Shown here one piece after another: positions 1-64,000 of a stretch of DNA of 64,000 nt. The DNA is taken from the IMG/VR virus record IMGVR_UViG_3300044568_003163, positions 124,001 through 188,000 of that record. The stretch is one strand, 5' to 3'. The position numbers and the translations under genes were made by a program. The notes beneath the pieces were generated by a model, which made no database searches, had not been told where the DNA came from, and saw only the letters and a list, made by a program, of their open reading frames with translations. The first letter of the stretch is position 1; each line of letters begins with the position of its first letter.

Positions 1-183
1 TGACGTATACCAATTTTTGTCGTATAAACCTTTTGGCCATTCTTTTGATTCGATTACAACACCTTGAAATTCTTTACTCGAGTAGTTGCAGGTAGTTTCA
101 GTACACATAATTATAGTGTTACCTGATTTGTTTGTGTATAATTCTCCTTTTAGGAAAACTTTTCTTTCTATAAAATCTTCCAT
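1..183 (-). CDS. hypothetical protein (runs off window edge)
   Basis: ATG at 183, open frame MEDFIERKVF... to the edge. Confidence 0.6.
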   Translation of the reverse strand, partial: MEDFIERKVFLKGELYTNKSGNTIIMCTETTCNYSSKEFQGVVIESKEWPKGLYDKNWYTS

Positions 184-186
184 ATC

Positions 187-762
187 TTATTGGTTTTCGT
201 CATAATATCCGTAATCTACTCCTGTGCAATCGACGCATCTATCGCATTGTTCTAAACATTGTTCGTCATAATCTACCTTATCGCCGCAATAGAAGTTTCT
301 TTTGCGTTTGCTGTTTTCTAGCTTTTCAGTTTCATATTTAGTTAAAATCCATCTAACATTCGTTTCCGTATCTTTGCCTTCTAGGCCAGCTTCAACGATA
401 TTGTATTGGTTGTAGCCGGCATTATAAGCTCTTCGCATTAACTCTAAAATATCTACATTGGTTAGGCTGAAAGTTTTTTGTGCTAATTTATAACCATCAA
501 TAAATGATAGTTCATCTCCATATTGATTTCTTTCAACCGATGATAGTAAATAATTTTCAGCAAGTTTATCAAGTGTTTCTTGTTTAGGTTCTTCTAATGT
601 AATTTCCTTCAATGATTGTAATTCTATAATACTTCGATTTCCAAAACCTATTTGTTTTAATTTTCGAGGTTCTATGTTAATAGCCTCTTCGAAAGTTATA
701 TTAAATTGTTTAAAGGAATTTTCTAACCTTGCCGATATTTCTTGTTCGTTGTTATTTGTCAT
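187..762 (-). CDS. hypothetical protein, Cys-rich C-terminus
   Basis: ORF in tightly packed run; FIDGYKLAQ motif shared with 12880..13170. Confidence 0.75.
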   Translation of the reverse strand: MTNNNEQEISARLENSFKQFNITFEEAINIEPRKLKQIGFGNRSIIELQSLKEITLEEPKQETLDKLAENYLLSSVERNQYGDELSFIDGYKLAQKTFSLTNVDILELMRRAYNAGYNQYNIVEAGLEGKDTETNVRWILTKYETEKLENSKRKRNFYCGDKVDYDEQCLEQCDRCVDCTGVDYGYYDENQ

Positions 763-1174
763 CTTCTATATCTTTAGGTCCACATTCACATGTTGTAGTG
801 TGTCCACAATAGCATTTTATTTCGATTGTATCTTCGATGCAAGTACATGACTCTAATGCTGTATTGCAATCATTACATACTTTTGGCAGCCATTTGATGT
901 TGGCAAGTATTTCTCTAGCTCTATCATTACTCTTTTTGAATAGCTCTTGACCTTTAAATTTGTCGATGAATTCTTTAAGTTTAGCCTTCTTGTCGTCGTT
1001 AAAGACTTCTTCGTGAGTAATTTCCCTTTTAGAAACTTTCGATTCTTCTTCATCTACTTCCGTGATAGATGAGATTTTGAAATTGTATCTTTTTATCCAA
1101 CTAGCTAATTCACTAGATTCCATTGTTGATACTGAACTACCAAATTCGGTAAAATATCTGACTGCTACTTTCAT
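752..1174 (-). CDS. hypothetical protein, Cys-rich C-terminus
   Basis: ORF packing; CxxC/CxC clusters. Confidence 0.7.
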   Translation of the reverse strand: MKVAVRYFTEFGSSVSTMESSELASWIKRYNFKISSITEVDEEESKVSKREITHEEVFNDDKKAKLKEFIDKFKGQELFKKSNDRAREILANIKWLPKVCNDCNTALESCTCIEDTIEIKCYCGHTTTCECGPKDIEDDK

Positions 1175-1262
1175 ATTAATTTATTATGACATTATGACAT
1201 ACATTACTATTTCTACAAATATTATAAATAAGGCAAACATACAGATTGCAAATTTATCGTCA

Positions 1263-1802
1263 CTACTCAACCGTTTCACTTGTTCTGCGTTTTGGTTGAT
1301 GCTTAGCTAAACGCATTTCAATTTTGTTGACTAACTTTAGATTTTTGTACATTTCTATATTGTCAAGGTATTTTTGATGTCCGGCTTTTGCCACTTTAAT
1401 TAAATCCGATTCTTCAGCATCGGTAAGTTCATAAACTAAATCACCACATTGAATTTTTGTTACAAAATTCCATTCTCGTTCACATAATACAATATTCGGA
1501 CGAAGAAACCTTTTCTTAAAGATTGTTTCCTTTTCGTTAATATTTGTGCTAGTGTATACTCGAATGTCAGGTTCACCATCAGGAAATTTCAAACTAAAAG
1601 AAAGAATGTCTCGTTCAAAATATTCTCTTTTAGGGTAAGCACCATTATCTACTGCAATGTCAGTTAACCATTTAGTGCAATAATTACCTTTCCATGTCGG
1701 ATCACATCCACCAACAATACTATTGATGGTGTCTTTAAATACTGACTTGTCGGTCATACCCTCAATTTCGAGATGAATTAGTCTTAGTAGTTTTTCTTTC
1801 AT
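1263..1802 (-). CDS. hypothetical protein
   Basis: ORF packing. Confidence 0.75.
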   Translation of the reverse strand: MKEKLLRLIHLEIEGMTDKSVFKDTINSIVGGCDPTWKGNYCTKWLTDIAVDNGAYPKREYFERDILSFSLKFPDGEPDIRVYTSTNINEKETIFKKRFLRPNIVLCEREWNFVTKIQCGDLVYELTDAEESDLIKVAKAGHQKYLDNIEMYKNLKLVNKIEMRLAKHQPKRRTSETVE

Positions 1803-1804
1803 GA

Positions 1805-2149
1805 TTACTTGTTTCTTGATTTTAATAATTCAACTGCTATTTCGATACCATCTAACTTAGCTTCGTAATAACCTATGGCATTGTCGTCTGTAGTTTCCTC
1901 TTCTCCTTCTTGTAAATAAGAATATACATCGGCAATAAAGGTAGGTTGACCTTCTAATGTGTGACCTTCATATGTTACTTGAACAATAATATCATGTTCA
2001 ACTCGCAACCAATCAATGACATTACTCATTTCGATTCGTTTATCGTAGTGGTCTATTTCAAGTTCATCAAAAGTATTAGGGGTGATATATTCATTTACGA
2101 AGATATAACCTAACTCTTCGAGTTCAGTAAATAAGTTTGGATTAGTCAT
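1805..2149 (-). CDS. hypothetical protein, paralog of 4352..4735
   Basis: shared WLRxxHxI motif. Confidence 0.75.
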   Translation of the reverse strand: MTNPNLFTELEELGYIFVNEYITPNTFDELEIDHYDKRIEMSNVIDWLRVEHDIIVQVTYEGHTLEGQPTFIADVYSYLQEGEEETTDDNAIGYYEAKLDGIEIAVELLKSRNK

Positions 2150-2411
2150 GTAGAATTATTTCTTTAGTTGGTTTAACGTATTTTCTGGATTTTTCAATTG
2201 CAATATAATTTTCGGCTTCTTTAAGAGTATAAAATAGAACCTTTGTTAAATAACCACCACTATAAGTCGCTACATGTCGATAACAATATTTCCAATATGT
2301 TATTCCAAGAAAGCTTTTTCGTTCCTTTATATTGTAGAAAACCTGATTAGGATTACCAAACGAGTTATACTCTTGAACTTTGATTATTTTATATTTAGTA
2401 GCCTTTGCCAT
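2142..2411 (-). CDS. hypothetical protein
   Basis: ORF directly downstream of class II promoter. Confidence 0.7.
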   Translation of the reverse strand: MAKATKYKIIKVQEYNSFGNPNQVFYNIKERKSFLGITYWKYCYRHVATYSGGYLTKVLFYTLKEAENYIAIEKSRKYVKPTKEIILHD

Positions 2412-2428
2412 AATTTTATCATTTTAAG

Positions 2429-2456
2429 TTATATGCTGAATTTTTGACTTAGTTTT
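2429..2456 (-). promoter_or_regulatory. class II promoter AAAACT-N15-CATATAA
   Basis: repeated bipartite motif with fixed spacer, upstream of an ATG. Confidence 0.6.
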
Positions 2457-2512
2457 CTAGCGAGGACACCTAGAAGAAATCCCATAGATTCTTCCAGGTC
2501 CACCAGGTGTTG

Positions 2513-2962
2513 TTAATACAAAATTTCAGATAATAATTTCGATTGAGTAATTGCAACAATTGCAAGTAAAAATCCAATCAAAATTTGAGTGATTATCATA
2601 ATGTTAAATCCAACGTATTGATTAACTTTATGATACCAAGTACCTTTGCCGACAATTCGATATTGATGGTCTTTGACATTGATTTGTATCATATTACTTT
2701 TGTAAGTTTCGTCAACTTTTACTAAAGCACTAATACCATCGGTTTGAAGAACTAAGCCGTTATTGACATATTGATTTGATTCCGAACCTATATTTTCATA
2801 CATCCGGTCAGGTAAAGAAATGTAATCGTATGCTACAATTTTTTGATTTGGTGAAATATTATCAACAAATTTTGGCTCGCTTGAATAAAATATAAAAATA
2901 ATAAATGTTAGCATACTTAGCATAAGAGCAAGTAATGCAAATGCAGATTGTTTCTTTGTCAT
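2513..2962 (-). CDS. membrane protein (2 TM); start reassigned to MTKKQ
   Basis: two hydrophobic segments; upstream extension overlaps 2967..3197. Confidence 0.7.
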   Translation of the reverse strand: MTKKQSAFALLALMLSMLTFIIFIFYSSEPKFVDNISPNQKIVAYDYISLPDRMYENIGSESNQYVNNGLVLQTDGISALVKVDETYKSNMIQINVKDHQYRIVGKGTWYHKVNQYVGFNIMIITQILIGFLLAIVAITQSKLLSEILY

Positions 2963-2966
2963 AATG

Positions 2967-3197
2967 TTAGTGTGAAATGGTTGGTATTCCGTGATTGTTA
3001 CAGATATTTTGAATTGTTTCTTGATTGAAATATGAAGGAACTCCTTGTCCTTCACTGCCTGGAGTCCAAGCAAAAATATTGTCATCTTCTTGTACAAAGA
3101 ATCCTCTCTGTCCTGCCCATGTATATCGAGTTTTTTCGTAAATTTCGATTGTTCCAGGAAAAGCTTTAATTTGCATAATTGCGTTTTGCATATTCAT
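2967..3197 (-). CDS. hypothetical protein
   Basis: ORF packing. Confidence 0.7.
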   Translation of the reverse strand: MNMQNAIMQIKAFPGTIEIYEKTRYTWAGQRGFFVQEDDNIFAWTPGSEGQGVPSYFNQETIQNICNNHGIPTISH

Positions 3198-3204
3198 ATT
3201 TGTA

Positions 3205-3645
3205 TTAGTTTTTAAATGAATTACATATTGGTCCTAATCCGGTTTCGATACTATGTGCATCGGTTAATTCTCTTCCACATTTTAAGCACTTACCGGTATG
3301 AAATACTTCAGCTTGTTCGTTTAATCGATGAGTATTACCACTTTCTATTTGTCTAAGTAACCAAGAGATTCCTTTTGCAGTATCAGATTCTACAATTGAA
3401 CCGGACTTAATAACATTACCGTCTTTATAATATCCTAAATGTTTAAATTTCAAATATTGAGTTTCTACATATACATGAGTAAACCACCTGTCATTAAATT
3501 CTGAACGAGATATTCGATATGTAAAATCTTTATTGGTTTTTTTACCTCTCAATGTAAAGTTACCACCTTTATTTTTCTTTTCGCTTGTTATAACCGAGAT
3601 TAAAGATTCAGGTTTGATAAATCCAATTTGTGTATTCATAATCAT
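3205..3645 (-). CDS. DUF6011-type Zn-finger protein
   Basis: C-terminal CLKCGRELTDAHSIETGLGPIC. Confidence 0.7.
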   Translation of the reverse strand: MIMNTQIGFIKPESLISVITSEKKNKGGNFTLRGKKTNKDFTYRISRSEFNDRWFTHVYVETQYLKFKHLGYYKDGNVIKSGSIVESDTAKGISWLLRQIESGNTHRLNEQAEVFHTGKCLKCGRELTDAHSIETGLGPICNSFKN

Positions 3646-3721
3646 ATTAGTTTAATTTGATATACAAATATAAGCAAAAAACTCGACATTAAAAAATGTC
3701 GAGTCATAAAGTTATTAACAA
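3646..3721 (-). promoter_or_regulatory. class I (host-type) promoter with TTGTTAATAACTTT box and embedded terminator hairpin
   Basis: TATATTTG (Bacteroidota -7 TAnnTTTG); near-identical copies at 13561 and 31771. Confidence 0.8.
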
Positions 3722-3727
3722 TTGTTA

Positions 3728-4042
3728 TTACTTAATATGTACCTTTTCGATAGTACCATTGTCCCAATTAGAAAACGTAGGCAATCCAACTGCTATTTTA
3801 ATGGCCTTTTCTAAGGAGCAGTTAATTGTAGCTAACGCTTGTTTTTTGTTGTCTACCTCGATACTGATTTGCCAATTGCCGGTTTCAGTTAATTTATGAT
3901 TGCTCATCAATTCAACACCTACTGGAGTTGCTAAAAATTCTTGAACTTGGTCATCAATAGTCATTTGACTAACCTCGTATTTTTGTCTTTCTAACCTATC
4001 AATGTTAGCTTGAATCTCGTTAATTTTATCTTCTTTTCTCAT
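3728..4042 (-). CDS. hypothetical protein
   Basis: ORF packing. Confidence 0.7.
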   Translation of the reverse strand: MRKEDKINEIQANIDRLERQKYEVSQMTIDDQVQEFLATPVGVELMSNHKLTETGNWQISIEVDNKKQALATINCSLEKAIKIAVGLPTFSNWDNGTIEKVHIK

Positions 4043-4350
4043 TCGTTATGGTTGTTTAAGTGGTATGTTGCACATTTTATTGCTATCAAAAAATTTATTA
4101 CTAAGTGCCATCTCCAAGCAGGAGCAGTCATCAATTCACCAGAATAAAACCACATATCCAATATGTCAAATAAAGGTCGAGTTAATTCAATGCCTAAGAG
4201 CACATTGAATATTACCCATAAAATAGTAGCACCGATAATAAAAATATTGTAAAGTAAAAATAGACCGAGATGCAATTCCCATTCATATTCCTTTAAAAAC
4301 TTCCAATGGCCTATAATAGGATCTAGTACTCCGGTTAAAAGATTTTTCAT
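4039..4350 (-). CDS. membrane protein
   Basis: hydrophobic segments. Confidence 0.7.
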   Translation of the reverse strand: MKNLLTGVLDPIIGHWKFLKEYEWELHLGLFLLYNIFIIGATILWVIFNVLLGIELTRPLFDILDMWFYSGELMTAPAWRWHLVINFLIAIKCATYHLNNHNE

Positions 4351-4351
4351 A

Positions 4352-4735
4352 TTATTTGATAATTTTTATTGCTTCTACTAATCCAAAATTAACTACCGAC
4401 TCATAATTTTGGTCAATAATCCATCCTGGAAGTAATTTTATTCCCATTTTTGTGTCATAGATATCGAAAAAATAACCTTCAATATCTCTTGCTTTGTCAA
4501 CCGTCAGATGCATCTGGTGGACATCTCGTAACCACCTGGTCATCGTTGTCTGTGTGACACAAGATATTCTAACGGAACCAAATTGAAACTCGTCGTTAAA
4601 GTTTTCTTTTTTCTCTTTGTCTTTACTTACATAACGTTGACCATTTTGCTTAGCGTAAAATGCGTTTGTTGGTAAATCAAATCCTTTACTTTTCGCTAAT
4701 GTAGCTACTTCAAAAGAAACCGGTTCGTCTTCCAT
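4352..4735 (-). CDS. hypothetical protein, paralog of 1805..2149
   Basis: VSFEVAxLxKxKGF and WLRDVH motifs. Confidence 0.75.
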   Translation of the reverse strand: MEDEPVSFEVATLAKSKGFDLPTNAFYAKQNGQRYVSKDKEKKENFNDEFQFGSVRISCVTQTTMTRWLRDVHQMHLTVDKARDIEGYFFDIYDTKMGIKLLPGWIIDQNYESVVNFGLVEAIKIIK

Positions 4736-4942
4736 CTATTCTTTATCCTTTTCTATTAAATGACTACCTAACCAATACTCGTCTTTAAATTTGATATGTT
4801 TGAATGGTAATTTAATTTCACCGGTTTCTTCGTCAAATTTAACTTCTTCTGATTTTCTTAATAGATTCCATTTTATCCACTTTTTGATAATGATAAATGA
4901 AATTATGAGACCTATTATTGCAACAATTGTAAATGTTATCAT
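4736..4942 (-). CDS. small membrane-anchored protein
   Basis: N-terminal TM. Confidence 0.65.
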   Translation of the reverse strand: MITFTIVAIIGLIISFIIIKKWIKWNLLRKSEEVKFDEETGEIKLPFKHIKFKDEYWLGSHLIEKDKE

Positions 4943-4952
4943 AATTTAAAAT

Positions 4953-5204
4953 TTAAGGCATTACCCAATAATACTTACCTTTATGTAAGCATACTGGTAT
5001 GTTTGTTAGTGGTTGTTCAATTGGTACTCTATAAATAATTACTAAACCTTTGTCTGTTAGGATGGTAACTTTTCTAGTATGCTGATATGTAGGAACTGCA
5101 TAAATTACTTCGCCATCTAATCTGATAGATTTTTTGCAGATATTCTTCGGACCTGAACAAGCTGATAACATTATGCAAAATAAGAGAACAGTTAGCCTTT
5201 TCAT
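4953..5204 (-). CDS. putative lipoprotein
   Basis: signal peptide with lipobox LSAC. Confidence 0.65.
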   Translation of the reverse strand: MKRLTVLLFCIMLSACSGPKNICKKSIRLDGEVIYAVPTYQHTRKVTILTDKGLVIIYRVPIEQPLTNIPVCLHKGKYYWVMP

Positions 5205-5229
5205 TATTTTATATTTTAATGTTATATGC

Positions 5230-5487
5230 CTATTCTTCCTCTTTGATTAATATAAGTGCTGTTTGATATTTGTATTCCCAAGCACCATTCATTCCTTTAA
5301 CAATTTCAAATTCTACTTCATCGCCTATTTTTAGGCCTCGAGTAGAATTAGGATCGATCGGTAATTGTTTTGTTATTGTATGAACATCATACACAATGCC
5401 ATTCATGTCCTTTACTGATCTAAAAAACTCAGCATATTCAACAACCATACCGAGTTCTTCGTGCTTTACTATTTTTCCTTTATCCAT
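5230..5487 (-). CDS. hypothetical protein
   Basis: ORF packing. Confidence 0.7.
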   Translation of the reverse strand: MDKGKIVKHEELGMVVEYAEFFRSVKDMNGIVYDVHTITKQLPIDPNSTRGLKIGDEVEFEIVKGMNGAWEYKYQTALILIKEEE

Positions 5488-5957
5488 TAGTATTTACATT
5501 TTTGCATTCTTGAGGCAATTCTCTTACCCATTGGAGTGCTCATTAATTCAACTTTAGGAACAATTCCTACTCTTATAAGTTCGATTCGGTCGGCATCAAA
5601 ACATGCACCAATCGTTATATCTTCACTAATACCGCCTTTAGCATGTAACAAACAGGCAGTATATAATTTTACAAATTGGACAACGGTTAAAAAATCTAAC
5701 AAACCTTCTGCTCTAAGTTGGTTTACGTATTCTGCTGATCGGTCACCATGCTCATAATCTCCATTGTCTTCCACTCTTTTGCAGTCATGCAAATAAGCAA
5801 AAAGATGAACAACTACAGGATCTACACCTTCTTGTAAGGCTAGCATTTCACCGTTCAAATCTACTTCTTTCCAATGGCGTAATCCATGACATGAATTTTC
5901 ATCCATTACAAATTGAGCCTTTGCTAGCTCAATGATATGTTCTATTTTATCGTTCAT
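5487..5957 (-). CDS. HD-domain phosphohydrolase
   Basis: HGLRHW...YLHD...HG...DADR. Confidence 0.85.
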   Translation of the reverse strand: MNDKIEHIIELAKAQFVMDENSCHGLRHWKEVDLNGEMLALQEGVDPVVVHLFAYLHDCKRVEDNGDYEHGDRSAEYVNQLRAEGLLDFLTVVQFVKLYTACLLHAKGGISEDITIGACFDADRIELIRVGIVPKVELMSTPMGKRIASRMQKCKY

Positions 5958-6259
5958 AGGTTTTCGAATTTAAGCATACACACTTGTATAGTAACAAATC
6001 CTGTTCCTATAAGTCGATGAGGTTGTTCTATGATATTATTGTCTAATAGGAATTCTAACACGCCTTCATTTTCTGACCAGTTTTTAATTGCAATTTCGTT
6101 TTCAGCTAAACTCGGATGGTCGACTGATGCTGTTGCAAATGGAAATCCATCGGCACAATCAATCAATTGCATTCGATTATTGCCTGAAGCATATTTACTC
6201 ATCTGAATTTGCAATGTGTATTGCTGATTTCCATAAAGGGATCTAAATTGGTAGTTCAT
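5954..6259 (-). CDS. conserved phage protein (possibly DUF4313-like)
   Basis: PFATASV...IKNWSENEG motif. Confidence 0.6.
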   Translation of the reverse strand: MNYQFRSLYGNQQYTLQIQMSKYASGNNRMQLIDCADGFPFATASVDHPSLAENEIAIKNWSENEGVLEFLLDNNIIEQPHRLIGTGFVTIQVCMLKFENL

Positions 6260-6263
6260 ATCT

Positions 6264-6452
6264 TTATTTTTTCATTTTTTCTTTATACCAATCTAATTCT
6301 AGACACTTAGGACATAGATTACGTTGGTAGAGTCCGTTCTTTGGATTGCCAGTATTAACTAACAAATCTGTGATAGTGATTTCTGTTTCTTGGAAATCTT
6401 CATAACATGAACCACACATTATGATTTTAATTTTCTTAGCTCGTTTTGCCAT
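6264..6452 (-). CDS. small Zn-ribbon protein
   Basis: CGSC...CPKC; ATG at 6452 preferred over TTG. Confidence 0.6.
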   Translation of the reverse strand: MAKRAKKIKIIMCGSCYEDFQETEITITDLLVNTGNPKNGLYQRNLCPKCLELDWYKEKMKK

Positions 6453-6453
6453 C

Positions 6454-6633
6454 TTAGTTAGATTCAAATTTTTCTAATACAAAACAAAATTTACCTTCTA
6501 TTTTAGAAGTAAATGAAGAACTAGTAGAGATTGCAACATGTTGTGCAGTTACAGATTTAAGATCCCAACCTGCTCGGATTAGCTCGTTGATTTTGAATTC
6601 GTCATCGGTAATAACAATTTTTTGTAGTGTCAT
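6454..6633 (-). CDS. 59-aa hypothetical protein (not in ORF track)
   Basis: MTLQKIVITDDEFK...LEKFESN fills the gap. Confidence 0.65.
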   Translation of the reverse strand: MTLQKIVITDDEFKINELIRAGWDLKSVTAQHVAISTSSSFTSKIEGKFCFVLEKFESN

Positions 6634-6640
6634 AATTAGA

Positions 6641-6763
6641 TTATTTATCGTATGAATATTTTGGTTTATGTTTGTCCTTTCGATTATAGGTTTTCTTACT
6701 CTTTTGAACTGAGCTACGAGAAGCAGACCATATTTCTTGAATTGTAAATTGAACGGTTTTCAT
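6641..6763 (-). CDS. 40-aa basic peptide, ArfA-like motif (not in ORF track)
   Basis: MKTVQFTIQEIWSASRSSVQKSKKTYNRKDKHKPKYSYDK; first ORF after a class I promoter. Confidence 0.6.
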   Translation of the reverse strand: MKTVQFTIQEIWSASRSSVQKSKKTYNRKDKHKPKYSYDK

Positions 6764-6769
6764 AATGTT

Positions 6770-6839
6770 TTTAATTATAGAGTAAAACTAATCAATTTAG
6801 GTGACATATGGAAATAAAATGTGATAAAGTTGTTAACAA
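6770..6839 (-). promoter_or_regulatory. class I promoter variant (TAGTTTTA) with TTGTTAACAACTTT box
   Basis: same box spacing as other copies. Confidence 0.7.
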
Positions 6840-6847
6840 TTAACTAT

Positions 6848-6877
6848 AAAAAAAGCTCGACCAATAAGTCGAGCTTT
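6848..6877 (-). terminator. intrinsic terminator
   Basis: GCTCGAC/GTCGAGC stem plus T run, after the beta-barrel gene. Confidence 0.85.
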
Positions 6878-6899
6878 GTATATCTTTATGTATAGTTTA

Positions 6900-7448
6900 T
6901 TAGAAACGGTAGTTCAAACCGAATGTAGGAGTAGTGAACGGATTTGTTACACCATTGAAACCTACAGTTGTTGTATTTACGGCTGAAGCATTACCTGCTT
7001 TTACTGAAGCATATGAGGCAAGATTAGCTACTTGAAGAGTTAAAGATAGATTTTTAGTTACAAAATAATTAGCACCTAAACCTAGATTAGCATTTAACGA
7101 TTTAGTATCTGCAGCTTTGTCATCATTTGAAGTAATAGATAATTGTGAAAATGTTTTGAAGTGCTCACCAATATTTAAGAAATAACATCTGCCAAATGCA
7201 CCTACTCCAAAGGAATCAGAGGTTGTTACACCTGCAGTTTTTGTGCTTTGTGTGTTAATTGTTACACCTGCAGCAAATTTATCAGTTAAGAAATATCCTA
7301 CTGATGGATTGAAATTGAAAGTTTTAACATCATCAGATGTTACGAAATTTACGGTACCTTCTACAAAAGTATCGCCTTTAGAAAATGTTTGAGCATTGCT
7401 CGTGGCAAATGCAAAGAATGCAATTGCAATTAAAAGAAATTTTTTCAT
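6900..7448 (-). CDS. outer-membrane beta-barrel protein (Bacteroidota type)
   Basis: signal peptide, amphipathic strands (FNPSVGYF, GLGANYF), C-terminal YRF. Confidence 0.85.
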   Translation of the reverse strand: MKKFLLIAIAFFAFATSNAQTFSKGDTFVEGTVNFVTSDDVKTFNFNPSVGYFLTDKFAAGVTINTQSTKTAGVTTSDSFGVGAFGRCYFLNIGEHFKTFSQLSITSNDDKAADTKSLNANLGLGANYFVTKNLSLTLQVANLASYASVKAGNASAVNTTTVGFNGVTNPFTTPTFGLNYRF

Positions 7449-7507
7449 TTTTGTTTATTTTAAATTTAAGTCCTACTCTATTGACAGTTTTCGGTTCCCT
7501 GTTTAAT

Positions 7508-7535
7508 TTATATGATTGGTTTTTAACCGAGTTTC
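7508..7535 (-). promoter_or_regulatory. class II promoter GAAACT-N15-CATATAA
   Basis: repeated motif, upstream of the beta-barrel gene. Confidence 0.7.
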
Positions 7536-7536
7536 A

Positions 7537-7959
7537 CTATTTAGTTAAGTAAAGATACCCTAAAAGTACAATAGCAACGGCAATAACAAATAAGATAATT
7601 CTACCTTTGTCATTTTCTTCTTTAGATTTCTTTATGTACGTATCGATCGGATCAACTTCCCAATACTCTTTAGTTGCAGGTTTGTCAATTTCTGTTTGTA
7701 CAACTTCTGCTTCCATTTTAGAAACTTGAGTTGCATCAACTTCAATTGTTTTGTAATCAACACCGGTAATAGGAGATTCAGTCATAACTGTTCTTGATTC
7801 TTTTTTAGCCTGAGGTTTTGCTTGAATTTTAGCCTTAGGTTGTGTTGGAGTTTTAGCCTGAGAATCTATAGGAAATTCTGTTTTAGGCTTTGCCTTAGGC
7901 TTTGGTTTTGATTTCGATTTAGCCTTTTTAATAGGCAGGTTTTCTTGTTCTTGATTCAT
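7537..7959 (-). CDS. Lys/Pro-rich protein with C-terminal TM anchor
   Basis: KPKPKAKPK low complexity; C-terminal hydrophobic helix. Confidence 0.7.
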   Translation of the reverse strand: MNQEQENLPIKKAKSKSKPKPKAKPKTEFPIDSQAKTPTQPKAKIQAKPQAKKESRTVMTESPITGVDYKTIEVDATQVSKMEAEVVQTEIDKPATKEYWEVDPIDTYIKKSKEENDKGRIILFVIAVAIVLLGYLYLTK

Positions 7960-7969
7960 AATTTTTGTT

Positions 7970-8137
7970 TTAAAATGGTAGTTCTTCTACCTTTGGTTGT
8001 TCAACATTAGGGATTTGTTTGTACCCTTTTTTCTTAAATCTGATTAATAATTTATCAAAATGTTTTTGGTCAGTACATTGTATTGTAACTCCACCTGCAT
8101 TTTTATGTTGCATACTGAGTATTAATGGATTTTCCAT
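7970..8137 (-). CDS. 55-aa protein ending EELPF (not in ORF track)
   Basis: MENPLILSMQHK...KVEELPF; first ORF after a class I promoter. Confidence 0.65.
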   Translation of the reverse strand: MENPLILSMQHKNAGGVTIQCTDQKHFDKLLIRFKKKGYKQIPNVEQPKVEELPF

Positions 8138-8140
8138 AAT

Positions 8141-8214
8141 TGATTAATTTTATAAGACAAATATAATCAAAATTCCGGTCACCTAGAAATTTTTTATCAA
8201 TAAGTTATTAACAA
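8141..8214 (-). promoter_or_regulatory. class I promoter
   Basis: TATATTTG plus TTGTTAATAACTT box. Confidence 0.75.
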
Positions 8215-8925
8215 TTAAATTGTAGCAAATGTCATTGACTTAAATTTTTCTTTATTGTAAATGATGTAAGAATTATTTTCTATCCAATCTCCACAATTCA
8301 AATAATGAATTTCATCTATGATTTTATTTTCCGGTTTGTGAATATGTCCGCAGATAACACCTTTACAATCTCGCTTCTTAGCTTGATAAACTAATTGAGA
8401 TTCGAAAGCTGTAATAAATTTGACTGCACTTTTTACTGAGTCTTTTGCCCATTTTGATATTGATCGCTTATAACCTAATTTCTTTAATAGCCTATCGGTA
8501 GTTATTGCAATTTCATATCCTGTAGAACCTAGATGAGCAAGCCACTTCATATTCATTACTCCATCATAAAGGTCACCATGTGTAATATAATACTCGTTCC
8601 AAATAAATTCATCAACTATTTGAATATTTCCTATAAACTCGCTAGGTGAATATTCTCTGAGAAATTCATCATGATTACCGGTTACGTAAATAACTTCGGT
8701 TCCTTTCTTAGACATTGAAAGAATTTTTCGGATAACGTTAGTATAGTCTTGAGTCCAATAATGTCTTTTCTTTAACAACCAACCGTCAATAAAATCACCA
8801 ACAATAAAAAGTTTCTTAGGTTGGTATTTTTTAAGGGTTTGTAGAAGTTTTTCTGCATTACATCCTTTACTTCCTAAATGAACATCAGATATAAATAAAG
8901 CTTCTACTTTTATAATTTTACTCAT
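8215..8925 (-). CDS. metallophosphoesterase, LpxH/YbbF-like (UDP-2,3-diacylglucosamine hydrolase-like)
   Basis: SDVHLG, GDFID, GNHD, HGD, GHIH, NCGDW motifs. Confidence 0.85.
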   Translation of the reverse strand: MSKIIKVEALFISDVHLGSKGCNAEKLLQTLKKYQPKKLFIVGDFIDGWLLKKRHYWTQDYTNVIRKILSMSKKGTEVIYVTGNHDEFLREYSPSEFIGNIQIVDEFIWNEYYITHGDLYDGVMNMKWLAHLGSTGYEIAITTDRLLKKLGYKRSISKWAKDSVKSAVKFITAFESQLVYQAKKRDCKGVICGHIHKPENKIIDEIHYLNCGDWIENNSYIIYNKEKFKSMTFATI

Positions 8926-8942
8926 ATTTTAGTATGTAGCTA

Positions 8943-9218
8943 TTAAGCTGGCTGTTCAGAAAATGAATTTAGTTTTTTAACTAACTGGTCTTCTGTCATT
9001 ACACCAATTACTCTATCTACAACCTCATCGTTTATTTTGATAATTGTAGCAGGTATATTTCTAATTTGATGTTTAGCTGCTAAATCCGCATCTTCATCAA
9101 CGTTTATTGCTTCAAATTCCCAGCCTTCTACTAAAGCTTTTGCTCTTTCAAATATAGGTGCATACATTTTGCACGGTCCGCACCAATCTGCGGTAAATCT
9201 AATTACTTTTTTGCTCAT
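8943..9218 (-). CDS. trxA: thioredoxin
   Basis: WCGPC active site. Confidence 0.9.
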   Translation of the reverse strand: MSKKVIRFTADWCGPCKMYAPIFERAKALVEGWEFEAINVDEDADLAAKHQIRNIPATIIKINDEVVDRVIGVMTEDQLVKKLNSFSEQPA

Positions 9219-9219
9219 A

Positions 9220-9471
9220 TTATTGTGGTTGTGTTGAAGGAAATAGGTGGTAGCCTCTTTCCAATGTTATAGCTTCATGCCTTAATGCTGCGCTAATTTC
9301 TTCTCGGGTAACGTTTCTTTTGTCTTCAGTTATTCGGTTAGAAATTTCAGCTATTTGAAATGATTCCCATGCAGATATTTCCTCATTTGTCAACTTAGTC
9401 ATCCAAGTATATAAACCAGGTGACCAATTGATTTGTGGTTTATCTCTTAATTCTGATACATTTATTATCAT
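9220..9471 (-). CDS. hypothetical protein
   Basis: ORF packing. Confidence 0.65.
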   Translation of the reverse strand: MIINVSELRDKPQINWSPGLYTWMTKLTNEEISAWESFQIAEISNRITEDKRNVTREEISAALRHEAITLERGYHLFPSTQPQ

Positions 9472-10076
9472 TAGTTATATGTTGTTGTTCCTGTTGTTGT
9501 AGTTGTAGTTCCGTAAGTAATTTTCAATTGTCTAGGACATGCAGTCGACCAACAAGGTTTAGAACCATCATTACCGCAGTGACAGGATGGATATGTATTG
9601 TGATTAGGATATATTGGTAGATATGGTTCACCAATAAAAGGATTTTGTGCAGGCTTATTCTTTGCCTCTTCGATGATTTCTTTCAAACCTTTAAGAATTC
9701 CTTCAAATTCTTTTACTGGCTCTTCTGGCTTAGCTGAATCTACAACAGAAAAGTAATGTTCTTTGATGAAGTCAATTATTACTTGAGGACTTAGGCCTTT
9801 AGCTAAATGAACTTCGCAAATGTTGATAACTTCTCGTTTAGCGATTTCTCGTAAGAATTCGTCGTAAGTTAGTTCTTTAAAGAATTGTGGAGAATTTGTA
9901 ACAATCTCAGCCGAAAGATAATATTGTGGATCGTCACCAATACCGCAAGTTTTATATTCCATACCTGGATTTTCAGATAATACCTTCTCTTCAACGATTA
10001 AAGTTCCAGAAGGAATATTTGTTAGTTTAGTAGTTGTACCACCATGATGAGTGTAATCTCTAATTGTAATATACAT
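9471..10076 (-). CDS. hypothetical protein
   Basis: ORF packing; Thr-rich tail. Confidence 0.7.
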   Translation of the reverse strand: MYITIRDYTHHGGTTTKLTNIPSGTLIVEEKVLSENPGMEYKTCGIGDDPQYYLSAEIVTNSPQFFKELTYDEFLREIAKREVINICEVHLAKGLSPQVIIDFIKEHYFSVVDSAKPEEPVKEFEGILKGLKEIIEEAKNKPAQNPFIGEPYLPIYPNHNTYPSCHCGNDGSKPCWSTACPRQLKITYGTTTTTTGTTTYN

Positions 10077-10083
10077 TGTTTGT

Positions 10084-10401
10084 TTATTTTTCGTTTTCGA
10101 ATTCCTTTTTAAGTCTTAGATAGCTTTCATATCTACGAGTTTTCATATCTTCTTCGCTTCTCTTATTTCTTGCAATTCTTTTCTCAAATTCTTCATCAGT
10201 TTCTTCAACCATACGAGTAATTTGATTATGCCAATATCCATGATAGTCAAAGTTTTCATCGTCAACCCAACCAGAATGAATGACGTCATCGTCTTCTAAT
10301 TGTAAATTTTTGATATGAGACCATTTCATTGGACTGTTGTTATAGCCATGAAATATCTGCTTTTCCTTTTTGATTTTCTTTGGTGATTTTGTATCTTCCA
10401 T
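10084..10401 (-). CDS. hypothetical protein
   Basis: ETDEEFEKR...YLRLKKEFE. Confidence 0.7.
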   Translation of the reverse strand: MEDTKSPKKIKKEKQIFHGYNNSPMKWSHIKNLQLEDDDVIHSGWVDDENFDYHGYWHNQITRMVEETDEEFEKRIARNKRSEEDMKTRRYESYLRLKKEFENEK

Positions 10402-10404
10402 TTT

Positions 10405-10713
10405 TTAGTAATTTTCTCTGCTACCTGCATTATAAGGCTGAGAACCAGATACTGAAGAATCAACTTTTGCTTGCGTAACAAAATCTTCAGTCATTATGGT
10501 TTTCAATTTGATTAAATCTTCTAATTGTTCTTTAGCTACAATTTCTCTTGCATATGCAGTTGCTAATTGAAAAGCTTCTGGTGAAATTGTCCATTTCTTA
10601 ATACCTTCTAATTCGATTATTTCGACTTGCAACGAAGAAATCATATCGTGAGTTCGTTCGATTGCATTATCTACTAATTCAAGAGCAGCATGAGGTATTG
10701 TAATGGTTATCAT
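10405..10713 (-). CDS. hypothetical protein
   Basis: ORF packing. Confidence 0.7.
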   Translation of the reverse strand: MITITIPHAALELVDNAIERTHDMISSLQVEIIELEGIKKWTISPEAFQLATAYAREIVAKEQLEDLIKLKTIMTEDFVTQAKVDSSVSGSQPYNAGSRENY

Positions 10714-11240
10714 TAAGCTTTTGATTTAGATTTAGATTTTGCATCATTAATTGCAGATTCTGACATTCTTTCATACGTTCGGCTAACCAGAACGAATATT
10801 CTTTTATATGCAGATTTGATTGGTCTGTTTACTAAATTCCAAGTTAAAGAAAATGGCCAATACGACATCCAATTGATGATTTTACTCTTGTTTCTAGACA
10901 AGTTAAAATCACTCTCATAAACTGTACTACCTTCAGATTGTTTGGTAACTAAATCAACTAGGTAGAATTTCCATTTTATTAAAGACCATACAATACCTGC
11001 AATAAAGTACAAGAGAATGACTCCTATTGATTCGAGAGGATGATTACTAATCCACGTAGCAATGTCGGTTAACTCGGTTCGGCAACCGAAAAAGAAAAGA
11101 AGTGCTAAAAATACTACTGTGGTAATTGAAGATGCGATTGAGGTTAATTCCTTATCTTCTAAAATACCCATCATAATACCTATATATGCGAATGTAAGTA
11201 CGTAAAACCAAATGGTTCCTATTGCTAAAAATGTTATCAT
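10713..11240 (-). CDS. multi-pass membrane protein
   Basis: 3-4 TM segments. Confidence 0.75.
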   Translation of the reverse strand: MITFLAIGTIWFYVLTFAYIGIMMGILEDKELTSIASSITTVVFLALLFFFGCRTELTDIATWISNHPLESIGVILLYFIAGIVWSLIKWKFYLVDLVTKQSEGSTVYESDFNLSRNKSKIINWMSYWPFSLTWNLVNRPIKSAYKRIFVLVSRTYERMSESAINDAKSKSKSKA

Positions 11241-11241
11241 A

Positions 11242-11487
11242 TTAAATTAAAATCATGTAAGGTGAAACTTCTGGTTTTGTTTCTAAAGAAACTGTTGGTT
11301 CGTTTTGATAAATTTTATCAGAATTGTCTTGTGCAATTAGCTGATTGTATTTTTCATTGTGCCAATCAATTACTACACCGTCGAACATAGATTGATGCAT
11401 AATTTTTTCTATTTCTGCAACTGCATCTATGCCATAAGTCTTAGCATAATGGTAATAATCTCCTAATGTTTTGTTTTCTTCTCTCAT
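11242..11487 (-). CDS. hypothetical protein ending YMILI
   Basis: ATG at 11487 coupled to upstream stop. Confidence 0.65.
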   Translation of the reverse strand: MREENKTLGDYYHYAKTYGIDAVAEIEKIMHQSMFDGVVIDWHNEKYNQLIAQDNSDKIYQNEPTVSLETKPEVSPYMILI

Positions 11488-11948
11488 TATATTAAAGGTC
11501 TTCCGGTTATTACTTCCCAAGTATCTGCAATTTCCGATAGAATATTTGCAAGAATCTCGTGGTTTTTAAATGATTTCGATATTAGCAAGGCAGAACGTAA
11601 TTCGTTGATGTCCTTACTGTATTCGTGTAAGTGTGTTAAATATTCTAATGCCGAATCATAATCTTTAGCATCATAAAAGGCAGCTAAATGATGATGTATT
11701 CGATGGCATTTAATAGTAGGGCTTACTTTATGCACCAATTGAAATCTAGGCATCAAAACACCTTTTCTATCTTCTACGGTATCATTCCACATTAGTAAAG
11801 GTCGAATATGTGGTACAGTATAACCCATTGATTGATAAACTACCAACCATTCTTCGTTTTCGGTGTGTTGTGCAACCGAAAGAATTTCATAAACACCACC
11901 TTTATAGTGACGCCATAATTCTCCAGTATTCGGTATCGTCATGTCCAT
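11487..11948 (-). CDS. DUF1653-domain protein
   Basis: WRHYKGGVYEILSVAQHTE...VVYQ...RPL. Confidence 0.8.
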   Translation of the reverse strand: MDMTIPNTGELWRHYKGGVYEILSVAQHTENEEWLVVYQSMGYTVPHIRPLLMWNDTVEDRKGVLMPRFQLVHKVSPTIKCHRIHHHLAAFYDAKDYDSALEYLTHLHEYSKDINELRSALLISKSFKNHEILANILSEIADTWEVITGRPLI

Positions 11949-12229
11949 TATTTGATAGGATGTTTTGCTAAGTCAGTATTTAAAGAATCTACCATTTTGA
12001 TTGCAGCTTCCCATGTAACATCTTTAGATAATTTAATAGTTTCATCTGTGCAATTTTCGATGTCTACATTGATTTCTGGAATTCCATCTGAATATTTACC
12101 ACTTAAATCATATCGAATAACATGTTTAGGTGCCAGAATATGATGAACTAACACTCCTAATAGGGTTGCAAGTACTCCCATTAAGAAGTACATCCAAGCT
12201 TTTTCCATTGATGATAAATTTGAACTCAT
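11948..12229 (-). CDS. membrane-anchored hypothetical protein
   Basis: N-terminal TM. Confidence 0.65.
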   Translation of the reverse strand: MSSNLSSMEKAWMYFLMGVLATLLGVLVHHILAPKHVIRYDLSGKYSDGIPEINVDIENCTDETIKLSKDVTWEAAIKMVDSLNTDLAKHPIK

Positions 12230-12268
12230 AGTTTGTTTATTAGTATTTTTGCCATTATCTATTTTATG

Positions 12269-12469
12269 CTAGTTTAGCGTTAAAGTTTTAATTTCTTCGT
12301 TAATTTCTGTCGTTTTATTACAGAAGATAGCAAATTCCATTTGATTGAGTTCTTCGCCCTTAATAGTCTTTTGAGCTAATAATGTAATAATTTTAGCAGG
12401 CACATTGCCAGTATCTACATAGGTTTTGTAGATTTTTTCTGTGACTTTAGGTTGAAAAAATGAAAACAT
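12269..12469 (-). CDS. hypothetical protein
   Basis: ORF packing. Confidence 0.6.
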   Translation of the reverse strand: MFSFFQPKVTEKIYKTYVDTGNVPAKIITLLAQKTIKGEELNQMEFAIFCNKTTEINEEIKTLTLN

Positions 12470-12501
12470 ACTTTATTTCTTTTTAAATTTATTAAACCAT
12501 T

Positions 12502-12876
12502 TTAAATGTACTTATGATATAAATTTGCTATTTTTTGATTAATGCCATAATCAAGTAAAATATAATTCTTACCTTCCATTCCCCAGTTTTCAGTGTTATG
12601 TAAATCACAGTCACTAAAATCAAACTCATGAACTTTTGATTTAATACGTCTTACAACTATATTAGGAATTGTTAATAATTCTGTATCATATCTTTTTTGA
12701 CATACAACACCTAAATACATCCATTTTAATTCTGCTAATGATGTAATATCTTTATACTTATCCCAAATAACTTTCTCATTGAGTCCTTGTAAATAACCTC
12801 TTCTGCTTATAGGTATTTTGATAACTACATTCTTGAGTATTATTACAACCCTTGTTGAATACTTAAATGAAAACAT
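12502..12876 (-). CDS. minimal protein-kinase-like protein
   Basis: VIKIP...NE...DLHNTENWG...LLDYG. Confidence 0.55.
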   Translation of the reverse strand: MFSFKYSTRVVIILKNVVIKIPISRRGYLQGLNEKVIWDKYKDITSLAELKWMYLGVVCQKRYDTELLTIPNIVVRRIKSKVHEFDFSDCDLHNTENWGMEGKNYILLDYGINQKIANLYHKYI

Positions 12877-12879
12877 ATT

Positions 12880-13170
12880 TTATTTCTTTTTAAATTGTTC
12901 AAACCATTTTACAACATCTTCTTTTTCGACTCCAATACCAACCTCATCTTTATCAATAAAACTAAATAAATACTCATTATACTCATTTAATAGGTGTAAT
13001 TGTTCTTCCTCACTATACAATTTCTTATCTTGTGCTAATTTATAACCTTCAACGAAAGCTTCTCGCAAGTTTTCTATTTCACAATTTCTATCAAATACTC
13101 CATATCCTACTTCAAGAGGGTATTTTATTTCAGCAAACTCTTCGATTGTTAATTTTTTATTTTCGCTCAT
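12880..13170 (-). CDS. hypothetical protein
   Basis: AFVEGYKLAQ motif. Confidence 0.7.
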   Translation of the reverse strand: MSENKKLTIEEFAEIKYPLEVGYGVFDRNCEIENLREAFVEGYKLAQDKKLYSEEEQLHLLNEYNEYLFSFIDKDEVGIGVEKEDVVKWFEQFKKK

Positions 13171-13172
13171 AA

Positions 13173-13556
13173 TTAGATTAATTCAAATTTAGTTAATTTG
13201 TCTCTACTCTCTTCTTTGTTAATTCCTATTAAATAGTTCTTAACATTCTTAACAATTAGTTTACTATAGAAAGTACCTATGTAAGCTAAAGTTACTTTTT
13301 TCTTTTCGGATGGTCTTTGTGTTAGGTCGATTTTAGCATTTTTAACATCACTAATTGCAGTTAGAATTTGGTTTTTGTAACCGGAATAACCATCGACTAA
13401 ATTGATAACTCGGTTTGTTAAAATACCATTAACTACAATTCTAATTTGATGAGGCTTTTTACCCTTTAGGTATGAAATTACATATTCGTCATAACCAATA
13501 TGGGTGAAACCTTCATCAGTCTTTACATATTTGGCAACTTTAAAATTATTTTGCAT
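13173..13556 (-). CDS. hypothetical protein
   Basis: first ORF after a class I promoter. Confidence 0.7.
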   Translation of the reverse strand: MQNNFKVAKYVKTDEGFTHIGYDEYVISYLKGKKPHQIRIVVNGILTNRVINLVDGYSGYKNQILTAISDVKNAKIDLTQRPSEKKKVTLAYIGTFYSKLIVKNVKNYLIGINKEESRDKLTKFELI

Positions 13557-13560
13557 ATCG

Positions 13561-13637
13561 TATTAGTTTAAATTGATATACAAATATAAGCAAAAAACTC
13601 GACATTAAAAAATATCGAGTCTTAAAGTTATTAACAA
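13561..13637 (-). promoter_or_regulatory. class I promoter/terminator repeat, copy 2
   Basis: near-identical to 3646 and 31771. Confidence 0.8.
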
Positions 13638-14342
13638 TTATAAGAATAAATCAGGAAATCTAGCCTTTTCTAGTCGTCTGACCATTATGGCATTATATAA
13701 ATCTAAGTTCCATTTGGCATCAGCTAAAGCATTATGTTCTTCTACTGGAGTAGGACAATTTTCTTGCATCCAATCCGGACCTAATTCACCTTCTTCATCA
13801 AAAATTTGTTTTAAATCTCTACAATAAAATGGAAATCCTTTAGGCATATCAATCATTCTGCCAAACAACCAACAAAGAACAACCCAATCATAATCTGCAT
13901 AGTAGCCATAAAACTCAACTGGAAATAAATGCTTAACATCTTCCCAATTGGCAATAGCTTCCGGATCGTTGATTTGACTGTGCAGATAAACAAAATTCTT
14001 TACTCTTTCAGCAATAACTGGTTTAGTAGATCCTTGATTACGTAACAAATAAGCTAAATTCTTAATGTTATAATCACTAACGTCTAATTCAGTAAATGGA
14101 AATTCTTTCTCTAAGTTGAGTAAGTCTTGGAATAACTTGGTCAATACATTTGCATTTAACCACTCGTTATTCCAAGCTGCCTCTATGTCAAATTCATTGC
14201 AGATTTCATATAAAGTCTCACCGGTTTCTGTTACAATGCCTATCGAGATGAGGTCGATTGTATCTATTGCGGCAGTTTGAATTCCTAAAATTCTTTTGCA
14301 TTTCTTGAATTCGTGGAATTCAGTGTCTAGAAAAAACTTCAT
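13638..14342 (-). CDS. DEDD 3'-5' exoribonuclease (Rv2179c-like)
   Basis: FLDTEF, YADYDWV, HNALADA. Confidence 0.85.
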   Translation of the reverse strand: MKFFLDTEFHEFKKCKRILGIQTAAIDTIDLISIGIVTETGETLYEICNEFDIEAAWNNEWLNANVLTKLFQDLLNLEKEFPFTELDVSDYNIKNLAYLLRNQGSTKPVIAERVKNFVYLHSQINDPEAIANWEDVKHLFPVEFYGYYADYDWVVLCWLFGRMIDMPKGFPFYCRDLKQIFDEEGELGPDWMQENCPTPVEEHNALADAKWNLDLYNAIMVRRLEKARFPDLFL

Positions 14343-14343
14343 A

Positions 14344-14607
14344 TTAGCAACGCATTAATTCGCCACCCTTACCTGATTGAGGCTCTTTGCCTGGAAATCC
14401 GTTGTAAACTGGAAATCCATTAGCAGCACCGAGTTCGGCTAATGTAGGATTTTGACTACCGTCGTTAATAGAAGGTTCTTCCGCAACATGTTCAAAAATA
14501 CGGTTGAGCTTATTCTTAATCATGTTGGTTTGGTGAATATTCAATTGCTCGCCAGAGGCATCTAAAAATCCATCTAACCAAATAACAAATGTTTGTATTT
14601 TGTCCAT
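14344..14607 (-). CDS. hypothetical protein, paralog of 18147..18392
   Basis: FxxWLxGF...IKNxL...F, C-terminal Cys. Confidence 0.7.
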   Translation of the reverse strand: MDKIQTFVIWLDGFLDASGEQLNIHQTNMIKNKLNRIFEHVAEEPSINDGSQNPTLAELGAANGFPVYNGFPGKEPQSGKGGELMRC

Positions 14608-14621
14608 TCTTTAAATTTTAG

Positions 14622-14826
14622 TGGTCGACTAAGGACTCGAACCTTCTTCGCTTTATCAGTGCGGTGCTTCCATACAGCTGCCTTCCATTTGTAGTTTTTG
14701 TAATACCCTCAGAACTACTAACTGCGCTAACCTACGATTTAGAGGTAAAAGTGTGCATAACTCTAATGAGTAGAGGCATTAACCTGTCTTCGATACTTAC
14801 CAGTGCACTGACAGAGGTCTTCTTCA
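14622..14826 (-). ncRNA. candidate structured RNA with 3' tRNA-Ile(GAU)-like module (14622-14687)
   Basis: T-arm AAGG-TTCGAGT-CCTT, loop CTGATAA, D-like GCT/AGC; acceptor stem does not pair locally; GC-richer intergenic gap behind its own promoter. Confidence 0.5.
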
Positions 14827-14831
14827 ATTTA

Positions 14832-14860
14832 TTATATGCTGAATTTACTCATTCAGATTC
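14832..14860 (-). promoter_or_regulatory. class II promoter variant GAATCT-N16-CATATAA
   Basis: variant of the repeated motif. Confidence 0.55.
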
Positions 14861-14862
14861 AA

Positions 14863-17800
14863 TTAATTAGAAATTTTAAAAGTGGACATCGCTTCTCCTT
14901 TTTCAACCCTTAACAAATAAATTCCTTTACTTATATTAGTCATGTCCAGTAAATTACCTGATAATTTGACATCTATTTGTTTTCCGGCCATATCATAAAC
15001 TTTAACTTGGCCATCTTCTAAATTTATGATTTCAAATATCGAAGGCTTTGGATTTATTACCACCATTCCGTATTCATATTCACCAACACCTAGCAGATTA
15101 GTATAAACTAACTCAAATCGATTGTTAAATTCACCTTCTTCAGTAGTAAAGGTATATGGTAATGTATGAGTTACTCCATAGTCTTTAATGTAGACGTTAT
15201 CAATTCCGTCAATAGAATCTAACGTAATTGTGTATGTTTCTGGAATTGCACTAAAATAACCTACTTTCACTACATCGGATATATCAAAATTTCCTCTTGC
15301 TTGAATTTTGTATTTAATATCGTTTTCAATAGTATAAAACTTAAGTGCAGATCTACCACCAGGTTGTTTTAAATCCCAACCATCTTCAAAATCTAAAGTA
15401 GTAGTATCATTATAATTTATTAATTGTTGTGAGTACAAACCTAATTCAGTACTCATACTAATTCTATATTTTGTTTGGTTGTTATTTTGTAATCTAAAGA
15501 AATTAATAGGAGTATCGTTCAAATATCCAGGTGCCATAAAACTCGGTCTAAATACTAAATTTGCTGCATTTTTTGCTTGAATCATAAATCCTTGACAAGA
15601 TGCAATATATCCACTTGGAGTTTTACCACCAAAAGATGCATTTATACCACCTGATAAATTATAATGAGCATAATCGTTAGTAGAAAAATTCAATAACATT
15701 AAACCTGGATATGCTGAACTTAAAGTTCCAGCGTGAGACCAAAAACTTAAAGTGCCAAGTATGTTGTCGATATTAGCATTGATAAAATCGTCAGCAAAAA
15801 TACTAGATGAGTAAGGATTTCCAACTAAATTAAAGTCGTCAACATTCGATGTAGCATTTGCACTTAATACCATTGGATAGCTAATAATTCCAGCATTTAA
15901 TCCACCAGTAAAAGAAACAGTTTCGGTTCTTGGAAATATACCATCTGGTTGAACCATTGATGCATATCCTTTACCTGGTATAAAATTATCAGTTTGATTA
16001 ACCGACAACCAAGCATCACCATCATCATCTTGACCATCAGGACCTGGAGTAATTACTCCATTTAATTGAGTTTGTATGTCGTAAAAATTTTGAGTTTCGA
16101 AAGTAAAAGTACGATAATACCACCAATTAGTAGGTAATAATGCTGAGTCAATAACTGCATTTGTTGGTGAAGACCAATATGTGTAATCATAAATTTTTAA
16201 TGAAGGTGTTGTTCGTTGAACTGTAACATTGCCAGTTGCAGTCGAAGTGTCACTAACTGGAATCAATTTACCGCCAGATCTTACTAATAGAGTTCCAGAA
16301 GGATTGACTACAATATCATTAAGAACTTCTACGTAAGCATTATTATTTATAGTCAATGTTGAATTTACTATCAAATTACAAGTAGAAAAACTTGATGCAG
16401 CAGTTGCAGTATAAGGACCGTCAATTTGTGCAATGACGGTTAAATTAGGTGATCCGTTTGACCACATTGAACCATTCCATACTGTGGTTATTGTACATGT
16501 TGAATTTAGAACATTAACGACTTGATTTAAGTTGTTATATCCGGTAGTAGAATTAAATGCTACATCGGAATTAGCTAAACGAATTGAATATTCAGGTCGG
16601 TTTTCTAAATTTTGGTCAGCTAAGTGTAAATGAGCGGTGTATTGTCCATCTGGTAAATCGTTGACTAATGATTCGGATATTGTATGAGTAGCTTTTAGTA
16701 ATCTTACATCAAGATTTAATAGCTTTTTGTATTCTGTACCATCAGTACTTACAAATACAAGATATGCATTTTTCGGTGATACTACATTTGCATATCCAAT
16801 ATTAGATATGTTCATTGTAAAATCAATAGTAGAACCAACGGTTAGCGTAGTAGAATTTAATTGTAATCGATAACCTAAATTTCTAACAATTTCATCATAG
16901 TGACCAGTAGCAATCCATCCACCCCATACATCTGGATGATAATCTCTATTTAATGTTGAGAAATTTAGCTGATTTAATTCAATAACTGCATTTTCTCCGG
17001 TTGTTCTAAATCCTCCGTTACAAGGATTATATCCGTTACTCTCTCCGTTCATAGGAAGATATTGAGCAGCATTTGCAATAAAATTATAATCAGAAGTTCC
17101 AACCGGAGTAGTACAATTACTAATATTGTAAGTTCCCATATCTCCATATTCATTTAAGAATGCATCGTTATAGAAACCTATACGAGCTGATGGAGTATTT
17201 TGGTATGCAGTTGCATCGGTTAATAATGTACTACCATACATTCGTCTTTTTGCTTCTGCGTATCTAACTTGAATTGGAATTTGTGAATTAAAATTAGACA
17301 ACATTGCATCTACGATTTCCTTTCTATTAAGCCATTGAGTAGAAGTTATGTTGTCTTCGTCGCCTAATTCAGGACTACCTTCAGTATAATACCATTCTCC
17401 ATATACGCCAATAAATCCACCTTGTAAAGAAACAATAATGTCTTTATTAGCATTAACAATAGGAGCTAATTGCTGTATATGATTTAGTATAGTTTGTTTA
17501 TTTGGCTGAACGTTAGCCACGTATTGGTCAGTGTAAGCTGGTCGTAATATAACTTTTAGTCCAGCATTTCTGATTCGATTAAAATCAGTTTGTAGGTTAG
17601 TTAAATATGCATTGCTAATAGTGGAGTTGTTATTAACAAACTCGCTCAGCATTACATATCGATAGATAACTGTTATTTTATCAGTATTTCGCCAATTTGT
17701 TAATGTAGTTTGGTTTACGAAGCTGTAATTACCGGAATTATTTATGTTTTTTGAGTATTTTTGTAATCCTCTTTCTGGATTAGCGATGTTTTCGGTTGAT

Positions 17801-17883
17801 GATGCGTAAGTAACATTTTGTGATACTATATTAACAGAAAACAAAAATAATAATAACACTAATCTAATAAGTTTAGTCGTCAT
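14863..17883 (-). CDS. secreted DUF4874/DUF4832 glycoside-hydrolase-like protein with T9SS-type C-terminal domain
   Basis: signal peptide; NPERG, GFIGVYGEW, GFYNDAFL, LGYRL; YTYWSSP/NLVGNPY region; C-terminal KGIYLLRV...K. Confidence 0.75.
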   Translation of the reverse strand: MTTKLIRLVLLLFLFSVNIVSQNVTYASSTENIANPERGLQKYSKNINNSGNYSFVNQTTLTNWRNTDKITVIYRYVMLSEFVNNNSTISNAYLTNLQTDFNRIRNAGLKVILRPAYTDQYVANVQPNKQTILNHIQQLAPIVNANKDIIVSLQGGFIGVYGEWYYTEGSPELGDEDNITSTQWLNRKEIVDAMLSNFNSQIPIQVRYAEAKRRMYGSTLLTDATAYQNTPSARIGFYNDAFLNEYGDMGTYNISNCTTPVGTSDYNFIANAAQYLPMNGESNGYNPCNGGFRTTGENAVIELNQLNFSTLNRDYHPDVWGGWIATGHYDEIVRNLGYRLQLNSTTLTVGSTIDFTMNISNIGYANVVSPKNAYLVFVSTDGTEYKKLLNLDVRLLKATHTISESLVNDLPDGQYTAHLHLADQNLENRPEYSIRLANSDVAFNSTTGYNNLNQVVNVLNSTCTITTVWNGSMWSNGSPNLTVIAQIDGPYTATAASSFSTCNLIVNSTLTINNNAYVEVLNDIVVNPSGTLLVRSGGKLIPVSDTSTATGNVTVQRTTPSLKIYDYTYWSSPTNAVIDSALLPTNWWYYRTFTFETQNFYDIQTQLNGVITPGPDGQDDDGDAWLSVNQTDNFIPGKGYASMVQPDGIFPRTETVSFTGGLNAGIISYPMVLSANATSNVDDFNLVGNPYSSSIFADDFINANIDNILGTLSFWSHAGTLSSAYPGLMLLNFSTNDYAHYNLSGGINASFGGKTPSGYIASCQGFMIQAKNAANLVFRPSFMAPGYLNDTPINFFRLQNNNQTKYRISMSTELGLYSQQLINYNDTTTLDFEDGWDLKQPGGRSALKFYTIENDIKYKIQARGNFDISDVVKVGYFSAIPETYTITLDSIDGIDNVYIKDYGVTHTLPYTFTTEEGEFNNRFELVYTNLLGVGEYEYGMVVINPKPSIFEIINLEDGQVKVYDMAGKQIDVKLSGNLLDMTNISKGIYLLRVEKGEAMSTFKISN

Positions 17884-17938
17884 AATATGAGTTTATTATA
17901 TTTATTTAGGAAATTCAATTTCCCTCATAATAATAACA

Positions 17939-18160
17939 TTATGTTACATTCTTAACATTTTCTTTCTTATGGTCTTTCCAATCTAACCAAAAGCCTATTG
18001 CTACAATAATATTCATTCCTAAAGAGGCTGCAATTTCGTAAATGTCTTTATACATGTTCATTGATAGGTGAATATGGCCTATCATCCAAAATGGAATCGC
18101 TAGGTTATTCGATATCCATCGTACTAAATAATTTACGAAACTCATTTTAGCATTTAACAA
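17939..18160 (-). CDS. small membrane protein
   Basis: two hydrophobic segments. Confidence 0.65.
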   Translation of the reverse strand: MLNAKMSFVNYLVRWISNNLAIPFWMIGHIHLSMNMYKDIYEIAASLGMNIIVAIGFWLDWKDHKKENVKNVT

Positions 18161-18392
18161 CTAATTCACCTGGTTTTCTTTTAGGTGGTGATATTATTGG
18201 ATGATTGCCATCGTGAATGGCTTGCATAGTTTCGCTAGTTTTTTGATCGACTCCATACGATTTATCGATGTCATAATAGAAAACTAATTTGAGGTGATTT
18301 TTGATAATCTCTACTTGTCTATGTGTAATTTCGTTGGTTTCTGATAGTTCAAAAAAACCTTGCAACCAATATGCAAATTCCGTACTTCTCAT
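18147..18392 (-). CDS. conserved phage protein, paralog of 14344..14607
   Basis: FAYWLQGFFE...IKNHLKLVF. Confidence 0.75.
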   Translation of the reverse strand: MRSTEFAYWLQGFFELSETNEITHRQVEIIKNHLKLVFYYDIDKSYGVDQKTSETMQAIHDGNHPIISPPKRKPGELVVKC

Positions 18393-18393
18393 A

Positions 18394-18624
18394 TTAGTAT
18401 TTTTTTATTGTGATTATATATTTTCCTTTACCTGTGATTTCTCTTTCGTGACTATCAACTTCTCCGTCTTCTATTAATATTATGATTTTGCCTTCTTCGG
18501 TAGGTAACATATCCATTCTGCTGTATTTCTCAGCTATTTCTTTCCCTAATTGAATCATCATTTCAGGAAATTCAACTTCTACTTCTGAAAAATCAGATTC
18601 TCGGGTAATTGTTAATGTTTGCAT
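18394..18624 (-). CDS. hypothetical protein
   Basis: ORF packing. Confidence 0.65.
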   Translation of the reverse strand: MQTLTITRESDFSEVEVEFPEMMIQLGKEIAEKYSRMDMLPTEEGKIIILIEDGEVDSHEREITGKGKYIITIKKY

Positions 18625-18629
18625 ATTTT

Positions 18630-19472
18630 TTAATTTTCGGTTTCTAATCTTTTAATTACGTCTTTGATATTTAAGAATGATATGATAAGACTTGGTAATC
18701 CTAATAGAGCATTACAAAAATCAAACATATATCGATAGGTAGAAAATACACTACCAACAGTTACTTTGTTGTACATTACATAATATGTTAATAGTGCGGT
18801 AACACTTCCATAAACAATAAATTGAATCCAAAATCCAAATTTTACATCGATTTGCGAAGCTTTAATTTGTAGCAATCTACTACGTCTTAACAAATTATTG
18901 ATACGATTTACCTTTCGGCTACTAACAATTTCAGTTTGTTCTTCTGATACGTCATTAGTTAATTTAGCTATACCTGCTAATTGAGGAGAAAAATAGAAGC
19001 TGACGAAAACTATTAAGATTCCGGTAAGTATCATAAATCCTACAATTGGCCAACTCACTAATGATAAAAAGTAAATTGAACCTATAACGCCTAAAACTGT
19101 TTGAATAACAACAACCATATCGAATTCAAAGAATCTAACAATGTTATTCATTAGGGTTAATCGACCATTGATTTTAGTTGTTTCTACTCCTGCTTCAAGT
19201 TGTTTATGCGTTTCAGTAGAAGCAAATTTTCGATAAATGCCAGAAAATACCCTAACATCATATAGTTTACCAAAATAACCTAATGCCATCATCGAACCAA
19301 ATACTAAGATTAAATACCAAGCGTAATAATAATCTTTTGCCATTAAATGGTCAATTGTATTTCCTAATACTTTAGGTTGTATGATTGTTAAAGCTGAATG
19401 TACAGCAAACAAAAAATAAGATAGAAGGATGGTTTTCCAATTAGCTTTAAATATTACCTTTAATTTATTCAC
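18630..19472 (-). CDS. ABC-transporter-like six-TM domain protein (no ATPase)
   Basis: about six TM segments; PKVLGNTID, YDVRVFSGIY, FFEFD, TVGSVFS. Confidence 0.7.
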   Translation of the reverse strand: MNKLKVIFKANWKTILLSYFLFAVHSALTIIQPKVLGNTIDHLMAKDYYYAWYLILVFGSMMALGYFGKLYDVRVFSGIYRKFASTETHKQLEAGVETTKINGRLTLMNNIVRFFEFDMVVVIQTVLGVIGSIYFLSLVSWPIVGFMILTGILIVFVSFYFSPQLAGIAKLTNDVSEEQTEIVSSRKVNRINNLLRRSRLLQIKASQIDVKFGFWIQFIVYGSVTALLTYYVMYNKVTVGSVFSTYRYMFDFCNALLGLPSLIISFLNIKDVIKRLETEN

Positions 19473-19686
19473 CTAATAGTATTTTTATAGTTTTGTCGTA
19501 TTCGTATTTTTTACCTTCTACTAAAATATTAGAAAGAACGGTCAATCCGCTTAATATTTGTTCGTATTCTTCGATAGTTCTAGCATTTGTACCATCTGGT
19601 AATCTGCGATAAAATATATCACCAGTTTCTACGTCAAAGAGAACTACGTCGTTCTCGAATTTTTGTCTAATCCCAATCGTTTGCAT
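19465..19686 (-). CDS. hypothetical protein
   Basis: ORF packing. Confidence 0.65.
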   Translation of the reverse strand: MQTIGIRQKFENDVVLFDVETGDIFYRRLPDGTNARTIEEYEQILSGLTVLSNILVEGKKYEYDKTIKILLGE

Positions 19687-20078
19687 ATTCTATATTTTAT
19701 TGAATGTAGATGTAACTTAAATAAAGCCCAGCTACTTATTTCTTTAATTACTTGTTTTTTTATTTCAAATTCTGCTTTATCGATAGTAAAATCTAAAGGT
19801 TCAACCATTTCGTATTTACTAGCATCTACCATTGTAGTTGGTAATTCCGTAATTATTGGATCTGTCTTTACTGACATATCGTATTTTACCTTCTTGGATG
19901 TAGGTGGTAAATCTCCTAAGCATTTATTACCCCAATCGATATAGAATTGTTTATCATAACATATTTTATCTAAGAACTCGGATTTTGACAAAATGTCAAA
20001 TCTGTTTGAGTGAATTACCGGATGGTTGTTATGATAGTATAAATATTTTTGATATGCTTCTTCCACCTTAGTTGCCAT
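19644..20078 (-). CDS. hypothetical protein
   Basis: ORF packing. Confidence 0.65.
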   Translation of the reverse strand: MATKVEEAYQKYLYYHNNHPVIHSNRFDILSKSEFLDKICYDKQFYIDWGNKCLGDLPPTSKKVKYDMSVKTDPIITELPTTMVDASKYEMVEPLDFTIDKAEFEIKKQVIKEISSWALFKLHLHSIKYRICKRLGLDKNSRTT

Positions 20079-20565
20079 AAGAGTTAATGAATTTGAAATC
20101 TTCTCGTATTTGCATCAGGATTTTACCTAGCATATTTTCTCCTTCTCCTTCACAAACACCCCAAAATGTATCTTTCCAATGGTTACCTTCAACTAGTAGT
20201 TTATCGCCAGTGTCTAATAGCCATCTACGAATACCTTTGTTTCTGTAGAATTTATCAAAAATTACAGCGTACATTACTTCGACTCTGACTTCGTTCCAAT
20301 CTGGTCTTAGTTTAATAGTTCGACCGAGGGCTTTTGCTTCTTTAGGAGAAATATGAACAAATTGGAGACGTTCGTCTCTATCTAAAGTTTTTGCTGCCAT
20401 AAAGGCATTTTCTGTTGATGGGTACATTACACCTTCATAATAAACTGGACATTCATGGAAATTTGATAGCCATCGATATCCACCAAAAAATCCATTGATT
20501 TCTTTGTCGCTCCATACAATGTAATCTCTCATCACACCGCCTATTTCATGTCCTTTAATATTCAT
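20068..20565 (-). CDS. NADAR (YbiA-like) family protein
   Basis: LSNFH...YPSTENAFMAAK...DW...LLDTG..LVEGNHWKDTFWG...GENMLGKILM. Confidence 0.9.
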   Translation of the reverse strand: MNIKGHEIGGVMRDYIVWSDKEINGFFGGYRWLSNFHECPVYYEGVMYPSTENAFMAAKTLDRDERLQFVHISPKEAKALGRTIKLRPDWNEVRVEVMYAVIFDKFYRNKGIRRWLLDTGDKLLVEGNHWKDTFWGVCEGEGENMLGKILMQIREDFKFINSYGN

Positions 20566-21335
20566 TATCTAATTGATTTTGTTAAATGTAATTGTTCGTA
20601 ATAAAAATTATCTGCTGAACCTGGAGTAATAACGATAGTAGACCATTCAGTAAGAGTCATAGCTTTGCTGCCATCTGACATTTCGGTGTCGTTGATTTCT
20701 CGATTTGCAATTAAATAGTGAAGGCCTTTCTCTCTAATCGTATTTTGCCTACCAAATAAAATGGTATCATCATCAGCAATTAGTCGAGGATGTACAAATA
20801 CTTGAATTCTATCTAGTAAATTACCTACATAATAAATATTAGTTTCACCAGAATTGACAGGATTAAAATGAGCAAAAGAAGACATTTCCATAATAATAGA
20901 AGCCATTTTGTAATTAACAACAATAAACTTATATGGTGGCTTGCCATTATTTAGCGCAGTCTTAATGATGTATTCTTCGAAACCTTTTAGGTTATGAATT
21001 TTCCTAGTGAACTTATAGCCGAATAGTTTAGTAATCAACTTCTTCAACCATTGCCATTTTACCTTAACTGATTGCTTAGTAAGATTTCCTAAAATACACA
21101 TACCTTGATAGCAATTATGTTCTAGCTTTTCGTCTATTCTATCAGCTAATTGTTTTCTTAGAACTGAATGCATATCAGGAATTTGAGATAACATCTCTGG
21201 TGTATATTGTTGAACTAAAGTTTCTTTGTTCATTGAGTATTGCACATCCTTAGTATTCCAATACCCGTCACCATATCGATAGTTACCATGAGTGCCTACT
21301 ACTTTTTGCTTAGATATTAAATCAAATAACCGCAT
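20565..21335 (-). CDS. truncated T4 gp23-like (major capsid) paralog
   Basis: KFIVVNYKMASII, YYVGNLLDRIQVFVHP, DTILFG..GLHY resemble the gp23 C-terminal half. Confidence 0.55.
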   Translation of the reverse strand: MRLFDLISKQKVVGTHGNYRYGDGYWNTKDVQYSMNKETLVQQYTPEMLSQIPDMHSVLRKQLADRIDEKLEHNCYQGMCILGNLTKQSVKVKWQWLKKLITKLFGYKFTRKIHNLKGFEEYIIKTALNNGKPPYKFIVVNYKMASIIMEMSSFAHFNPVNSGETNIYYVGNLLDRIQVFVHPRLIADDDTILFGRQNTIREKGLHYLIANREINDTEMSDGSKAMTLTEWSTIVITPGSADNFYYEQLHLTKSIR

Positions 21336-21534
21336 ACATTTTTTCTAAATTAGTGGTTTCTACTTTCTTGCATTTCTCGATTGGGTACCAAGAGTTACCA
21401 ATGATGTTATTCATTGCTGACCAATCTCCTCTTAATTCAAGTTCATGCTCACGAATTCCAACTACCGTAAACTTTTCTGTTGCATAGTAATCCGTAAGCA
21501 CTTCATCAAATAATTGTACGTCTGTATATTTCAT
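21322..21534 (-). CDS. hypothetical protein
   Basis: ORF packing. Confidence 0.65.
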   Translation of the reverse strand: MKYTDVQLFDEVLTDYYATEKFTVVGIREHELELRGDWSAMNNIIGNSWYPIEKCKKVETTNLEKMYAVI

Positions 21535-22031
21535 TATGCAAATCTAAATTGTTTAAGGAATGTGCGCAAGAAAACTATTGTATCTGCATCATCACCGAAT
21601 TGTTTCTTCCATTCGATAAATTCTATTTCTCGATATTCATCTAAGTCTTCAGGTCCTCTGCCGTTATGGAATTTCATTGGCACTAAGTCAGGATAGGTTT
21701 CTTTGTCCCATACTCTATCGTCAACTAAAAATACTATGGCTGTCATTTGATCGCCTAAATCCGGCTCATAAAACTTTGCTAACTTAATGTTGTTTTGTAA
21801 CAACGTAGTCAAATGCTGATTAAGAGTTCCTTGAGTATATTGATTAGTATTTGTAGTACCACCGTTCAATACAATAACCGTTTTGTCGTATCTTGACCAT
21901 CTCCAATAAGCACTGGTATCACTAAATTCATTTGCATACTCAATAGCCGCATGCATAAATTGAATACCGCCTTGCATTCCAGTTAATTGGTAAGGCACTA
22001 AGCCATACATTCTATATTTTCTATCTTCCAT
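21534..22031 (-). CDS. peptidyl-tRNA hydrolase 2-like protein
   Basis: QFMHAAIEY...KTVIVL...FYEPDLGDQMTAI. Confidence 0.7.
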   Translation of the reverse strand: MEDRKYRMYGLVPYQLTGMQGGIQFMHAAIEYANEFSDTSAYWRWSRYDKTVIVLNGGTTNTNQYTQGTLNQHLTTLLQNNIKLAKFYEPDLGDQMTAIVFLVDDRVWDKETYPDLVPMKFHNGRGPEDLDEYREIEFIEWKKQFGDDADTIVFLRTFLKQFRFA

Positions 22032-22263
22032 TTAATTTTGCGTATCGGTTAACAATTTCGTCTTTGAAAAGTAAAACGGCAATCAAAGCAGCACCATCAG
22101 GGTAATGTTGAGCAATTTTATCTTTTAGTTCTTTTACCTTACCTTCAAATAATTTACCGGTAAGTTCATATCTCACTAAGTCTTGTGCACACAATATCAT
22201 ATCTTCGTCAATGATATTATGCAAATCAACTTTCCATTCTGCAATTAATTCGTCGTCGTTCAT
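22021..22263 (-). CDS. hypothetical protein
   Basis: ORF packing. Confidence 0.65.
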   Translation of the reverse strand: MNDDELIAEWKVDLHNIIDEDMILCAQDLVRYELTGKLFEGKVKELKDKIAQHYPDGAALIAVLLFKDEIVNRYAKLNGR

Positions 22264-22829
22264 TATAGTATTTCGTCAATTACACCTAATTTTTTTGCTT
22301 CTTCACTATCCATAAACCAATCTTTTTTAGTTTTATAGATACGCTCTAATTTCTTTTGAGTGATTTTTGTGCTACTCAAAGTTACATCTTCAATTAAAGC
22401 TTGTAATCTTTTTGCTTCAATAATTTCCTCTTCCATTTCTTTTACTTTACCAATAGCACCTGAAGATACTTGGTGATATAAGTAAGTTGAACGAGGATAT
22501 CCAAATCTTTTGTGACCGGAAATAGAAATTAAGAATCCACAGGACATAGCACATCCAGTTACGATTGTGTGGATAGGCACTGTACTCGCTTTCATTAAGC
22601 TAATTAAGCCCATACATTGATAAACATAACCGCCATAAGAATCAATATACATCTTAATAGGTTTTGTTTCGTAAGTTAAATCGTAAGCCGCATAGATTTT
22701 CTTTAGCTTCTCGTCATCTTCGTTGATTGCAATGATAGCTCTAGATAGAGTATTAATGGAATCTTGGTCAACTTGTTTAGATAGGAAAATGTTGCGGTTA
22801 AGAGGTTCTGGTAAACTTATTGCTGACAT
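22263..22829 (-). CDS. clpP: ClpP-family protease subunit
   Basis: IDSYGG, CAMSCG (Ser), YHQ (His), EAKKLGVIDEI. Confidence 0.85.
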   Translation of the reverse strand: MSAISLPEPLNRNIFLSKQVDQDSINTLSRAIIAINEDDEKLKKIYAAYDLTYETKPIKMYIDSYGGYVYQCMGLISLMKASTVPIHTIVTGCAMSCGFLISISGHKRFGYPRSTYLYHQVSSGAIGKVKEMEEEIIEAKRLQALIEDVTLSSTKITQKKLERIYKTKKDWFMDSEEAKKLGVIDEIL

Positions 22830-22845
22830 AAATTGAGTTTAATGA

Positions 22846-23175
22846 TTAATCTTCGTCTTCGTCTTCTTCGTCTTCTTCTGGTGCTTGATTCCAAAATTCG
22901 GTAAATCCAAATTCAGTTCCAAACATCTTAAGGATAAAATTCATTTCTTCTGATGTGATGTCTTCTACATCTACTTCAGCTAAAAGAGCATTACCGTTCG
23001 AATATTCAATTCCTTCATTTGTACCTACATAAATTTCAAAGTCTAGTTTTTTCTGCTCTAAACGAGATTTCCAATCTTCATATTCATTTGCAGTGGTAAC
23101 TACAAATCCTTGAATATCCATTTCATCGGCCCAGTTAGAAGACCAAGTAAGCAACACATTTTTGTTTCCTGACAT
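22846..23175 (-). CDS. acidic hypothetical protein
   Basis: NWADEMD, GTNE motifs; acidic tail. Confidence 0.7.
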   Translation of the reverse strand: MSGNKNVLLTWSSNWADEMDIQGFVVTTANEYEDWKSRLEQKKLDFEIYVGTNEGIEYSNGNALLAEVDVEDITSEEMNFILKMFGTEFGFTEFWNQAPEEDEEDEDED

Positions 23176-23191
23176 ATTTATAATTATTTGT

Positions 23192-23581
23192 TTATTTACA
23201 TAATTTTAGGCATAACCTAAAGTATTTTTCTCCTGGTCGATCTGAATAAAAGTAAAAATCAACATAATCCCAACTTCGATTTTCTAATGCTATTCTAACG
23301 CTGGATTCTAGATAGTCGTCATCTACTAAAGTAATTAAAAAATTGTATTCTCTAATAAATATTTGTTTAGATTTTACATACATCTTGTAATTACGACTAG
23401 GTGTAATAATAGAAATAGTATTTGTATGTTTGTCTTCGTAAAAAACAACTTCACCGTGAACCGGTAAAATATCCCAACCTTCAGCGGTTCTTACGTCGAT
23501 GGATTCAAATTCAAATCTCTTTTCTTGACTAAATGCCAATGAAGAAATTACGAATAAAATTACAAATATTAAGTTTCTCAT
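23192..23581 (-). CDS. secreted hypothetical protein
   Basis: signal peptide ending AFS-Q. Confidence 0.7.
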   Translation of the reverse strand: MRNLIFVILFVISSLAFSQEKRFEFESIDVRTAEGWDILPVHGEVVFYEDKHTNTISIITPSRNYKMYVKSKQIFIREYNFLITLVDDDYLESSVRIALENRSWDYVDFYFYSDRPGEKYFRLCLKLCK

Positions 23582-23588
23582 ATAAGTG

Positions 23589-23616
23589 TTATATGTTGAT
23601 GTTAATCCATTGTTTC
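23589..23616 (-). promoter_or_regulatory. class II promoter GAAACA-N15-CATATAA
   Basis: repeated motif. Confidence 0.65.
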
Positions 23617-24315
23617 TAAGACGTCTAACATAAATTGCATACCTACGGTAGCTGGTAATTGAATGTGTTGAAATACCTTCTGAACATAAGTCGGAATTTC
23701 AAATCCTAATTCTCCAGGATCTACACAATAAATAGGAGTGTTAGGTTTAGTGTGGAATGGAATTTCGTTTGCTGGAGAAACTAACATAGAAGTTCCAATG
23801 ATAATACACACATCACATTCTCTTGCTGCGTTGATAGCTTTGTCTGTATCTTTCTCATTTAAACCTTCACCAAACCAAACAATATGAGGACGTAATTGTG
23901 AACCTTTCTCGCATTTATCACCGATTAGAGTATCTTTGTCTGTATCGTAGACCAACGAAGAATTTAAACTCGAACGAACTTTAGTCAACTCACCATGCAA
24001 ATGGACTACATTCGTAGAACCAGCTCGTTCATGCAAATTATCAACATTCTGAGTCACTACGGTGACATTGAAAAGAGTTTCTAATTGAGCAATTATTAAA
24101 TGAGCTTCATTTGGCTCTACTGTCTTTAATTGTGCTCTACGTTTATTGTAGAAATCTAGCACCTTTTCTCGGTCTTTTCTCCAAGCGTTTGGCGTTGCTA
24201 CATCTTCGATTTTGACGTTTTCCCAAAGCGCATTCTGTCCATCTCTAAAGGTTTCTACTCCACTTTCTTTTGATACTCCAGCACCTGAAAATATCAGCAA
24301 TTTTTTCTTTTCCAT
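23602..24315 (-). CDS. cobB: Sir2/CobB NAD-dependent deacylase
   Basis: GAGVSKESG, TQNVDNLHERAG, LHG, RPHIVWFGE, GTS. Confidence 0.92.
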   Translation of the reverse strand: MEKKKLLIFSGAGVSKESGVETFRDGQNALWENVKIEDVATPNAWRKDREKVLDFYNKRRAQLKTVEPNEAHLIIAQLETLFNVTVVTQNVDNLHERAGSTNVVHLHGELTKVRSSLNSSLVYDTDKDTLIGDKCEKGSQLRPHIVWFGEGLNEKDTDKAINAARECDVCIIIGTSMLVSPANEIPFHTKPNTPIYCVDPGELGFEIPTYVQKVFQHIQLPATVGMQFMLDVLETMD

Positions 24316-24605
24316 TATCTATAACCTGCTTTATATTCTGCGTCTTCTAATTTGTCGGATAATCTACTTGCATGAACTGATGGATAAAATTCATCATAAG
24401 TAGTTTCCGGTGCAGGTTTAAATCGATTTGAGGTTGCCGACATAATTCCTTTACCATTTCTACCATCCATTTCAACAAATAAGATAACTACCAATTGGGT
24501 ATTATGTGTTCCATTAGGCACTAACTTCATGTCAACAAGCGTTCCGATTCGGCCGTCTTCGTAAAGAACTCTTTCGCCGATTTTAATTTCTATTAATGAA
24601 CTCAT
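24315..24605 (-). CDS. hypothetical protein
   Basis: ORF packing. Confidence 0.65.
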   Translation of the reverse strand: MSSLIEIKIGERVLYEDGRIGTLVDMKLVPNGTHNTQLVVILFVEMDGRNGKGIMSATSNRFKPAPETTYDEFYPSVHASRLSDKLEDAEYKAGYR

Positions 24606-24913
24606 ATCGTTTTAAATTTAGCATCGTTAAACAGTTCATCATAATTTGGTTCGTCGTAATCTACTCGCTCTGCATGTGGTTGAATGTCCAACCAATCCAT
24701 ATCATTTTTAATCCAATCCAACGCAATGTCTGGATTTAAAGTAGATTCATAATATTCTCGATACTTATTAGCTTCGATTTTATCATCGCCTTTGAAGTTT
24801 TTGATGTCAACGATAAAGGGTGCATAATGTTTTGCTCTATTGTGAGCAACTATCCTAATTGGCACTAAAAATTTATGACCGTTAGGAAATTTGATTTTGA
24901 TATACTCTTGCAT
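24602..24913 (-). CDS. hypothetical protein
   Basis: ORF packing. Confidence 0.7.
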   Translation of the reverse strand: MQEYIKIKFPNGHKFLVPIRIVAHNRAKHYAPFIVDIKNFKGDDKIEANKYREYYESTLNPDIALDWIKNDMDWLDIQPHAERVDYDEPNYDELFNDAKFKTI

Positions 24914-24916
24914 AGC

Positions 24917-25201
24917 TTAATATTTAATAATCATCGAAAGGCTGTCACCAACTTCTTTGTTTTCATTTACACGAACCCAAACATTAGTTCCTTTTAAGTG
25001 ACATTTCCAATAAGGACTTACCTGTAAAGTATTGTCCTTTCCTGATGCATGATAATCTACGCTATCAATAGCAAAAGTTTTACTGTTTTCTTTGAATTGA
25101 TGTTTGCTCGCATTTTCTACGCTAGAAATAAATACTTTCATGCATAAACCTAATGACATTAAACATAACCCAATTAATACCCAAATTGTAGCTCTATTCA
25201 T
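24917..25201 (-). CDS. membrane-anchored hypothetical protein
   Basis: N-terminal TM. Confidence 0.65.
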   Translation of the reverse strand: MNRATIWVLIGLCLMSLGLCMKVFISSVENASKHQFKENSKTFAIDSVDYHASGKDNTLQVSPYWKCHLKGTNVWVRVNENKEVGDSLSMIIKY

Positions 25202-25219
25202 AATTTTCTATTTTATATG

Positions 25220-25717
25220 TTAACCGAATTCAATCATTCCATCCGGATGATTAATCCAAAATTCTTTTAATTTCTCCATTCCAAATTCAGAGATTTCACA
25301 TTTACCTTCAGCATAATCTAAAGTTTCTTGTAAAGAAAACAACATATCATCTGGATATCCGTAGATTCGAAAAAGGTCGTGAGGTAATTCATCAGTAGAT
25401 TCATAGAATCCTCGACCTTCAAGATAATAACCTACTTTCATACTCAATTCCATGCTTTTCGAGAATATCCAATCATCAGTAAATTCTCCTATTTTCAGCA
25501 TTTCTAACATTTCGGTTAGAGTTGGCTTTTGAGATTCTGCCCATTCCGGAGTCCATTCTGGATATGCCTCGAGTAAATCTTGGTCAAAAGATTCTCTATC
25601 GTTAATTAGCCTTTCAACAAAGCTCATTTCCTTCTCGTAAGCTTTTACTACTTTTTGTATAGCTTCTTCTCGAGTAAATCCTTTTACTTTTTTATGAAAC
25701 CAAGTATGACATCCCAT
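25220..25717 (-). CDS. hypothetical protein
   Basis: MGCHTWF...HPDGMIEFG. Confidence 0.75.
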   Translation of the reverse strand: MGCHTWFHKKVKGFTREEAIQKVVKAYEKEMSFVERLINDRESFDQDLLEAYPEWTPEWAESQKPTLTEMLEMLKIGEFTDDWIFSKSMELSMKVGYYLEGRGFYESTDELPHDLFRIYGYPDDMLFSLQETLDYAEGKCEISEFGMEKLKEFWINHPDGMIEFG

Positions 25718-25718
25718 A

Positions 25719-25946
25719 TTATTCAGTTGTTAAGTTTTTAATTTTCTTATAGTTTTTGATAATTCGACCAAATTGTGCAATTGATATAAAATCTTCGGTA
25801 GAAACTTCATCAGGTTTTAATCCATGAGGTGCAGTTTCTGGCATTTTAAATACGATACTACCCTTTTCGAATCTCATTAAGTCTTCTAATTCGACCATAT
25901 AAAAATCTGATAGTCTTTCTAATTCCATTAACGTAGGCTCTGTCAT
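25719..25946 (-). CDS. hypothetical protein
   Basis: ORF packing. Confidence 0.65.
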   Translation of the reverse strand: MTEPTLMELERLSDFYMVELEDLMRFEKGSIVFKMPETAPHGLKPDEVSTEDFISIAQFGRIIKNYKKIKNLTTE

Positions 25947-26473
25947 TATCTATTGAATTTAAAAGATTTATCTAGATTGTTTAAATCAAAATCAGCTAGC
26001 ATGTTATCAGCAGCACCAAAGATTTGTAGCATATCAAAGATTCCTTGGTCTTTCCAATCTTGAATTTGACGGTCACGTTTTACTGGTCGCATATCACCTA
26101 GTTGATGAAATCTCATGTGATTTTTACAAATAAGAGCCACGGTATCTGGATCTGCATTGTTTTGAGTACAAAAAGCTCTAACTTGCATATTGTCCATAAT
26201 CAATGTGAATGCAACATCATCATGTCCTGGAGAAGTAGGAAATCCAGTTTTAGGATTTTGTTTTACTGTATCGAATTTTGCAATATCATGTAGAACTCCT
26301 GCCATAATTAAATTAGGATTGCCGGTAGGAATTAGCCTATCCGTAACAATTTGAATGTGATGAAAAGCACTTGGCTCAGGATGAAAATCCGGACGCTCTC
26401 TAAGAAATTTCAATTGCTCTAACTTACGTTTGATAATGTGAGGAGCAGTATCGACGATTTGAGTAAAGTTCAT
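25946..26473 (-). CDS. HD-domain protein (CCA-enzyme/Pnkp-associated type)
   Basis: FHPE...H...LHDIAK...GH...NHM...AD. Confidence 0.8.
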   Translation of the reverse strand: MNFTQIVDTAPHIIKRKLEQLKFLRERPDFHPEPSAFHHIQIVTDRLIPTGNPNLIMAGVLHDIAKFDTVKQNPKTGFPTSPGHDDVAFTLIMDNMQVRAFCTQNNADPDTVALICKNHMRFHQLGDMRPVKRDRQIQDWKDQGIFDMLQIFGAADNMLADFDLNNLDKSFKFNR

Positions 26474-26480
26474 AATAGTT

Positions 26481-26549
26481 TTATTTATAAGACAAATATA
26501 ACAAAAAACCTCGATACTAGAAAATATCGAGGCTTAAAGTTGTTAACAA
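26481..26549 (-). promoter_or_regulatory. class I promoter with embedded hairpin
   Basis: TATATTTG, box TTGTTAACAACTTT, CCTCGATA/TATCGAGG stem plus T run. Confidence 0.75.
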
Positions 26550-26551
26550 TT

Positions 26552-27130
26552 TTACAAGCTTAGCAGCAAGTATTTTAGTTGTTGTTCGGTCAGATTGTAT
26601 CTGCTTTCACCATATACATAATCAATATAGAAAAAATGATTAGAAGGAAATGACATTGGCATAACTGGTATTATATCTGAAGCGAGAGATTTAGCAGATC
26701 CTCGGAGTCTTTCAGCTCTTTCTAATGCCCGGTTTTCATCTATTTCGGATTGATTAAATTTTAGCCATTGTTTCATCCATTGATTAATTACCGAATTGTT
26801 ACATTCAGTAAATTCAATATCAACTTTAGCAGTCATTACATTTTCAAAATTTTCAACTGGCTCAAACTCATTACCTAAATCACTAAAGGCTTGTATAAAT
26901 CGCCAATGAGTAATAATTGACTTTATAGAATCAAAAGAGATTTGACCGGTAGATAGTAAAGTAAACATTGGATTTCCATCTACTCTAGAATTACCAATAA
27001 ATTCTACTTTAAATTCTTGACCTGATCGAGGCATTTGGATATGTCGATACTTTCCTTTTTGTGTATCTAAAAGCTCCCAGCCATATTTATATTTGACCGG
27101 AACTTTTATTTTAATGACTTTATTGAACAT
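26552..27130 (-). CDS. hypothetical protein with C-terminal gp23-like segment
   Basis: LASDIIPVMPMSFPSNHFFYIDYVYG. Confidence 0.65.
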   Translation of the reverse strand: MFNKVIKIKVPVKYKYGWELLDTQKGKYRHIQMPRSGQEFKVEFIGNSRVDGNPMFTLLSTGQISFDSIKSIITHWRFIQAFSDLGNEFEPVENFENVMTAKVDIEFTECNNSVINQWMKQWLKFNQSEIDENRALERAERLRGSAKSLASDIIPVMPMSFPSNHFFYIDYVYGESRYNLTEQQLKYLLLSL

Positions 27131-27141
27131 GACTTTTTATT

Positions 27142-27681
27142 TTATTCGTCCCATTCAACTGATGGACATTGTTTTTCGTAAACCGCTTTGATGTACTCAA
27201 TAATCATCCATTTTTTTTCTGGTCTAGGTTTTCTACTAATAATATAACCATCTTCATCTCTAATAACCAAAGCTTCATATTGACGATTTTCATAGTCAGT
27301 GTGCAATTTCATTCCATACCATACTAATCCAACGATTACTGCTATTGCCACCACCATACAACCTAAAAATGCCATATTTTCTAAGACTGAATTTTTAGTA
27401 AATGTTATAAATAGACTAGCTAATGAAACTAGTGGAGTTAGTACACAAAATATGCAAATCCACATAAAAGCACCACATGCCATTTTAGCAAATAGATTGG
27501 CGTTCTTAAATTCATAAGATTCCCATAACATCCAAGGCAATCCAAGGACTACCGTTGGCAAAATTAGCATATACATGGCCACTACTTTCCAAAAGTAAGG
27601 ACATAAATTATTAGGCATTTTGTCTTCGTTATAGAACCAACGATACAACCTAGATGTGTAAGAAGATTTTTTTAATTTCAT
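27142..27681 (-). CDS. membrane protein
   Basis: NLCPYFW, three TM segments. Confidence 0.75.
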   Translation of the reverse strand: MKLKKSSYTSRLYRWFYNEDKMPNNLCPYFWKVVAMYMLILPTVVLGLPWMLWESYEFKNANLFAKMACGAFMWICIFCVLTPLVSLASLFITFTKNSVLENMAFLGCMVVAIAVIVGLVWYGMKLHTDYENRQYEALVIRDEDGYIISRKPRPEKKWMIIEYIKAVYEKQCPSVEWDE

Positions 27682-28403
27682 AATAGGGATATTAATAAGT
27701 ATTCTTTTGGTAGGCCGTTAATTTTTTCACCACCAAATTTAATGATTGTTGAAGCCGGATATTCAATAGTTGAACCAGATTTTATCATATCTCTTAAATT
27801 ACTGTAAGGATCGTGTATAGTAGCAGTATTGATATTTGTATTGCAACCAGCGATTGGAGCATTACTAGAACCTGTCAAATTATTATCTAAATAATTTTCA
27901 AAATCAACTTTAACATTATCGTAAGACTTAACATTTGAATCGACATAATCTTTCGTAGAAAATAAATCAGCAAAATTTCTTTCGGTCATTTTATCAAATT
28001 CTAAATCTGCGTGATTAGTCCAATCAGTTTCATCGGTTACCGACATCGAGAAAAACTCAGCAGTTCGCAAAGAATTTCCTCTTTGATTATTACCTATATT
28101 GGCAACATCAACAATGATTTGTAGTTTTTCTGCTCGGCTATTCCAACTACCATTAATCTTCTTGTTGAATGCGTCGATTTGTCCATATAGACCTCTGCCA
28201 ATTTTCATAGGTCTTCCACTACTTCGATTTGAAGATTCCGGAAGAACTAACAATGTATCACAGCTAAGCAAATCATCGTGACTGTACTTAGTTGTACCTT
28301 TGTACTCTACTATTTCAATAGGTAGAGTTTTTAAATACGATCTAACTCGCTCCACCAAATGTGGCGAAGCGTTATTAGATTTCGCAAAGTATACTCTTTT
28401 CAT
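27678..28403 (-). CDS. hypothetical protein, possible NDT/TIR-like N-terminal domain
   Basis: RVYFAKS...CDTLLVLP...IGRG pattern; weak. Confidence 0.55.
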   Translation of the reverse strand: MKRVYFAKSNNASPHLVERVRSYLKTLPIEIVEYKGTTKYSHDDLLSCDTLLVLPESSNRSSGRPMKIGRGLYGQIDAFNKKINGSWNSRAEKLQIIVDVANIGNNQRGNSLRTAEFFSMSVTDETDWTNHADLEFDKMTERNFADLFSTKDYVDSNVKSYDNVKVDFENYLDNNLTGSSNAPIAGCNTNINTATIHDPYSNLRDMIKSGSTIEYPASTIIKFGGEKINGLPKEYLLISLL

Positions 28404-28409
28404 AACTGA

Positions 28410-28763
28410 TTACTCAGCTGAATCAGTAAACCATTCTTTAACGATAGCTTCTGCTTCGCTAAGTTCGATGCCTTTCAATTTGATTTGCATCTTTAAAGAG
28501 TGCAATTCAGCAACCCATTTAGTAGCATCGAAGTTTTTTGCACCTGGTCTCAAAGAGTCAGATGTTTCTGGAGCCATATCAACTAAGTTGTTGATTTTGA
28601 ATTCCAAATTCAATTTTTCCTTTTTCAATTTGTCAACTAATCCACTAGCTTCTAAAGATGCTAATTGTGACAGGTTTGACGCTCTTGTTTCTTTGATTGT
28701 TGAATCCGAAGCACTCAAGTTTTGAGTAAATTTGTTTCCTTTTAATTCTGGTGATTTTCCCAT
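28410..28763 (-). CDS. coiled-coil hypothetical protein
   Basis: ORF after a class II promoter. Confidence 0.75.
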   Translation of the reverse strand: MGKSPELKGNKFTQNLSASDSTIKETRASNLSQLASLEASGLVDKLKKEKLNLEFKINNLVDMAPETSDSLRPGAKNFDATKWVAELHSLKMQIKLKGIELSEAEAIVKEWFTDSAE

Positions 28764-28796
28764 GATTTTCTTTATTTAATTTGTTAGATTTGATTA

Positions 28797-28824
28797 TTAT
28801 ATGTGAATTTGTTTTATTAGTTTC
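28797..28824 (-). promoter_or_regulatory. class II promoter GAAACT-N15-CATATAA
   Basis: repeated motif. Confidence 0.7.
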
Positions 28825-28841
28825 TGCCTTTAACTTTATTG

Positions 28842-29399
28842 TTAATAATTAACTTCAACTCCTAAGAAGAAGCTTAAATCTGAAGGACTTGGCTTCATAT
28901 GGATTGATTGTTCCGGAAAGTGCCATACTTTGCCTTTTGAATCCGTAATGTCAAATTTGCCATTTACATAATCCACAATTTCATCAACGGTAAATTCTTT
29001 AATGGTTTGACGATATTGGTCAACTACTAAAATTCCTCGAAAAGTTTCGTGCATTTTTAAAATACCACCTTCGGAATTTAGTAAGTCAAGCGTTTCTAAT
29101 TTTTTACTTTGCATATTTTGTGTTTTTAATGGGTTGCTTAGAATTACTCTAAGTTTTTCGTTTAATTGACTATTCAGTTCTCCGGATATATCATGAGCAT
29201 CTCGATCACCACTCATCCATCTACTATCAAACATCTCATCATACAACCAAATTAATTTTCGGCAATTACATCCTTGCTGAACTGTTTTGCAGGCTTCAAT
29301 ATTTCTACTGATCCAAAGGCCGATGTCTCTTTTATTTAAAGCAACATGTGGCTTGACATTACTCTGGTTTTCCAATTTGTCTGTAGATTTTTTCAACAT
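28842..29399 (-). CDS. hypothetical protein
   Basis: ORF packing. Confidence 0.65.
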   Translation of the reverse strand: MLKKSTDKLENQSNVKPHVALNKRDIGLWISRNIEACKTVQQGCNCRKLIWLYDEMFDSRWMSGDRDAHDISGELNSQLNEKLRVILSNPLKTQNMQSKKLETLDLLNSEGGILKMHETFRGILVVDQYRQTIKEFTVDEIVDYVNGKFDITDSKGKVWHFPEQSIHMKPSPSDLSFFLGVEVNY

Positions 29400-30234
29400 A
29401 ATTTTTGTCTTGAGTTAGTATTGGCATTTCGTTATCAATAATCCATTTAGAACGATAATAGAATTCATAAGGTGTCTCTCCTGTAACCTGGTCCATATAC
29501 ATATGTTCACGACCTTCAGGAATTTGTACTCCAAATGATTTTTCGCCTTTCTTTTTATAGAAGGTATCTCTCGTTTTAATGATAGCAGCACCTCTTTTAA
29601 ATCGAGTAGGAAAGTCATTCCAATTAACACCTTTGTCCATCATCAGATCTTGCATTTTGTCACACTTAACTCCATGAAGTTGAGATGTTGAAAACATAGA
29701 TTGAGCTGCCATAGAAACTGAGTTTCTAGTTGCATCTTGTTGTCTCCAAATAAAGTAATTAACTACCTCATCGATATGAGGTATTACAAATACTCTCGCA
29801 TCGAATGTTGCAAGTGGAATTTGTTCAATGTCTTCAGTATCAAGAAGTACTTTTGAAGTAGCTCTCATAGTTCTTAGTTGATTGAATTTTGCAGTTGCAA
29901 GTGAAGCTGCAATTGAGCACATTTTCTGTAGATTGTAATCAAACCATGCAGATGTGTCTTTAGTATCATAATCAGTCAACCAGATTGAAATCTCATCGGA
30001 TTGAACATAACCCATCTTAGCACCTTGAATGTTTTCACATAGGTACTTAGTGGTTTCATTCATATCATCAAGAAGTCCTTGGTCATATGGCTTATTAAGT
30101 CCACGAGTGTATGTATGAAATGCTTTTCCATCAATACGAATCAGTATGTTGTTTCTACGAGTTAGATATGTTCTAGTCCTATCTTCATAGAAGGACTTCA
30201 TTCTATCTCCTAGTGAGTCTTTTGATTTTTTCAT
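29359..30234 (-). CDS. thg1: tRNA(His) guanylyltransferase Thg1-like protein
   Basis: RIDGKAFHT, YVQSDEIS, FDARV, WRQQDATRNS, NWND...KRG. Confidence 0.92.
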   Translation of the reverse strand: MKKSKDSLGDRMKSFYEDRTRTYLTRRNNILIRIDGKAFHTYTRGLNKPYDQGLLDDMNETTKYLCENIQGAKMGYVQSDEISIWLTDYDTKDTSAWFDYNLQKMCSIAASLATAKFNQLRTMRATSKVLLDTEDIEQIPLATFDARVFVIPHIDEVVNYFIWRQQDATRNSVSMAAQSMFSTSQLHGVKCDKMQDLMMDKGVNWNDFPTRFKRGAAIIKTRDTFYKKKGEKSFGVQIPEGREHMYMDQVTGETPYEFYYRSKWIIDNEMPILTQDKNYVEKIYRQIGKPE

Positions 30235-30252
30235 AATAGTTATATGATTAAT

Positions 30253-30507
30253 TTAGAAAGGTAATTCATTAATAGGAAACACATGACATGCATTTACTGA
30301 TACTTTTCTTGATTCAGGAGTAAAAGGTTTATCAATTACACCCCAAAGTCCTTTACGAGTTTCTACATTGTTTAATCTTACCTTATGAGTTTCCTCATTT
30401 ACTGCTTCGGCTATTCCTTTAGCAATCCACACATGTCCGCTTGATTGCTGTGAATATCCATAAAGTCTACCGATTTCAATGTCGTTTCCTAATGCGTCTT
30501 TTGCCAT
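30253..30507 (-). CDS. hypothetical protein ending NELPF
   Basis: KDALGNDIEIG; ORF packing. Confidence 0.7.
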   Translation of the reverse strand: MAKDALGNDIEIGRLYGYSQQSSGHVWIAKGIAEAVNEETHKVRLNNVETRKGLWGVIDKPFTPESRKVSVNACHVFPINELPF

Positions 30508-30845
30508 TCTGATAATTTTGTGTGGAGTTGTTCTATCTCCAAGTTAGTTAAATTTGATTTTTTACCGTTGATGTCTACCGTGCAGGCAACAACGTTATTG
30601 TCTAAATAGCCAATAGCTGAATCTACCCTATCAATACTTCGACTTAAGAGTCCGTCTGGTTCAAATTTCACACCCGTATAGAAACATCTCTTAGTGGTAA
30701 GTAGTTTCTTAACTGCTCTAAATGATAGGTTAAATTCGATTCCTCGTGAACCTGCAGATTGATGCAATTTGATGAGCTTATTTGCTATGTCTAGATCCGT
30801 AAGTATTTCCTTAGGTTCAGATTTTATTTTATCAGCTTTTGCCAT
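30489..30845 (-). CDS. HNH-like endonuclease
   Basis: CFYTG...SIDRVDSAIGYLDNNVVAC...N; start reassigned to MAKADK. Confidence 0.75.
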   Translation of the reverse strand: MAKADKIKSEPKEILTDLDIANKLIKLHQSAGSRGIEFNLSFRAVKKLLTTKRCFYTGVKFEPDGLLSRSIDRVDSAIGYLDNNVVACTVDINGKKSNLTNLEIEQLHTKLSEWQKTH

Positions 30846-30846
30846 A

Positions 30847-31089
30847 TTATTTAATGTTTTCCTCGTAAGTTGTTTTACCAGATTTTTGAGAAGATATCGT
30901 TTCACCTTTTGATGTAAAATAATGCCAACGATTTCCATCAATAAATCGATAAACCTTTACACCGTCTTTAGTAAACAGATATTCAACATGAAAGCCATTG
31001 CCTTCTATAGATGTTGATTGTGCTGGTTTGTAGTCCATGCAAGATGTTGCTAATACTGCAACCGCAAATAATAAGATTAGATTTTTCAT
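30847..31089 (-). CDS. putative lipoprotein
   Basis: lipobox ATSC; LFTKDGVKVYRF. Confidence 0.7.
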   Translation of the reverse strand: MKNLILLFAVAVLATSCMDYKPAQSTSIEGNGFHVEYLFTKDGVKVYRFIDGNRWHYFTSKGETISSQKSGKTTYEENIK

Positions 31090-31640
31090 TAGTTTAATTT
31101 TTTAAAAAAGTTAATATCTTCAAATTCTTCGGTTAATTGTAGCATTTTATAGATTTCATCGAGTTCGTCTTTAGTTAAATCGTTAATAGATTTACTATCA
31201 GATTTGTCCTTAGAAAAGATTTCATGTTTGTGAATGAATGCCGAAGTTACTCGTTGCATTTCTTTCGCTTGTTCCTTACGTTTTTTCATGATTGCTCTAC
31301 GTAATTCTAAACGGTAGATTTCCCATCGTTCGCTAAAATTGTACCATTCAGATTCATTCATTTCAGTAGCATACATTCCTTTACCTCTACATTTATTTGC
31401 AGTAAAATCAGAACCTACAATCGAAGCAACTAAATTGACCATCATTTGTTTATTGTCAAGTGTTACTTTATAAATGATACGTCTGGTTCTAGCTTCTGGT
31501 GCTACATCGCTGATTCGTAAGTCGTACTTTTCTAAGAATGCAGTTAGCATTTTAGTAGCAGTTTCTTGTTCACCACCTACTCCTTGAACTGCAAGTGCAT
31601 GAAGTTTTTGTCCTAATTTGATAATTTTTTCTGTTGCCAT
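31089..31640 (-). CDS. DUF2786-like protein
   Basis: KLHALA..GVGGEQETA...LEKY. Confidence 0.65.
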   Translation of the reverse strand: MATEKIIKLGQKLHALAVQGVGGEQETATKMLTAFLEKYDLRISDVAPEARTRRIIYKVTLDNKQMMVNLVASIVGSDFTANKCRGKGMYATEMNESEWYNFSERWEIYRLELRRAIMKKRKEQAKEMQRVTSAFIHKHEIFSKDKSDSKSINDLTKDELDEIYKMLQLTEEFEDINFFKKLN

Positions 31641-31642
31641 GA

Positions 31643-31765
31643 TTACGAATTTATAGCTTTACAAACCCATGATTGAGAAACATTAAGTCGAGATGCAATA
31701 ACTGAGGTTGTAAGATTTTCGTTGAAGAACAAATCTTTGGCCATTTGTGTTTTTGTGATTTTCAT
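31643..31765 (-). CDS. 40-aa helix-turn-helix protein (not in ORF track)
   Basis: TTSVIASRLNVSQSWVCKAI; first ORF after a class I promoter. Confidence 0.65.
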   Translation of the reverse strand: MKITKTQMAKDLFFNENLTTSVIASRLNVSQSWVCKAINS

Positions 31766-31770
31766 ATTTG

Positions 31771-31847
31771 TATTAGTTTAATTTGATATACAAATATAAG
31801 CAAAAAACTCGACATTAAAAAATGTCGAGTCATAAAGTTATTAACAA
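31771..31847 (-). promoter_or_regulatory. class I promoter/terminator repeat, copy 3
   Basis: near-identical to 3646 and 13561. Confidence 0.8.
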
Positions 31848-31848
31848 T

Positions 31849-32829
31849 TTATCTTCGACTGTAGACTTTTTGCATTTCTTCGTAAGTCTCAAATATATTA
31901 TCAGTAGGTTCTTGCTTATTTGAATAAATTTCAATAGCTAGATTTTCTTTGATATATTGAACTGCATTCTTACGAATATCTACTTTACCCTTTTGAATGT
32001 GTGCATATCTATTATAACCTGCGATTTCAAAATTAGTTAAACTTTCTTTGACTTCTCTTCTGTGGTCATTTTTTAACTTACAATTTGAGTATCTCGAAGT
32101 GTACATCAAATTACGAAGTAACTCTATGTTTGTATCTGTATTTGTAAATTGAGGATTCACTCTTTCGCCTTGGTCTTTATCTGAAGCCAAGTAATTTTCT
32201 TTAACTACTTTGTTTGATAGAGGATAGTCATCAAGTCTGAATTTACCGTTTGGCATTTCATAAGCAAAGAATGCTCTTTCAGGAGTTTCATCGATATATT
32301 TTAAATGCGTTGTGGTTCGAGAATATCCATAACCGTATTGAATCTTCGTACTTAAGGTAGCAATATTGAATGTTCCGAGGTAAACCATTACGTTACCTTG
32401 CTTACAAATTGCACTAATTACTCTATCGCCTGGAGTTAATTGCTTAACTGAATAAGTTTTAGCTTCTTCTTTCTCTTTTTTGTCATGAAGCATTTCCATG
32501 TAATCTAAAGTATCAGCTCTCACTAAGACCATTGAACCACCTTGCATAATTTCTTCAACAAAAGTAATAGGATTCTTAATTACTCCATACTCTAATTGTA
32601 TTTTGTCAAGCGGCAATTGGTAAAAATCTACCCAAATGTTTTTTGGTAAGTCCGGATGAGCCAATTGAAATCCTTGGTCATTCCATGAAACGATTTTGAC
32701 ATCGGTCATTGGTTCGTTCTTGAAAGGCACTGTATTTTTGTCCTTTGTTTTACGTACTCTTAAACCGATATGTACGTCTTTTAAAATTCGATAGCTACAA
32801 TTCATATTTTTAGTTTTCTTGAATTCCAA
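31849..32829 (-). CDS. hypothetical protein
   Basis: long ORF. Confidence 0.8.
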   Translation of the reverse strand: MEFKKTKNMNCSYRILKDVHIGLRVRKTKDKNTVPFKNEPMTDVKIVSWNDQGFQLAHPDLPKNIWVDFYQLPLDKIQLEYGVIKNPITFVEEIMQGGSMVLVRADTLDYMEMLHDKKEKEEAKTYSVKQLTPGDRVISAICKQGNVMVYLGTFNIATLSTKIQYGYGYSRTTTHLKYIDETPERAFFAYEMPNGKFRLDDYPLSNKVVKENYLASDKDQGERVNPQFTNTDTNIELLRNLMYTSRYSNCKLKNDHRREVKESLTNFEIAGYNRYAHIQKGKVDIRKNAVQYIKENLAIEIYSNKQEPTDNIFETYEEMQKVYSRR

Positions 32830-33061
32830 ATGTTAAACCTCTATTATACCATCCGCTTCCAGATAGGCAATACTTGACATCATCTTTGTAATAAGTCATC
32901 CAAAAATCCCAATCCCATCCATTTGAATCAAAATCACCTTCCTCAAATCCATTCTCTTTAAGTATTTTAGAAGCTTCTTCCGGTGACATTAACGTCGATG
33001 TTTTAAATTCAGTTATCTCTCCAGTTAAAACTTTAAGCAATTGTTCTTTAAACTCTTCCAT
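32810..33061 (-). CDS. hypothetical protein
   Basis: NGWDWDFW; start reassigned to MEEFK. Confidence 0.7.
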   Translation of the reverse strand: MEEFKEQLLKVLTGEITEFKTSTLMSPEEASKILKENGFEEGDFDSNGWDWDFWMTYYKDDVKYCLSGSGWYNRGLTFGIQEN

Positions 33062-33062
33062 A

Positions 33063-33260
33063 TTATTTGTCTTGAATGTCCATATAACCAACGATACAAC
33101 CTACTCCAGTAAATGTTGCAGCAGTATAGATAACTTCCGCTTTGCCGATAGGTTCCCAATTACAATTTATCATCTTGATGATGCATTTTACTTCTCCTAC
33201 TAATAAGGCTATCGATATAGCCAATACAATAATTCCTCCAATTAATCCAGTTTTTCTCAT
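33063..33260 (-). CDS. small membrane protein
   Basis: two hydrophobic segments. Confidence 0.65.
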   Translation of the reverse strand: MRKTGLIGGIIVLAISIALLVGEVKCIIKMINCNWEPIGKAEVIYTAATFTGVGCIVGYMDIQDK

Positions 33261-33271
33261 AATATTTGATT

Positions 33272-33520
33272 TTAATATTTTACTAATGATACAAGTACAA
33301 TGTGACCTGCAGTTGCTTGACTACTGATGATATAACCTTTCTTTAGGTAACCATTTACTTTTGATTGGTCACTACCAAATCCATCAACTCCAATTTGCAA
33401 GTAAACTTGCGATTTAGGCTGAGCTGGTTTGATAGTAATTAAATTTTGTACTGCTGGTGTTGCAGCAACTGAGACGATAAGAACGATTCCTAAAAGAAAT
33501 CCGATGAGTGCGTTTTTCAT
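33272..33520 (-). CDS. secreted/membrane hypothetical protein
   Basis: N-terminal hydrophobic segment. Confidence 0.65.
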   Translation of the reverse strand: MKNALIGFLLGIVLIVSVAATPAVQNLITIKPAQPKSQVYLQIGVDGFGSDQSKVNGYLKKGYIISSQATAGHIVLVSLVKY

Positions 33521-33530
33521 AATGATTAAT

Positions 33531-33596
33531 TTTGATATGTAAAAGTAATCAATCTAGACGACAATGTGAAATGAATTTGTATAAAGTTATTAACAA
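33531..33596 (-). promoter_or_regulatory. class I promoter variant (TACTTTTA)
   Basis: box at conserved spacing. Confidence 0.65.
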
Positions 33597-34120
33597 AATT
33601 CAATTATCTCATAATCATCTAGACTGAGTCTAGGTTCAGCAATTTCTGGTTCATGAAACTTTAAACATTCGTGAATGTACTTTGAATGGTCAATCCATTT
33701 TTCGTTTGCATAACCTAATGTAAGGTGAAAGCTGAAATATGGAATTCTACTAGTTCCGCAAATTTCACGTATAGATTCAGCATCCGGTGACCATACTCGT
33801 AACCACCAGTGTTCACCGTTGGTTCTTGGTGAAGGGTCTATATAAAATACTATTTCTTTTTTATCAAACAACTTAGCGCCTTCGTCAAAATTAGGAGTTT
33901 CCCTTTCCGAATCATTAATGAAAGTAACGTGAGAACCTCTGATAGGTTTGTTTAATTCTAAGTTGAATCGCTTTTTAATAAACCATGCATAATAGTTGTG
34001 CAGCTCGTCATTAGTCAAAATGACAGCTACTCGTTTCCAAGAAGCTTGTGCGTTGTGCTTCTTTGTTTTATTAGGAGGCTGGAATTCCATCACTCCTTTG
34101 ACCTTTATTAACTTACTCAT
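33590..34120 (-). CDS. 2H phosphoesterase-like protein
   Basis: two HxT motifs: SHVTF and FHLTL. Confidence 0.65.
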   Translation of the reverse strand: MSKLIKVKGVMEFQPPNKTKKHNAQASWKRVAVILTNDELHNYYAWFIKKRFNLELNKPIRGSHVTFINDSERETPNFDEGAKLFDKKEIVFYIDPSPRTNGEHWWLRVWSPDAESIREICGTSRIPYFSFHLTLGYANEKWIDHSKYIHECLKFHEPEIAEPRLSLDDYEIIEFC

Positions 34121-34443
34121 TATTTGGTTAGTTTTGAGTTAGCAACGTTAAGAGTTTTGATTTCTCGTTTAAGCTGAGTTAAGTTTTTGATTACCGCTTT
34201 ACGATTCCAATTATTGACTGCCATTTCCTTTTTGTATTTTTGCATCTTAGTAGAATTTCTAATAGACAATACAATAGAATATTTAGTAGAGTACAATTTT
34301 AGCTTTTCGGCCTTTAAGATTCTTTCGTATTCTGCATCGAACTTGCGAATTATACGAGGACGTTCTAATTCGAGGTTGTTCAAATTCATAAGGTTAATGT
34401 AACGTTCGTTTAGCTTGTCTTTGAGGATTTCTAATAGAGTCAT
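34120..34443 (-). CDS. basic hypothetical protein
   Basis: first ORF after a class I promoter. Confidence 0.65.
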   Translation of the reverse strand: MTLLEILKDKLNERYINLMNLNNLELERPRIIRKFDAEYERILKAEKLKLYSTKYSIVLSIRNSTKMQKYKKEMAVNNWNRKAVIKNLTQLKREIKTLNVANSKLTK

Positions 34444-34451
34444 GATAATCG

Positions 34452-34533
34452 TTTTTAATTATAAAGTAAAACTAATCAATTTAGACGATATATGAAAATA
34501 AAAATGAAGCTATTTTTTGAAAGTTATTAACAA
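34452..34533 (-). promoter_or_regulatory. class I promoter variant, box shifted +10 bp
   Basis: TAGTTTTA plus TTGTTAATAACTTT. Confidence 0.7.
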
Positions 34534-34950
34534 TTAGGCCTTTACTAATTTGTTTGATTCCCATTTGAATTCACCAAAGATGATACCGTCGACGATTGTA
34601 TTTTCTTTAACGATATCTAAGAAGTGGCTTAAGTAAATTTCTACCGTCCAACCTTCAGGAGTTATTACAGATGCCCAGTTTTGACTTTGACCAAATCTCC
34701 AGGATTCTAATTGCCAACCGCCTCGGAATTCTTCAGTATGAATTTGTATTACTGGCATTGGCAAATACTCTTTCTTTTCGTAATCATATGCATTACCCCA
34801 ATCAATAAAAGATTTTGGCAATTCTCCTTTCTGTGTTAGCTTTGCGAGAAAGCCGGTTTCAGGTTCGTTAGGATATCGTTGACTTGCAGGTCTTACTTTT
34901 AAAAGATATTCGTTTTCTTGTAGCTTATAGCCTAGTTCGTATAGTCTCAT
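34534..34950 (-). CDS. hypothetical protein
   Basis: ORF packing. Confidence 0.75.
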   Translation of the reverse strand: MRLYELGYKLQENEYLLKVRPASQRYPNEPETGFLAKLTQKGELPKSFIDWGNAYDYEKKEYLPMPVIQIHTEEFRGGWQLESWRFGQSQNWASVITPEGWTVEIYLSHFLDIVKENTIVDGIIFGEFKWESNKLVKA

Positions 34951-35237
34951 ATATTAAATCTTTTCATTACTTTCATTCGGTCAATTTCAAAGGCCATTTG
35001 TTCTAATGATTTCGTATCAAAAATAACTTGATTAGTTTTAGAATCCATCATAACTCTATCATATTCACCAGTAGCCTTATTACGAGTAACAAAGCAATGA
35101 ATATTTTTTAAAGCATCTTTATTAAGACCATTGTCGGTTTGAGCATAATTAGTGCTAGATTTATCGTGAAACCATTCATGAGTATCAGACTCAAAATATA
35201 GGCCATCGTGTTCTAAAAATTGATTTCTTTCTTCCAT
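34947..35237 (-). CDS. hypothetical protein
   Basis: ORF packing. Confidence 0.7.
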   Translation of the reverse strand: MEERNQFLEHDGLYFESDTHEWFHDKSSTNYAQTDNGLNKDALKNIHCFVTRNKATGEYDRVMMDSKTNQVIFDTKSLEQMAFEIDRMKVMKRFNI

Positions 35238-35405
35238 TTATTGATTAGTGTTTTCGAAAATAATGATTTGGTTGTTCACAAAAGCATATTGTCGATGCTG
35301 TGCCTCGATTTTTTTGTCTAGGTATTTTTCAGTTTTGCTTTTCTGAGTTAATCTCGTTGATGAACATCCAGTTACCAACATTGCAATAAGTAAATATTTC
35401 CACAT
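35238..35405 (-). CDS. 55-aa putative lipoprotein (not in ORF track)
   Basis: MWKYLLIAMLVTGC lipobox. Confidence 0.6.
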   Translation of the reverse strand: MWKYLLIAMLVTGCSSTRLTQKSKTEKYLDKKIEAQHRQYAFVNNQIIIFENTNQ

Positions 35406-35407
35406 AA

Positions 35408-35602
35408 TTAAATTGTTATTCCATTAACACTAATTGATCGTATCGATTGGTCACCTCGTAATTTTGCAAGATAAGCACCAACATTTTTGATATTGTCGTA
35501 AGTTACCGAATAACCGGAATAGTAAACTTTAACGACTGAACCGCCTAATGTTTTAGAAAGAGGATTGGTTCTCATGAAAGGTTTTGGATTGTAATTTGAC
35601 AT
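35408..35602 (-). CDS. hypothetical protein
   Basis: ORF packing. Confidence 0.65.
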   Translation of the reverse strand: MSNYNPKPFMRTNPLSKTLGGSVVKVYYSGYSVTYDNIKNVGAYLAKLRGDQSIRSISVNGITI

Positions 35603-35605
35603 AAT

Positions 35606-35926
35606 TTATTTTTTATGGGATTTGAAAGTAAATGAAGCTGGCCATGTTCTATCATCATCAGATTCGAAATTTGTAACGTCGACCAATTCAAAACGATATT
35701 CTGTAGTTTGCAGATTAGCCTTTTCGATTACATCGGCTAATTGCATTGTACTTTCCTGTTCCCAATAACGTAAGTTGTATGTTCTCATATAATTACATTC
35801 ACAAGAATCTTCGGTATTTGGATTACAAGAAGTCATTGAATTACCAATGTTTTGCTTTTCGGTTTCAGTAAATTCACATAAGATAGCCAAATCTGGATGT
35901 GAACTCGGAATTGTATAATTTTTCAT
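35606..35926 (-). CDS. hypothetical protein
   Basis: ATG at 35926, downstream of a promoter. Confidence 0.7.
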   Translation of the reverse strand: MKNYTIPSSHPDLAILCEFTETEKQNIGNSMTSCNPNTEDSCECNYMRTYNLRYWEQESTMQLADVIEKANLQTTEYRFELVDVTNFESDDDRTWPASFTFKSHKK

Positions 35927-35930
35927 TTGA

Positions 35931-36001
35931 TTAATTTTATAAGACAAATATAATCAATACGTGTGATACCTGAAAATAAATTTACATAAAGTTGTTAACA
36001 A
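35931..36001 (-). promoter_or_regulatory. class I promoter
   Basis: TATATTTG plus TTGTTAACAACTTT. Confidence 0.75.
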
Positions 36002-36012
36002 TTTAATACAAC

Positions 36013-36040
36013 AAAAGGCTTACCGTAAAGCAAGCCTTTG
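36013..36040 (-). terminator. intrinsic terminator
   Basis: AAAGGCTT/AAGCCTTT stem plus T run. Confidence 0.7.
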
Positions 36041-36056
36041 AATGAGTTTTGTTCGT

Positions 36057-36419
36057 TTATGTGAAAATTACTGCATATAAACCTACAGCTATACTTGCAC
36101 CGATGATTCCTCCATAGGTACCAAAATTAATATCTTCTTCACTCCATGGTGCTTTATATTTAGCTCCATAATACCACTCACGAACCCAGTTTACTGCTTT
36201 AGCACCGAATCCACCAACAAATACTTGAAATAATATTGGAGTGTCTGCTAAATGCATAAAATTTAACATTAGCAATATACAAGGAATAGTTAGAACTAGT
36301 GAATATAAGAAATGCTTGTGATAATTTTGTTTAATGAAATCTTTCGTTAAAAAGAATTTCATGTCAGTAAAGAATTTAATGATTCCATCTCTTAACATTG
36401 GCCAAATTGTTATTTCCAT
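36057..36419 (-). CDS. membrane protein
   Basis: HKHF...E...D pattern with three TM segments. Confidence 0.7.
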   Translation of the reverse strand: MEITIWPMLRDGIIKFFTDMKFFLTKDFIKQNYHKHFLYSLVLTIPCILLMLNFMHLADTPILFQVFVGGFGAKAVNWVREWYYGAKYKAPWSEEDINFGTYGGIIGASIAVGLYAVIFT

Positions 36420-36514
36420 AATATTTAATTTTTTTAAAGCACCTAAATTAATTAGATTTGCTTTAATTATCTATCTAAATATGGATATAATTCAAATAAC
36501 AAATTCACATTTAT

Positions 36515-36543
36515 AAAAAAGAGGACTCTTTCGAATCCTCTTT
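36515..36543 (-). terminator. intrinsic terminator of the Ro-like gene
   Basis: GAGGATTC-GAAA-GAGTCCTC-TTTTTT. Confidence 0.85.
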
Positions 36544-36565
36544 AAATAGCAATCATTATATTTGA

Positions 36566-38002
36566 TTACTGAATAACACTGTATCTCTCAGTATCAATAG
36601 CTTTAAGCATAATACTCATAGGACTCATAGAATCTCCACTAAGCACTGCTTTAAGAATTGACGGTGAAAATCCACTGATTAAAGCGGTACCATTCTCAGT
36701 TGCTCTAACTGGAACGTTGTCGTGTCGAGAAACTAAGTTCCAAAACACAATCTTTGGCATTGCATAGCCAGAATCAGAGTATTTTCTTTCGATCATACTG
36801 ATAGCATTGTCACTTATACGTGACGCTTGGTTGAATTCCATGTCAGACATAATCAATAGACATGTTGGCATTTGGTCAATCGAAACGTTATGTTTGATTG
36901 CTTGTTCAAGAATCATATCGAAGGTAGCTTCTAGATTCGTTGACATACCCCATTGAGCACGTTCTAATTGTTGCATTCTCGAACGTAAATCTCCTGTTAG
37001 GTACTCTAACTTTGGTCTTTCGCTGAAAGTTACAAATGCATCTTTGAAGGGACCTTCATTTCTTTCAGAAATATAAAGACCTAATGAGATACAAACGTCT
37101 AGTGCAGAAACTGAACCAGAAACAGTTGTAGACATTGAACCAGAAACATCACAGATAGGTAAAACCATTTCTTTAGATCCTTCCATAAAGTTAGGAAGAG
37201 CTTTCCATTGCTCGTTTGATAACGTAGTGTCACCGTAAGACATTGTTTTTGTAACGTCATATGGATATACGGCACCTGCATTAACTTTAGTTTCACCTTT
37301 AACTAGTGACTCTTTGTAAGCCTCGAATGCTTCGGCATCATTTTTACCAAAAGCTTTTGAGTATCTCGCCATTGCAACAGAAGGTATATGAGCATAGTTA
37401 ACATTACCAAAGTCTTTGTTACATAAGTTAGTTTCAATAACGTTAGTTAAAGAAACAATCTTAGTTCTAAATTCTTTAGGTGATAAGCCCATTTTGGTTC
37501 TGATTTTGTTAGCAATAGCCTTTTTATCAGCCGATACTTTACCACCAGTTCGAGGAATCCATTTTGCAAGTAATCCATTACCTTCTTCAAGATTATGAAT
37601 AACTGTAGCAATTGCAGCATCTTCTACCGCAGTTCCGAATGTTACGAATATGTCATCCCATCTACCGAACTCGGCAATCAAATGAATGTTTTCAATAACT
37701 TCGTTAGGATAAACCTCAGAAGCATGACGTAAAAGTACTCGGAAAGCTTCACGTTCTCCTGCTCCACCTCTAACGTCTCTTCCCCAATACATCAATTTTC
37801 TTGTGATTAAAGGATTCTCATTATGTGCAGCTTCAAACTTAGCTATCAAACGTGATTTACCTTCATCGGTTTTCATTTGAGCTCTTACCGCTCCCATCAC
37901 GAAAAATAAATCTACACAAGCATTAAGAGAAGTGGTAGATGTTACCATTCCATTTTCAGTAGTTGTGTTTTTAGTACGCATTGCATCAACAAAAGTTGTC
38001 AT
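36566..38002 (-). CDS. DUF2828-family Ro60/TROVE-like protein with C-terminal vWA domain
   Basis: TENG, RDVRGGAGER, GRWDD, AKWIPR; MIDAS DVSGSM...STN...SDMEF; FWNL. Confidence 0.85.
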   Translation of the reverse strand: MTTFVDAMRTKNTTTENGMVTSTTSLNACVDLFFVMGAVRAQMKTDEGKSRLIAKFEAAHNENPLITRKLMYWGRDVRGGAGEREAFRVLLRHASEVYPNEVIENIHLIAEFGRWDDIFVTFGTAVEDAAIATVIHNLEEGNGLLAKWIPRTGGKVSADKKAIANKIRTKMGLSPKEFRTKIVSLTNVIETNLCNKDFGNVNYAHIPSVAMARYSKAFGKNDAEAFEAYKESLVKGETKVNAGAVYPYDVTKTMSYGDTTLSNEQWKALPNFMEGSKEMVLPICDVSGSMSTTVSGSVSALDVCISLGLYISERNEGPFKDAFVTFSERPKLEYLTGDLRSRMQQLERAQWGMSTNLEATFDMILEQAIKHNVSIDQMPTCLLIMSDMEFNQASRISDNAISMIERKYSDSGYAMPKIVFWNLVSRHDNVPVRATENGTALISGFSPSILKAVLSGDSMSPMSIMLKAIDTERYSVIQ

Positions 38003-38032
38003 AGTTTTTGGTTTTAAATATGTTAAAAAATT

Positions 38033-38094
38033 CAGAGTGATATATCGGTTTCAAATTAAAAGTTTGATGATAAAAGTTGCTGAAATCACTCTTT
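38033..38094 (-). ncRNA. stem-loop RNA 3 (Y-RNA-like candidate, Lys anticodon-arm mimic)
   Basis: AGAGTGAT/ATCACTCT stem, TTCAGCAA, inner TCAAA-CTTTTAA-TTTGA. Confidence 0.65.
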
Positions 38095-38116
38095 GTATTG
38101 TTTAAAAAAAAATTAT

Positions 38117-38169
38117 CAGGGTACGGTTGGTTTTCAATTGCTGAATGTTAATTGCTGAATGTACCCTTT
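38117..38169 (-). ncRNA. stem-loop RNA 2 (Y-RNA-like candidate)
   Basis: AGGGTAC/GTACCCT stem, two ATTCAGCAATT copies. Confidence 0.65.
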
Positions 38170-38183
38170 GTAATTATAATCGA

Positions 38184-38376
38184 CAGATTGGCTGTTTAGA
38201 TTTTGTGAAGCATCTAGAAACTTCCTCAGTAGTTTTGAAGTGGGATTTGATACCACCAGTCGCTTTGTTTTAAAGTGATGACTAAACTCACTTAATCAAC
38301 CGGCTTTTGAATTTCACGATTGATTTCGTTAATGGTTATCTGTAGATAAGTTGTTTGTTTGCTGAACCCAATCTTT
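38184..38376 (-). ncRNA. stem-loop RNA 1 (long Y-RNA-like candidate)
   Basis: AGATTGG/CCAATCT stem, TTCAGCAA, several inner hairpins including T-arm-like GTGG-TATCAAATC-CCAC. Confidence 0.6.
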
Positions 38377-38415
38377 GATATATTGTAAGAACGTATGTCG
38401 TTGTAACTAGAATTA

Positions 38416-38443
38416 TTATATGTGAGCTAATTTATTTAGTTTC
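38416..38443 (-). promoter_or_regulatory. class II promoter GAAACT-N15-CATATAA driving the RNA array and Ro-like gene
   Basis: exact match to the repeated motif. Confidence 0.7.
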
Positions 38444-38445
38444 AA

Positions 38446-38844
38446 TTAAATTTTAATTTTTTCTAAAAATTTATAAACTCCTTTATCATAATTGAATAAG
38501 ATAAACCATTTTGATTTGTTCCATTTGCCAGTTCTAATACTTGCAAGAGATTTTTGAACGTAAGGTGCACTTGAACTTTGAACGTTATAAGCTTTTACTT
38601 CTACAAAATCTCCGTTTTCATCAATCAAATCATGATATCGAGAATCAGAAAGTTGAAAGTTGTAATTTTCGGTAAGCCAAAGTTCTAATGTTTTGCCTTG
38701 CTTAACAGTACCTTTAATTTCCTCCAGACTTCGGCTCCTTCTTGTATAAGGAGAATCGAAAAGCGCTTGGGATTCGGATTCGATGAGCCTTTCCAATAAT
38801 AATTTGTCCTTTATGTCCGATTCGGTAAATTGTGCGTTTTCCAT
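38446..38844 (-). CDS. PD-(D/E)xK-like nuclease-fold protein
   Basis: GKTLE...HDL...VEVKAY. Confidence 0.55.
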   Translation of the reverse strand: MENAQFTESDIKDKLLLERLIESESQALFDSPYTRRSRSLEEIKGTVKQGKTLELWLTENYNFQLSDSRYHDLIDENGDFVEVKAYNVQSSSAPYVQKSLASIRTGKWNKSKWFILFNYDKGVYKFLEKIKI

Positions 38845-38986
38845 TTTTTGCTTGTTTTACAACTTCTTTTAAAGTTCTATCTGCTAAAACTATAGAGATA
38901 TTACTTGGGTCTTGCATTACTAACTGAAATTCTTCAGGTGTAAGGGAAGTCATAATGTAACCATAGAGATTACTGAGTTGGTTCAT
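38714..38986 (-). CDS. hypothetical protein (3' end overlaps neighbour)
   Basis: fills the gap; 131-nt overlap lowers confidence. Confidence 0.45.
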   Translation of the reverse strand: MNQLSNLYGYIMTSLTPEEFQLVMQDPSNISIVLADRTLKEVVKQAKNGKRTIYRIGHKGQIIIGKAHRIRIPSAFRFSLYKKEPKSGGN

Positions 38987-39407
38987 TGATTAGTGATTGT
39001 AAATATTTTATACGGTCGTTAACTGCTTCTTTATATTGTTCTGATGCAAATGCAGATAGCTCGCTTATTGCTAATTTGATAGCCAGCTCACTGTACTTAG
39101 CTTGAACTTCTCCTATGGTGATGTTAGTTTTCCAATCACATACTTCACAAATCTCATCTACCCATTCTGAATAATCATGTTGGATTCTTTCTCTAACATT
39201 CATTGGCTCAACATCAATCCAAGGTTTAATCCAACAAAAAGGAATGTTGATTCTCATTTCATCTAATCCTAGACCAAATAAGACATCATAAACATCTTTA
39301 GTAAGTACATCTATTATGATGCCTTCTGTGCCTCTTAGTACATTTTGGTAATCCGAGTCACATATAACTCTATCTCCCTTTTTGTATACTTTTGATATAT
39401 CGGTCAT
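38970..39407 (-). CDS. hypothetical protein, SH3-like N-terminus
   Basis: KKGDRV...GTEGII. Confidence 0.7.
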   Translation of the reverse strand: MTDISKVYKKGDRVICDSDYQNVLRGTEGIIIDVLTKDVYDVLFGLGLDEMRINIPFCWIKPWIDVEPMNVRERIQHDYSEWVDEICEVCDWKTNITIGEVQAKYSELAIKLAISELSAFASEQYKEAVNDRIKYLQSLINEPTQ

Positions 39408-39822
39408 AATCTTTTAATGTTTGGTTGATTCTTTCTCTGCCTGCAGGATTCATCGAGTGAACGATGCATTCTGGTAATGCGATTCCATTATCAATACAGA
39501 ATTGAACAAACCATCTTGCAGATTCATTTCCTGTATCTTCTTTAAATTGAGTTGCCTTAACATTATAATTGTCAATTCCATGATACATTGATGGGTCGTA
39601 ATGCTCATCGGCTAAATCGTGATCGAATGAAACTAATTCTGGAAATTGACCGTTGGCAAATCTTTCAGCTACTTCGATAACGAATGCTGAATGAGACCTA
39701 ACAGTTATCCATTCCCGAGTTCCGTATCGAGCCTCTCTCATGTAATTAGTACAGTCAGTTGGTACTCTAATATCGTCTAAAAATAGACTGTAAGTTTTGA
39801 AGTTTATAATGTGATTTCTCAT
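39370..39822 (-). CDS. cyclic-phosphate-processing receiver-like domain protein
   Basis: LFLDDIRVP, VSFDHDL, TG, VHSMNPAG. Confidence 0.8.
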   Translation of the reverse strand: MRNHIINFKTYSLFLDDIRVPTDCTNYMREARYGTREWITVRSHSAFVIEVAERFANGQFPELVSFDHDLADEHYDPSMYHGIDNYNVKATQFKEDTGNESARWFVQFCIDNGIALPECIVHSMNPAGRERINQTLKDYDRYIKSIQKGR

Positions 39823-39852
39823 AATTGTTATATGCAATAAAGGTGTTTTTGA

Positions 39853-40410
39853 TTAAACCTTTTCGTCGAAAAATACTTCACAATGGTCTTTTGAATAGCA
39901 ACCAGTAAGTCCACGAGATTCGTTAATAGATTTGATATTATCATAAGCAACTGCCATACCCTCATATCGGTAATTAAGGCTCATTTTAGAGAAAGCTTTT
40001 TGCCAAACTTTAACTTCAGTTTTAACCCATTCTCCATGTCGTTCGATGATTTCATATGGCTTAACAAATTCTAATAGATGATGCCAAATAAGACCATCTC
40101 GTTTAGTGAATTCTCTACGCATTGCACTGATTGCAATCTTTCTACGTCGATAATATTCATCATAAGCTTTAGCACATTCTTCATCTGACATGGTTTCGTC
40201 ATATTCTAAATTCTTAGGAGTTGTACCTGGTTGATACACATCCATAGCACCAATTAGATAAAGCTCTTGTGCAACTAATGGCATTGCATAGAATCCTCTT
40301 GGTGCTGGCGGTGAATGAAAAGTTTTTGGAATAATATTGAAACCTTTTTGTTTCTTTATTTCTAGACCTCCAAACCTTACAAATCTCGTTAAGTCTTTAC
40401 CTTTTGTCAT
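39853..40410 (-). CDS. hypothetical protein
   Basis: RFGGL...FHSPPAPRGFYA...IWHHL...DHCEVF. Confidence 0.75.
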   Translation of the reverse strand: MTKGKDLTRFVRFGGLEIKKQKGFNIIPKTFHSPPAPRGFYAMPLVAQELYLIGAMDVYQPGTTPKNLEYDETMSDEECAKAYDEYYRRRKIAISAMRREFTKRDGLIWHHLLEFVKPYEIIERHGEWVKTEVKVWQKAFSKMSLNYRYEGMAVAYDNIKSINESRGLTGCYSKDHCEVFFDEKV

Positions 40411-40411
40411 A

Positions 40412-40651
40412 TTAATCTCCTGAATCTACCGTATGAATTACTGTATACGTTTGGTCTTCAATAAGAACATCAAAGCCGTATTCGTTATAGCATCTACCTA
40501 AATTTCTAGAAGTTCCTGAGTTAGCAACTTTAAATTCTTGCAATGCTTTGTACTGATCTCCGGTTTTTTGGTTCCAACCATTTGCAGTACCTAAATTGAT
40601 TATTCCTTCTTTGGCTCTTTCGATTGCCTCTTTGATAATTTCTGAGTTCAT
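40412..40651 (-). CDS. hypothetical protein
   Basis: first ORF after a class I promoter. Confidence 0.7.
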   Translation of the reverse strand: MNSEIIKEAIERAKEGIINLGTANGWNQKTGDQYKALQEFKVANSGTSRNLGRCYNEYGFDVLIEDQTYTVIHTVDSGD

Positions 40652-40660
40652 AATATATGT

Positions 40661-40741
40661 TTTTAATTATAGAGTAAAACTAATCAATATTTCGGACATA
40701 GAGAAATAAATTATGTTAAATTTTTATTAAGTTATTAACAA
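40661..40741 (-). promoter_or_regulatory. class I promoter variant, box shifted +10 bp
   Basis: TAGTTTTA plus TTGTTAATAACTT. Confidence 0.7.
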
Positions 40742-40755
40742 GAAAACTGCGCCAC

Positions 40756-40781
40756 AAAACCTCGTACTTTAAATACGAGGT
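40756..40781 (-). terminator. probable intrinsic terminator
   Basis: ACCTCGTA/TACGAGGT stem plus short T run. Confidence 0.6.
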
Positions 40782-40789
40782 CGTTAGTT

Positions 40790-41101
40790 TTATGAATTTA
40801 GTGGTTGGTCTTCTGCTGGTGTTTCTGTAGGAGTATCAGTAGGTGTAACTTCTGCATTTTTTGCACCCATTACATTTTTAACTCCTAATAGAGCAGCTCC
40901 TATTGTAGTAAACATTACTGCTTGATTGATGATGTCAACTGATTTATCAATAAACATTTTATCAATTACTCCTAAAAAGAAAGAAAGTCCTCCTATAAGG
41001 ATAATGTAAAGACCGGCTGTTGATGTTGCGGAAGTTTTTCCGTTGTTGTTAGAAGTCATTTCACCGAAAGAAAACTTCTTAATATTTGCTAACATAGACA
41101 T
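40790..41101 (-). CDS. two-TM membrane protein (holin-like?)
   Basis: two TM segments; family not certain. Confidence 0.65.
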   Translation of the reverse strand: MSMLANIKKFSFGEMTSNNNGKTSATSTAGLYIILIGGLSFFLGVIDKMFIDKSVDIINQAVMFTTIGAALLGVKNVMGAKNAEVTPTDTPTETPAEDQPLNS

Positions 41102-41128
41102 AATATAAATTGTTTTTTATATCTATCT

Positions 41129-42685
41129 TTAGATGCTTTTAAATTTAGCATATTTCATTGCAGATCTTTTATTGAATATTTGATCGGTTATAGATTTTAT
41201 TCTTTCAGGATCTTCTACGATATTTCCAATTGAATCTTTTGCTTCAAATTCTAGTCCAGCTTGTTTACTATTAGTGGTAGCAGATCTTAATCTAATTTCA
41301 TATGCAATATCAGCAATAGTAACATAATAAAATATAACAAGGTCTAATCGACTAAACGAATCTAATATAACTACTTTAGCAGTATTATCGTTAGAACCAA
41401 TCATAGAAATAGTATCTCCACCATGAAAGAATTCATGAGTACCTTTACTTTTTATCTTGCCTGTGATTTTATGATATGGCGGATTTACGTTTTTATCTGA
41501 TTGTTTTAATCCAAATTTCAAAATACCTATTAGATTATTATCCAGATTAGATGTATCACCATTAGGTAAAGTAAATAAATGATAGACTAATTTTATAGCT
41601 GCGAGTTTATCTCCTAAATTTTGTTCTTTAATGTTATCTACACTTCCAGGATTGTAATGTATTTCCATGTATGAACCTGAATTAAGACCTCCTATCAATT
41701 GCTGATATTTTAATATTTCTGATTTGACCCATGGAATATCTTTTTTATATCGAGATATTTCTTCTGGCGTTAGATTATATATTGCGTCTTTAGGTGATAA
41801 AGATTTTAAATATTCCTTTGCTCTTCCTAATCTAGCAGCTTCTTGCTTTAACGATATTGCAACGATTGAGCCTATCGGTTCAGCAGAAGAAGATCTAGGA
41901 CTAAATTCCGTGCTAAATAATAAATTTAACTCGCCTATAGTAGTAGCATTATTTACATAATTAATTATAGAAGATTTTGCACTTTGGTCTATTAAATATA
42001 CATCTCCAGGACACCAGTTATCAGCAGAACTTAAACTAGAAAGTTTTAAACTTTTGCTTCTAATCATATTAAAAATTTCGTTTCGATCTAATCTATATCC
42101 GCTAGATGCAAAATCGGTCATAACGTTAGCAGTAGATTTCCATTGTAAAATTTGGTCTCGGTTAGCTTTATCGAAATTAGATAACCACGTTTTTAGTTTG
42201 TTTGCAGTTTTAGGATATAAATCTCCAGATGGAATATTATCTACTAAAGAAACTGCTTCAGAAGGGTCCATCGAAAGAATATCTGCATCTTGATTATAAT
42301 AAAAGAAAGCTACCATACCTTCTTTAGTATCTGTATCAGTCGAAGTTTTAGAGTGACCAGTAAATAATCCAGTTTTTAATAAATGAGTTAGAGGAACTTT
42401 TACTCCTTTAACATCCATTAATGGTTCTTTACCTGAAACTTCTTTATCACTTTCTATATACGATTTAATGTAATCTAAATTAGATATGTCTGATACTAAA
42501 AACTTAGAAAATGAGTACAGATCTTTTTTATCATCATCGATCATAAGATAAATATTCGGATCTTCGAGAAATTCTAAAAATTTTGGTCTATATTTCGCCT
42601 TCCTTTTTGGTTCATTCCACGCAGTAGGCAACATAGCAGCTTCATTTAATGACAGAACAAAATCTTTGAATTTTAGCATTTTCAT
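41129..42685 (-). CDS. leader-bearing putative internal head protein with PD-(D/E)xK-like nuclease motif
   Basis: MLKFKDFVLSLNE leader; DNWCPGDVYL...ISLKQ. Confidence 0.65.
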   Translation of the reverse strand: MKMLKFKDFVLSLNEAAMLPTAWNEPKRKAKYRPKFLEFLEDPNIYLMIDDDKKDLYSFSKFLVSDISNLDYIKSYIESDKEVSGKEPLMDVKGVKVPLTHLLKTGLFTGHSKTSTDTDTKEGMVAFFYYNQDADILSMDPSEAVSLVDNIPSGDLYPKTANKLKTWLSNFDKANRDQILQWKSTANVMTDFASSGYRLDRNEIFNMIRSKSLKLSSLSSADNWCPGDVYLIDQSAKSSIINYVNNATTIGELNLLFSTEFSPRSSSAEPIGSIVAISLKQEAARLGRAKEYLKSLSPKDAIYNLTPEEISRYKKDIPWVKSEILKYQQLIGGLNSGSYMEIHYNPGSVDNIKEQNLGDKLAAIKLVYHLFTLPNGDTSNLDNNLIGILKFGLKQSDKNVNPPYHKITGKIKSKGTHEFFHGGDTISMIGSNDNTAKVVILDSFSRLDLVIFYYVTIADIAYEIRLRSATTNSKQAGLEFEAKDSIGNIVEDPERIKSITDQIFNKRSAMKYAKFKSI

Positions 42686-42686
42686 A

Positions 42687-43610
42687 TTAGTTAAATAGTG
42701 TTGGATATAATTGTTCTACTTCAGTTGGCGCTGGCATTTTAGCCGATACAATATAAATTTTAAATCTATTTAGAATAGCATCTAAACGATCTTTGTGTAT
42801 AAATGTTGGTGATGTTGCTAATGCGAATGCATTTTCAAAAGTCATAATTTCGGCAGGTTTAACACCTTCACCAAAAGCAAATTTAACAACTTCTTCTGGT
42901 GTACTCGTAATGAATTTGTCTTGGTCATGTAAAAGAGTGGCAGTTTTAACTAATGAACCCTTTTTGCCCATGAAAGTTTTTTCTACTTGATAGATTCCTT
43001 TCTCTAAACGAATAACATATTGTTTGTATTGTTCGGTTTCTCCGGTTTCCGTTTTCTTAGTAGTTTCTTTCATACATTCAGAAACTATCGACATTAGGAG
43101 TACATTTCGGTACATTCCTTTGTATTTCGATTCTGCAATTTTAAAGTTTGGCGAGTAATACATAAAACGAGACCAATCTAAATTAGTAGAAAGCATAAAA
43201 TCTACTTGTGCAGTTCCACTATTTTTCTTACCTCCTACCGGAACTCCGATAGATATTTGTTCAAATCCTTTTGCAGTTCTAGTTGAATATCCTTCTTTCT
43301 TAAATGTATCTTCTAAAAATTGTAGTGCATCTTCCATCGATATTCCATTAACTCCAGCAATTTTATCTACTGAAACTGCAATATCTATGTCACCACTAGT
43401 AATTTCATCGGCTTTCTTACCATATGAACCAATTGGTGATGCATCAATTCCTTTACCTTCTAATCCGATTAGAGGAAATAAAGTCTTTTCAACCCACTCA
43501 TAAGTAGCAAGTACTTCAGGTTGAGTTAGAGGACGAGAATCCTCAATAGCATTTCCACTTTCGTTCAAAAACGTAGAAACAAAATCTTTAAATTTTAGCA
43601 TATTTCTCAT
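42687..43610 (-). CDS. leader-bearing Pol-beta-superfamily nucleotidyltransferase
   Basis: MLKFKDFVSTFLNE; IGSYGKK...SGDIDIAV...QVDFM. Confidence 0.75.
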   Translation of the reverse strand: MRNMLKFKDFVSTFLNESGNAIEDSRPLTQPEVLATYEWVEKTLFPLIGLEGKGIDASPIGSYGKKADEITSGDIDIAVSVDKIAGVNGISMEDALQFLEDTFKKEGYSTRTAKGFEQISIGVPVGGKKNSGTAQVDFMLSTNLDWSRFMYYSPNFKIAESKYKGMYRNVLLMSIVSECMKETTKKTETGETEQYKQYVIRLEKGIYQVEKTFMGKKGSLVKTATLLHDQDKFITSTPEEVVKFAFGEGVKPAEIMTFENAFALATSPTFIHKDRLDAILNRFKIYIVSAKMPAPTEVEQLYPTLFN

Positions 43611-43612
43611 AT

Positions 43613-43837
43613 TTATTCTTCTTCACATTCATATGCAGGACCAATTCCTTTGATAGGCACCTTTAATTTTTTACCTGTTTTATCGTCAACCACAATTATA
43701 TAATCGCCTTTAACTTCAGCAACTTTTCCTGTATGATTTACGTGAGTTCCAGGAACTATGTATTCGATGATGTTTCCTGGTCGAACATGGGAATATGCTT
43801 CGGCAATAAATTCCTCGTAAGTAGGTAATTTTTTCAT
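43613..43837 (-). CDS. leader-bearing small SH3/KOW-like protein
   Basis: MKKLPTYEEFIAE, nearly the T4 CTS. Confidence 0.7.
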   Translation of the reverse strand: MKKLPTYEEFIAEAYSHVRPGNIIEYIVPGTHVNHTGKVAEVKGDYIIVVDDKTGKKLKVPIKGIGPAYECEEE

Positions 43838-43852
43838 TCTAACTTTCATTTT

Positions 43853-44521
43853 TTATTGAATACCTTTAACCGAATAAGAGGTTATTAATTTTCTGTTATT
43901 TGCTGGTCTAGCCTTAAATGCTCTTAATGGGTAATAGTCATAATCGTGAGATTTTAACATTTTCAATAAATCATCTTTAGTAGCTTCTGACATATCAACA
44001 ATTGTATGTTTCTTACCTAATCTTCGGTTAGTATCATTTCCAATCAACTCAACTTCATCACCCTTTTCAAAAGAATCCTTAGTACCTAATAGTAAATAAC
44101 TTCCACTAGTTAAAAATGCATATAGTCCTTTATTTTCAAAAATAGACCAACCAAACATCGTAGCACCGGTAGTCATATTAATAACACCTACACTAAGTAC
44201 CATTGCTCTTAAAGAACGTCCTTCATTAAGTGAAGACTCACATAAGCTTTCATCAATTTTAGTTACGTTAGCATTTAAGTAATTCAAATCTACGTCGATA
44301 GCTAAACTAACATTTTTCTTTTTAGCCAAATCATTATCTGGCTTAATAGTAATTTCATCTGCAGATCTTCTTCGGTTAAAGAGGCCACTCATTCCTCTAG
44401 GTTTAACTACTTTCCAAGCTTCACCATCTTTGAAATGGATAATTGCATCTACTGGAAAATCTGTTATTTTAAACGAATTAGCTTCATTTAAGAAGTTTTC
44501 GAATGTAGGTATGTTTTTCAT
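43853..44521 (-). CDS. leader-bearing two-module protein
   Basis: MKNIPTFENFLNE; internal ESLCESSLNE. Confidence 0.75.
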   Translation of the reverse strand: MKNIPTFENFLNEANSFKITDFPVDAIIHFKDGEAWKVVKPRGMSGLFNRRRSADEITIKPDNDLAKKKNVSLAIDVDLNYLNANVTKIDESLCESSLNEGRSLRAMVLSVGVINMTTGATMFGWSIFENKGLYAFLTSGSYLLLGTKDSFEKGDEVELIGNDTNRRLGKKHTIVDMSEATKDDLLKMLKSHDYDYYPLRAFKARPANNRKLITSYSVKGIQ

Positions 44522-44536
44522 ATTATGTTATATGTT

Positions 44537-44956
44537 TTAATTTTTTATTGATTCTATTGTTAGTGTACAATCATCCATTAGACTGCCTAAAGCCGTTTGT
44601 ATTGCTGATTGAGATTCATCTGACGTAAACGTAACTAATTTTGTATAGTTTTCATGATGAGCATCAATTAAAAAATGATTCTTTAGCACTTTGAGAACTT
44701 CTGATGCAATTGAAGGTGTATCACAATCAATTTCGTAAGATTTATCTCTAGCTTCATTCATTGGCTTATTGATTTTACCTTTCTTTTCATGAAGAAGTCT
44801 TAATCTTTCTCTAAGGATTGCTTCTTGCTTTTCTCGGTTATCTTCCGGCAAACCTTTGATTTGCTTTTTAATTTCCTTAATTTTAGCTTGAATGTTGTCC
44901 ATTAAAGACTCAGCAGATTCACTAATAAATTCTTCAAATGTAGGTAAGTTCTTCAT
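44537..44956 (-). CDS. leader-bearing protein
   Basis: MKNLPTFEEFISE. Confidence 0.75.
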   Translation of the reverse strand: MKNLPTFEEFISESAESLMDNIQAKIKEIKKQIKGLPEDNREKQEAILRERLRLLHEKKGKINKPMNEARDKSYEIDCDTPSIASEVLKVLKNHFLIDAHHENYTKLVTFTSDESQSAIQTALGSLMDDCTLTIESIKN

Positions 44957-44964
44957 AGGTTAAT

Positions 44965-44995
44965 TTGCTATACAAATATAAACAATTTTCTCGAA
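44965..44995 (-). promoter_or_regulatory. host-type promoter (TATATTTG) without upstream box
   Basis: TATATTTG at 44973-44980. Confidence 0.5.
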
Positions 44996-45015
44996 AGAAA
45001 AAAATTTATTTGAAA

Positions 45016-46428
45016 TTATTTTTTGTGATTTTCTTTCCAAATTCCTTGCAACCAATCGTGCAATTCTTTGTTATTGTCTTTCTTACCAATGCCGTATTCT
45101 TTAATAAATTCAGCTTTAAATTCATCAAAAGTAGCAGCCTCTTCAGCCATAATATGAACATCACCCATAGCAGATTCTGCAATAAAAGTAGAAGATTCTT
45201 TGATATTAGTTTCCCAATAATCATGAAGTTTTTCAAATTCTTTACGACCCATATTAGCAATCATGTACTCTACGATATCGTTATCGTAGTCTTCCGCTTC
45301 ATCTCTATAACCACCTGGAGTATCAATATATTTGCTACCCATGATTCTTTTGATTCTAACTTCTGGCATTCCATCAATTTCTTCTAAGAATTCTTCAAAG
45401 TCTTTAGTTGCTTTGAATTTTTCAGCTTCATTAACGTAAGACTCTTTCATTAATGCTAAAGCACCTAATTCACTTAATGTAACTTTTGCGCCTTTATCTT
45501 TACCATTAACAGAAGAATGATATAACAATCCAGCATTAAACAATCTTTTTAAAACTTCACCTTTAACTAAATCAAAGCTAATTGTATCGCTTACATTATC
45601 CCATGAATCTACTACATATTCCGGTTCAATCCAACCATAACCTCTTTTAATGTTTTTAATCAAAGTTTCTACGTCTTTGTCGAATTGCTTAGCGGCAGCT
45701 TCATTAACTGAAGATTCAAATACTTGAGTATCATCCTTATTCCATTCACCTCTTTTAACAAATCCATGAACTGTAAAATTTGCTTGAGATATTCCGGTAG
45801 CTTTTACCAATTTGTTAATAGCATCGACTTCTACTTTTGCGTTGCTAATTCCTTTGATATACTTAAATTTGTATGTCTCTTTATTTTTAAAATCTAGAAC
45901 TTTAAAACCGTCGTAAAATTTAGTCATATCTCCTTCATTAATAACAGATTCATTAAGATAACCGTTATGTCTAAGATATTTTATCAAATCATTTTTATCT
46001 CTAGAAGGTATTTTATCAGCGTTGATTGTATATCCATCTTTTGATTTTACTACATCAATATCTGATTTTACATAAAGATTTTGACTGATCCATTTAATTA
46101 AACGTGTATGGTCAATGTCTGAAATATTCTTAAGATTAATATTTTCTTCATTAACAGATTTAACTTTACCTGAAAGAATTTTCTTAGCTTTGTCTAAGTC
46201 TCTTTGATTTTTGAAGATTAAGTTACCATCATCAGATACTTGAGGAAATGCATAATGTTGGTAAGGAATTCCTTTAAACAAAACATTCAAATAAGCAGTT
46301 GTTAAATTCATGTTAGCTGGCAAATCGTCATAATTAATGCGATATTTCGTATCCCATAGCTTTGCTTTCGGATCATTTAAAATGTCTTCATTTACGAAGT
46401 CTTCGTAAGTTGGTATATGATTTTTCAT
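45016..46428 (-). CDS. leader-bearing putative polyprotein (about six modules)
   Basis: MKNHIPTYEDFVNE; five internal SVNE/SVINE/SSVNE/SYVNE/FIAE linkers. Confidence 0.75.
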   Translation of the reverse strand: MKNHIPTYEDFVNEDILNDPKAKLWDTKYRINYDDLPANMNLTTAYLNVLFKGIPYQHYAFPQVSDDGNLIFKNQRDLDKAKKILSGKVKSVNEENINLKNISDIDHTRLIKWISQNLYVKSDIDVVKSKDGYTINADKIPSRDKNDLIKYLRHNGYLNESVINEGDMTKFYDGFKVLDFKNKETYKFKYIKGISNAKVEVDAINKLVKATGISQANFTVHGFVKRGEWNKDDTQVFESSVNEAAAKQFDKDVETLIKNIKRGYGWIEPEYVVDSWDNVSDTISFDLVKGEVLKRLFNAGLLYHSSVNGKDKGAKVTLSELGALALMKESYVNEAEKFKATKDFEEFLEEIDGMPEVRIKRIMGSKYIDTPGGYRDEAEDYDNDIVEYMIANMGRKEFEKLHDYWETNIKESSTFIAESAMGDVHIMAEEAATFDEFKAEFIKEYGIGKKDNNKELHDWLQGIWKENHKK

Positions 46429-47442
46429 TTATGATTGGTTTAATTTTTTTCTTAATTCTTTATAAAATGGATGAACCGATTTAGGAGTTAAAATCTTAAA
46501 TGCAGTTTCATCGTCAGCTAAAATAGCTTCTCTAACTTTAGTTCCTGAAGGACCACCTTCTTGTCTGCTATCAACCATTGCAACCGAAAATTCATCAACA
46601 GGTACATCAGATTTTTCAGATGTTAAATAGGCAACTTGTCTTTCATAATCTTTTTGTCTATCAGATCCACAACCTACACCAATCGGATTAAATCCCTTTT
46701 CTTGAATAAATTTTACCATTTGAGGTATTACTGTCTTATTACCAAGAGGGTACATCGCAAATTCTTGAATAAAATCAAATTCACCAGCTACTCGATGACC
46801 TATTTTTGATAATAGAAGAACATCAAATGGAGATTTTTCGGTCTTTGAAAATATTTGTAATGGGATAACAGGACAACCAAATGCCTGTGAAGTTCTTCTT
46901 AGAGCTTCAATATGTCCATTATGAAATGGTTGAAATCTACCAGGAAATATACATACTCGTTTGCCATCGATAGTAGCTTCGAATACTTCGTTTTCGTTTA
47001 ATTTATCAATAAAGCTTCTAAACATTGGTTTTACTTTATCGGCTAATTTACTAAATAGTCCAGGATTTTCTTCTGGAACTACATCCGGAGAAGCATTTCT
47101 AATAGTACTATCTACCATATAATCGTTAACAAAAACTTTAGCATCTTCTTCAGTTTCTATTTTACGTTGAACCATACTGAAATCTCCAGTGTCTTGTAAC
47201 ATCTCACGTGAAGTAGTAGGAGATACTGCAAAATGATTACCGAGTTTTTTATTCATATCACCAAAAGCAACATCTACTGTCTTTCCAACAATAGTACCTA
47301 TTAAGTCTTTTACTGTATTTTGTACCTTTTCATCTTTAATAATTTGCAAAGCAAAATATTTGATAGCTGGTGACATAGATTCACAGATGATCTGTTCATT
47401 TGATTCGTTAACGAAATCTTCAAAATGAGGTATGTTTTTCAT
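46429..47442 (-). CDS. leader-bearing HxGH nucleotidyltransferase (cytidylyltransferase/NMNAT-like)
   Basis: MKNIPHFEDFVNE; FPGRFQPFHNGH, GSDR, SGTKVRE. Confidence 0.8.
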   Translation of the reverse strand: MKNIPHFEDFVNESNEQIICESMSPAIKYFALQIIKDEKVQNTVKDLIGTIVGKTVDVAFGDMNKKLGNHFAVSPTTSREMLQDTGDFSMVQRKIETEEDAKVFVNDYMVDSTIRNASPDVVPEENPGLFSKLADKVKPMFRSFIDKLNENEVFEATIDGKRVCIFPGRFQPFHNGHIEALRRTSQAFGCPVIPLQIFSKTEKSPFDVLLLSKIGHRVAGEFDFIQEFAMYPLGNKTVIPQMVKFIQEKGFNPIGVGCGSDRQKDYERQVAYLTSEKSDVPVDEFSVAMVDSRQEGGPSGTKVREAILADDETAFKILTPKSVHPFYKELRKKLNQS

Positions 47443-47721
47443 TTATTCTTCTAGTTTTAATTGTTTGATCGGTTTAACGAAAGATGAATCTACATTTGTA
47501 AAAATTTCACCATAATAATCATCTAAAATATCATAAAATACTTTAGCTTTAGAAAAACTAACTTTTACAATAGTTCCAAAACGATAATCTCGAGTAATTT
47601 TTCGATCATCTGCTTGTTTAGCCGATGGCACAAAATCCACTTTATCATCTATTGAATAGGCTGATGGAAATTCAGTAGCACCTTCGTACAAGAAATTATC
47701 AAATGTAGGTATGTTTTTCAT
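47443..47721 (-). CDS. leader-bearing small SH3-like protein
   Basis: start reassigned to MKNIPTFDNFLYE. Confidence 0.75.
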   Translation of the reverse strand: MKNIPTFDNFLYEGATEFPSAYSIDDKVDFVPSAKQADDRKITRDYRFGTIVKVSFSKAKVFYDILDDYYGEIFTNVDSSFVKPIKQLKLEE

Positions 47722-47722
47722 A

Positions 47723-48910
47723 TTATTTACGGCATTCACCTTCTTTAATTGCAAATTCTTGAGCAATAGATTTAATCGCTCTATCGTCAGTATTTGATAT
47801 CGAAGTATGGAAGAATTTACTACCATCTTCATTTTTAAATAAACCTTTTACTGATTTACCCATCCAAGTTTTCCAAGGAAGAGATTCACCATAAGCTTTA
47901 ATAGCTTTGTCTCCGGTTTTGATTGTTACTTTGTTATTATTACTTGCCGCTGCTACATATTTTTTAGCATCTGCATAATTCTCATCCATATAAGCATTAA
48001 AATACTTTACGAATTTTTTTGCGTTTTCATTATCTTCAGCTGAAGAGATGAATTTTTGTTCAATGATTGTGTAGAATATAATGTCAACTACATTGGTAAT
48101 TGATTGAACTTCTATTCTAATTCCTAAATCAGGAGATAAACTTTCGTTTATGAATTTCTTAAATGTAGGAACTTTGCTTTCATTATATGGAAACCTAACA
48201 TCGATTTTACCACCAGAAAGAGATTTAGCAACTTTATTAACTTGATTTGGTTCAATCTTAGGCATTTCTGGTCTTGGTGGAGCACCAGCTGGAGGACCAA
48301 ATTTTTGTATCAATTTAAGACCAAGTTGAACCTTTGATTTATTAGCTTCATACCAAGCAACCGCCTTTTCTTTATTATAGAATTGAGGTTCCATGTTTTG
48401 ACCATCATATATACAATTCTCAATATCTTTAATTGTTGCATTGAATATATTGACATCTCCACCAGAAGGAATTCCACCTCTTTCGTTACCTAAAGCATCA
48501 CCGGCTTGTCTTAAAACTGGAACTAAGTCACCAATAGATAATTCAGCTTTAGCACCAATTACTTTAGCATTTGGATCGTTAAACATAGTAGCTGCCCATC
48601 GATGATGACCATCTAATATTCTATTATCTGAAGATATTATTGCATCTAACTTACCTCCTTTAACCCCAGCAATTGCTAGTCCTAATGCTTTACCTAAATA
48701 AACAGCATCTTGTGACGGTTTAAGTGATTTAGCAGGAATACCAGCATCTTTTGTAATTACGATATCATCGGTTGGATTTCCATCTCTTTTACCGTCAGTA
48801 AAAAAATCTGGATCGTTTTTATCGCCTGGATTAGGAAATTTTACCGGATTTATTTCTTTCGTACTTAATTCTTCATTTAAGAATTGCTCGAACGTAGGTA
48901 TGTTTTTCAT
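47723..48910 (-). CDS. leader-bearing ParB/Srx-like protein fused to a second leader-bearing module
   Basis: LKPSQ...ILDGHHRWAA; internal KVPTFKKFINE. Confidence 0.75.
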   Translation of the reverse strand: MKNIPTFEQFLNEELSTKEINPVKFPNPGDKNDPDFFTDGKRDGNPTDDIVITKDAGIPAKSLKPSQDAVYLGKALGLAIAGVKGGKLDAIISSDNRILDGHHRWAATMFNDPNAKVIGAKAELSIGDLVPVLRQAGDALGNERGGIPSGGDVNIFNATIKDIENCIYDGQNMEPQFYNKEKAVAWYEANKSKVQLGLKLIQKFGPPAGAPPRPEMPKIEPNQVNKVAKSLSGGKIDVRFPYNESKVPTFKKFINESLSPDLGIRIEVQSITNVVDIIFYTIIEQKFISSAEDNENAKKFVKYFNAYMDENYADAKKYVAAASNNNKVTIKTGDKAIKAYGESLPWKTWMGKSVKGLFKNEDGSKFFHTSISNTDDRAIKSIAQEFAIKEGECRK

Positions 48911-48926
48911 ATAATATGTATCTCGT

Positions 48927-49799
48927 TTAATAACTCCAATTAGCGGCTATACTAACTTCAAGATTCCACCTTTTTGCAAAGGTTTCCATTAAGTCATATA
49001 TCTTAGAACTTAACTCAGAGTACTTTTGATATTCTTTTGATGACGTAGTATCTCCACCATATTCATTTTCATGACGATATTGTCTAGGTTCATCAATTCT
49101 CATTCTAACTTCTTTGTGAGCTAATACTAATCTAGGTTCATTACAAGTTATGCCTAATTTTTTAGCACTATTCCACATTTCACTGAAGATAGGAGATATT
49201 TTTTCTTTAACTTTTTTCCAATCAGTTTCAATTTTAAGTCTTTCTGCAATTATTTTCTTTGCAGTTCGAGGATTAAAATATTCTCCATTTTTCTTTTCAT
49301 AAGCATCGAAAATACCTACAATATCTTGTAGAACTTCATTATGCTTAGAAATTGATTTATAAGTTCCATAAACTACACTTCCAGTTTCTAACATATTTCC
49401 ATTTTCTGGGTGTCTGATACCGTCAAAATAATGTCCAAATTGATAAGAAGGACCACGAGTACCATCTCCGCAAGAATATTGAAAAGGTCCATCTGCATAA
49501 GTAGCTCTACTCATTCCTTTAATTCCAATAACTACAACCAAAGTACCTCCATAATTCCATTCTGAACGATAAACATATACGTCAATAGGCACTTTTAAGT
49601 TTTTACTTAAGAATCTAACGGCTTCCATTCCTTTAGCGAAATTAGAATTAGTTTCGTTGCCTTCAGGTGTTCCTTTAATAGCTTTAAAGAAATTAGCCGG
49701 AGACATTGGCTCCATAGAATTAAAAAGAGGTTTATTAGAACCTTTAGCGTAAATAACGTCCTCATTTAGGAAGTTCTCAAATAATGGTATGTTTATCAT
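48927..49799 (-). CDS. leader-bearing protein
   Basis: MINIPLFENFLNE. Confidence 0.75.
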   Translation of the reverse strand: MINIPLFENFLNEDVIYAKGSNKPLFNSMEPMSPANFFKAIKGTPEGNETNSNFAKGMEAVRFLSKNLKVPIDVYVYRSEWNYGGTLVVVIGIKGMSRATYADGPFQYSCGDGTRGPSYQFGHYFDGIRHPENGNMLETGSVVYGTYKSISKHNEVLQDIVGIFDAYEKKNGEYFNPRTAKKIIAERLKIETDWKKVKEKISPIFSEMWNSAKKLGITCNEPRLVLAHKEVRMRIDEPRQYRHENEYGGDTTSSKEYQKYSELSSKIYDLMETFAKRWNLEVSIAANWSY

Positions 49800-49811
49800 A
49801 ATTTTTGTATT

Positions 49812-50159
49812 TTAATATTCAAATGGTGGAGTTTCGTAATCTGATTTCTTAACAGCAAACCAATTTCTATCTATTTTAAAATACCACCAACCTCGAGAAG
49901 AATCTATTACATAATGATTTCCTTTAAGTTTATATCCTTTATAACCGCCTCGTGTAAAGAATTTAGTTATAGGAGTTTGGTCTGGCCAAGTTTTATTGGT
50001 TGATTGAGCTTGTATGGATCTACCATCGAAAGTTGCAAGAAAAATATCTACGACACTTCCTTCAGATCTTTCTTCTCCGGCAAATTCTTTAATACCAGGT
50101 AGCATCGCTTCAACTGCTTCGTTGATAAATTCATCAAAAGTAGGTATGTGATTTTCCAT
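49812..50159 (-). CDS. leader-bearing protein
   Basis: MENHIPTFDEFINE. Confidence 0.75.
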   Translation of the reverse strand: MENHIPTFDEFINEAVEAMLPGIKEFAGEERSEGSVVDIFLATFDGRSIQAQSTNKTWPDQTPITKFFTRGGYKGYKLKGNHYVIDSSRGWWYFKIDRNWFAVKKSDYETPPFEY

Positions 50160-50617
50160 TATCTAGGTAATTGAGTTTTGTTCATTACTACCATTGTAGC
50201 ATATTTTGCATTAGTATGTTGTAAAACCCATGTAACTGGTCCTATTGACTCAAAATATTTTTTAAATGATGGATCGTTTTGTATTTTTGCATAGTCAGCG
50301 CTTGATTGTCTTGCTGCATTAACATTACAAAAAATAGCTCCTCTGTATTTAAAAGGTCCTTCCTCTGTATTTAATTCTCGGATTTCAAATCCCATATCGG
50401 AAGGATCGAAATCATCGTAACCTAAGTCAAATAAAACTTTAACTAGAGCCTGTCTTGTTTTTTCAGCTTCTTTAGCGATATTTGCAACCCAATTCCAATT
50501 AGAAATTTCTTGCTTAACGTCTGCTACGAAATTTTTATCAGCAGGAGTATTGAAAGATTTCCAAGCTCCGCTATCAGCTTCATTTATAAATGAGCTAAAA
50601 GATTGTAAGTTTTTCAT
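50159..50617 (-). CDS. leader-bearing protein
   Basis: MKNLQSFSSFINE. Confidence 0.75.
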   Translation of the reverse strand: MKNLQSFSSFINEADSGAWKSFNTPADKNFVADVKQEISNWNWVANIAKEAEKTRQALVKVLFDLGYDDFDPSDMGFEIRELNTEEGPFKYRGAIFCNVNAARQSSADYAKIQNDPSFKKYFESIGPVTWVLQHTNAKYATMVVMNKTQLPR

Positions 50618-50636
50618 ATTTTTATTTAGATGATCG

Positions 50637-51098
50637 TTATTTTATTAGTAAGTTTTTGAAAAAATCTCGTTCGTCTGCCTTTACTGCATATAAGTAAAAA
50701 CTTCTATCATTTCCATTAACATATCTTATTGATTTGATAGATTTCATTTCTAAAACTCCTAATTGAACTGGATTTAAAGGGAATGTTATATCAGTTATAC
50801 CATCACACGTTAATTCAATATTCGATCTAATTGTCATATATTTGCCATCGACAAAAGTAAATATTAATGCATCTCTTTTACTGCATTTTCCAATATTTAA
50901 TTTTATTGTGATTAAATAATTTTTTTCAGATATTCCATTATATTTTTTAAAATGAGGTATAATGGTAAACCATTTACTTCTGTCTTCAGTAGAACAGATC
51001 AACATAGAATTTTCTTCCTTTTTAGTTGTAGGCTGTTCGTTTTGTGAATTACCAACAAATGTTAGTAATAAAAATAGTAAGATGCATAATTTTTTCAT
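50637..51098 (-). CDS. secreted hypothetical protein (no leader)
   Basis: Sec signal peptide MKKLCILLFLLLTFVGNS-Q. Confidence 0.7.
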   Translation of the reverse strand: MKKLCILLFLLLTFVGNSQNEQPTTKKEENSMLICSTEDRSKWFTIIPHFKKYNGISEKNYLITIKLNIGKCSKRDALIFTFVDGKYMTIRSNIELTCDGITDITFPLNPVQLGVLEMKSIKSIRYVNGNDRSFYLYAVKADERDFFKNLLIK

Positions 51099-51112
51099 TA
51101 GATTTATATTTT

Positions 51113-52378
51113 TTATGAATAAGCTTCGATGTCATATTGAATTCTTTCTAAAGGAGTTTCGTCGTTGCAAAGATTTTTCTTAACCCAATCAAGTAAACCT
51201 GGTTCAAATTTAGCATTTTGTGCCATATCATAAGCATTTTCTGCACCACCATTACCGGACATATCTTTAACCCATTTGTCATATATCTTTTTATTCCATG
51301 AATGTGCTTTTTGTTTCTGTGCATGAGGTCCATTACCTAAAGTAGAGAAAACCGCCATAGATGAATTAGGAATAAATACGTCTAATAAACCTTCAGTGCC
51401 TGATTTACCATTGTCATATTTAATTTCTCTTCTAAATTTTGCCAATGCATAATCTGCAGATGCTATTTGAGATGAACTTGACATTGCTCCAGTTTTCTTA
51501 CCGTAAGCTTTTTTAAGTTGCAGTTGTTTATCTGGATCGATTTCAAAGTGAATATCTCTGATATAATCATCAAACCAACCTTCATTTAAAAAAGATTCCA
51601 TAATACATTCATAAACATCACCTTTGAAGTTTTGGAGACCTCTTTCTTTACTATAATATAAAGTCAATGGTTGGTTACTACGATTTAGTAAATCAATTTC
51701 TTTGATATTACTCGAACCTCCTAATATTTTCTTTATCGTATAGGTTCCTACATCTCCAGTTCTACTATTTTTTAATTCTATAGTATCTTTTACTTTCATT
51801 TTAGATACGTCAAAATCTTCATTCACACCTTCCATAAGATTACCACCTCCATCAATTCCAGCACTATGCCAATATTCACCTTTACCATTATAAGTTTTAG
51901 TAAATGCTACATACTCTTTTGTTTTAGGATTCCAAAAGTGACTTTCACCATTAGAGGCTGTCATCATTTTTAAAATACCACTTTTAGCATCTTTTATCAG
52001 TTTTAATTGAACTGCTCTAGTTAAAGGCTCTCTAACTTTTAGTTTAGAAGGACTAGCTGCTGATAATGCTTCATCGATTTGCAAAGATTCTAGCATTTCA
52101 GGAGTTTCATTAAAATTTAAACTATTTCCTGATGCAACCGAAATTCCAGCAGCACCTCTAAGAGAAACTCGTAAATTGAATTTATCTCCTTTTTCGTTTT
52201 CTGCTGCTAAATCTCGAGTAGCATTAGTTTTTTGACCATAAGCTATAATAGTATAAGTTTCGGCTTTAGTTTTAATTACTGATCCAATTCTTAATTTATT
52301 AGCATCTTTAGGACTTAAATATCCTTCATTAATGATTGACTCATTAACAAAATCTTCAAATGTAGGTATGTTTTTCAT
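51113..52378 (-). CDS. leader-bearing putative polyprotein (about four modules)
   Basis: MKNIPTFEDFVNESIINE; internal ESLQIDE, EGVNE, ESFLNE. Confidence 0.75.
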   Translation of the reverse strand: MKNIPTFEDFVNESIINEGYLSPKDANKLRIGSVIKTKAETYTIIAYGQKTNATRDLAAENEKGDKFNLRVSLRGAAGISVASGNSLNFNETPEMLESLQIDEALSAASPSKLKVREPLTRAVQLKLIKDAKSGILKMMTASNGESHFWNPKTKEYVAFTKTYNGKGEYWHSAGIDGGGNLMEGVNEDFDVSKMKVKDTIELKNSRTGDVGTYTIKKILGGSSNIKEIDLLNRSNQPLTLYYSKERGLQNFKGDVYECIMESFLNEGWFDDYIRDIHFEIDPDKQLQLKKAYGKKTGAMSSSSQIASADYALAKFRREIKYDNGKSGTEGLLDVFIPNSSMAVFSTLGNGPHAQKQKAHSWNKKIYDKWVKDMSGNGGAENAYDMAQNAKFEPGLLDWVKKNLCNDETPLERIQYDIEAYS

Positions 52379-52390
52379 GGTTATATAATT

Positions 52391-53200
52391 TTAGTATCTT
52401 CCGTATCCTACTGAGCTTTCAAATGAACCTACAAAGTAATTAGTTCCATCAACATCGATCGTTACAGATGAAGATAATTCGGTAATGTCTACTTGAGTAA
52501 ATCCAATAGAATTAGAAATTGTTTTATTATCAACTCTAGAAACATCTTTATTGATTTCGATTTTAGAATCAGGAGTTAATTTGATTTTGTTTTTTCTAAG
52601 ACCAGCAATTATCATTTTATAAACTCTTTCAAAATCTGATCCTGAATATGCAGAATAGTTACATTCTTTGTTTACTGCAACTGCTAAGTTTAATCTAGCA
52701 GCAGGTGTTCCGGTTGACCAAGATTTTAAAACTTCAATCAAATTAGTTAGTGCATCTTTCATTGCTGGCAAATCTTTATTTTCAACAGTAAACGAAGGCT
52801 CGATTAATTTAACCGCTTCAGTAATAGGTCCTTGAGACCTTCCTCCTGGCGAAGCATCAGTATATATGAATGCCAAAAATTCAATAATTGGTGCAGTTGC
52901 TTTACCTGATCTTAAATAATCAGCAGCAGACTTAGCAACTTCTTTGAATTGAGCACCTGGAGATTTAGTAAAATAGCTAGGTCTTAATCCAGCAGATGGC
53001 CAACCTGCATCATAATGAAATAAAGTAAATAGTGGTTCGTGATCGATTCCATCTTTATAACCTTTAGCCGATCTAAATCGTAAAGTTTTTTGTAATGCAT
53101 GAGAAGTAGCAAAATCTAATCCATTTTCTTGTAGAGCTTCGTTGATAGAAGTTAATTTTGATTCATTAACGAAATTCTCAAATGTAGGTATATTTTTCAT
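52391..53200 (-). CDS. leader-bearing protein
   Basis: MKNIPTFENFVNE. Confidence 0.75.
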   Translation of the reverse strand: MKNIPTFENFVNESKLTSINEALQENGLDFATSHALQKTLRFRSAKGYKDGIDHEPLFTLFHYDAGWPSAGLRPSYFTKSPGAQFKEVAKSAADYLRSGKATAPIIEFLAFIYTDASPGGRSQGPITEAVKLIEPSFTVENKDLPAMKDALTNLIEVLKSWSTGTPAARLNLAVAVNKECNYSAYSGSDFERVYKMIIAGLRKNKIKLTPDSKIEINKDVSRVDNKTISNSIGFTQVDITELSSSVTIDVDGTNYFVGSFESSVGYGRY

Positions 53201-53208
53201 TTATGTGA

Positions 53209-53514
53209 TTACTTTTTATTAATAGTTACGCTAAAGGTATATTCTTGATTGCCAGGAACTTGTATATAAATGTCATATTTTTTAGCATTATCCCAAAGAG
53301 ATAATGACGTACCAAAAGATTGATGCATGTAAAATACTACACTATCACCTTTATCCCAGATTTGACTGATAGCATATCTAGGAGAAGTATACATCTGATC
53401 CTCTAATATTTTTTTAAAGTGAGGATAAGATTTACACAACTCTTCGTATTGTTTGAAATTCTCAGTTGTAGATGATTCGTTTACGAATCCGTCAAAGGTA
53501 GGTATGTTTTTCAT
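53209..53514 (-). CDS. leader-bearing protein
   Basis: MKNIPTFDGFVNE. Confidence 0.75.
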   Translation of the reverse strand: MKNIPTFDGFVNESSTTENFKQYEELCKSYPHFKKILEDQMYTSPRYAISQIWDKGDSVVFYMHQSFGTSLSLWDNAKKYDIYIQVPGNQEYTFSVTINKK

Positions 53515-53616
53515 TATAGTTCTTTAGATAATCTACTAATAATTTCTTGGTTATTAGCGATACGTTTTTGATTTTTAAGTTGGTTACCTCTATTAGGTTT
53601 TTGTTTGCCTTCTTTT

Positions 53617-53895
53617 TTAGATTTCGACATTATGTTTGATTATTTTGATTCGAACATCAGATGTTCCTTGTATAATTCTATGTATCTCACCGCATTTGAT
53701 GAATATTTCTTGATTAAGAGAAATAGGCAATTGGTTATCGAATTGAAACTGCCAATCCGTAGAATCCATTGCTTGAATGGTTCTATCTTGTTCATCCCAA
53801 TGCCATTTGAATTCTTCAGGATGAGTATCAGCACTAAATGTTCTTATAAAAACATTATCTCCTAAATCTTCTTCTATAAAGGGCAATTCTACCAT
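53617..53895 (-). CDS. cupin-like small protein
   Basis: WHWDEQDR...WQFQFDNQLP...HRII. Confidence 0.65.
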   Translation of the reverse strand: MVELPFIEEDLGDNVFIRTFSADTHPEEFKWHWDEQDRTIQAMDSTDWQFQFDNQLPISLNQEIFIKCGEIHRIIQGTSDVRIKIIKHNVEI

Positions 53896-54434
53896 GGATT
53901 GTCAGATGAAAGTCCTAATTGTTTAGTAAAAAGTGAAGGAGCATAGCAAGCCCAAAATCCTTTTTTAGAAGGATCCATTTTCTTTTGTAAATCACATTGT
54001 TGTCTAGCCCAAAAAGATGAAGCAGCTCCTTCATCGGCATTATTAATTGCACGATTTGGATCTCCCCATTCTATTTTAGTAGCAATGATATTTCCATCAT
54101 CATCTTTCTTACCACTGTTGTGATAAACTTGATATTTTTGTTCTCCGCCTCTTTGTGGTGTGTCTAATTTAACATCTATCCATGAATCATTGTCAGTTTT
54201 GAATTTAGCCTTTTTACCTACTTCTAGGTTCTTTGCCATCCAAGCTGATTTTCCATTTAAGATGATATTTCCTTTGTCCCAATATTGTTTTGCCTCTTCA
54301 AATAAATCATCATAAGCTTGTGAACCTAAACGAAATACTGAAGTAGATAAATCTAGTCCATTTGCTTGGTGATATTTGAAAGCTTCTGAAGAGTTTTCGC
54401 GAATGAAATCTTCAAATTCTGGTATGTTTTTCAT
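53889..54434 (-). CDS. leader-bearing protein
   Basis: MKNIPEFEDFIRE; WGDP...FWARQQC...FWAC. Confidence 0.75.
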   Translation of the reverse strand: MKNIPEFEDFIRENSSEAFKYHQANGLDLSTSVFRLGSQAYDDLFEEAKQYWDKGNIILNGKSAWMAKNLEVGKKAKFKTDNDSWIDVKLDTPQRGGEQKYQVYHNSGKKDDDGNIIATKIEWGDPNRAINNADEGAASSFWARQQCDLQKKMDPSKKGFWACYAPSLFTKQLGLSSDNPW

Positions 54435-54444
54435 ATAATTTTAT

Positions 54445-54490
54445 TTTTATAGTACAAATATAAACATAATTTCCGATACTAGGAAATTAT
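54445..54490 (-). promoter_or_regulatory. host-type promoter (TATATTTG) with hairpin
   Basis: TATATTTG at 54455-54462; ATAATTTCC/GGAAATTAT. Confidence 0.5.
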
Positions 54491-54602
54491 TTTAAACCCT
54501 TTTTAATTTCGTCGTATATCATGAGCATAAAAAGTAGGCCCATTATTCCAGCAAAGAAAGGTAGGCAATTAGGTTCAGAATTCACTGCATTAAACGATTA
54601 TT

Positions 54603-55544
54603 TTAGTATATGTCACCGGTTCTTAACATAGAAGATATGTCTGTAAAATATGCCATTTCTTCTGGAGTTAATTTAGATTTAATATATTTTCCAATTGTTG
54701 CTAATTCTCGAGCTCTGGCACTATATGCATTGGCCTTATATGGTGGCAAATCTTGATACATTTGTGCAAGTCTCGTATCACCATCAAATTTCTTAACGAT
54801 TTCAGCAATTAGTTCTTTTCTTTTACCTTTTGCTGCCATCTTAGCTTTTGACTCAGCTTTATTAGCAATTGCTTCTGCTGCATCTCCAAGAACATTACCT
54901 ACAACAGGTAAACCTTTAGCTAACGCCCATAAACCAGCTATTCCAACTGCTACGCCTATTGCAACATCGGCAATTAGACCAGCATCTTCGTTAATTACTG
55001 ATTCTCTGATCGAAATTTGCAAATGTTTCTTTATTGCAACTTTCATTTTAGTAATACTATTAATATTTTTATTCAACGGAGATTGTTGTCTTCCATCTTT
55101 GTATAATTCTATATAAGTATCACCCTCAGCACCACTAACTACTCTAATAGTACATAATGGATATTTTACGTTATTATAATCATCGTGGTATAATCTTCCT
55201 CTGCCGATAGGAGTTACATATGATTTAGATTCTTTACGAATCCAACCATTTTGTGTTAATACATCACCAAAGTCATGGCTATTATTTTCGTTTATTGATT
55301 CTCGAATTTCAAATCCATCAGCTTCGATTGCTTTTTTAGCTTTACGTAATTCGATAGCGTTAAGTGCCTTAACTACCATTTGTTCTGAATCATGTATTGC
55401 TGGTTCTGCAATTGCATCAACTCCAGCATCCATCAGAACATTTTGAATGTATTCTACGTCATCGTCGTCAGTATTATATTGAATCGAAAATGTATATTCT
55501 TTTGCTTCGTTGATGAAATCTTCAAATGTAGGTATGTTTTTCAT
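54603..55544 (-). CDS. leader-bearing putative polyprotein (three modules, last with a TM helix)
   Basis: MKNIPTFEDFINE; internal IRESINE and IRESVINE. Confidence 0.75.
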   Translation of the reverse strand: MKNIPTFEDFINEAKEYTFSIQYNTDDDDVEYIQNVLMDAGVDAIAEPAIHDSEQMVVKALNAIELRKAKKAIEADGFEIRESINENNSHDFGDVLTQNGWIRKESKSYVTPIGRGRLYHDDYNNVKYPLCTIRVVSGAEGDTYIELYKDGRQQSPLNKNINSITKMKVAIKKHLQISIRESVINEDAGLIADVAIGVAVGIAGLWALAKGLPVVGNVLGDAAEAIANKAESKAKMAAKGKRKELIAEIVKKFDGDTRLAQMYQDLPPYKANAYSARARELATIGKYIKSKLTPEEMAYFTDISSMLRTGDIY

Positions 55545-55550
55545 TTATGT

Positions 55551-55838
55551 TTATATTTTGATTTTTTTAACTTCGTAACCAGTATAAGAATCTTTGTCTT
55601 CTGGGTTGTGGAACCTATAAAAGGTCTTAAATTCATAATCATGTCTAGCTGGATTAAACCACTCATCATCATATTCATATTCATGGCTTTCTGCCCATTT
55701 CTCAGCTTCGATCTTAGAATTCCAATATTCTAATGTATAAGGAACATCATCTCCATGATCGCCATAAAAGATAACTTGCCATTTTTCATTTTTAACCGCT
55801 TCGTTAATAAACTCTTCTAATGTAGGTAGTTTGTGCAT
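55551..55838 (-). CDS. leader-bearing protein
   Basis: MHKLPTLEEFINE. Confidence 0.75.
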   Translation of the reverse strand: MHKLPTLEEFINEAVKNEKWQVIFYGDHGDDVPYTLEYWNSKIEAEKWAESHEYEYDDEWFNPARHDYEFKTFYRFHNPEDKDSYTGYEVKKIKI

Positions 55839-56218
55839 TATTTACTTTTTGGTATATTTCTATTGAAAATTATTGAAGATTCATTATCGTTAACTCTAAC
55901 TATTCTAAAATATATTCGATTCGTTTTGTCTTGATACAATGTTCGATTTAAACTTCCTACTGTACCTGCTATAGGAAATAGATTTTCTACCTTTTGAATA
56001 AATAATTGTTCATCTTTTAAATTCTTAAAATAAACATTAATATACAATTCAGATTTAGAACCAGATGCAAATCTAGAAACATTACTATCAAATCTCACAC
56101 CAGATACTAAAGTCTTCATACTATTTATTGAAGATTCTATATCTGCTTTAAGAGATTCCTTGTTGACCGGAGTTCCGCTTTCGTTTAAGAACTCTTCAAA
56201 AGTAGGTATGTGATTCAT
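55838..56218 (-). CDS. leader-bearing protein
   Basis: MNHIPTFEEFLNE. Confidence 0.75.
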   Translation of the reverse strand: MNHIPTFEEFLNESGTPVNKESLKADIESSINSMKTLVSGVRFDSNVSRFASGSKSELYINVYFKNLKDEQLFIQKVENLFPIAGTVGSLNRTLYQDKTNRIYFRIVRVNDNESSIIFNRNIPKSK

Positions 56219-56223
56219 TGTGA

Positions 56224-57513
56224 TTATTTTTTATATGCGATCATCGAACGGATTTGGTGCAATGGTGCAAAAATTCCAGTATACTTGTAAAGCTTACCTT
56301 TAAATAAGAAAGTAATTCCTTCGGTAGGCACTATTGATTCTAAACCACCAGCAGCAGCAACTCTACTCAATTCATGTTCTAATTTTTCAATGTCTTTCTC
56401 ATCGCCATTAACTCTAATTTTAGCAATAGAATCCTCTATTTCTTTTTTCATAGTCATGGCAGCTTCAGTTGGATTTGCGGATAAAAATGATGTGATATTT
56501 TTCATCATTTCCGTTCCTATTTCTAAGAAGATATTTTCAAGAGGAGCGTAAACTTCTCTCTTCCAAGCTTTTGCTTTTTTCTTTTCTAAATCAATAAACC
56601 AATTTGCGTTATCACCTAAGTCTTTTTTGATTTGTCCTACTGAGTAAGATTTATCAATATCTGCAAGTCTTCTAGCTAATCCATCAAGTGAATTTTCCGG
56701 CAAAGTAATTCCAGCATCATTAGCTTCTCTTGTGATAATGTTCTTACCCATACCTAAAGCATAATCACCAACAGTAGATGTTTGATTACAATTAGAATCC
56801 GACATTATTTGTGATAGTTTATCAGCATAGTATTTAGCTCTCGCTTTAGTATTTGGTAGCGGTTGATATGCAATATCTTGAGGACCTCTAACGAAGAAAG
56901 TTTCTTGTGCTGCTGCATTAGCGTCAGCTATTAACTTACCTAATTCTCTAGCTGCTTGTTTGTCTTCATCGATTACATTTGCAGCTTCATCATACTCAAC
57001 AACTCCATGAAACACTAACATATTTTGTCCATAAGGCACAGTATTTTGTGTAACTGGTGTGATTATTTCTACTGATGCAAATTTTTGTCCTTCGTTAAAA
57101 AATCTCTTTTTATCTTTATCTGATAGAGAACCTATCGAAGCAGTAAGATCAGCCATAGCTGCATTAAATGCAATTTCTATATCACCTCTACCGGCAAAAA
57201 GTTCTGCAGTTGTAGCAGAATTTAAAGCATTTTCACCAAAGTTTTTAAGGTGAGTTTTATTTCTCGCTGAAATCAATTGACCATTCTTCCAAGAGATAGA
57301 AAGTTGTTGACCATCAGTTTTTTCTTGTACAAAGTTTTCTGGACCGAACGCTCCATTAACGGTAGTTTGTAGCATTTCTTCTAAATCCAAAAAGGTCAAC
57401 CCGATATCCTCGAAAGGATGTGCGAGATGACCATAGGCACCACCCTCATTGAGAGGTACGTTAATGGATTCGTTCAATTTCTTAACGAAATCGTTAAATT
57501 TAAGTAGTTTCAT
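56224..57513 (-). CDS. leader-bearing ATP-dependent ligase-fold protein (DUF6267-like)
   Basis: MKLLKFNDFVKKLNE; HLAHPFED, EKTDG (KxDG), EII, EGITF, YKYTG. Confidence 0.65.
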   Translation of the reverse strand: MKLLKFNDFVKKLNESINVPLNEGGAYGHLAHPFEDIGLTFLDLEEMLQTTVNGAFGPENFVQEKTDGQQLSISWKNGQLISARNKTHLKNFGENALNSATTAELFAGRGDIEIAFNAAMADLTASIGSLSDKDKKRFFNEGQKFASVEIITPVTQNTVPYGQNMLVFHGVVEYDEAANVIDEDKQAARELGKLIADANAAAQETFFVRGPQDIAYQPLPNTKARAKYYADKLSQIMSDSNCNQTSTVGDYALGMGKNIITREANDAGITLPENSLDGLARRLADIDKSYSVGQIKKDLGDNANWFIDLEKKKAKAWKREVYAPLENIFLEIGTEMMKNITSFLSANPTEAAMTMKKEIEDSIAKIRVNGDEKDIEKLEHELSRVAAAGGLESIVPTEGITFLFKGKLYKYTGIFAPLHQIRSMIAYKK

Positions 57514-57533
57514 GTCTATAGTAGATTTAATTC

Positions 57534-57541
57534 TATTTATA
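57534..57541 (-). promoter_or_regulatory. possible T4-type late promoter TATAAATA at the head of the leader array
   Basis: exact octamer 20 nt upstream of the ATG, but common by chance in AT-rich DNA. Confidence 0.35.
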
Positions 57542-57564
57542 TATCTCTACCTGACACTTGAAAA

Positions 57565-57783
57565 TTATTTGGCTTTTTCCGATAATTTAGCTTCTTTCTT
57601 AGCTACCTTTCTAGCTTCTTCAGCTTCAGCGACTGCGATTGCAGCAGCATCTCTAACATTTAATTTCCATTCAGATTTAGGACAGAAAGACCATCCTTGA
57701 TTTTTAACCGCATAATCTGCATGAACATCTTCAATTCTTTTATATTCAGTTTCGTTATTTTGTATTTTCTTTATCGTTTTCAT
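57565..57783 (-). CDS. hypothetical protein
   Basis: GWSFCPKSEWK. Confidence 0.7.
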   Translation of the reverse strand: MKTIKKIQNNETEYKRIEDVHADYAVKNQGWSFCPKSEWKLNVRDAAAIAVAEAEEARKVAKKEAKLSEKAK

Positions 57784-57992
57784 TTGTTGTCTGTATTTGT
57801 TGATTGAGTTTTGTGAACTTTCTTAATTTCTATTCGAATTTGATTCGCCGTATTAGGTTCTTTTAATAAGATAATCAGAGAGTCTTTCTCTTTATCGTAA
57901 CCGTAAACTTCCCAATCATCGGTAGATATTGGTCGATCATTAATCCAAGAAGAAACTGCAAGATCTTCTTTTCGCTTTAATTCTAATTGCAT
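57780..57992 (-). CDS. hypothetical protein
   Basis: ORF packing. Confidence 0.65.
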   Translation of the reverse strand: MQLELKRKEDLAVSSWINDRPISTDDWEVYGYDKEKDSLIILLKEPNTANQIRIEIKKVHKTQSTNTDNK

Positions 57993-59212
57993 TATACGAA
58001 GTATTTCTTATTGTCGGTTATTCTATGAATTTCTGAATCTGGTACAATTCCACCAGCTTGAACTTGTTTCCATAATTTAGTAAATGTAGTTTTTGCTTCT
58101 TCTCTTCTACCTGAATAATAACAAGAAAGAGTATGTAAGTCAAATATTTTCCACATATAAACTGAATTATCTATAAACAAAGATGATTCCGGCATAGGTA
58201 ATTTACCAGCTACTTTCATTGCATGAGAAGAGTACATATAGGCTATATCGAATTCTTTAATTGAATGATAATGCAAAATTAGAGGTATCAGATGTTCAGC
58301 TCGATAAGTATTTAATTTACCACATTTTCTATATGATTCTAAAATATCATCGATTGGATATTGTAATTGACCTTTTAGTGAAGCTGCCATTAGTGCTGAG
58401 AAATACATTTCTTCCCAAAATCCATTTGGCATTGAAGCACGTTTCTCATACCATTCTAGAGATTTTTTACGATTCTCATCAGTATTTGCATCTCGATAAG
58501 ATTGAGCTAAATAAAATATCCATCGTGGATCTTTATTAGGATCGTTTTCTACATAATCTAATAAGATTTTTGCATGTCCTTCATATTTTTGAGTTTGAGT
58601 CTCAGATGTCCATGAATTACCATCTGGAGTTACTAATGCAACTAATCCTTCAGCTTCTCCTACTCGTTGGTGGTCATCTGAAACTAAAACTTCGTGAACC
58701 GGACCATACCATCTCCAAGTAGCTTTAGTAGAAAAGAATTGCATTCTAAAATAGTTTTGGCCAGAATAAGATACTTTTAGATTAGCTCCATCAAAATTAG
58801 ATAAATTAGCTTTGAATCGATCAACGTTAAATTTTTGATCGATAAGTAATTGCTCATCAGCATCTATCCAAAATCCAAAATCTGCCTTTCCTTTTACCGC
58901 ATTAAGTGCAGTATTTCTTGCATCTTCAAAATTCTTCCATGGATGATCGATTACTTCACCTGGAATTCCTTTCTCTTCAAAGAATTTTCTAATAATGTCT
59001 TGTGTACCATCAGTAGATCCTGTATCAATAACCACATAATAATCAAGAATAGGCCAAACCGTATTAAGCATACGCTCAATTACTTTAGCTTCATTCTTAA
59101 CAATAATGGAAAGAGAAATAGTAGATGGTGGTAAAGCTTCAACTGATGTGTTAGGTGCTTTAGGCCTAGGAGGTTGCGCTTTTTGTGGTTTGCGCTTTTT
59201 GTTTTGTGCCAT
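57992..59212 (-). CDS. GT2 glycosyltransferase with TPR-like C-terminus
   Basis: IVKNE, DTGSTDGT, F..ARN, IDADE, VHE; FYLAQSYRD. Confidence 0.88.
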   Translation of the reverse strand: MAQNKKRKPQKAQPPRPKAPNTSVEALPPSTISLSIIVKNEAKVIERMLNTVWPILDYYVVIDTGSTDGTQDIIRKFFEEKGIPGEVIDHPWKNFEDARNTALNAVKGKADFGFWIDADEQLLIDQKFNVDRFKANLSNFDGANLKVSYSGQNYFRMQFFSTKATWRWYGPVHEVLVSDDHQRVGEAEGLVALVTPDGNSWTSETQTQKYEGHAKILLDYVENDPNKDPRWIFYLAQSYRDANTDENRKKSLEWYEKRASMPNGFWEEMYFSALMAASLKGQLQYPIDDILESYRKCGKLNTYRAEHLIPLILHYHSIKEFDIAYMYSSHAMKVAGKLPMPESSLFIDNSVYMWKIFDLHTLSCYYSGRREEAKTTFTKLWKQVQAGGIVPDSEIHRITDNKKYFV

Positions 59213-59215
59213 TGC

Positions 59216-59407
59216 TTATTGTTTTTTTTCTCCAGGAATCTCTTCAGGTGTTAGAGTAGATTCCGTTCCTTGAATAAAACCTTCATTGAAGGTAAAACCC
59301 AATATAGTGTGAAACAGCTTTTTGTCGACATCGTTTAAGTCTAGTCGATCTATAAAATATTGTATGGTTCCATTTAAAGTAGGAGAGACGTCAAATGATT
59401 TAATCAT
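59216..59407 (-). CDS. hypothetical protein
   Basis: ORF after a class II promoter. Confidence 0.65.
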   Translation of the reverse strand: MIKSFDVSPTLNGTIQYFIDRLDLNDVDKKLFHTILGFTFNEGFIQGTESTLTPEEIPGEKKQ

Positions 59408-59428
59408 AATATAAGTGTTTTACTTTTA

Positions 59429-59456
59429 TTATATGATTAAATCATCATTCAGTTTC
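59429..59456 (-). promoter_or_regulatory. class II promoter GAAACT-N15-CATATAA
   Basis: exact motif. Confidence 0.7.
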
Positions 59457-59460
59457 TTAT

Positions 59461-60231
59461 TTATAAATCGAAATAAGATTTATTTGCTATTTTAATGTCA
59501 TTCCTTTGAATGAAATCGGTAACTTCAGTTTTTGGATTATCGAAGAACATAGTAATTAAATGTCCTCGAATTGAACCTAAAGGTTGACCATGAGACCAAT
59601 GAGTAAAGTTTAGATTCTTTGCTTTTTTGTCAAATCTAAGAAAGTTTTTAACTTCGTCGAAATCTTGGTCCTTAGACAAAATCATTTCGGTATAAGCAGA
59701 TGCAGATTCTTTTAAATAACCATAATCATCTAATTTACCGTTATGCCTAAGTTCTTGATATCGAGTTCCTATATCAAAAAGAGTACCAAAATGGTTACCG
59801 GATTTGTCAAAGAAATGAATGTTATCTCTATCTTCTTTATACTCATAACGATCTTTCATATTTCGTAAAAGATCAGTTTTTAAACCTACTAGGATTTTGT
59901 TTTTAGAATCGTTATAATCTACAGTTTTATGAGTAGATTCATTAACAAATTCATCAAAAGACTCATGCAATTTATTATTCATTTTGGCTTTATCGTAGGT
60001 CTTAAAATCTTGAATTGGAAGTTCTTCCTCTTGTTGAGGTTGTTCTTGTGGATATTTTAAGATAGTTCCTTTATATGGATCTTGTTCAACACCTCGTTTT
60101 TTCCAATAATCAAAGAAATTCTGCCATGTACCCTGATAGTATCGAATTTTTTCTAAGTCTTTGTCTTGATTATGTGTATAATCGATAGTTTCTTTCTCCT
60201 TTACGGGATTCTTGTCTATAGGATTGGCCAT
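59461..60231 (-). CDS. hypothetical protein with internal leader-like motif
   Basis: LHESFDEFVNES at about residue 88-99. Confidence 0.7.
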   Translation of the reverse strand: MANPIDKNPVKEKETIDYTHNQDKDLEKIRYYQGTWQNFFDYWKKRGVEQDPYKGTILKYPQEQPQQEEELPIQDFKTYDKAKMNNKLHESFDEFVNESTHKTVDYNDSKNKILVGLKTDLLRNMKDRYEYKEDRDNIHFFDKSGNHFGTLFDIGTRYQELRHNGKLDDYGYLKESASAYTEMILSKDQDFDEVKNFLRFDKKAKNLNFTHWSHGQPLGSIRGHLITMFFDNPKTEVTDFIQRNDIKIANKSYFDL

Positions 60232-60406
60232 TTTGAATTACTTCACCTTTAATTAAGGTGTTATTTTTTTTGATTCCGACGAAAGTTTCTTCGGTTTCAT
60301 TTATTACTGTTTTGATTTTGACGAAGATGCCAGATTCAATTTCAATAATATCTCCAATTTGAAGGGGAGCACTTATGTCTTCCCCTTCTTTGTAGAGTTT
60401 AACCAT
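60170..60406 (-). CDS. hypothetical protein
   Basis: ORF packing. Confidence 0.55.
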   Translation of the reverse strand: MVKLYKEGEDISAPLQIGDIIEIESGIFVKIKTVINETEETFVGIKKNNTLIKGEVIQNGQSYRQESRKGERNYRLYT

Positions 60407-60429
60407 AACAATGGTAATTTTTTTACTTC

Positions 60430-60657
60430 TTATTTAGAAGATTGAAGTCCTTCAACCTCTTCAGCTTCAGCTTCGAAAGGACCAATAGGACCATCTTGTT
60501 GAGGCTGGTTAAGTGATTCTAAATAATCTATAGAAGATTTAATAATTACTGCGTCTTCTAAAGAAAGAATTCCACTTTTTTGTGCTAATTGAGCAACTTG
60601 AATAAGTACGGAGATTGCTTCTCCGACAGTTTGAACGGTTGTTCTGTTTTCTGACAT
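60430..60657 (-). CDS. hypothetical protein
   Basis: ORF after a class II promoter. Confidence 0.7.
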   Translation of the reverse strand: MSENRTTVQTVGEAISVLIQVAQLAQKSGILSLEDAVIIKSSIDYLESLNQPQQDGPIGPFEAEAEEVEGLQSSK

Positions 60658-60675
60658 GTTATTTGTTTTTAAGAA

Positions 60676-60703
60676 TTATATGAAAATATTAGAAAGTTGT
60701 TTC
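60676..60703 (-). promoter_or_regulatory. class II promoter GAAACA-N15-CATATAA
   Basis: repeated motif. Confidence 0.65.
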
Positions 60704-60997
60704 TACTTGAGATCTGACCCATTGAGTACCTGTATGAACAAACATATAAGATGTTGCACCAGTTGCTCCAGTTAATCCAAAAGCTATTTGCCCTGTAGAA
60801 CCAGAAGAGTTTTTACTAGTAGGTGCAGTTGCAGATACCCAAAGACCGATACTACCAGTCAAACCTATTGGTCCGGCTAAGATTGAATCTTCTGCTTTAT
60901 TATAAGCAGAATCTATCATGTCTTCAAACTTTGATGCAGATGCTTGTTGTCCAGTTGCAGTTTGTGCGACTAATTGTGTTCTTGTTTTAATTGACAT
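60689..60997 (-). CDS. small virion/fibre-like protein
   Basis: APTS..SSGSTGQIAF...WVRS. Confidence 0.55.
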   Translation of the reverse strand: MSIKTRTQLVAQTATGQQASASKFEDMIDSAYNKAEDSILAGPIGLTGSIGLWVSATAPTSKNSSGSTGQIAFGLTGATGATSYMFVHTGTQWVRSQVETTF

Positions 60998-61007
60998 TGT
61001 AAATTAT

Positions 61008-61541
61008 TTAGTTTGCGTATAACATAGATACCGAAACGGTGTATGGAGATACGTTGTTTATTTTTATTTGAGGAGTTAAAATATCTTCAGTATTAACATG
61101 AAAGATGTCTTTATAAACTGTTGAATTTGTAGCGGCAGTTGCTCCTATATTAAAAGGAATATACATTCCAATTAATCCTGGTTGTTGATTTACTACTATC
61201 TCTACGTTCTTTTCAGTTTCTAATGCATTTGATGGCCATGCATTTTTAACGAAAACATACTTAGAATTTATGTTTACTGTTGCATCTTGTCCAGAATCTA
61301 ATAGTACAGTTACGAAATTGTAAGTACCTACTTCCTGAAACCAACTGCACATAGCTAAATCATCTGCAGTAAATAAAGTTTGTTGAGAACGAAAGACACT
61401 TGGCTTACATCCTACCCAACGAATAATTTTACGTTTATCTATATCGGTACAACAAAATCCTGATTGTAAATCAAGAGTTGCTTGAGAGAAACGGCTGGTT
61501 AATACTCCGTCTATTGATGTGGTTAATGTATTATCTGACAT
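61008..61541 (-). CDS. hypothetical beta-rich protein
   Basis: ORF packing. Confidence 0.7.
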   Translation of the reverse strand: MSDNTLTTSIDGVLTSRFSQATLDLQSGFCCTDIDKRKIIRWVGCKPSVFRSQQTLFTADDLAMCSWFQEVGTYNFVTVLLDSGQDATVNINSKYVFVKNAWPSNALETEKNVEIVVNQQPGLIGMYIPFNIGATAATNSTVYKDIFHVNTEDILTPQIKINNVSPYTVSVSMLYAN

Positions 61542-61543
61542 AT

Positions 61544-62329
61544 TTACATACCGCCAAACTTAACTATAGGAGGAGTGATAGTTTCTTCTATGTTAGTTTC
61601 GCTTTTAGTATATGTATCTTCCTCATCGATTTCTCGGATCTTCTCTTCAATCTGTTTTTTAAGTTCTGGATTCTTAGCTATCGCCTTTGCAATCTTTTGC
61701 TCTGTTTTACGAGATTTTTCTTTATCCGAGATTTCATCATTTGATTCGATCTTAGCTATTTCAGTTTTAATCTTTTCTATTTCTGCTAAATCTTCTTCAT
61801 TAGTAGGAACGAATTCATCAATTGCCTCTCTTGCAATTTCATCCTCAATAGCCTTTTTAGTTTCATATTCTTCTTTGATTTCTTCTACAGTAGAAGGTCG
61901 AATATAATCTACAAGAGATTTAATAAATCCTAAAGCGATAATAGGTAAAATAGCACCAGAAACTATTGAAAGAATTCTCTTTTGAAATATTGGCTCTTCT
62001 TCAATTAACCCAAACAACTCAGACCAATTTTTATAATCTGTTAAGTGAGTATATGCAAAGTACATATTACCCATCATTTGCATTAAAGTTATCAAAATGA
62101 AAAGTAACCAAACTAGTGATTTGCTTGTTTTATCTAAGATGATAATAGCTGCAAGAGATGCTGCTGCACCAATTTCGAAGGCAATGGCTAATGTAATAGC
62201 TAGCCATTCCGGATTCGATAATCTAAAGAAATCTATTACGTGGATAGTAGATATTGCGCTAACCATTAAATATAGGCCAACAAATATGGATATTACCGAC
62301 CATTTAATTATGTTATCTCTTTTACTCAT
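61544..62329 (-). CDS. four-TM membrane protein with charged C-terminal tail
   Basis: TM segments, then E/K-rich coiled coil. Confidence 0.75.
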   Translation of the reverse strand: MSKRDNIIKWSVISIFVGLYLMVSAISTIHVIDFFRLSNPEWLAITLAIAFEIGAAASLAAIIILDKTSKSLVWLLFILITLMQMMGNMYFAYTHLTDYKNWSELFGLIEEEPIFQKRILSIVSGAILPIIALGFIKSLVDYIRPSTVEEIKEEYETKKAIEDEIAREAIDEFVPTNEEDLAEIEKIKTEIAKIESNDEISDKEKSRKTEQKIAKAIAKNPELKKQIEEKIREIDEEDTYTKSETNIEETITPPIVKFGGM

Positions 62330-62747
62330 TTTGTAATTGTTTTTCTATTTCTTCACGAAGAATCGTAGTTGCTAATTCTACTGCATCTATGGAAGTTCCA
62401 TTAGTTTTGGCATCTTCATAAATCTGTTCAGAGGTCTTAGGTAGATCAGATTCTTTAACGAATGTCCCGTTTATCATTTGACCTTTTCTCTTAGCAATTA
62501 CTGCATAAGATCCATTAATACAATCTTCGATATTATAACCTTTTAGCTTTGCTAAATTAGTAAGTACTACTACACAATCGCCAATAGCATCTTGGAATTC
62601 TGCTTCGTCTTTAGTTAATAAAGATTTTGCTAATTCTCCTACTTCTTCCATTAGTTTTGCATATTGAGTTAAAGGATCGCCTTTTTCGTAGATACCTTTA
62701 TTTTCTGCCCAATCTCGGATTGATTGAAATTCTGTTGTTAATTGCAT
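62322..62747 (-). CDS. MazG-like NTP pyrophosphohydrolase
   Basis: KLMEEVGELA...DAIGD...RKGQMINGTFVKESD. Confidence 0.88.
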   Translation of the reverse strand: MQLTTEFQSIRDWAENKGIYEKGDPLTQYAKLMEEVGELAKSLLTKDEAEFQDAIGDCVVVLTNLAKLKGYNIEDCINGSYAVIAKRKGQMINGTFVKESDLPKTSEQIYEDAKTNGTSIDAVELATTILREEIEKQLQNE

Positions 62748-62748
62748 G

Positions 62749-62919
62749 TTATTCTTGGATTTGAGTTTTAGATACCAAATACACCTCGTGTGCTTCGATC
62801 ATAGTAATTAATTGTTTTGCCAATCTAGGATTTGGCTTGCCTTTTTTCATGGATTTAATGTATTTTTCAAAGAAATACAATAAATCTGATTCTGTGCTTA
62901 AAAGTTCTTCGGCTATCAT
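62749..62919 (-). CDS. 56-aa hypothetical protein (not in ORF track)
   Basis: MIAEELLSTESD... fills the gap. Confidence 0.55.
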   Translation of the reverse strand: MIAEELLSTESDLLYFFEKYIKSMKKGKPNPRLAKQLITMIEAHEVYLVSKTQIQE

Positions 62920-62922
62920 AGT

Positions 62923-63261
62923 TTATATATTTTCGTTAATATTGAAGTACTTAACTACATAATTAGTTCTAGCAGCTTCTTCATGAGCTTCATTCATTAA
63001 ACGAAGAGAACCTAAATAGATGTTCTTTAATTTAAACCTAACTCGGTTATCGATAACTTTATAGCTTTCAACTTCAAATACTCCAAGTACTTCGTTTGCC
63101 TTTACCGGAAATAAGTACTTAATTGTTGACGCTGCTTCTTCGGTCATAACCCAATCTCCGGCAGCAACTCTCTTTAAATCATATAAAGGATATTTGCCAT
63201 TGATTTTTGTAATTGATAACGTAACGTTTACGAATGCTGAATTGTGTGTTGTTGTTTCCAT
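62923..63261 (-). CDS. hypothetical protein
   Basis: ORF packing. Confidence 0.7.
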   Translation of the reverse strand: METTTHNSAFVNVTLSITKINGKYPLYDLKRVAAGDWVMTEEAASTIKYLFPVKANEVLGVFEVESYKVIDNRVRFKLKNIYLGSLRLMNEAHEEAARTNYVVKYFNINENI

Positions 63262-63329
63262 TTTTTTATATGTTTATTATTATATCATAAAGTAACATAA
63301 AGTTCTACAAAAAGAAAACTCTAGAACTG

Positions 63330-63343
63330 AAAGTTATTAACAA
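63330..63343 (-). promoter_or_regulatory. TTGTTAATAACTTT box
   Basis: 11th copy; -7 element not clear. Confidence 0.5.
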
Positions 63344-63628
63344 TTAGCTATTAATTTGTACAACTCTTTCGGATGATTCTATTTTTGAAAAATCACCAGT
63401 TTGTAAATCTACAATTAGTTCAGTAACTAATTGTTTGATGTCCATATGATCGAAGTTTTGTAAACGATTCCATGAGAGTTCATGTCTGGATTCAATTCCA
63501 TTAACATATAACTTATAAGTCTCAGTCATTTGTCCATCTTCGGTCACGAGTTTAACATCTTGACCAAATTCTTGTTTGATACGCTGAGCCACTAGGTCAA
63601 CGTATCTTTCTTGTGTTTCTTTACTCAT
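63344..63628 (-). CDS. hypothetical protein
   Basis: ORF packing. Confidence 0.7.
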   Translation of the reverse strand: MSKETQERYVDLVAQRIKQEFGQDVKLVTEDGQMTETYKLYVNGIESRHELSWNRLQNFDHMDIKQLVTELIVDLQTGDFSKIESSERVVQINS

Positions 63629-64000
63629 TATTCTGCGCTTACTGCTCTACCTACTTGTTTAGTCCAATCTAAGTCTGTTCTAACTTCAGTATTTTTATCT
63701 ATAGTTGCACATAACATAGTAGTGCTAATATTCATACCATTTGCTAAGAATTGCAAAGCTGCAATATCTTTAGGAAAGCAATGTCCACCAAATCCAAAAT
63801 CTCCATCAGGTCCTGGAACCGACCAATGCGAGTTACCTAATCGATCATCATATCTAGCATATTCAATTACTTTGTCGTAATCAATACCTAAGCCTTGACA
63901 TATTTGATAAATTTCATTTGCATAAGAAACTTTCATTGCTAAGAATGTGTTAGTTACATACTTAATAGTTTCTGCAATTGTAGAAGAAGTTTTAATGATT
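63628..64000 (-). CDS. UDP-glucose/GDP-mannose dehydrogenase-family protein (5' part outside window)
   Basis: AETIKYVTNTFLAMKVSYANE...GPDGDFGFGGHCFPKD. Confidence 0.85.
   Translation of the reverse strand, partial: IIKTSSTIAETIKYVTNTFLAMKVSYANEIYQICQGLGIDYDKVIEYARYDDRLGNSHWSVPGPDGDFGFGGHCFPKDIAALQFLANGMNISTTMLCATIDKNTEVRTDLDWTKQVGRAVSAE

Follow-up and report, generated by a model that had tools for sequence, protein, structure and literature searches.

The internal head proteins of T-even phages are diverse, and it has already been noted in the literature that the capsid-targeting sequence (CTS) is their sole conserved part. The N-terminus of T4 IPII and IPIII reads MKTYQEFIAE/A (here and below, a slash stands at the known or proposed cleavage position), and mutational work on the T4 CTS assigned targeting to residues 4 and 7 and processing to residues 8 and 10 (PMC9026906). 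Promoter/stem-loop elements at T-even internal-protein loci were earlier proposed to be a recombination cassette boundary. The phiKZ-like giants (SPN3US, phiKZ and 201phi2-1) contain dozens of head proteins, including enzymes (PMC5694885). Here, we describe an array of phage genes whose shared N-terminus is, to judge from sequence analysis, probably a T4-type capsid-targeting propeptide. Since many unrelated genes carry this T4-CTS-like tag, the phage probably loads dozens of tagged proteins into its head.

Layout of the leader array

The window analysed (64,000 nucleotides) spans bases 124001-188000 of a contig of 294,034 bp and derives from a T4-related jumbo phage of 294 kb, whose host is probably a member of the Bacteroidota. 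The ORF listing and the curated gene list place 22 tightly packed minus-strand genes at 41129-57513, and 20 of them carry a shared 13-residue N-terminal leader (Table 1), confirming the count of 20 leader-bearing genes among about 22 in the initial annotation. Seventeen leaders are of the type MKNIPTFExF[ILV]NE and three (genes 41129-42685, 42687-43610 and 56224-57513) of the type MK(x)LKFxDFV..LNE; the previously noted PTYEEFIAE-type leader is present as MKKLPTYEEFIAE in gene 43613-43837. Matches to a strict regular expression of the leader in all six frames of the window were confined to the array block. A looser N-terminal pattern, which itself captured 18 of the 22 array genes (two MxNHIPT starts were added to give 20), matched none of the remaining 104 minus-strand ORFs (60 aa or longer) and none of the 14 ORFs on the plus strand of the window. 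In total, 28 leader genes were counted on the contig pieces read (20 in the array and at least 8 elsewhere), or 34 with six extra genes from the flank on the contig of a near-identical strain.

Table 1. Array genes, neighbouring candidate leader gene and promoter-like elements, in window coordinates
Feature	Position	Strand	Length (aa)	Leader and remarks
Possible extra leader gene beyond the array	59461..59982	-		Internal Met, MNNKLHESFDEFVNES, MNNKLHESFDEFVNE/S
TATAAATA, T4 late-promoter consensus	57534..57541	-		21 nt upstream of gene 56224..57513
Gene 1 of array	56224..57513	-	429	Variant leader MKLLKFNDFVKKLNES..PLNE/GGAYGH; RNA-ligase-like cargo (weak)
Leader gene	55838..56218	-	126	MNHIPTFEEFLNE/S
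Leader gene	55551..55838	-	95	MHKLPTLEEFINE/A
Leader gene	54603..55544	-	313	Two internal [ILV]NE sites
GTTTATATTTGTA, Bacteroidetes-type -7 promoter-like	54453..54465	-		Largest intergenic gap of the array
Leader gene	53889..54434	-	181	MKNIPEFEDFIRE/N
Leaderless gene	53617..53895	-	92	Acidic; 7-nt overlap with end of 53889..54434
Leader gene	53209..53514	-	101	
Leader gene	52391..53200	-	269	Tandem site FVNES..SINE/A
Leader gene	51113..52378	-	421	Three further [ILV]NE sites
Leaderless gene	50637..51098	-	153	Signal-peptide/lipoprotein-like N-terminus; array interloper
Leader gene	50159..50617	-	152	MKNLQSFSSFINE/A
Leader gene	49812..50159	-	115	MENHIPTFDEFINE/A
Leader gene	48927..49799	-	290	MINIPLFENFLNE/D
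Leader gene, two fused cassettes	47723..48910	-	395	DGHHR motif in first module
Internal second leader of 47723..48910	48143-48169	-		KVPTFKKFINES
Leader gene	47443..47721	-	92	MKNIPTFDNFLYE/G
Leader gene	46429..47442	-	337	Leader, ~150-aa module of no assigned family, HxGH domain
Leader gene, multi-cassette fusion	45016..46428	-	470	Five internal [ILV]NE sites
GTTTATATTTGTA, second exact copy	44971..44983	-		Intergenic gap
Leader gene	44537..44956	-	139	MKNLPTFEEFISE/S
Leader gene	43853..44521	-	222	One internal site SSLNE/G
Leader gene	43613..43837	-	74	Most T4-like leader, MKKLPTYEEFIAE/A
Leader gene	42687..43610	-	307	Variant leader MRNMLKFKDFVSTFLNE/SGNA; cargo with predicted Pol X / terminal-nucleotidyltransferase fold
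Last gene of array	41129..42685	-	518	Variant leader MKMLKFKDFVLSLNE/A

The listed ORF 47443-47832 has its true start at 47721 (MKNIPTFDNFLYE), and the ORF listed as 43613-43849 probably starts at 43837. The leader at 59461..59982 requires a start from the internal Met, the gene caller having taken a longer ORF; starts that resemble it (LHES[FL].EF[LV]NE) were found in the left-flank cluster L033. After removal of the first 16 residues, the array cargos gave no BLASTP match among themselves at E<=0.01, in agreement with the earlier statement that they diverge completely. Their pI values lie between 4.8 and 9.7, and the largest has 518 aa. Two observations on the cargos weigh against packaging: they are not small basic proteins as T4 internal proteins are, and at least 30 species, some of more than 50 kDa, represent a large load for one head.

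The T4 late-promoter motif was observed 11 times in the window against 13.6 expected and is thus not enriched, so the TATAAATA site counts as weak evidence. GTTTATATTTGTA, which we take to be a Bacteroidetes-type -7 promoter-like element from the consensus TAnnTTTG, belongs to a motif with 17 matches in the window against 9 expected; set against the ORF list, most of the minus-strand matches are immediately upstream of gene starts.

The leader peptide and the head genes

Within the nine core codons of the leader, pairwise identity was 0.74, 0.85 and 0.48 at codon positions 1, 2 and 3, respectively, as compared with about 0.30-0.32 in the nine codons after the core and 0.37 in the 30 nt upstream. 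Selection acts on the leader peptide and not on the DNA. The first four codons (ATG AAA AAC ATA) are conserved in DNA too, and some selection on translation initiation may operate there. These near-identical codons, together with chimeras in relatives whose breakpoints fall at or near leaders, would suit a reading in which a DNA or RNA element (a recombination cassette boundary, or a shared translation-initiation/regulatory operator) accounts for the conserved 5' end, with the peptide as a by-product. Such a reading is nevertheless highly improbable: third positions of the core vary freely while the first and second are held, distant phages retain the peptide pattern with other codons and residues, the motif is kept inside fused proteins where a start site is needless, and the DNA upstream of the leaders is unconserved.

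As a peptide, the leader follows the register of the T4 signal, residues 4, 7, 8 and 10 of the T4 CTS aligning with its F/Y, F, I/L/V and E. For gene 54603..55544, BLASTP placed IPTFEDFINEA in register with MKTYQEFIAEA of T4 IPII, and residues 6-84 matched PHROG 2667, 'internal head protein' (E 6e-4), a marginal likeness to T4 internal proteins that rests on about 10 residues. A logo of 105 leaders revealed, at positions left free by the search pattern, Asn at P2 in 83 and Ser, Ala or Gly at P1' in 69, the remaining counts being partly dictated by that pattern. The leader motif is restricted to phages, as its DNA pattern searched against 596 Gbp of bacterial and archaeal genomes returned chance or internal matches and one mis-binned phage contig.

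The contig loci L299 and L285 encode Peptidase_S77 (E 1e-12, 48 bits against a cutoff of 27; S80 scored 30 bits), Portal_T4 (E 1e-72) and the Gp23 capsid protein (E 7e-16). The gp21-type protease and the scaffold form one fused gene, in which ..AELKRVNE/SFG after the protease domain is conserved in nine of nine orthologues. The scaffold part carries 9-10 [ILVM]NE sites at conserved positions against 1.5 expected (p<0.0005), a six-fold enrichment, and the leader thus terminates in a likely cleavage motif. On the same contig, six leader genes adjoin the portal gene and one lies between the scaffold and capsid genes. Of 80 related protease loci, 65 had the loose leader pattern at one or more ORF starts, a tally that includes some internal Met positions of the scaffold and short chance ORFs; many of the matches closely flanked the protease gene or fell on the capsid gene. 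Tenacibaculum phage PTm1, the closest cultured relative with good annotation, lacks a leader family of this kind, and hence not every phage of the clade has the trait.

An ABC-transporter-like membrane protein encoded in the window (18630-19472) might suggest that the leader is another sorting or stability signal unrelated to the capsid, for instance one for export by a phage transporter or for delivery to a phage compartment inside the cell, or else a degron. We find this scarcely credible, since the leader has neither a hydrophobic signal-peptide core nor a double-glycine motif, is absent from cellular genomes, occurs on head-cluster genes and on the capsid protein of relatives, and ends in the very tripeptide enriched in the scaffold of a phage that is T4-like by its head genes.

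The initial annotation's reading of a T4-like capsid-targeting leader on unrelated cargos is thus supported by the gp21-family protease, T4 portal and gp23 on the contig, by the scaffold enrichment, by mature domains that begin exactly after Glu, and by leader genes within the head clusters of this and related phages. We propose that each leader gene would be translated into a pre-protein with a short helix formed by the initial ~13 residues (M-K-N-I-P-T-F-E-E-F-[LIV]-N-E). The aromatic/aliphatic face of this helix may dock on the scaffold core during prohead assembly, by which the cargo would be enclosed in the shell. The scaffold-fused gp21-family serine protease would cleave after the Glu of [ILV]-N-E, releasing the mature cargo within the head, and would use this motif to shred the scaffold as well. 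Larger cargos, being several leader-cargo cassettes with ..EF[VIL]NE at the junctions, would probably be cut into separate modules. By analogy with T4, any packaged cargos may be ejected into the host, and an anti-defence role is conceivable.

Cargo domains, fusions and turnover

Two cargo families have a conserved mature domain whose first residue directly follows the leader Glu, while leader length varies, and the AF2 models of both show a low-confidence helix and linker followed by a confident globular domain. The product of 56224..57513 has more than 500 homologues (65-93% identity), invariant from G24, with E23 and F9 conserved in at least 90% and the rest of the leader variable in sequence and length; in its model (pLDDT 77), helix 6-17 precedes a disordered linker. 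This cargo weakly resembles an RNA ligase: the top Foldseek matches were all RNA ligases, with weak scores (E 0.014), and K65-x-D67-G68 is invariant in the family. For 42687..43610, 359 homologues were found; the mature domain begins with GGNA directly after [ILV]NE, and forms of 400 aa contain an extra inserted module with the junction ..ESEEF[VIL]NE/GGNA retained. Its model (pLDDT 89) looks like a Pol X-type nucleotidyltransferase, Foldseek matching Pol lambda/mu/beta and Cid1 (E 8e-6, probability 1.0).

The third enzyme domain, in 46429..47442, is adenylyl/cytidylyltransferase-like with an HxGH motif (Pfam CTP_transf_like, E 3e-5; NCBIfam TIGR00125, 28.8 bits, exceeding its cutoff) and is preceded by the junction ..KLNENEVFE/AT; in the relative L001, the leader is directly attached to it (FVFE/ATLNGKRVC). 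The DGHHR module of 47723..48910 is possibly ParB/Srx-related, going by the motif, and had no match in a Pfam search. The last array gene, 41129..42685, matched PHROG 1462 (unknown function, E 1e-6). For 44537..44956, a Pfam match to Acb2_Tad1_hairpin (E 0.016) did not reach the family cutoff and found no corroboration.

Array cargos hold 14 internal [ILVM]NE sites against 4.0+-2.0 expected, and fused-cargo junctions keep a leader remnant in the comparison of relatives, as in the long forms of 42687..43610. The large cargos are fusions of leader-tagged cassettes, of up to about 570 aa, with a tag remnant at each junction. In L001, two genes (256 and 152 aa), both starting with a leader, correspond to the halves of 47723..48910, and the leader of 52391..53200 is joined to the C-terminal part of 51113..52378. 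In L016, modules of 45016..46428 are present as separate small leader genes, the start ..FINESIINEGDM.. corresponding to ..YLNESVINEGDM.. inside the fusion. Chimeras in relatives break at or near leaders, and the leader repeats thus serve as recombination substrates. A counterpart of the leaderless 53617..53895 always lies next to the orthologues of 53889..54434 in L001 (95%) and L018 (66%), and its product is possibly a non-packaged partner of that cargo.

Both searched families (51-98% identity, hundreds of metagenomic homologues) belong to the conserved gene core of the clade and are not hypervariable. This favours a reading, quite possible though short of probable, in which the leader does target the prohead and most cargos work within the head or on the phage DNA instead of being host-directed effectors, for instance by building the core or inner body, condensing DNA, or repairing ends or nicks at entry. 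The cargos would then be conserved equipment and not an arms-race arsenal; the Pol X-type, RNA-ligase-like and HxGH enzymes resemble a repair kit, and T4 IPII and IPIII are likewise without known anti-defence role (PMC9026906). Many small cargos, however, differ between close relatives (the window against L001, L004, L016 and L018) by gains, losses, fusions and chimeras, a turnover that fits conflict-driven evolution, and the two roles are compatible with each other. Regarding the injected-effector arsenal of the initial annotation, an expanded targeting system is the probable reading. Its anti-defence part fares less well, since the cargos gave no match to known anti-defence proteins, the two searched families are conserved, and the recognisable cargo folds are those of nucleic-acid enzymes.

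Comparison with described systems

Polyvalent proteins of phages and conjugative elements similarly unite unrelated effector-type domains in one injected polypeptide (cited in PMC7824862). They are very large single chains, whereas the fusions here are small and have a probable cleavage site per junction. We know of no common N-terminal tag or junction protease motif in polyvalent proteins.

The prohead protease of the phiKZ-like giants also processes after Glu, in some proteins at several sites (PMC5694885), but it is of S80 type and cuts at [S/A/G]-x-E, most of the propeptides exceed 100 residues and share no short tag, and a gp22-type scaffold is absent. Here, the tag is short and uniform with Ile/Leu/Val at P3, and the protease is best classified as S77.

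The cultured phage PAU (JQ362498) falls into the same protease clade as the present phage; its actual host is a Sphingobacterium (PMC3738902). About ten of its genes around portal, protease and scaffold start with MK[TS]L[TS]xL[YF]E..KLNE/[AS], two of them labelled 'internal capsid protein' by the depositors, and our literature search found no paper describing this family. Unlike the present leader, that of PAU has LTxLYE in place of IPTFExF in its N-terminal half, and its genes lie within the head module with no separate 16-kb array.

Like T4, the phage has proteins that have only an N-terminal propeptide of 10-19 residues in common, and its spacing is that of T4 (aromatic-x-x-Phe-[Ile/Leu/Val]-x-Glu, then Ala or Ser). 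Both genomes encode a gp21-family protease, a T4 portal and a gp23 capsid protein, and both have a scaffold rich in the leader's cleavage motif. The mature cargo parts show no homology to T4 IPI-III. T4 has three internal proteins, as against 20 in one array and 28-34 counted here; the consensus is longer, with Asn fixed at P2; the cargos are non-basic, measure up to 518 aa and include enzyme folds; protease and scaffold are fused in one gene, in a phage whose host is probably a member of the Bacteroidota; and cassettes are fused with leader remnants at their junctions.

The leader array and the level at which it is conserved

The array comprises 22 closely spaced genes, which share the minus-strand orientation of the rest of the window, and both the ORF listing and the curated gene list bear out the proposal of the initial annotation that 20 of about 22 consecutive genes share a leader. 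Seventeen leaders follow M-K-N-I-P-T-F-E-x-F-[ILV]-N-E exactly or closely, among them the one reported to contain a T4-like PTYEEFIAE, which is present as MKKLPTYEEFIAE. The remaining three, found in the first gene and in the last two genes, read M-K-(x)-L-K-F-x-D-F-V-..-L-N-E. The small leaderless gene next to cargo gene 53889-54434 also sits after the orthologue of this cargo in two relatives (loci L001 and L018). Its product may partner or inhibit this cargo without being packaged itself.

In a six-frame search of the window, matches to the strict leader pattern were confined to the array, and a looser N-terminal pattern was found in none of the 104 other minus-strand ORFs and none of the 14 plus-strand ORFs. 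Since the motif is specific to the array, the shared leader is confirmed, far beyond chance. The cargos diverge completely, as had been claimed: once the first 16 residues had been trimmed, BLASTP gave no match between any two cargos at E<=0.01. A close relative has a GIY-YIG, T4 Seg-like homing endonuclease gene within its own array of leader genes; this gene is absent from the window.

A DNA repeat or an RNA operator was considered as the conserved element, and the first four leader codons are similar in DNA too. The mean pairwise identity over the nine core codons of 15 leaders was 0.74, 0.85 and 0.48 at codon positions 1, 2 and 3, the corresponding values for the following nine codons were 0.30, 0.31 and 0.32, and the 30 nt upstream of the leaders showed an overall identity of 0.37. 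Residues are held while synonymous positions drift, which argues that conservation acts on the peptide; a DNA element would behave otherwise, and this reading was rejected on the codon-position statistics. The leader may additionally affect translation initiation.

The T4 late-promoter consensus TATAAATA, a motif not enriched in the window, precedes the first array gene by 21 nt, and the two widest intergenic gaps of the array each contain an exact copy of a Bacteroidetes-type -7 element. The internal-protein genes of T4 are expressed both early and late. The consensus matches in the array would fit, weakly, the same dual expression. Scans for sigma-70 promoters and terminators were uninformative in this AT-rich genome with a probable Bacteroidota host.

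Coordinates of the features discussed, in window positions unless a locus is named
Feature	Position	Strand	Observation
Protein with T9SS domain	14863-17883	minus	1006 aa; DUF4874, DUF4832 and T9SS C-terminal sorting domain (Por_Secre_tail)
Thg1-like gene	29359-30234	minus	tRNA-His guanylyltransferase-like; Pfam Thg1, E 2e-28
T4 Srd-like gene	30546-30788	minus	putative anti-sigma; 34% identity over 85 aa
DUF2828/DUF7788 gene	36566-38002	minus	
Leader array	41129-57513	minus	
Last array gene	41129-42685	minus	
Pol X-like cargo	42687-43610	minus	
Gene with T4-like leader	43613-43837	minus	
Cargo gene	44537-44956	minus	
Multi-cassette cargo	45016-46428	minus	470 aa
HxGH cargo	46429-47442	minus	
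Two-cassette cargo	47723-48910	minus	395 aa
Internal second leader	48143-48169		within the two-cassette cargo
Leaderless gene	50637-51098	minus	N-terminus signal-peptide-like
Leaderless gene	53617-53895	minus	small, acidic; 7-nt overlap with the end of 53889-54434
Cargo gene	53889-54434	minus	
Cargo gene	54603-55544	minus	313 aa
Ligase-like cargo (first array gene)	56224-57513	minus	
Prohead protease, same contig	L299:3-1422	minus	
ORF between window and tail genes, same contig	L248:4213-9987		1924 aa, no Pfam match
Sigma-70-like factor between window and tail genes, same contig	L248:13525-14127		
RuBisCO_large-matching gene, same contig	L248:18131-19318 (also L031:1-341)		395 aa; about 14 kb past the right end of the window; flanked by NTP-transferase and methyltransferase-like genes
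Homing endonuclease gene of a relative	L001:9936-10499	minus	
Microcystis phage Mel-JY01 fusion protein	L345:5290-7209		639 aa
PAU leader-like genes	L346:6052-13736		JQ362498

A T4-type head and its putative cleavage site

The T4 internal proteins IPII and IPIII start MKTYQEFIAE/A (the slash marks the presumed cleavage point), and mutational work on this capsid targeting sequence (CTS) attributed targeting to residues 4 and 7 and processing to residues 8 and 10 (PMC9026906). In an alignment anchored on the Glu, these four residues correspond to the conserved F/Y, F, I/L/V and E of the leader. All 20 window leaders carry Phe at the second aromatic position, followed by Ile/Leu/Val and by Glu two residues further, and the first aromatic position is Phe/Tyr in 19 of them and Leu in one. 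BLASTP aligned T4 IPII in the same register (E 0.02, carried by the leader), and PHROG 2667 'internal head protein' marginally matched the N-terminal 80 residues of one cargo (E 6e-4), each of these similarities being weak alone. The register at all four targeting and processing residues, the BLASTP alignment and a gp21-type protease in the same genome support the earlier suggestion of a T4-CTS-like leader. As is characteristic of this class, whose propeptides have 10-19 residues, the leader stands at the extreme N-terminus of otherwise unrelated proteins. Homology to the mature parts of T4 IPI, IPII and IPIII was not found, with tblastn of the 313-aa cargo run against 50,697 phage records, and megablast of the array against the same number of records gave no match. 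T-even internal proteins are diverse and have the CTS alone in common (PMC3012670; PMC9026906). We consider it probable that the leader is a prohead-targeting propeptide removed by the protease.

The window (bases 124001-188000) belongs to a contig of 294,034 bp (IMGVR_UViG_3300044568_003163; also JGI Ga0453733_0000002), whose head genes were located by degenerate DNA patterns taken from relatives. It encodes a prohead protease (Pfam Peptidase_S77, E 1e-12, 48.3 bits against a cutoff of 27) that scored higher for S77 than for S80, a T4-type portal (Portal_T4, E 1e-72), a gp23-type capsid protein (Gp23, E 7e-16), a large terminase (Terminase_6N), a tail sheath (Phage_sheath_1C) and a tail tube. 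With the five named Pfam families on one contig, the phage carries the Straboviridae-like core of the T4 superfamily. In the clade, the gp21-type protease and a scaffold-like coiled-coil region form a single fused ORF of about 637 aa (L299; orthologues in L295, L281 and L288) with a conserved RVNE/SFG at the domain boundary, and the order portal, protease-scaffold, capsid protein is kept in all of the approximately 28 related loci long enough to show it. The nearest GenBank records are Tenacibaculum phages PTm1, PTm5 and pT24, phage PAU, Lak megaphages and several huge uncultured phages. The T9SS sorting domain on a window protein, the Bacteroidetes-type promoter element and the hosts of relatives indicate that the host phylum is probably Bacteroidota; the host of phage PAU is really a Sphingobacterium (PMC3738902).

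In nine of nine orthologues the protease domain is followed by ..AELKRVNE/SFG, and the fused scaffold contains 9-10 [ILVM]-N-E sites against 1.5 expected (p<0.0005), at positions conserved in orthologues of just 50-75% identity. In T4, gp21 fragments the scaffold protein gp22 by cutting after Glu (PMC9026906). By analogy, [ILVM]-N-E/, the same tripeptide that ends the leader, would be the site of the protease of this phage, and the scaffold would presumably be degraded at this motif. The alignment of the ligase-like cargo family (more than 500 homologues, 65-93% identity) is invariant from G24 (..LNE/GGAYGH), with E23 at least 90% conserved and the preceding leader varying in sequence and length. 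In the Pol X-like family the mature part begins GGNA immediately after [ILV]NE (..LNE/GGNA), so that in both families the conserved mature domain opens directly after the presumed cleavage Glu. AlphaFold models of both window proteins show a low-confidence N-terminal helix and linker before a confident globular body. In a set of 105 leaders the propeptide has about 13 residues, and P3, a position limited to I/L/V/M by the search pattern, is Ile/Leu/Val in 103.

Elsewhere on the contig, further leader genes occur beside those for the portal and head completion (six), between those for scaffold and capsid (one) and behind phoH (one), and a near-identical contig carries a cluster of six approximately 7-10 kb left of the window. 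Over the pieces of the contig that were read, leader genes number 28, or 34 including the flank of the near-identical strain. A loose leader pattern was detected at one or more ORF starts in 65 of the 80 loci fetched around related proteases, some of these matches being internal scaffold Met positions or short chance ORFs. Many adjoin the protease and include a small gene at the place of gp67/gp68, a downstream gene of 300-390 aa and, often, the capsid protein. Near the portal, protease and scaffold of the cultured phage PAU, the products of about ten genes begin MK[TS]L[TS]xL[YF]E..KLNE/[AS], two of them annotated by the depositors as 'internal capsid protein', and its capsid protein carries ..AKLNE/SF near the N-terminus; no leader family was found in the whole genome of Tenacibaculum phage PTm1. 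In about 20 IMG/VR contigs, many of them 100-425 kb long, ORFs open with the leader DNA pattern and T4 core genes occur close by. The leader was also considered as a cellular secretion signal, a reading rejected by a scan of 596 Gbp of bacterial and archaeal genomes, which gave chance or internal matches only, bar one 425,361-bp contig (JBBACR010000001.1, labelled as a Candidatus Pacearchaeota MAG). It shares its leader genes with IMG/VR phage contig 3300035208_004923 (425,361 bp) and is evidently a phage, apparently a jumbo phage, misbinned into an archaeal MAG.

Cargo identities and cassette fusions

Most cargos have no detectable family in Pfam, PHROGs or NCBIfam, and none matched a known anti-defence protein. 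The Pol X-like cargo adopts a Pol X/terminal-nucleotidyltransferase fold in its model (pLDDT 89), with Foldseek matches to Pol lambda, mu and beta and to Cid1 (E 8e-6, probability 1.0). The ligase-like cargo has an invariant K-x-D-G, and its best Foldseek matches are all RNA ligases, although weak (E 0.014). The HxGH cargo contains a C-terminal HxGH adenylyl/cytidylyltransferase-like domain; in a sequence search of six cargos against PDB chains, only this transferase gave an informative result. Microcystis phage Mel-JY01 encodes a cytidylyltransferase-like domain fused to a homologue of the ligase-like cargo through a ..IIAE/GG.. junction, which hints that the two domains work together. The Thg1-like gene of the window, together with the ligase-like and nucleotidyltransferase cargos, suggests an RNA-repair theme. 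An Acb2/Tad1 hairpin in 44537-44956 was rejected on a Pfam score below cutoff and a lack of corroboration in PDB, as was a ParB/Srx identity for a DGHHR motif, which had no Pfam support. The two cargo families searched are conserved across the clade, and many small cargos differ even among close relatives.

Furthermore, the cargos contain 14 internal [ILVM]NE sites against 4.0+-2.0 in shuffles (maximum 10 in 1000 shuffles), often as ..ES-x-x-[ILV]NE/[AGSD]. Comparison with relatives explains these sites by cassette fusions, which the initial annotation had not remarked. In L001 two distinct leader genes stand in place of the two-cassette cargo, which still has the second leader in its interior; the enzyme half of the HxGH cargo stands alone in the same relative, with the leader joined straight to it. 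The modules of 45016-46428 are separate small leader genes in another relative (L016), where the gene start ..FINESIINEGDM.. is matched by the internal ..YLNESVINEGDM.. of the window protein. In the 400-aa forms of the Pol X-like family an additional module of about 100 aa separates the leader from ..ESEEF[VIL]NE/GGNA, and a leader remnant is retained at the junction in 14 of 15. That the motif is kept where no start codon is needed argues for a role at the peptide level, the simplest being internal cleavage. Breakpoints of the relatives' chimeras lie near leaders, which indicates that the leader repeats also promote recombination.

Implications and comparison with known systems

In T4, IPI* and Alt go into the host with the DNA, and by analogy with T4 we slightly favour the view that the array cargos are likewise ejected and act on the host. 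Injected proteins act before any phage gene is expressed, which makes them leading candidates for countering defences and taking over the host. They are usually unrecognisable from sequence, and here a short searchable tag appears to mark them; among a few dozen loci it picked out 105 different ORFs. One reading, which we put forward tentatively, is open modular loading, in which any protein bearing the 13-residue tag would be packed into the head, recombination at the tag would shuffle cassettes, join them and divide them, and the head protease would re-separate fused cassettes. A clade of Bacteroidota jumbo phages might thereby deliver at least 30 pre-made proteins per infection, including a nucleic-acid repair or modification kit (the Pol X-like nucleotidyltransferase, the RNA-ligase-like enzyme and the HxGH nucleotidyltransferase) and many small counter-defence proteins. 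If open modular loading is true, injected effectors could be sought in metagenomes by means of the tag sequence. Confirmation would provide a direct listing of the injected proteome for a large uncultured group of Bacteroidota jumbo phages and a natural case of tagged-cassette polyproteins resolved by a head protease.

No published description was found of the array, the leader consensus, the cassette fusions or the fused protease-scaffold gene. Giant phiKZ-like phages pack dozens of processed proteins, and an S80 protease removes long propeptides from their ejection proteins at an [S/A/G]-x-E motif (PMC5694885). Contrary to these, the present phage has Ile/Leu/Val at P3, a propeptide of about 13 residues and a protease better assigned to S77. 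It differs from known systems in scale (20 genes in a consecutive run, within the larger tally on the contig), in a fixed 13-residue consensus with Asn at P2, in large, non-basic, enzymatic cargos, in cassette fusions that retain a probable cleavage site, in the fused protease-scaffold gene and in belonging to another phage group. If confirmed, the leader would add to the T4 protein-packaging tag, used in phage-based protein delivery, a second version that has diversified in nature.

What the first reader, a model, noticed from the sequence alone, without database searches (positions are those of the whole stretch)
42687..57513. Three nucleotidyl-transfer enzymes tagged for packaging
Seen: a Pol-beta-type NTase (GS...DxD), an HxGH NTase and a KxDG ligase-fold protein all carry leaders. 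Two share the LKF-type variant. Inference: a pre-made injected pathway acting before phage transcription, such as RNA end repair or capping, NAD regeneration, or protein or DNA-end nucleotidylation.
Basis: partly seen in the sequence, partly recalled or inferred. Interest (0 to 1): 0.7.

Follow-up and report, generated by a model that had tools for sequence, protein, structure and literature searches.

The report
Capsid-tagged nucleotidyl-transfer enzyme trio
A 294-kb T4-like phage encodes an RNA-ligase-like enzyme, a polymerase-X-like enzyme and an NMNAT-like adenylyltransferase that all start with a T4-style capsid-targeting leader and that lie side by side or are fused into one protein in many uncultured phages, which marks them as one undescribed and probably injected nucleic-acid end-repair kit.

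Summary
On the minus strand, 42687-43610 encodes a Pol-beta-superfamily NTase (GS..DxD..D). 46429-47442 encodes an HxGH NTase (Pfam PF01467). 56224-57513 encodes a KxDG protein. All three start with the leader that opens about 20 of the 22 genes from 41129 to 57513 and about 45 of 412 genes genome-wide, against 0.8 expected by chance.

Predicted structures refine the calls. The KxDG protein has an RNA-ligase-type adenylyltransferase fold. The NTase resembles the palm and thumb of family X polymerases. The HxGH protein sits nearest archaeal NMNAT and PPAT.

- Close relatives keep the order KxDG..HxGH..NTase, with 0 to more than 15 variable leader-tagged genes in between.
- 82 of 149 KxDG-family representatives are fused to the HxGH domain, and three proteins fuse all three domains.

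Packaging is inferred but well grounded:
- The genome encodes a gp21-type prohead protease.
- The leaders end in (L/I/V)-x-E.
- Leader-bearing HxGH homologues were found by mass spectrometry in virions of two T4-like cyanophages.

The chemistry is unknown. I favour RNA (tRNA) end healing and sealing. The main rivals are DNA-end or gap repair and a role in NAD+ supply. I found no description of this module in the literature searched.

The parts
56224..57513 (-). KxDG protein (429 aa): RNA-ligase-type adenylyltransferase fold with a ~220-aa helical insert between motifs IIIa and IV. It has an LKF-type leader (res 1-15; a second L-N-E|GG site at res 21-25).
   Evidence: Motifs are KTDG 57310-57321, ARNK 57256-57267, SVEII 57061-57075, EGITF 56308-56322 and KGKLYK 56284-56301. 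The model has pLDDT 90.2. VIA-align gives Z 9-10 to NgrRnl, T4 Rnl1, Trl1-LIG and T4 Rnl2, against 6-7 for DNA ligases. No Pfam, PHROG or NCBIfam hit was found.
46429..47442 (-). HxGH (HIGH-motif) nucleotidyltransferase, 337 aa. It consists of a PTF-type leader, a ~140-aa extra segment, and a 185-aa catalytic domain that begins after a second h-x-E site (VFE|A, res 153-156).
   Evidence: PF01467 at E 2.8e-5. phrog_3041/395 'cytidyltransferase'. GRFQPFHNGH lies at 46912-46941 and PSGTKVR at 46531-46551. The family profile hits MJ0951/UPF0348 at 1.1e-6, MJ0541 NMNAT at 5.1e-6, and PPATs.
42687..43610 (-). Pol-beta-superfamily nucleotidyltransferase (307 aa) with a Pol X-like palm and thumb. It has an LKF-type leader (res 1-17, LNE|S).
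   Evidence: GSYGKK lies at 43413-43430, DIDIA at 43377-43391 and QVDFM at 43194-43208. The model has pLDDT 88.6. Foldseek finds Pol lambda/beta at E 1.6e-6 with TM 0.36-0.40 over res 26-254.
41129..42685 (-). Third LKF-leader protein (518 aa), immediately downstream of the NTase. Its function is unknown. A large protein occupies this position in relatives.
   Evidence: The leader is MKMLKFKDFV..LNE|A. It hits phrog_1462, of unknown function. Only weak Atlas leads to restriction-endonuclease clusters were found, at score 0.86. Relatives carry a 420-600-aa ORF after the NTase.
47723..48910 (-). Leader-tagged 395-aa protein with a ParB/Srx-like 'DGHHR' segment. The same domain is fused to HxGH-KxDG proteins elsewhere.
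   Evidence: DGHHR lies at 48599-48613. BLASTP and jackhmmer find the domain in 10-11 of 149 KxDG-family proteins. There is no Pfam support for ParB, so that name rests on the motif alone.
43613..46428 (-). Four leader-tagged cargo genes of unknown function, lying between the NTase and the HxGH gene (78, 222, 139 and 470 aa).
   Evidence: Leaders are listed. There are no family hits.
47443..47721 (-). Leader-tagged 92-aa gene between the ParB-like gene and the HxGH gene.
48927..56218 (-). Variable cassette array between the KxDG gene and the ParB-like gene. It holds 10 leader-tagged genes, one signal-peptide ORF (50637-51098) and one untagged ORF (53617-53895).
   Evidence: Gene 54603-55544 hits phrog_2667 'internal head protein' at E 6e-4. 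The number of genes in the matching interval varies from 0 to more than 15 in relatives.

Best explanation
The three genes form the conserved backbone of one phage module: an RNA-ligase-type adenylyltransferase (KxDG), a HIGH-motif adenylyltransferase of the NMNAT/PPAT kind (HxGH), and a Pol X-like nucleotidyltransferase.

Each is made with a T4-type capsid-targeting propeptide. I infer the following sequence of events:
- The propeptide takes each enzyme into the scaffolding core of the prohead.
- The gp21-family protease trims it after the Glu of (L/I/V)-x-E.
- The mature enzymes are ejected with the DNA, so they are present before any phage gene is expressed.

Most likely they heal and seal broken nucleic-acid ends. 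The Pol X-like enzyme would restore missing 3' nucleotides. The ligase-like enzyme would seal through a Lys65-AMP intermediate. The preferred substrate would be RNA, namely tRNAs cut by host anticodon nucleases. The HIGH enzyme would supply or recycle an adenylylated cofactor such as NAD+, or adenylylate a 5'-phosphate.

Shown: gene anatomy, motifs, folds, synteny, fusions, and the presence of the protease.
Inferred: packaging and cleavage in this phage, the substrate, and the role of the HIGH enzyme.
For: One module:
- Close IMG/VR relatives keep the order KxDG..HxGH..NTase. Eight of 10 hold all three within the DNA fetched, with the NTase starting 6 nt to 7.1 kb downstream of the KxDG gene end in those loci (L002).
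- 82 of 149 family representatives carry HxGH and KxDG in one chain. P0441, P0456 and P0461 carry all three domains.
- Microcystis phage Mel-JY01 has a 639-aa HxGH-KxDG fusion.
- Atlas clusters show CTase plus Pol X-palm fusions.

Packaging:
- The leader is shared by about 45 unrelated genes and ends in V/L/I-N-E.
- The genome encodes a Peptidase_S77 (gp21) protease fused to a scaffold that carries 9 such sites, 1.41 per 100 aa against 0.23 genome-wide.
- The leader regions are low-confidence linkers in the models. E17 of the NTase is nevertheless invariant.
- The first 10 residues of T4 IPIII suffice for packaging, and foreign enzymes fused to them are delivered into cells (PMC9026906).
- HxGH homologues beginning MRFRQFIIEA or MKNFSSFLTEA were detected by LC-MS in purified virions of S-SZBM1 and S-CREM2 (PMC9146016, PMC10665884).

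RNA end repair:
- The best structural matches of the KxDG protein are RNA ligases.
- Other family members carry CCA/poly(A)-type NTase heads with an RNA-binding domain (4 proteins) or P-loop kinases (5 proteins).
- The pairing of an RNA ligase with a Pol-beta NTase has a precedent in RlaP. That enzyme adds 1-2 NMPs to damaged RNA 3' ends.
Against: - There is no virion proteome, transcriptome or enzymology for this phage or its near relatives.
- In cyanophage S-SZBM1, the KxDG-like neighbour gp141 (Pfam DUF6267) has no leader and is not in the virion list.
- The triple fusion P0461 starts directly with the HxGH domain, without a leader.
- Two promoter-like motifs of the kind found before many other genes lie inside the block. 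Expression timing is therefore unknown.
- Pol X enzymes are typically DNA enzymes, and capsid-internal proteins sit on DNA. Both facts favour a DNA substrate.
- No role for a HIGH NTase in known RNA repair pathways is documented. The Tpt1 match in the genome is sub-threshold.
- The predicted KxDG-HxGH complex gave no answer.
Confidence: 0.4

Rival explanations
1. DNA-end or gap repair of the incoming genome. The Pol X-like enzyme fills gaps or extends ends, and the ligase-like enzyme seals nicks or circularises the injected DNA. This would work like a viral BER/NHEJ kit of the ASFV/NCLDV Pol X plus ligase type, pre-loaded on the DNA in the capsid.
For: The NTase's best matches are Pol lambda, Pol beta, TdT and Pol mu, across palm and thumb. 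Atlas structure neighbours include NCLDV Pol X-ligase fusions. The neighbouring LKF protein has weak restriction-endonuclease leads. Internal head proteins are embedded in the packaged DNA.
Against: The KxDG fold ranks RNA ligases (Z 9-10) above DNA ligases (Z 6-7), and it has no OB or DNA-binding domain. The NTase lacks the 8-kDa and fingers domains, and TM is only 0.36-0.40. Fusion partners include CCA/poly(A)-type NTases with an RNA-binding domain. The phage has its own LigA for DNA.
Confidence: 0.25
2. An NAD+-centred function. The HxGH enzyme is the phage's NMN adenylyltransferase and completes a NAMPT to NMNAT salvage route. That route would feed the NAD+-dependent LigA and counter host NADase defences. 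The KxDG partner would use NAD+ (or an NAD-derived nucleotide) as its AMP donor, or act on an NAD-related substrate.
For: The GRFQPFHxGH and SGTxxR motifs are present, and the best NCBIfam and PDB sequence neighbours include archaeal and NadM-type NMNATs. The genome encodes NAMPT and LigA. Its only other CTase is a TagD-like 153-aa protein. Phage NAD+ salvage systems are known.
Against: Scores are far below every NMNAT equivalog cut-off (20-27 bits against 127-181). PPAT and UPF0348 score as well or better. NAD+ supply does not explain the steady fusion to an RNA-ligase-like domain or the Pol X-like partner. No RNA-ligase-type enzyme is known to use NAD+ (my own knowledge).
Confidence: 0.15
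3. Co-delivery rather than a shared pathway. The fusions and synteny exist because all are capsid cargo strung together, like cargo polyproteins cut by the prohead protease. The three enzymes would then act on unrelated targets.
For: Domain junctions in the fusion proteins mostly read (L/I)-x-E just before the GG that opens the KxDG domain, and also before the NTase domain of P0461. The region between the genes is a variable array of unrelated leader-tagged cassettes. Many other domains join the fusions.
Against: The HxGH-KxDG pairing recurs far more often than any other (82 of 149, against 3-11 for the others). It appears in both orders. In cyanophage-like loci it persists as an adjacent gene pair (73 of 73) in which the KxDG-like partner carries no leader in S-SZBM1.
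Confidence: 0.12
4. The leader is not a packaging signal. It could instead be a conserved 5' gene end kept by cassette recombination, a translation-initiation element, or a signal for another location.
For: The first 39 nt are similar at the DNA level in many cassettes. There is no direct virion evidence for this phage. About 45 cargo species is far more than T4's handful.
Against: The leader is kept at the protein level in relatives as distant as 35-45% identity, with different codons and variants. It ends in the protease motif. Two leader-bearing HxGH homologues are virion proteins. Giant phage heads can hold more than 50 protein species.
Confidence: 0.08

Closest known systems
T4 internal proteins IPI/IPII/IPIII and Alt with their capsid-targeting sequence (CTS), processed by the gp21 prohead protease
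   Same: A short N-terminal peptide is shared by otherwise unrelated proteins and ends in hydrophobic-x-Glu. The genes sit in variable arrays. A gp21-family protease, a gp23-type capsid protein and a portal are present. Alt shows that an enzyme can be delivered this way.
   Different: Here about 45 genes (11% of the genome) carry the leader, against a handful in T4. Two leader subtypes (PTF and LKF) are each kept by their orthologues. The cargo includes a conserved set of three nucleotidyl-transfer enzymes. The protease is fused to the scaffold.
Phage and bacterial RNA repair sets: T4 Pnk + Rnl1, Pnkp/Hen1, and RNA ligase + RlaP (PF10127) Pol-beta NTase
   Same: An RNA-ligase-fold adenylyltransferase is genomically coupled to a Pol-beta-superfamily NTase. 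Some family members add a P-loop kinase or a CCA-adding-type NTase.
   Different: There is no HMM membership in Rnl1, Rnl2 or RlaP. The NTase is Pol X-like rather than RlaP. The constant partner is a HIGH NTase, which known RNA repair sets lack. The enzymes carry capsid-targeting leaders, whereas T4 Pnk and Rnl1 are made after infection.
Pol X plus ligase repair pairs of large DNA viruses (ASFV Pol X + ligase; NCLDV Pol X-ligase fusions)
   Same: A minimal Pol X-like palm and thumb is associated with, and sometimes fused to, a KxDG ligase-superfamily enzyme.
   Different: The ligase partner here resembles RNA ligases and lacks an OB domain. The NTase has no Pfam Pol X domain hit, and TM is only about 0.4.
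T4-like cyanophage 'cytidylyltransferase' next to DUF6267 (S-SZBM1 gp140/gp141; S-CREM2 gp154)
   Same: The HIGH NTase is homologous to the HxGH family here (HMM E 2.6e-9 and 2.5e-5) and has a CTS-like N-terminus. It was found in virions by mass spectrometry. In 73 of 73 cyanophage-like loci it directly follows a KWDG-motif DUF6267 gene. Atlas places the window's KxDG protein next to DUF6267-labelled clusters at score 0.97.
   Different: Profile-profile comparison of DUF6267 with the KxDG family is not significant (E 0.4). DUF6267 in S-SZBM1 has no leader. No Pol X-like partner was seen there. The authors read the enzyme as an auxiliary metabolic gene.
Phage NAD+ salvage (NAMPT/NadV plus NMNAT, NadM/NatV type)
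   Same: The HIGH NTase has NMNAT-type motifs, and NAMPT is encoded in the same genome.
   Different: There is no Nudix or kinase fusion in this gene. It is not adjacent to NAMPT. It is leader-tagged and coupled to a ligase-like enzyme. Scores are below the NMNAT cut-offs.

Membership tests
T4-type CTS-targeted internal head proteins | Short N-terminal propeptide shared by unrelated proteins of one phage | tested here: met
   45 of 412 genes match against 0.83 in shuffles. 18-20 of the 22 genes in the block carry it, including all three enzymes.
T4-type CTS-targeted internal head proteins | Propeptide ends in a (L/I)-x-E site for a gp21-family prohead protease encoded by the phage | tested here: met
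   The leaders end in V/L/I-N-E. PF03420 scores 49.9 bits at G000:246708-247052. The same motif is six-fold enriched in the scaffold part. Cleavage after Glu is the rule for T4, phiKZ and SPN3US.
T4-type CTS-targeted internal head proteins | Protein present in the mature head, N-terminally processed, and ejected on infection | not testable with these tools
   There is indirect evidence only. HxGH homologues with like leaders are in the virion proteomes of S-SZBM1 and S-CREM2.
Covalent nucleotidyltransferases (ATP-dependent RNA/DNA ligases, capping enzymes) | Motif I KxDG with the catalytic lysine, plus motifs Ia, III, IIIa, IV and V in order | tested here: met
   K65, D67, G68, R84, E149, H169 (in VFHG), E398-G399 and K410 are invariant in 34-39 sequences at 34-81% identity. 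Assigning the later motifs to these positions is my inference.
Covalent nucleotidyltransferases (ATP-dependent RNA/DNA ligases, capping enzymes) | Nucleotidyltransferase domain fold | tested here: met
   Foldseek's top 33 hits are all ligases (best E 8.4e-4). VIA-align gives Z 9-10 over 190-218 residues for NgrRnl, T4 Rnl1, Trl1-LIG and T4 Rnl2. TM is low (0.22) because of the ~220-aa helical insert.
Covalent nucleotidyltransferases (ATP-dependent RNA/DNA ligases, capping enzymes) | Formation of a lysyl-AMP (or -GMP) intermediate | not testable with these tools
   This needs labelling with [alpha-32P]ATP, NAD+ or GTP, and a K65A control.
Known RNA ligase families (Pfam RNA_lig_T4_1, RNA_ligase) and DUF6267 (PF19782) | Match to the family HMM above its cut-off | tested here: not met
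   There are no Pfam, NCBIfam or PHROG hits for the KxDG protein. PF19782 finds nothing in the genome at E<=10. hhalign of DUF6267 against the family gives E 0.4. Only the Atlas language-model search links it to DUF6267 clusters, at 0.97.
Family X DNA polymerases | GS..DxD plus a third carboxylate in the palm | tested here: met
   G61, S62, D74, D76 and D137 are invariant.
Family X DNA polymerases | Palm and thumb architecture | tested here: inconclusive
   Foldseek gives E 1.6e-6 and probability 1.0 to Pol lambda and Pol beta over res 26-254. However, TM is 0.36-0.40 and rmsd 6-7 A. There is no Pfam DNA_pol_B_palm or thumb hit.
Family X DNA polymerases | Fingers (HhH) and 8-kDa lyase domains | tested here: not met
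   Alignments start at Pol beta residue 148 and Pol lambda residue 385. The protein has only about 25 ordered residues before the palm.
RlaP (PF10127) RNA-ligase-associated Pol-beta NTases | Match to PF10127 | tested here: not met
   There is no match in the genome at E<=10, while the control genomes do match. Only the genomic logic (an NTase beside an RNA-ligase-like gene) is shared.
HIGH-motif nucleotidyltransferases (PF01467 CTP_transf_like) | HxGH motif, a C-terminal SxTxxR-type motif, and a match to PF01467 | tested here: met
   PF01467 scores 24.8 bits against a cut-off of 21. H174, H177 and S299-G-T-K-V-R304 are invariant in 32 sequences.
NMN adenylyltransferase (TIGR01527, NF002243, NadM) | Score above the equivalog cut-off, and NMN-binding residues | tested here: not met
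   Scores are 20-27 bits against cut-offs of 127-181, and only the first ~25 residues of the domain align. The family profile hits MJ0541 NMNAT at 5.1e-6 but MJ0951/UPF0348 at 1.1e-6 and PPATs at about 3e-5. The substrate cannot be assigned.

The most novel reading that the evidence does not exclude
A large, unrecognised class of phage 'time-zero' enzymes. The core is an RNA-ligase-like (DUF6267-related) adenylyltransferase permanently coupled to a HIGH-motif adenylyltransferase, often with a Pol X-like or CCA-type NTase, a kinase or a ParB/Srx-like domain.

These would be made either as separate CTS-tagged proteins or as giant polyproteins. The prohead protease would cut the polyproteins at (L/I)-x-E junctions inside the capsid. 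The enzymes would be injected with the DNA to repair host-inflicted damage to tRNA, RNA or the DNA ends before the first phage transcript is translated.

The HIGH enzyme would catalyse a step not known in any repair pathway, for example making the ligase's nucleotide donor on site or adenylylating the 5'-phosphate end.
Probability: 0.3. Interest if true: 0.85.

Novelty: new variant of a known kind. Interest (0 to 1): 0.72.

Why it matters
If the module is injected, it would be a pre-made nucleic-acid repair activity carried in a phage head. I found no report of a virion-packaged RNA ligase. This would extend the T4 Alt/IPI idea of injected counter-defence proteins to RNA or DNA end repair.

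The KxDG family is large: 1,580 clusters at 50% identity. Most of the sources holding these proteins give them no name or call them 'hypothetical protein'. The related Pfam entry DUF6267 appears in no paper of the library searched.

The finding also gives a concrete reading for the unexplained 'cytidylyltransferase' seen in two cyanophage virion proteomes. It predicts a testable processing rule, cleavage after (L/I/V)-x-E, for dozens of cargo proteins and for giant multi-enzyme proteins. The leader could also serve as a packaging tag for phages outside the T-even group.

Tried and rejected
- T4 late promoter TATAAATA. One copy lies 20 nt upstream of the KxDG gene, but the octamer is not enriched (27 sense hits against about 55 expected) and is not found before the capsid gene. 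I dropped it as timing evidence.
- De novo intergenic motifs. These gave a repeated terminator-plus-promoter-like cassette (TTGTTAATAACTTT..hairpin..TTATATTTGT). Partial copies lie before 53889-54434 and 44537-44956. They do not settle early versus late expression.
- Predicted KxDG + HxGH complex. The result was no answer, with score 0.00. It counts neither for nor against binding.
- DUF6267 relationship. hhalign with one sequence (E 0.48) and with 81 cyanophage sequences (E 0.4) was not significant, although motif I and the VFH motif align. PF19782 finds nothing in this genome.
- RlaP and ATP-dependent DNA ligase PF01068 are both absent from the genome. Tpt1 (PF01885) gives only a 15-bit match that runs across a stop codon at window 55496-55711, which I read as chance.
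- PHROG and Pfam scans of 10 further small leader proteins found nothing. The single 'internal head protein' PHROG hit (54603-55544, E 6e-4) is weak.
- tblastn of a leader-bearing N-terminus against 50,697 phage records found no match. Megablast of the whole block found none either.
- Stenotrophomonas phage Moby and Xanthomonas phage X1 hold an HxGH homologue but no detectable KxDG or NTase partner nearby.
- Sequence-only searches of the PDB with the KxDG and NTase proteins and their family profiles found nothing. Only fold comparison places them.

Full report
**Setting.** The window is bases 124001-188000 of a single 294,034-bp viral contig with about 32% G+C, and almost all genes are on the minus strand. 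The genome has a T4-type head module:
- a gp23-family capsid protein (PF07068, E 2.4e-36);
- an adjacent ORF that I read as the portal;
- a Peptidase_S77 (gp21) prohead protease, here the N-terminal part of a 637-aa protein whose remainder is a long coiled-coil scaffold.

**The observation.** Twenty-two tightly packed minus-strand genes run from 57513 down to 41129.
- About twenty begin with a near-identical peptide, MKNIPTFEDF(V/L/I)NE followed by S, A or G, or with the longer variant M..LKF.DFV...LNE.
- A strict pattern fits 45 of 412 genes genome-wide, against a mean of 0.83 and a maximum of 4 in 200 shuffles. A looser pattern fits about 55.
The NTase (42687-43610) and the KxDG protein (56224-57513) carry the LKF variant, as does the adjacent 518-aa gene 41129-42685. 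The HxGH protein (46429-47442) carries the common variant.
- Motif coordinates are given.

**What the three proteins are.**

*HxGH protein.*
- It passes the Pfam threshold for CTP_transf_like and hits PHROG 'cytidyltransferase' families.
- Its family keeps GRFQPFHxGH, GCGSDR and GGPSGTKVR invariant.
- With a family profile, the nearest solved proteins are MJ0951/UPF0348 (1.1e-6), the archaeal NMNAT MJ0541 (5.1e-6) and PPATs.
- NCBIfam NMNAT models align only to the first ~25 residues and score far below their cut-offs.
- It is therefore a HIGH-motif adenylyl/cytidylyl-transferase of unassigned substrate, and NMNAT is the best single guess.

*KxDG protein.*
- It has no sequence-family hit anywhere.
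- A confident model (pLDDT 90.2) matches only ligases. VIA-align gives Z 9-10 for Naegleria Rnl5, T4 Rnl1, fungal Trl1-LIG and T4 Rnl2, and 6-7 for DNA ligases.
- The invariant residues K65, D67, G68, R84, E149, H169, E398-G399 and K410 fall where ligase motifs I, Ia, III, IIIa, IV and V are expected.
- A ~220-residue helical insert separates motif IIIa from motif IV.

*NTase.*
- Its model (pLDDT 88.6) matches the palm and thumb of Pol lambda, Pol beta, TdT and Pol mu over residues 26-254. The E-value is 1.6e-6, but TM is only 0.36-0.40.
- Cid1 and CCA-adding enzymes match only the ~150-residue core.
- The carboxylate triad D74/D76/D137 is invariant.
- From memory, the stretch around the DxD motif also reads much like that of Pol beta. 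I treat this as a lead, not a test.
- It is not RlaP.

**Are they linked?** Yes, and this is the strongest result.
- All three have hundreds of metagenomic homologues, and many share contigs.
- In relative L002 the order is KxDG, three small leader genes, HxGH, a 74-aa gene, NTase, then an LKF-leader protein, all within 5.4 kb.
- Of the ten closest IMG/VR loci, nine show HxGH and eight show the NTase downstream of KxDG. One further locus, L109, has the order KxDG, NTase, HxGH.
- The NTase starts between 6 nt and 7.1 kb downstream of the KxDG gene end in those loci, against 12.6 kb here. Between 0 and more than 15 mostly leader-tagged genes lie in between.
- The three genes are thus fixed anchors of a hyper-variable cargo array.
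- An exhaustive search found 1,580 clusters (50% identity) with the KxDG domain. Most of the best 150 are 550-1,900-aa proteins with that domain at the C-terminus.
- Using HMMs built from the window's own families, 82 of 149 also contain the HxGH domain. Three (P0441, P0456, P0461) contain all three domains.
- Pfam confirms PF01467 in 15 of the 19 fusion proteins scanned. It adds AAA_33/Zeta-toxin kinases, a PolyA_pol head with its RNA-binding domain, DUF5661 and inteins.
- Local iterative searches count 5 kinases, 4 CCA/PAP-type NTases and 11 copies of the 'DGHHR' domain of window gene 47723-48910.
- A cultured example is the 639-aa 'cytidylyltransferase like protein' of Microcystis phage Mel-JY01. 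It is HxGH plus KxDG, and the KxDG part is 33% identical to the window protein at E 1e-79.

**Is the leader a packaging tag?** This is inferred, from four lines of evidence.
1. Its form matches the T4 CTS, where ten N-terminal residues of IPIII suffice for packaging. Residues 4 and 7 matter for targeting and residues 8 and 10 (Glu) for cleavage. Foreign enzymes fused to it are delivered into cells.
2. The leaders end in (L/I/V)-N-E, and gp21-type proteases cut after Glu. The same tripeptide is six-fold enriched in this phage's scaffold. The capsid protein has I-I-E|S at residue 18.
3. The leader segments are low-confidence linkers in both models, yet E17 of the NTase is invariant.
4. There is experimental precedent for homologues.
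   - S-SZBM1 gp140 starts MRFRQFIIEA and hits the HxGH HMM at 2.6e-9. S-CREM2 gp154 starts MKNFSSFLTEA and hits at 2.5e-5. Both were detected in purified virions by LC-MS.
   - In 73 of 73 cyanophage-like loci with enough sequence, such a gene directly follows a DUF6267 gene that carries a KWDG motif.
   - The Atlas language-model search places the window's KxDG protein among DUF6267-labelled clusters at 0.97. Profile-profile comparison does not confirm this (E 0.4).

Many of the giant fusion proteins also start with a leader-like peptide, for example M.(E/K)L(S/T).(F/W)L(V/T)...(L/I).E. About three quarters have (L/I)-x-E immediately before the GG that opens the KxDG domain. They may therefore be polyproteins cut inside the prohead.

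Three points count against packaging:
- S-SZBM1 gp141 (DUF6267) has no leader and is not in the virion list.
- P0461 has no N-terminal leader.
- There are no data for this phage itself.

**What does the module do?**
- The RNA-ligase fold, the companion 3'-end NTases of two different kinds (Pol X-like or CCA/PAP-like with an RNA-binding domain), and the occasional P-loop kinases recall RNA end healing and sealing. Known examples are T4 Pnk/Rnl1, Trl1 and ligase plus RlaP. RlaP was recently shown to add one or two NMPs to damaged RNA 3' ends.
- Delivering such enzymes as protein would let them act before the first phage protein is made.
- The Pol X-like fold, the position of internal proteins on the packaged DNA, and weak nuclease leads for the neighbouring LKF protein keep DNA-end or gap repair alive as a rival.
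- The role of the HIGH enzyme is the open point. The genome also encodes NAMPT, an NAD+-dependent LigA and only one other CTase, which is TagD-like. The HIGH enzyme could therefore be the phage's NMNAT.
- That reading alone does not explain its constant fusion to the ligase-like domain.

I put the module claim at about 0.85, packaging at about 0.7 and RNA repair at about 0.4. The combined statement stands at 0.4.

**Novelty.** CTS-targeted cargo and ligase-NTase repair pairs are both known. I did not find this conserved three-enzyme set described, nor its fusions, its leader tagging, or its link to the cyanophage virion 'cytidylyltransferase'. No paper in the library mentions DUF6267 or Mel-JY01, and none combines virion packaging with an RNA ligase. 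I class it as a new variant of known kinds, with a real chance of hiding a new reaction.

Noticed in passing
whole genome G000; clusters at about 32-35 kb, 109-117 kb, 165-181 kb (window 41129-57513), 225-255 kb and 272-282 kb: About 45 (strict) to 55 (loose) of 412 genes start with the same leader, roughly 11% of the gene set. This is a far larger putative capsid cargo than the handful known in T4.
   Followed up: partly
G000:245208-247121 (L001), outside the window: The gp21-type prohead protease is fused to a long coiled-coil scaffold in one 637-aa ORF. That ORF carries nine [LIVF]NE tripeptides, and what looks like the portal gene lies just upstream.
   Followed up: partly
window 46429-47442: This copy of the HxGH gene has a ~140-aa extra segment between the leader (VNE|S) and a second site (VFE|A). 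In the 190-200-aa orthologues the second site follows the leader directly. It looks like an in-frame fusion of a cargo cassette onto the enzyme, and cleavage at both sites would release the segment.
   Followed up: partly
L002:11331-12113: A 260-aa ORF in a relative carries two leaders, one at the N-terminus and one internal (KNLPTFDEFLNES). This suggests that cassettes fuse and split easily.
   Followed up: no
window 47723-48910: A leader-tagged 395-aa protein has a ParB/Srx-like 'DGHHR' segment (48599-48613). Its domain recurs in 11 of 149 HxGH-KxDG fusion proteins, so it may be a fourth member of the module.
   Followed up: partly
window 50637-51098 and 53617-53895: These are the only two genes in the block without the leader. 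The first has a signal-peptide or lipoprotein-like N-terminus. The second overlaps its upstream neighbour by 7 nt.
   Followed up: no
about 30 intergenic sites genome-wide, e.g. upstream of window 3205-3645, 13173-13556 and 25946-26473; partial copies upstream of 53889-54434 and 44537-44956: A repeated regulatory cassette occurs: TTGTTAATAACTTT, a GC-poor hairpin with a T-run, then TTATATTTGT(A/C). The last part resembles the Bacteroidota -7 promoter element TAnnTTTG (my own knowledge), which hints at a Bacteroidota host.
   Followed up: partly
G000:79397-80932, G000:~44.5-45.2 kb, G000:~123.0-123.5 kb: The phage encodes a NAMPT-type nicotinamide phosphoribosyltransferase, a LigA-type NAD+-dependent DNA ligase and a second, TagD-like 153-aa cytidylyltransferase. 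No ATP-dependent DNA ligase was found.
   Followed up: partly
L020-L099 (IMG/VR cyanophage-like loci); L011 (S-SZBM1): In 73 of 73 loci the DUF6267 gene (KWDG motif) is directly followed by a HIGH NTase gene. Its product starts with a peptide like MRFRQFIIEA, which closely resembles the T4 CTS.
   Followed up: yes
P0361, P0509 (KxDG-family homologues): Some homologues carry an intein (Hint/Intein_splicing) inserted shortly after motif I of the KxDG domain. Inteins are commonly found in essential, conserved enzymes.
   Followed up: no
window 57992-59212: A 406-aa family-2 glycosyltransferase-like gene lies upstream of the KxDG gene. A GT2 gene of similar size (415 aa) holds the same place in relatives L002 and L003.
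   Followed up: no
Prevotella Lak megaphages (e.g. MK250016.1 526759-527565); huge phages LR756500.1 and LR756508.1: The Pol X-like NTase has 26-30% identical homologues in all 15 Lak megaphage records. In LR756500 the KxDG and HxGH homologues lie 1.5 kb apart on the same strand, and in LR756508 they appear fused.
   Followed up: no

What the first reader, a model, noticed from the sequence alone, without database searches (positions are those of the whole stretch)
45016..55544. Putative protease-processed polyproteins of small effectors
Seen: 45016..46428 has five internal linkers (KSVNE, NESVINE, FESSVNE, KESYVNE, KESSTFIAE) spaced about 70-95 aa apart. 51113..52378 has three, 54603..55544 two (IRESINE, IRESVINE) and 43853..44521 one. 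47723..48910 keeps a whole internal leader (NESKVPTFKKFINES). Inference: one leader loads a concatemer that the head protease cuts into separate proteins, often via paired sites that excise the linker.
Basis: partly seen in the sequence, partly recalled or inferred. Interest (0 to 1): 0.8.

Follow-up and report, generated by a model that had tools for sequence, protein, structure and literature searches.

The report
Cleavable polyproteins of phage capsid cargo
A 294-kb T4-related phage of Bacteroidota strings several small, unrelated protein domains behind one capsid-address tag, joined by short linkers that copy the head protease's cutting site, so one tag probably loads several separate cargo proteins into the capsid.

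Summary
The window lies in a 294-kb viral contig that has a T4-type major capsid protein, portal and S77 prohead protease. About 44 of its genes start with a T4-CTS-like leader, MKN-IPTF-EDF-[VIL]NE. Five of these genes, plus 46429..47442, carry internal ES-x-[VIL]NE linkers.

- **Enrichment:** the linkers are about 23 times more frequent in leader proteins (P ~4e-12).
- **Shared motif:** linkers have the same P3–P1' signature as the leader end. That motif is densest in the protease–scaffold protein.
- **Structure:** all five linkers of the 470-aa protein fall in the low-confidence inter-domain segments of its AlphaFold model.
- **Homology:** linkers coincide with homology boundaries. The modules occur alone behind their own leader, in other orders and in other combinations, in at least 283 protein clusters.
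- **Close relative:** in a syntenic relative, all five reader-listed genes plus 46429..47442 differ by whole-module gain, loss or gene fusion exactly at linkers.
- **Covariation:** a second phage lineage with a different leader ending (…[IL]KE) uses K/T-type linkers.

Cleavage itself, packaging and any effector function were not shown. Paired sites are a minority, about 10%. I class this as a new variant of the T4 internal-protein system.

The parts
45016..46428 (-). 470-aa polyprotein: leader plus six modules (M1 15-94, M2 95-160, M3 166-243, M4 244-334, M5 335-418, M6 419-470)
   Evidence: ORF. AlphaFold domain breaks fall at the linkers. Each module has independent homologues.
46387..46428 (-). 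N-terminal leader MKNHIPTYEDFVNE, like the T4 capsid targeting sequence
   Evidence: Compare T4 IPII/IPIII, which start MKTYQEFIAE.
46147..46161 (-). linker 1, KSVNE (aa 90-94)
   Evidence: pLDDT is below 50 at residues 88-94.
45934..45954 (-). linker 2, paired site NE|SVINE| (aa 159-165)
   Evidence: pLDDT is below 50 at 161-164. M3 starts right after a leader in L010.
45700..45720 (-). linker 3, FESSVNE (aa 237-243)
   Evidence: pLDDT is below 50 at 239-241. M4 is stand-alone in L008 and L012.
45427..45447 (-). linker 4, KESYVNE (aa 328-334)
   Evidence: pLDDT is below 50 at 328-334. 50 of 53 M5 homologues have a site at this boundary.
45175..45201 (-). linker 5, KESSTFIAE (aa 410-418), ending in FIAE like the T4 CTS
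   Evidence: pLDDT is below 50 at 413-421.
51113..52378 (-). 421-aa polyprotein: leader with double site (FVNE|SIINE|) plus four modules (19-103, 104-187, 188-266, 267-421)
   Evidence: Module 267-421 is stand-alone behind its own leader in L014. Module 104-187 follows a leader in L015. Module 188-266 is flanked by ESVVNE in L011. The relative has only two of the four modules.
52070..52090 (-). linker ESLQIDE (aa 97-103), a D-at-P2 variant
   Evidence: The boundary is shown by L015.
51818..51835 (-). linker MEGVNE (aa 182-187)
51581..51601 (-). linker MESFLNE (aa 260-266)
   Evidence: L014 starts here behind its own leader.
54603..55544 (-). 313-aa polyprotein: leader plus modules A1 (14-86), A2 (87-186) and A3 (187-313, which has a hydrophobic Gly/Ala-rich helix)
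   Evidence: P0152 (96% identical) is A1+A3 without A2. The AlphaFold model was too poor to judge.
55287..55307 (-). linker IRESINE (aa 80-86)
   Evidence: 91 of the 92 internal A1 downstream boundaries carry a site.
54987..55010 (-). linker IRESVINE (aa 179-186)
   Evidence: 50 of the 52 internal A3 upstream boundaries carry a site.
43853..44521 (-). 222-aa two-module protein with linker CESSLNE at 44222..44242 (aa 94-100)
   Evidence: The syntenic relative has a 91-aa gene that is module 1 only.
47723..48910 (-). 395-aa fusion of two cargo genes. A complete internal leader lies at 48143..48184 (aa 243-256) with no in-frame start codon.
   Evidence: The relative has two genes of 256 and 152 aa, each with its own leader. 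The difference is a leader-to-leader deletion of about 57 nt.
46429..47442 (-). 337-aa protein: leader, an N-terminal module, then a cytidylyltransferase-like domain from aa 153. The junction DKLNE|NEVFE| lies at 46978..47007.
   Evidence: Pfam PF01467 and phrog_3041. In the relative the leader sits directly on the enzyme domain (193 aa).
43613..56218 (-). Array of about 17 leader-bearing cargo genes, single-module and multi-module. It includes 43613..43837, 44537..44956, 47443..47721, 48927..49799, 49812..50159, 50159..50617, 52391..53200, 53209..53514, 53889..54434, 55551..55838 and 55838..56218.
   Evidence: Gene content in this array varies between close relatives.

Best explanation
These genes encode capsid-targeted polyproteins of a T4-related huge phage. 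An N-terminal leader of 13-18 residues is homologous or analogous to the T4 capsid targeting sequence. It is inferred to dock the whole chain onto the scaffold core of the prohead.

Inside the prohead, the gp21-type serine protease is inferred to cut after Glu at the leader end and at every ES-x-[VIL]-N-E linker. That would release 2-6 independently folded proteins of about 50-150 aa in equal numbers. Like T4 IPI*/IPII*/IPIII*, such pieces would be too large to leave the shell and would go into the host with the DNA.

The leader and linker also act as a universal in-frame joint. Recombination at these joints adds, removes, swaps, fuses or splits modules, which gives a fast-evolving combinatorial cargo set.

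Shown here: the anatomy, the motif identity, the domain boundaries, the shuffling, and the presence of the protease. Inferred: packaging, cleavage, injection, and an anti-host or anti-defence role.
For: **(1) T4-type head module.** The contig has a Gp23 capsid protein (E 5e-36), a T4-type portal (E 1e-72) and a single S77 protease. The protease aligns to T4 gp21 (PDB 5jbl) and keeps the ELDHP and SSR stretches; ELDHP aligns with ELNAP of the 5jbl chain and SSR with its ASR. That these hold the catalytic His and Ser is from memory.

**(2) Leader.** About 44 genes start with MKN[IL]PT[FY]E[ED]F[VIL]NE. T4 IPII and IPIII start MKTYQEFIAE, and one window gene reads MKKLPTYEEFIAE. In T4, residues 4 and 7 of the CTS target and residues 8 and 10 direct processing (PMC9026906). 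The equivalent positions here are F/Y, F, V/I/L and E.

**(3) Enrichment.** The linker motif is 23-fold enriched in leader proteins (P 3.8e-12).

**(4) Shared signature.** 273 internal junctions and 150 leader ends share N at P2 (69% and 76%) and G/A/S/D at P1'. Neither position was imposed by the search.

**(5) Expected substrate.** The protein richest in [ILV]NE in the whole genome is the protease-scaffold fusion, the expected protease substrate: 8 sites in 637 aa (P 1.8e-6). The same holds for the 1,207-aa protease-scaffold of cultured Chryseobacterium phage MA9V-2.

**(6) Structure.** In the AlphaFold model, pLDDT below 50 falls on the leader and all five linkers (one further dip, aa 54-60, lies inside M1). 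The domains score 80-95 and pTM is 0.35.

**(7) Homology boundaries.** Boundaries fall on sites in 124 of 133 upstream and 96 of 116 downstream cases, against 18% and 28% for random positions. For the 54603 modules the figures are 80/94, 91/92 and 50/52.

**(8) Shuffling.** Modules occur stand-alone, in permuted order and in mixed architectures. In a syntenic relative, six genes differ by whole modules.

**(9) Covariation.** Proteins with the other leader class (…[IL]KE|) use K or T at P2 in 19 of 34 linkers, against 5 of 115 (Fisher P 9e-11).

**(10) Selection level.** Linker codons follow the genome's ordinary synonymous usage, so the conservation is at the amino-acid level.

**(11) Module size.** The spacing between sites peaks at 50-100 aa, median 80.5.
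Against: - There is no direct evidence of packaging, cleavage or injection. No proteomics was available, and no cultured phage with such a polyprotein was identified.
- In T4, cleavage depends on accessibility, and motif presence does not guarantee cutting.
- The alignment used for the AlphaFold model was partly made of fragments that end near the linkers. This could lower confidence there.
- The second model (54603) was uninformative (mean pLDDT 48).
- Many module-bearing database proteins lack a recognisable leader (89 of 150). Some of these are truncated gene calls and others have a different conserved N-terminus.
- The covariation test counts related sequences as independent.
- Module functions are unknown. 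Pfam, PHROGs, Foldseek-PDB and the ESM Atlas gave nothing except a cytidylyltransferase-like domain.
Confidence: 0.75

Rival explanations
1. These are uncleaved multidomain ('polyvalent') cargo proteins. The chains are packaged and ejected intact as beads on a string. The ES-x-VNE stretches are only flexible connectors or scars of leader-mediated gene fusion.
For: Fusion scars do occur. The internal leader of 47723..48910 arose by a leader-to-leader deletion. Polyvalent phage proteins that stay intact are documented, for example the N4 virion RNA polymerase (PMC5512222). Cleavage has not been shown here.
Against: - A passive connector would not need N at P2 and a small residue at P1', identical to the leader end.
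- It would not co-vary with the leader class between lineages.
- It would not stay the best-conserved columns across homologues about 50% identical.
- Most linkers are 6-7 residues, not decaying full leaders.
- The same motif is concentrated in the protease-scaffold protein.
Confidence: 0.13
2. These are sacrificial core or scaffold-like filler proteins. The chains are cut at the linkers, but the pieces are expelled or have only a structural or DNA-packing role, like T4 gp22, gp67 and gp68. They are not effectors.
For: They share the motif with the scaffold. Multiple cuts that clear propeptides are known in T4, phiKZ and SPN3US (PMC5694885, PMC9026906). No effector function was identified.
Against: - The pieces are folded domains of 50-150 aa, not short peptides. 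This is within the size range of the T4 IP precursors read here (95-193 aa); that the mature T4 IPs are retained in the head is stated in PMC5694885 and PMC3012670.
- One module is a nucleotidyltransferase-like enzyme.
- Presence and absence vary sharply between near-identical phages. That fits accessory or arms-race genes, not an essential scaffold.
Confidence: 0.07
3. This is an artefact. The long ORFs are metagenome assembly chimeras or gene-call run-ons across repeated leader sequences, and the motif is a by-product of AT-rich composition.
For: The contig is metagenomic, and the leaders are repeated about 44 times in the genome.
Against: - The same multi-module architectures recur in independent assemblies from JGI, ENA, NCBI and Logan.
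- Linkers are too short (about 18 nt) and too synonymously varied to mislead an assembler.
- Enrichment is specific to leader proteins within one genome of uniform composition.
- The shuffle controls are exceeded.
Confidence: 0.02
4. The leader is not a capsid address. It could be, for example, a secretion signal or a translational element, with the linkers as unrelated repeats.
For: Targeting has not been tested in this phage.
Against: - The leader is acidic and amphipathic, with no hydrophobic core.
- It matches the experimentally defined T4 CTS position by position (PMC9026906).
- Its codons vary synonymously.
- Leader genes also flank the protease, capsid and portal genes.
Confidence: 0.03

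Closest known systems
T4 internal proteins IPI/IPII/IPIII and Alt: a capsid targeting sequence removed by the gp21 prohead protease
   Same: Both have a short N-terminal tag with the same pattern, T-[YF]-x-E-F-[IV]-x-E. Both have a cut after Glu preceded by a hydrophobic residue at P3. Both phages encode a gp21-type S77 protease, a gp23-type capsid protein and a gp20-type portal. In both, the cargo is small, highly variable and clustered in plastic regions (PMC9026906, PMC3012670).
   Different: T4 has one mature protein per tag and a handful of tagged genes. Here there are about 44 tagged genes, and 13 of them carry internal copies of the site that separate 2-6 unrelated folded modules. The leader has a three-residue insert (N-I-P), and P2 is nearly always Asn.
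Polyvalent proteins of phages and conjugative elements (Iyer et al. 2017, PMC5512222)
   Same: Both put several unrelated domains in one polypeptide that is predicted to be delivered with the DNA. In both, domain architecture varies strongly between orthologues, and a role in conflict with the host is suspected.
   Different: Polyvalent proteins are large and built from recognisable enzymatic domains. Where processed, they are thought to be cut by their own MPTase or other peptidase domain. Here the modules are small and mostly of unknown fold family. They are separated by a uniform short linker that matches the trans-acting prohead protease site, and they are addressed by a T4-type tag.
Multiply cleaved head, inner-body and ejection proteins of phiKZ, 201phi2-1 and SPN3US, and the T4 scaffold proteins gp22, gp67 and gp68
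   Same: The prohead protease cuts one substrate at several x-x-Glu sites (PMC5694885, PMC9026906, PMC10052503).
   Different: In those phages, the extra sites lie in long propeptides or scaffold proteins and are thought to help clear fragments from the head. Here the sites lie between independent, reshufflable folded domains.
Structural polyproteins of eukaryotic viruses cut by a virion protease, for example ASFV pp220 and pp62 (recalled from memory, not tested here)
   Same: One precursor yields several virion proteins in equal numbers, through a viral protease acting at a short consensus site during maturation.
   Different: The protease, motif and lineage are unrelated. Those products are fixed structural components, not a shuffling set of accessory modules.

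Membership tests
T4-type CTS-bearing internal head proteins | N-terminal propeptide of 10-20 residues resembling MKTYQEFIAE | tested here: met
   Leaders read MKN[IL]PT[FY]E[ED]F[VIL]NE, and one reads MKKLPTYEEFIAE. The T4 IPII and IPIII sequences were read from NC_000866.
T4-type CTS-bearing internal head proteins | Propeptide ends in the gp21 cleavage pattern (hydrophobic residue, any residue, Glu) | tested here: met
   Among 150 leaders, P3 is I, V or L in 99% and P1 is E, both as required by the search pattern. P2 is N in 76% and P1' is G, A or S in 62%; neither of these was imposed.
T4-type CTS-bearing internal head proteins | The phage encodes a gp21-family (S77) prohead protease with a gp23 capsid protein and a gp20 portal | tested here: met
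   PF03420 scores 47.8-49.9 bits against a cutoff of 27. PDB 5jbl matches at E 7.8e-6 with the His and Ser motifs kept. PF07068 and PF07230 are also found.
T4-type CTS-bearing internal head proteins | The protein is incorporated into proheads, the tag is removed, and the mature protein is injected | not testable with these tools
   This needs virion proteomics or reporter fusions.
Polyvalent proteins (Iyer et al. 2017) | Two or more unrelated domains in one polypeptide, with architecture that varies between orthologues | tested here: met
   The AlphaFold model shows six separate domains. Architectures are permuted in homologues.
Polyvalent proteins (Iyer et al. 2017) | Domains drawn from the known conflict repertoire (MPTase, ART, DarB-type methylase-helicase, DdrB-like ParB and others) | tested here: not met
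   Pfam and PHROGs find only a cytidylyltransferase-like domain and a weak 'internal head protein' hit. The DGHHRW motif in 47723..48910 suggests a ParB-like fold, but Pfam did not confirm it.
Polyvalent proteins (Iyer et al. 2017) | Processing, where it occurs, is by a peptidase domain within the same protein | tested here: not met
   No peptidase domain was found in any of the polyproteins. The only candidate is the separate S77 protease.
Scaffold or core proteins degraded to peptides (T4 gp22, gp67, gp68) | Cleavage yields short peptides from an extended or coiled-coil protein that belongs to the conserved head module | tested here: not met
   The inter-site pieces are folded domains with a median of 80 aa. 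The genes are variable between close relatives and lie about 65-78 kb from the head module.

The most novel reading that the evidence does not exclude
Huge Bacteroidota phages of the T4 lineage may run a plug-and-play cargo system. A universal address tag and a universal protease-cleavable joint would let any small ORF be recombined in frame into a chain. One scaffold-binding event would then load many different host-directed proteins in equal numbers. The joints would serve both as cleavage sites and as recombination points, and they would co-evolve with each lineage's protease specificity. This would be the first polyprotein strategy described for tailed-phage cargo, and a large untapped reservoir of injected effectors, at least hundreds of module families.
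Probability: 0.5. Interest if true: 0.85.

Novelty: new variant of a known kind. Interest (0 to 1): 0.72.

Why it matters
Proteins injected with phage DNA act before any phage gene is expressed, so they form the first line of counter-defence. Only a few are known, such as T4 IPI*, Alt and the P1 Dar proteins.

If these chains are cut as predicted, three things follow.

- A simple sequence rule (leader plus ES-x-VNE joints) delimits hundreds of new candidate injected proteins directly from metagenomes, with exact mature ends.
- It would explain how a capsid can carry many cargo species with limited docking sites.
- It would show a polyprotein strategy in tailed phages, a strategy typical of eukaryotic viruses.

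The joint is also a ready-made design for loading several foreign proteins into T4-type capsids from one construct.

Tried and rejected
- **GenBank phage searches found nothing.** Megablast of the region and tblastn of the 470-aa protein against GenBank phages gave no match. The modules are therefore known only from metagenomes.
- **No paralogues in the genome.** A search for paralogues of the modules within the genome found none, so this is not a tandem-repeat protein.
- **First fragment alignment discarded.** MAFFT stacked all the module fragments on one region (A1). The alignment was rebuilt with longer colinear pieces (A2).
- **No function leads.** Foldseek of the model against the PDB gave nothing below E 0.5. 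The ESM Atlas returned only viral hypothetical proteins. Pfam at E up to 1 added nothing, and the ParB-like lead for 47723..48910 stayed unconfirmed.
- **No related loci for 54603.** The search for related loci returned no loci. This was replaced by a protein search.
- **Second AlphaFold model unusable.** The 54603 model had mean pLDDT 48 and could not be used for boundaries.
- **DNA-level repeat rejected.** The idea that the linkers are conserved DNA repeats was rejected. Codon choice at the linkers mirrors genome usage and varies synonymously.
- **No cultured model with a polyprotein.** Chryseobacterium phage MA9V-2 has short FINE-type leaders and a site-rich protease-scaffold. It has no exact long leader, and its 268-aa leader protein has no convincing linkers.
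- **Literature.** Full-text searches found no description of CTS-led polyproteins.

Full report
**Context**

The window is bases 124001-188000 of a 294,034-bp IMG/VR viral contig with 32.8% G+C. Nearly all its genes are on the minus strand.

The contig has a T4-type head module.
- A Gp23 major capsid protein (PF07068, E 5e-36).
- A T4-type portal (PF07230, E 1e-72).
- One S77 prohead protease (PF03420).

The protease domain aligns with T4 gp21 (PDB 5jbl, E 7.8e-6) and keeps the ELDHP and SSR stretches (that these hold the catalytic His and Ser is from memory). It is fused to a tail of about 450 aa that I take to be scaffold-like.

The closest capsid proteins in GenBank are from the following.
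- An uncultured 462-kb phage (56% identity).
- The Lak megaphages of Prevotella (36%).
- Tenacibaculum, Chryseobacterium and Flavobacterium phages.

The host is therefore probably a member of the Bacteroidota.

**The observation**

Genome-wide, about 44 genes begin with MKN[IL]PT[FY]E[ED]F[VIL]NE, and about 17 of them form the array at 43.6-56.2 kb of the window.

T4 IPII and IPIII, read from NC_000866, begin MKTYQEFIAE. One window gene begins MKKLPTYEEFIAE. In T4, residues 4 and 7 of this tag direct capsid targeting, and residues 8 and 10 direct cleavage by gp21 (PMC9026906). The aligned positions here are F/Y, F, V/I/L and E.

Enrichment of the internal motif:
- Beyond residue 30, ES.{0,3}[ILV]NE occurs 11 times in 6,661 aa of leader proteins and 5 times in 71,178 aa of all other proteins (P 3.8e-12).
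- Taken alone, only the 470-aa protein is clearly significant in shuffles (P 0.00025). The two-site and one-site genes need the comparative evidence.

**Are the linkers domain boundaries?**

The AlphaFold2 model of the 470-aa protein used an alignment of 30 colinear homologues. It has mean pLDDT 76 and pTM 0.35. Its segments below pLDDT 50 are 1-3, 8-24, 54-60, 88-94, 161-164, 239-241, 328-334 and 413-421. Apart from 54-60, these are the leader and all five linkers. The blocks between them reach 80-95.

The second model, for 54603..55544, was too poor to use (mean pLDDT 48).

**Are the modules independent units?**

An exhaustive HMMER search of 1.84 billion representative proteins with the 470-aa protein gave 283 hits. 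Almost all of them match one or two modules (query ranges near 155-245, 235-337 and 325-415). The matching proteins are 82-1,131 aa long, and the module can sit anywhere in them.

Boundary statistics:
- Module boundaries in these hits carry a hydrophobic-x-Glu site in 124 of 133 upstream cases and 96 of 116 downstream cases. Random positions give 18% and 28%.
- Most of the exceptions are near-variants such as ESSVYE or ESLTNE.
- The 54603 modules behave the same way: 80/94, 91/92 and 50/52.

Stand-alone forms, each a leader directly followed by one module:
- M1: P0041.
- M3: a 92-aa protein in L010.
- M4: 98-aa proteins in L008 and L012.
- M5: P0069.
- Residues 267-421 of the 51113 protein: a 171-aa protein in L014.

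Orders are permuted (M5-M3, M4-M2, M2-M6-M3). Modules from different window genes also occur in one chain elsewhere, for example A1-M3-x and M3-A1-M1-A3.

**A natural experiment**

A syntenic relative (IMGVR_UViG_3300043775_003011) has flanking genes 88-97% identical to the window. It differs in six genes of the array, always at a linker.

| Window gene | Window form | Form in the relative |
|---|---|---|
| 43853..44521 | 222 aa, two modules | 91-aa single module |
| 46429..47442 | leader, N-terminal module, cytidylyltransferase-like domain | leader directly on the enzyme domain (193 aa) |
| 47723..48910 | 395-aa fusion | two genes, 256 and 152 aa, each with its own leader |
| 51113..52378 | four modules | two of the four modules |
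| 45016..46428 | 470 aa, six modules | one module replaced and two inserted (570 aa) |
| 54603..55544 | A1-A2-A3 | no counterpart; three unrelated leader genes lie in its place |

A separate 96%-identical database protein, P0152, is A1+A3 without A2.

The 47723 fusion differs from the two-gene state by a deletion of about 57 nt between two leader copies. The fused form has no in-frame start codon at the internal leader.

**Is the linker a protease site?**

This could not be tested directly. Four independent lines of evidence support it.

1. **Same signature.** In 273 internal junctions and 150 leader ends, N at P2 (69% and 76%) and G/A/S/D at P1' agree, although the search imposed neither.
2. 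**Densest in the expected substrate.** The protein richest in [ILV]NE in the genome is the protease-scaffold fusion (8 sites in 637 aa, P 1.8e-6), the expected substrate. The 470-aa polyprotein is second. The 1,207-aa protease-scaffold and the capsid protein N-terminus of cultured Chryseobacterium phage MA9V-2 show the same motif.
3. **Covariation between lineages.** A second leader class, MKKSELRELIREQVRNLIKE, carries the same modules at the same boundaries. Its internal linkers use K or T at P2 in 19 of 34 cases, against 5 of 115 in the FxNE class (Fisher P 9e-11). Relatedness between sequences was not corrected for.
4. **Selection on the peptide.** Linker and leader codons vary synonymously in line with genome usage, so selection acts on the peptide and not on a DNA repeat.

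**Size and pairing**

Intervals between strict sites peak at 50-100 aa, with a median of 80.5. This is within the size range of the T4 IP precursors read here (95-193 aa). About 10% of internal sites are paired, so excision of a short spacer is the exception, not the rule.

**Function**

Function is largely unknown. There is a cytidylyltransferase-like domain in 46429..47442 (PF01467 and phrog_3041). The N-terminus of 54603 gives a weak 'internal head protein' PHROG hit (E 6e-4). Foldseek-PDB, the ESM Atlas and relaxed Pfam searches gave nothing else. 'Effector' is therefore an inference from the T4 precedent and from the hypervariability.

**Comparison with known systems**

The tag, the protease and the cut rule are those of the T4 internal-protein system (PMC9026906, PMC3012670, PMC5694885).

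Multi-site cleavage is known for scaffolds and long propeptides in T4, phiKZ and SPN3US, where it is read as fragment clearance (PMC5694885).

Multi-domain injected 'polyvalent proteins' are also known (PMC5512222). Those are large, built of recognisable enzyme domains, and thought to be self-processed.

I found no description of chains of small independent cargo modules joined by prohead-protease sites. Subscription-only papers were not searched.

**Verdict**

This is a real and widespread feature. It is best read as capsid-targeted cargo polyproteins: a new variant of the T4 CTS/internal-protein system. The anatomy and the evolution are shown here. Cleavage, packaging and function are inferred.

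Noticed in passing
window 44971..44982 (-) and 54453..54464 (-); also 3663, 13579 and 31789 (-): The motif TTTATATTTGTA, allowing one mismatch, occurs 10 times against 3.1 expected. It resembles what I recall as the Bacteroidota -7 promoter element TAnnTTTG. Two exact copies sit just upstream of the leader genes 44537..44956 and 53889..54434.
   Followed up: partly
window 50637..51098 (-): A 153-aa gene with a lipoprotein-like signal peptide (MKKLCILLFLLLTFVGNSQ…) sits inside the array of leader genes. It has no leader itself.
   Followed up: no
window 47443..47832 (-) and 43613..43849 (-): The mechanical ORF starts are too far upstream. The real starts are probably the internal leaders MKNIPTFDNFLYE (nt 47721, 92 aa) and MKKLPTYEEFIAE (nt 43837, 74 aa). 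The last six residues of the second leader equal those of the T4 IPII/IPIII tag.
   Followed up: partly
genome 245208..247121 (L013 7208..9121, -), outside the window: The prohead protease is fused to a tail of about 450 aa that looks scaffold-like and has eight [ILV]NE sites. In Chryseobacterium phage MA9V-2 the equivalent protein is 1,207 aa and is full of [IL]NE|S sites.
   Followed up: partly
proteins P0014, P0042, P0051, P0056, P0073, P0083 and others (other phages): A second, 20-residue leader class, MKKSELRELIREQVRNLIKE|, carries the same cargo modules at the same boundaries. Its linkers are of the K/T type. A third conserved N-terminus, MAQLNKISSFKSFSE…, heads polyproteins of 466-915 aa.
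   Followed up: partly
window 47723..48910 (-), aa 54-159: The motif ILDGHHRWAA suggests a ParB/sulfiredoxin-like nuclease fold, like the DdrB-type ParB domains of phage heads described in PMC5512222. Pfam did not confirm it. The only hit was phrog_2859, of unknown function.
   Followed up: partly
window 54603..54986 (-), module A3: Immediately after the second linker comes a Gly/Ala-rich hydrophobic helix (…GLIADVAIGVAVGIAGLWALAKG…). This module is C-terminal in 40 of 53 homologues, so it may be membrane-active.
   Followed up: no
window 41129..42685, 42687..43610 and 56224..57513 (-): Three larger proteins (307-518 aa) start with a longer leader variant, MK[LM]LKF[NK]DFV…LNE|[SA]. They have no Pfam match above threshold. 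They flank the cargo array.
   Followed up: no
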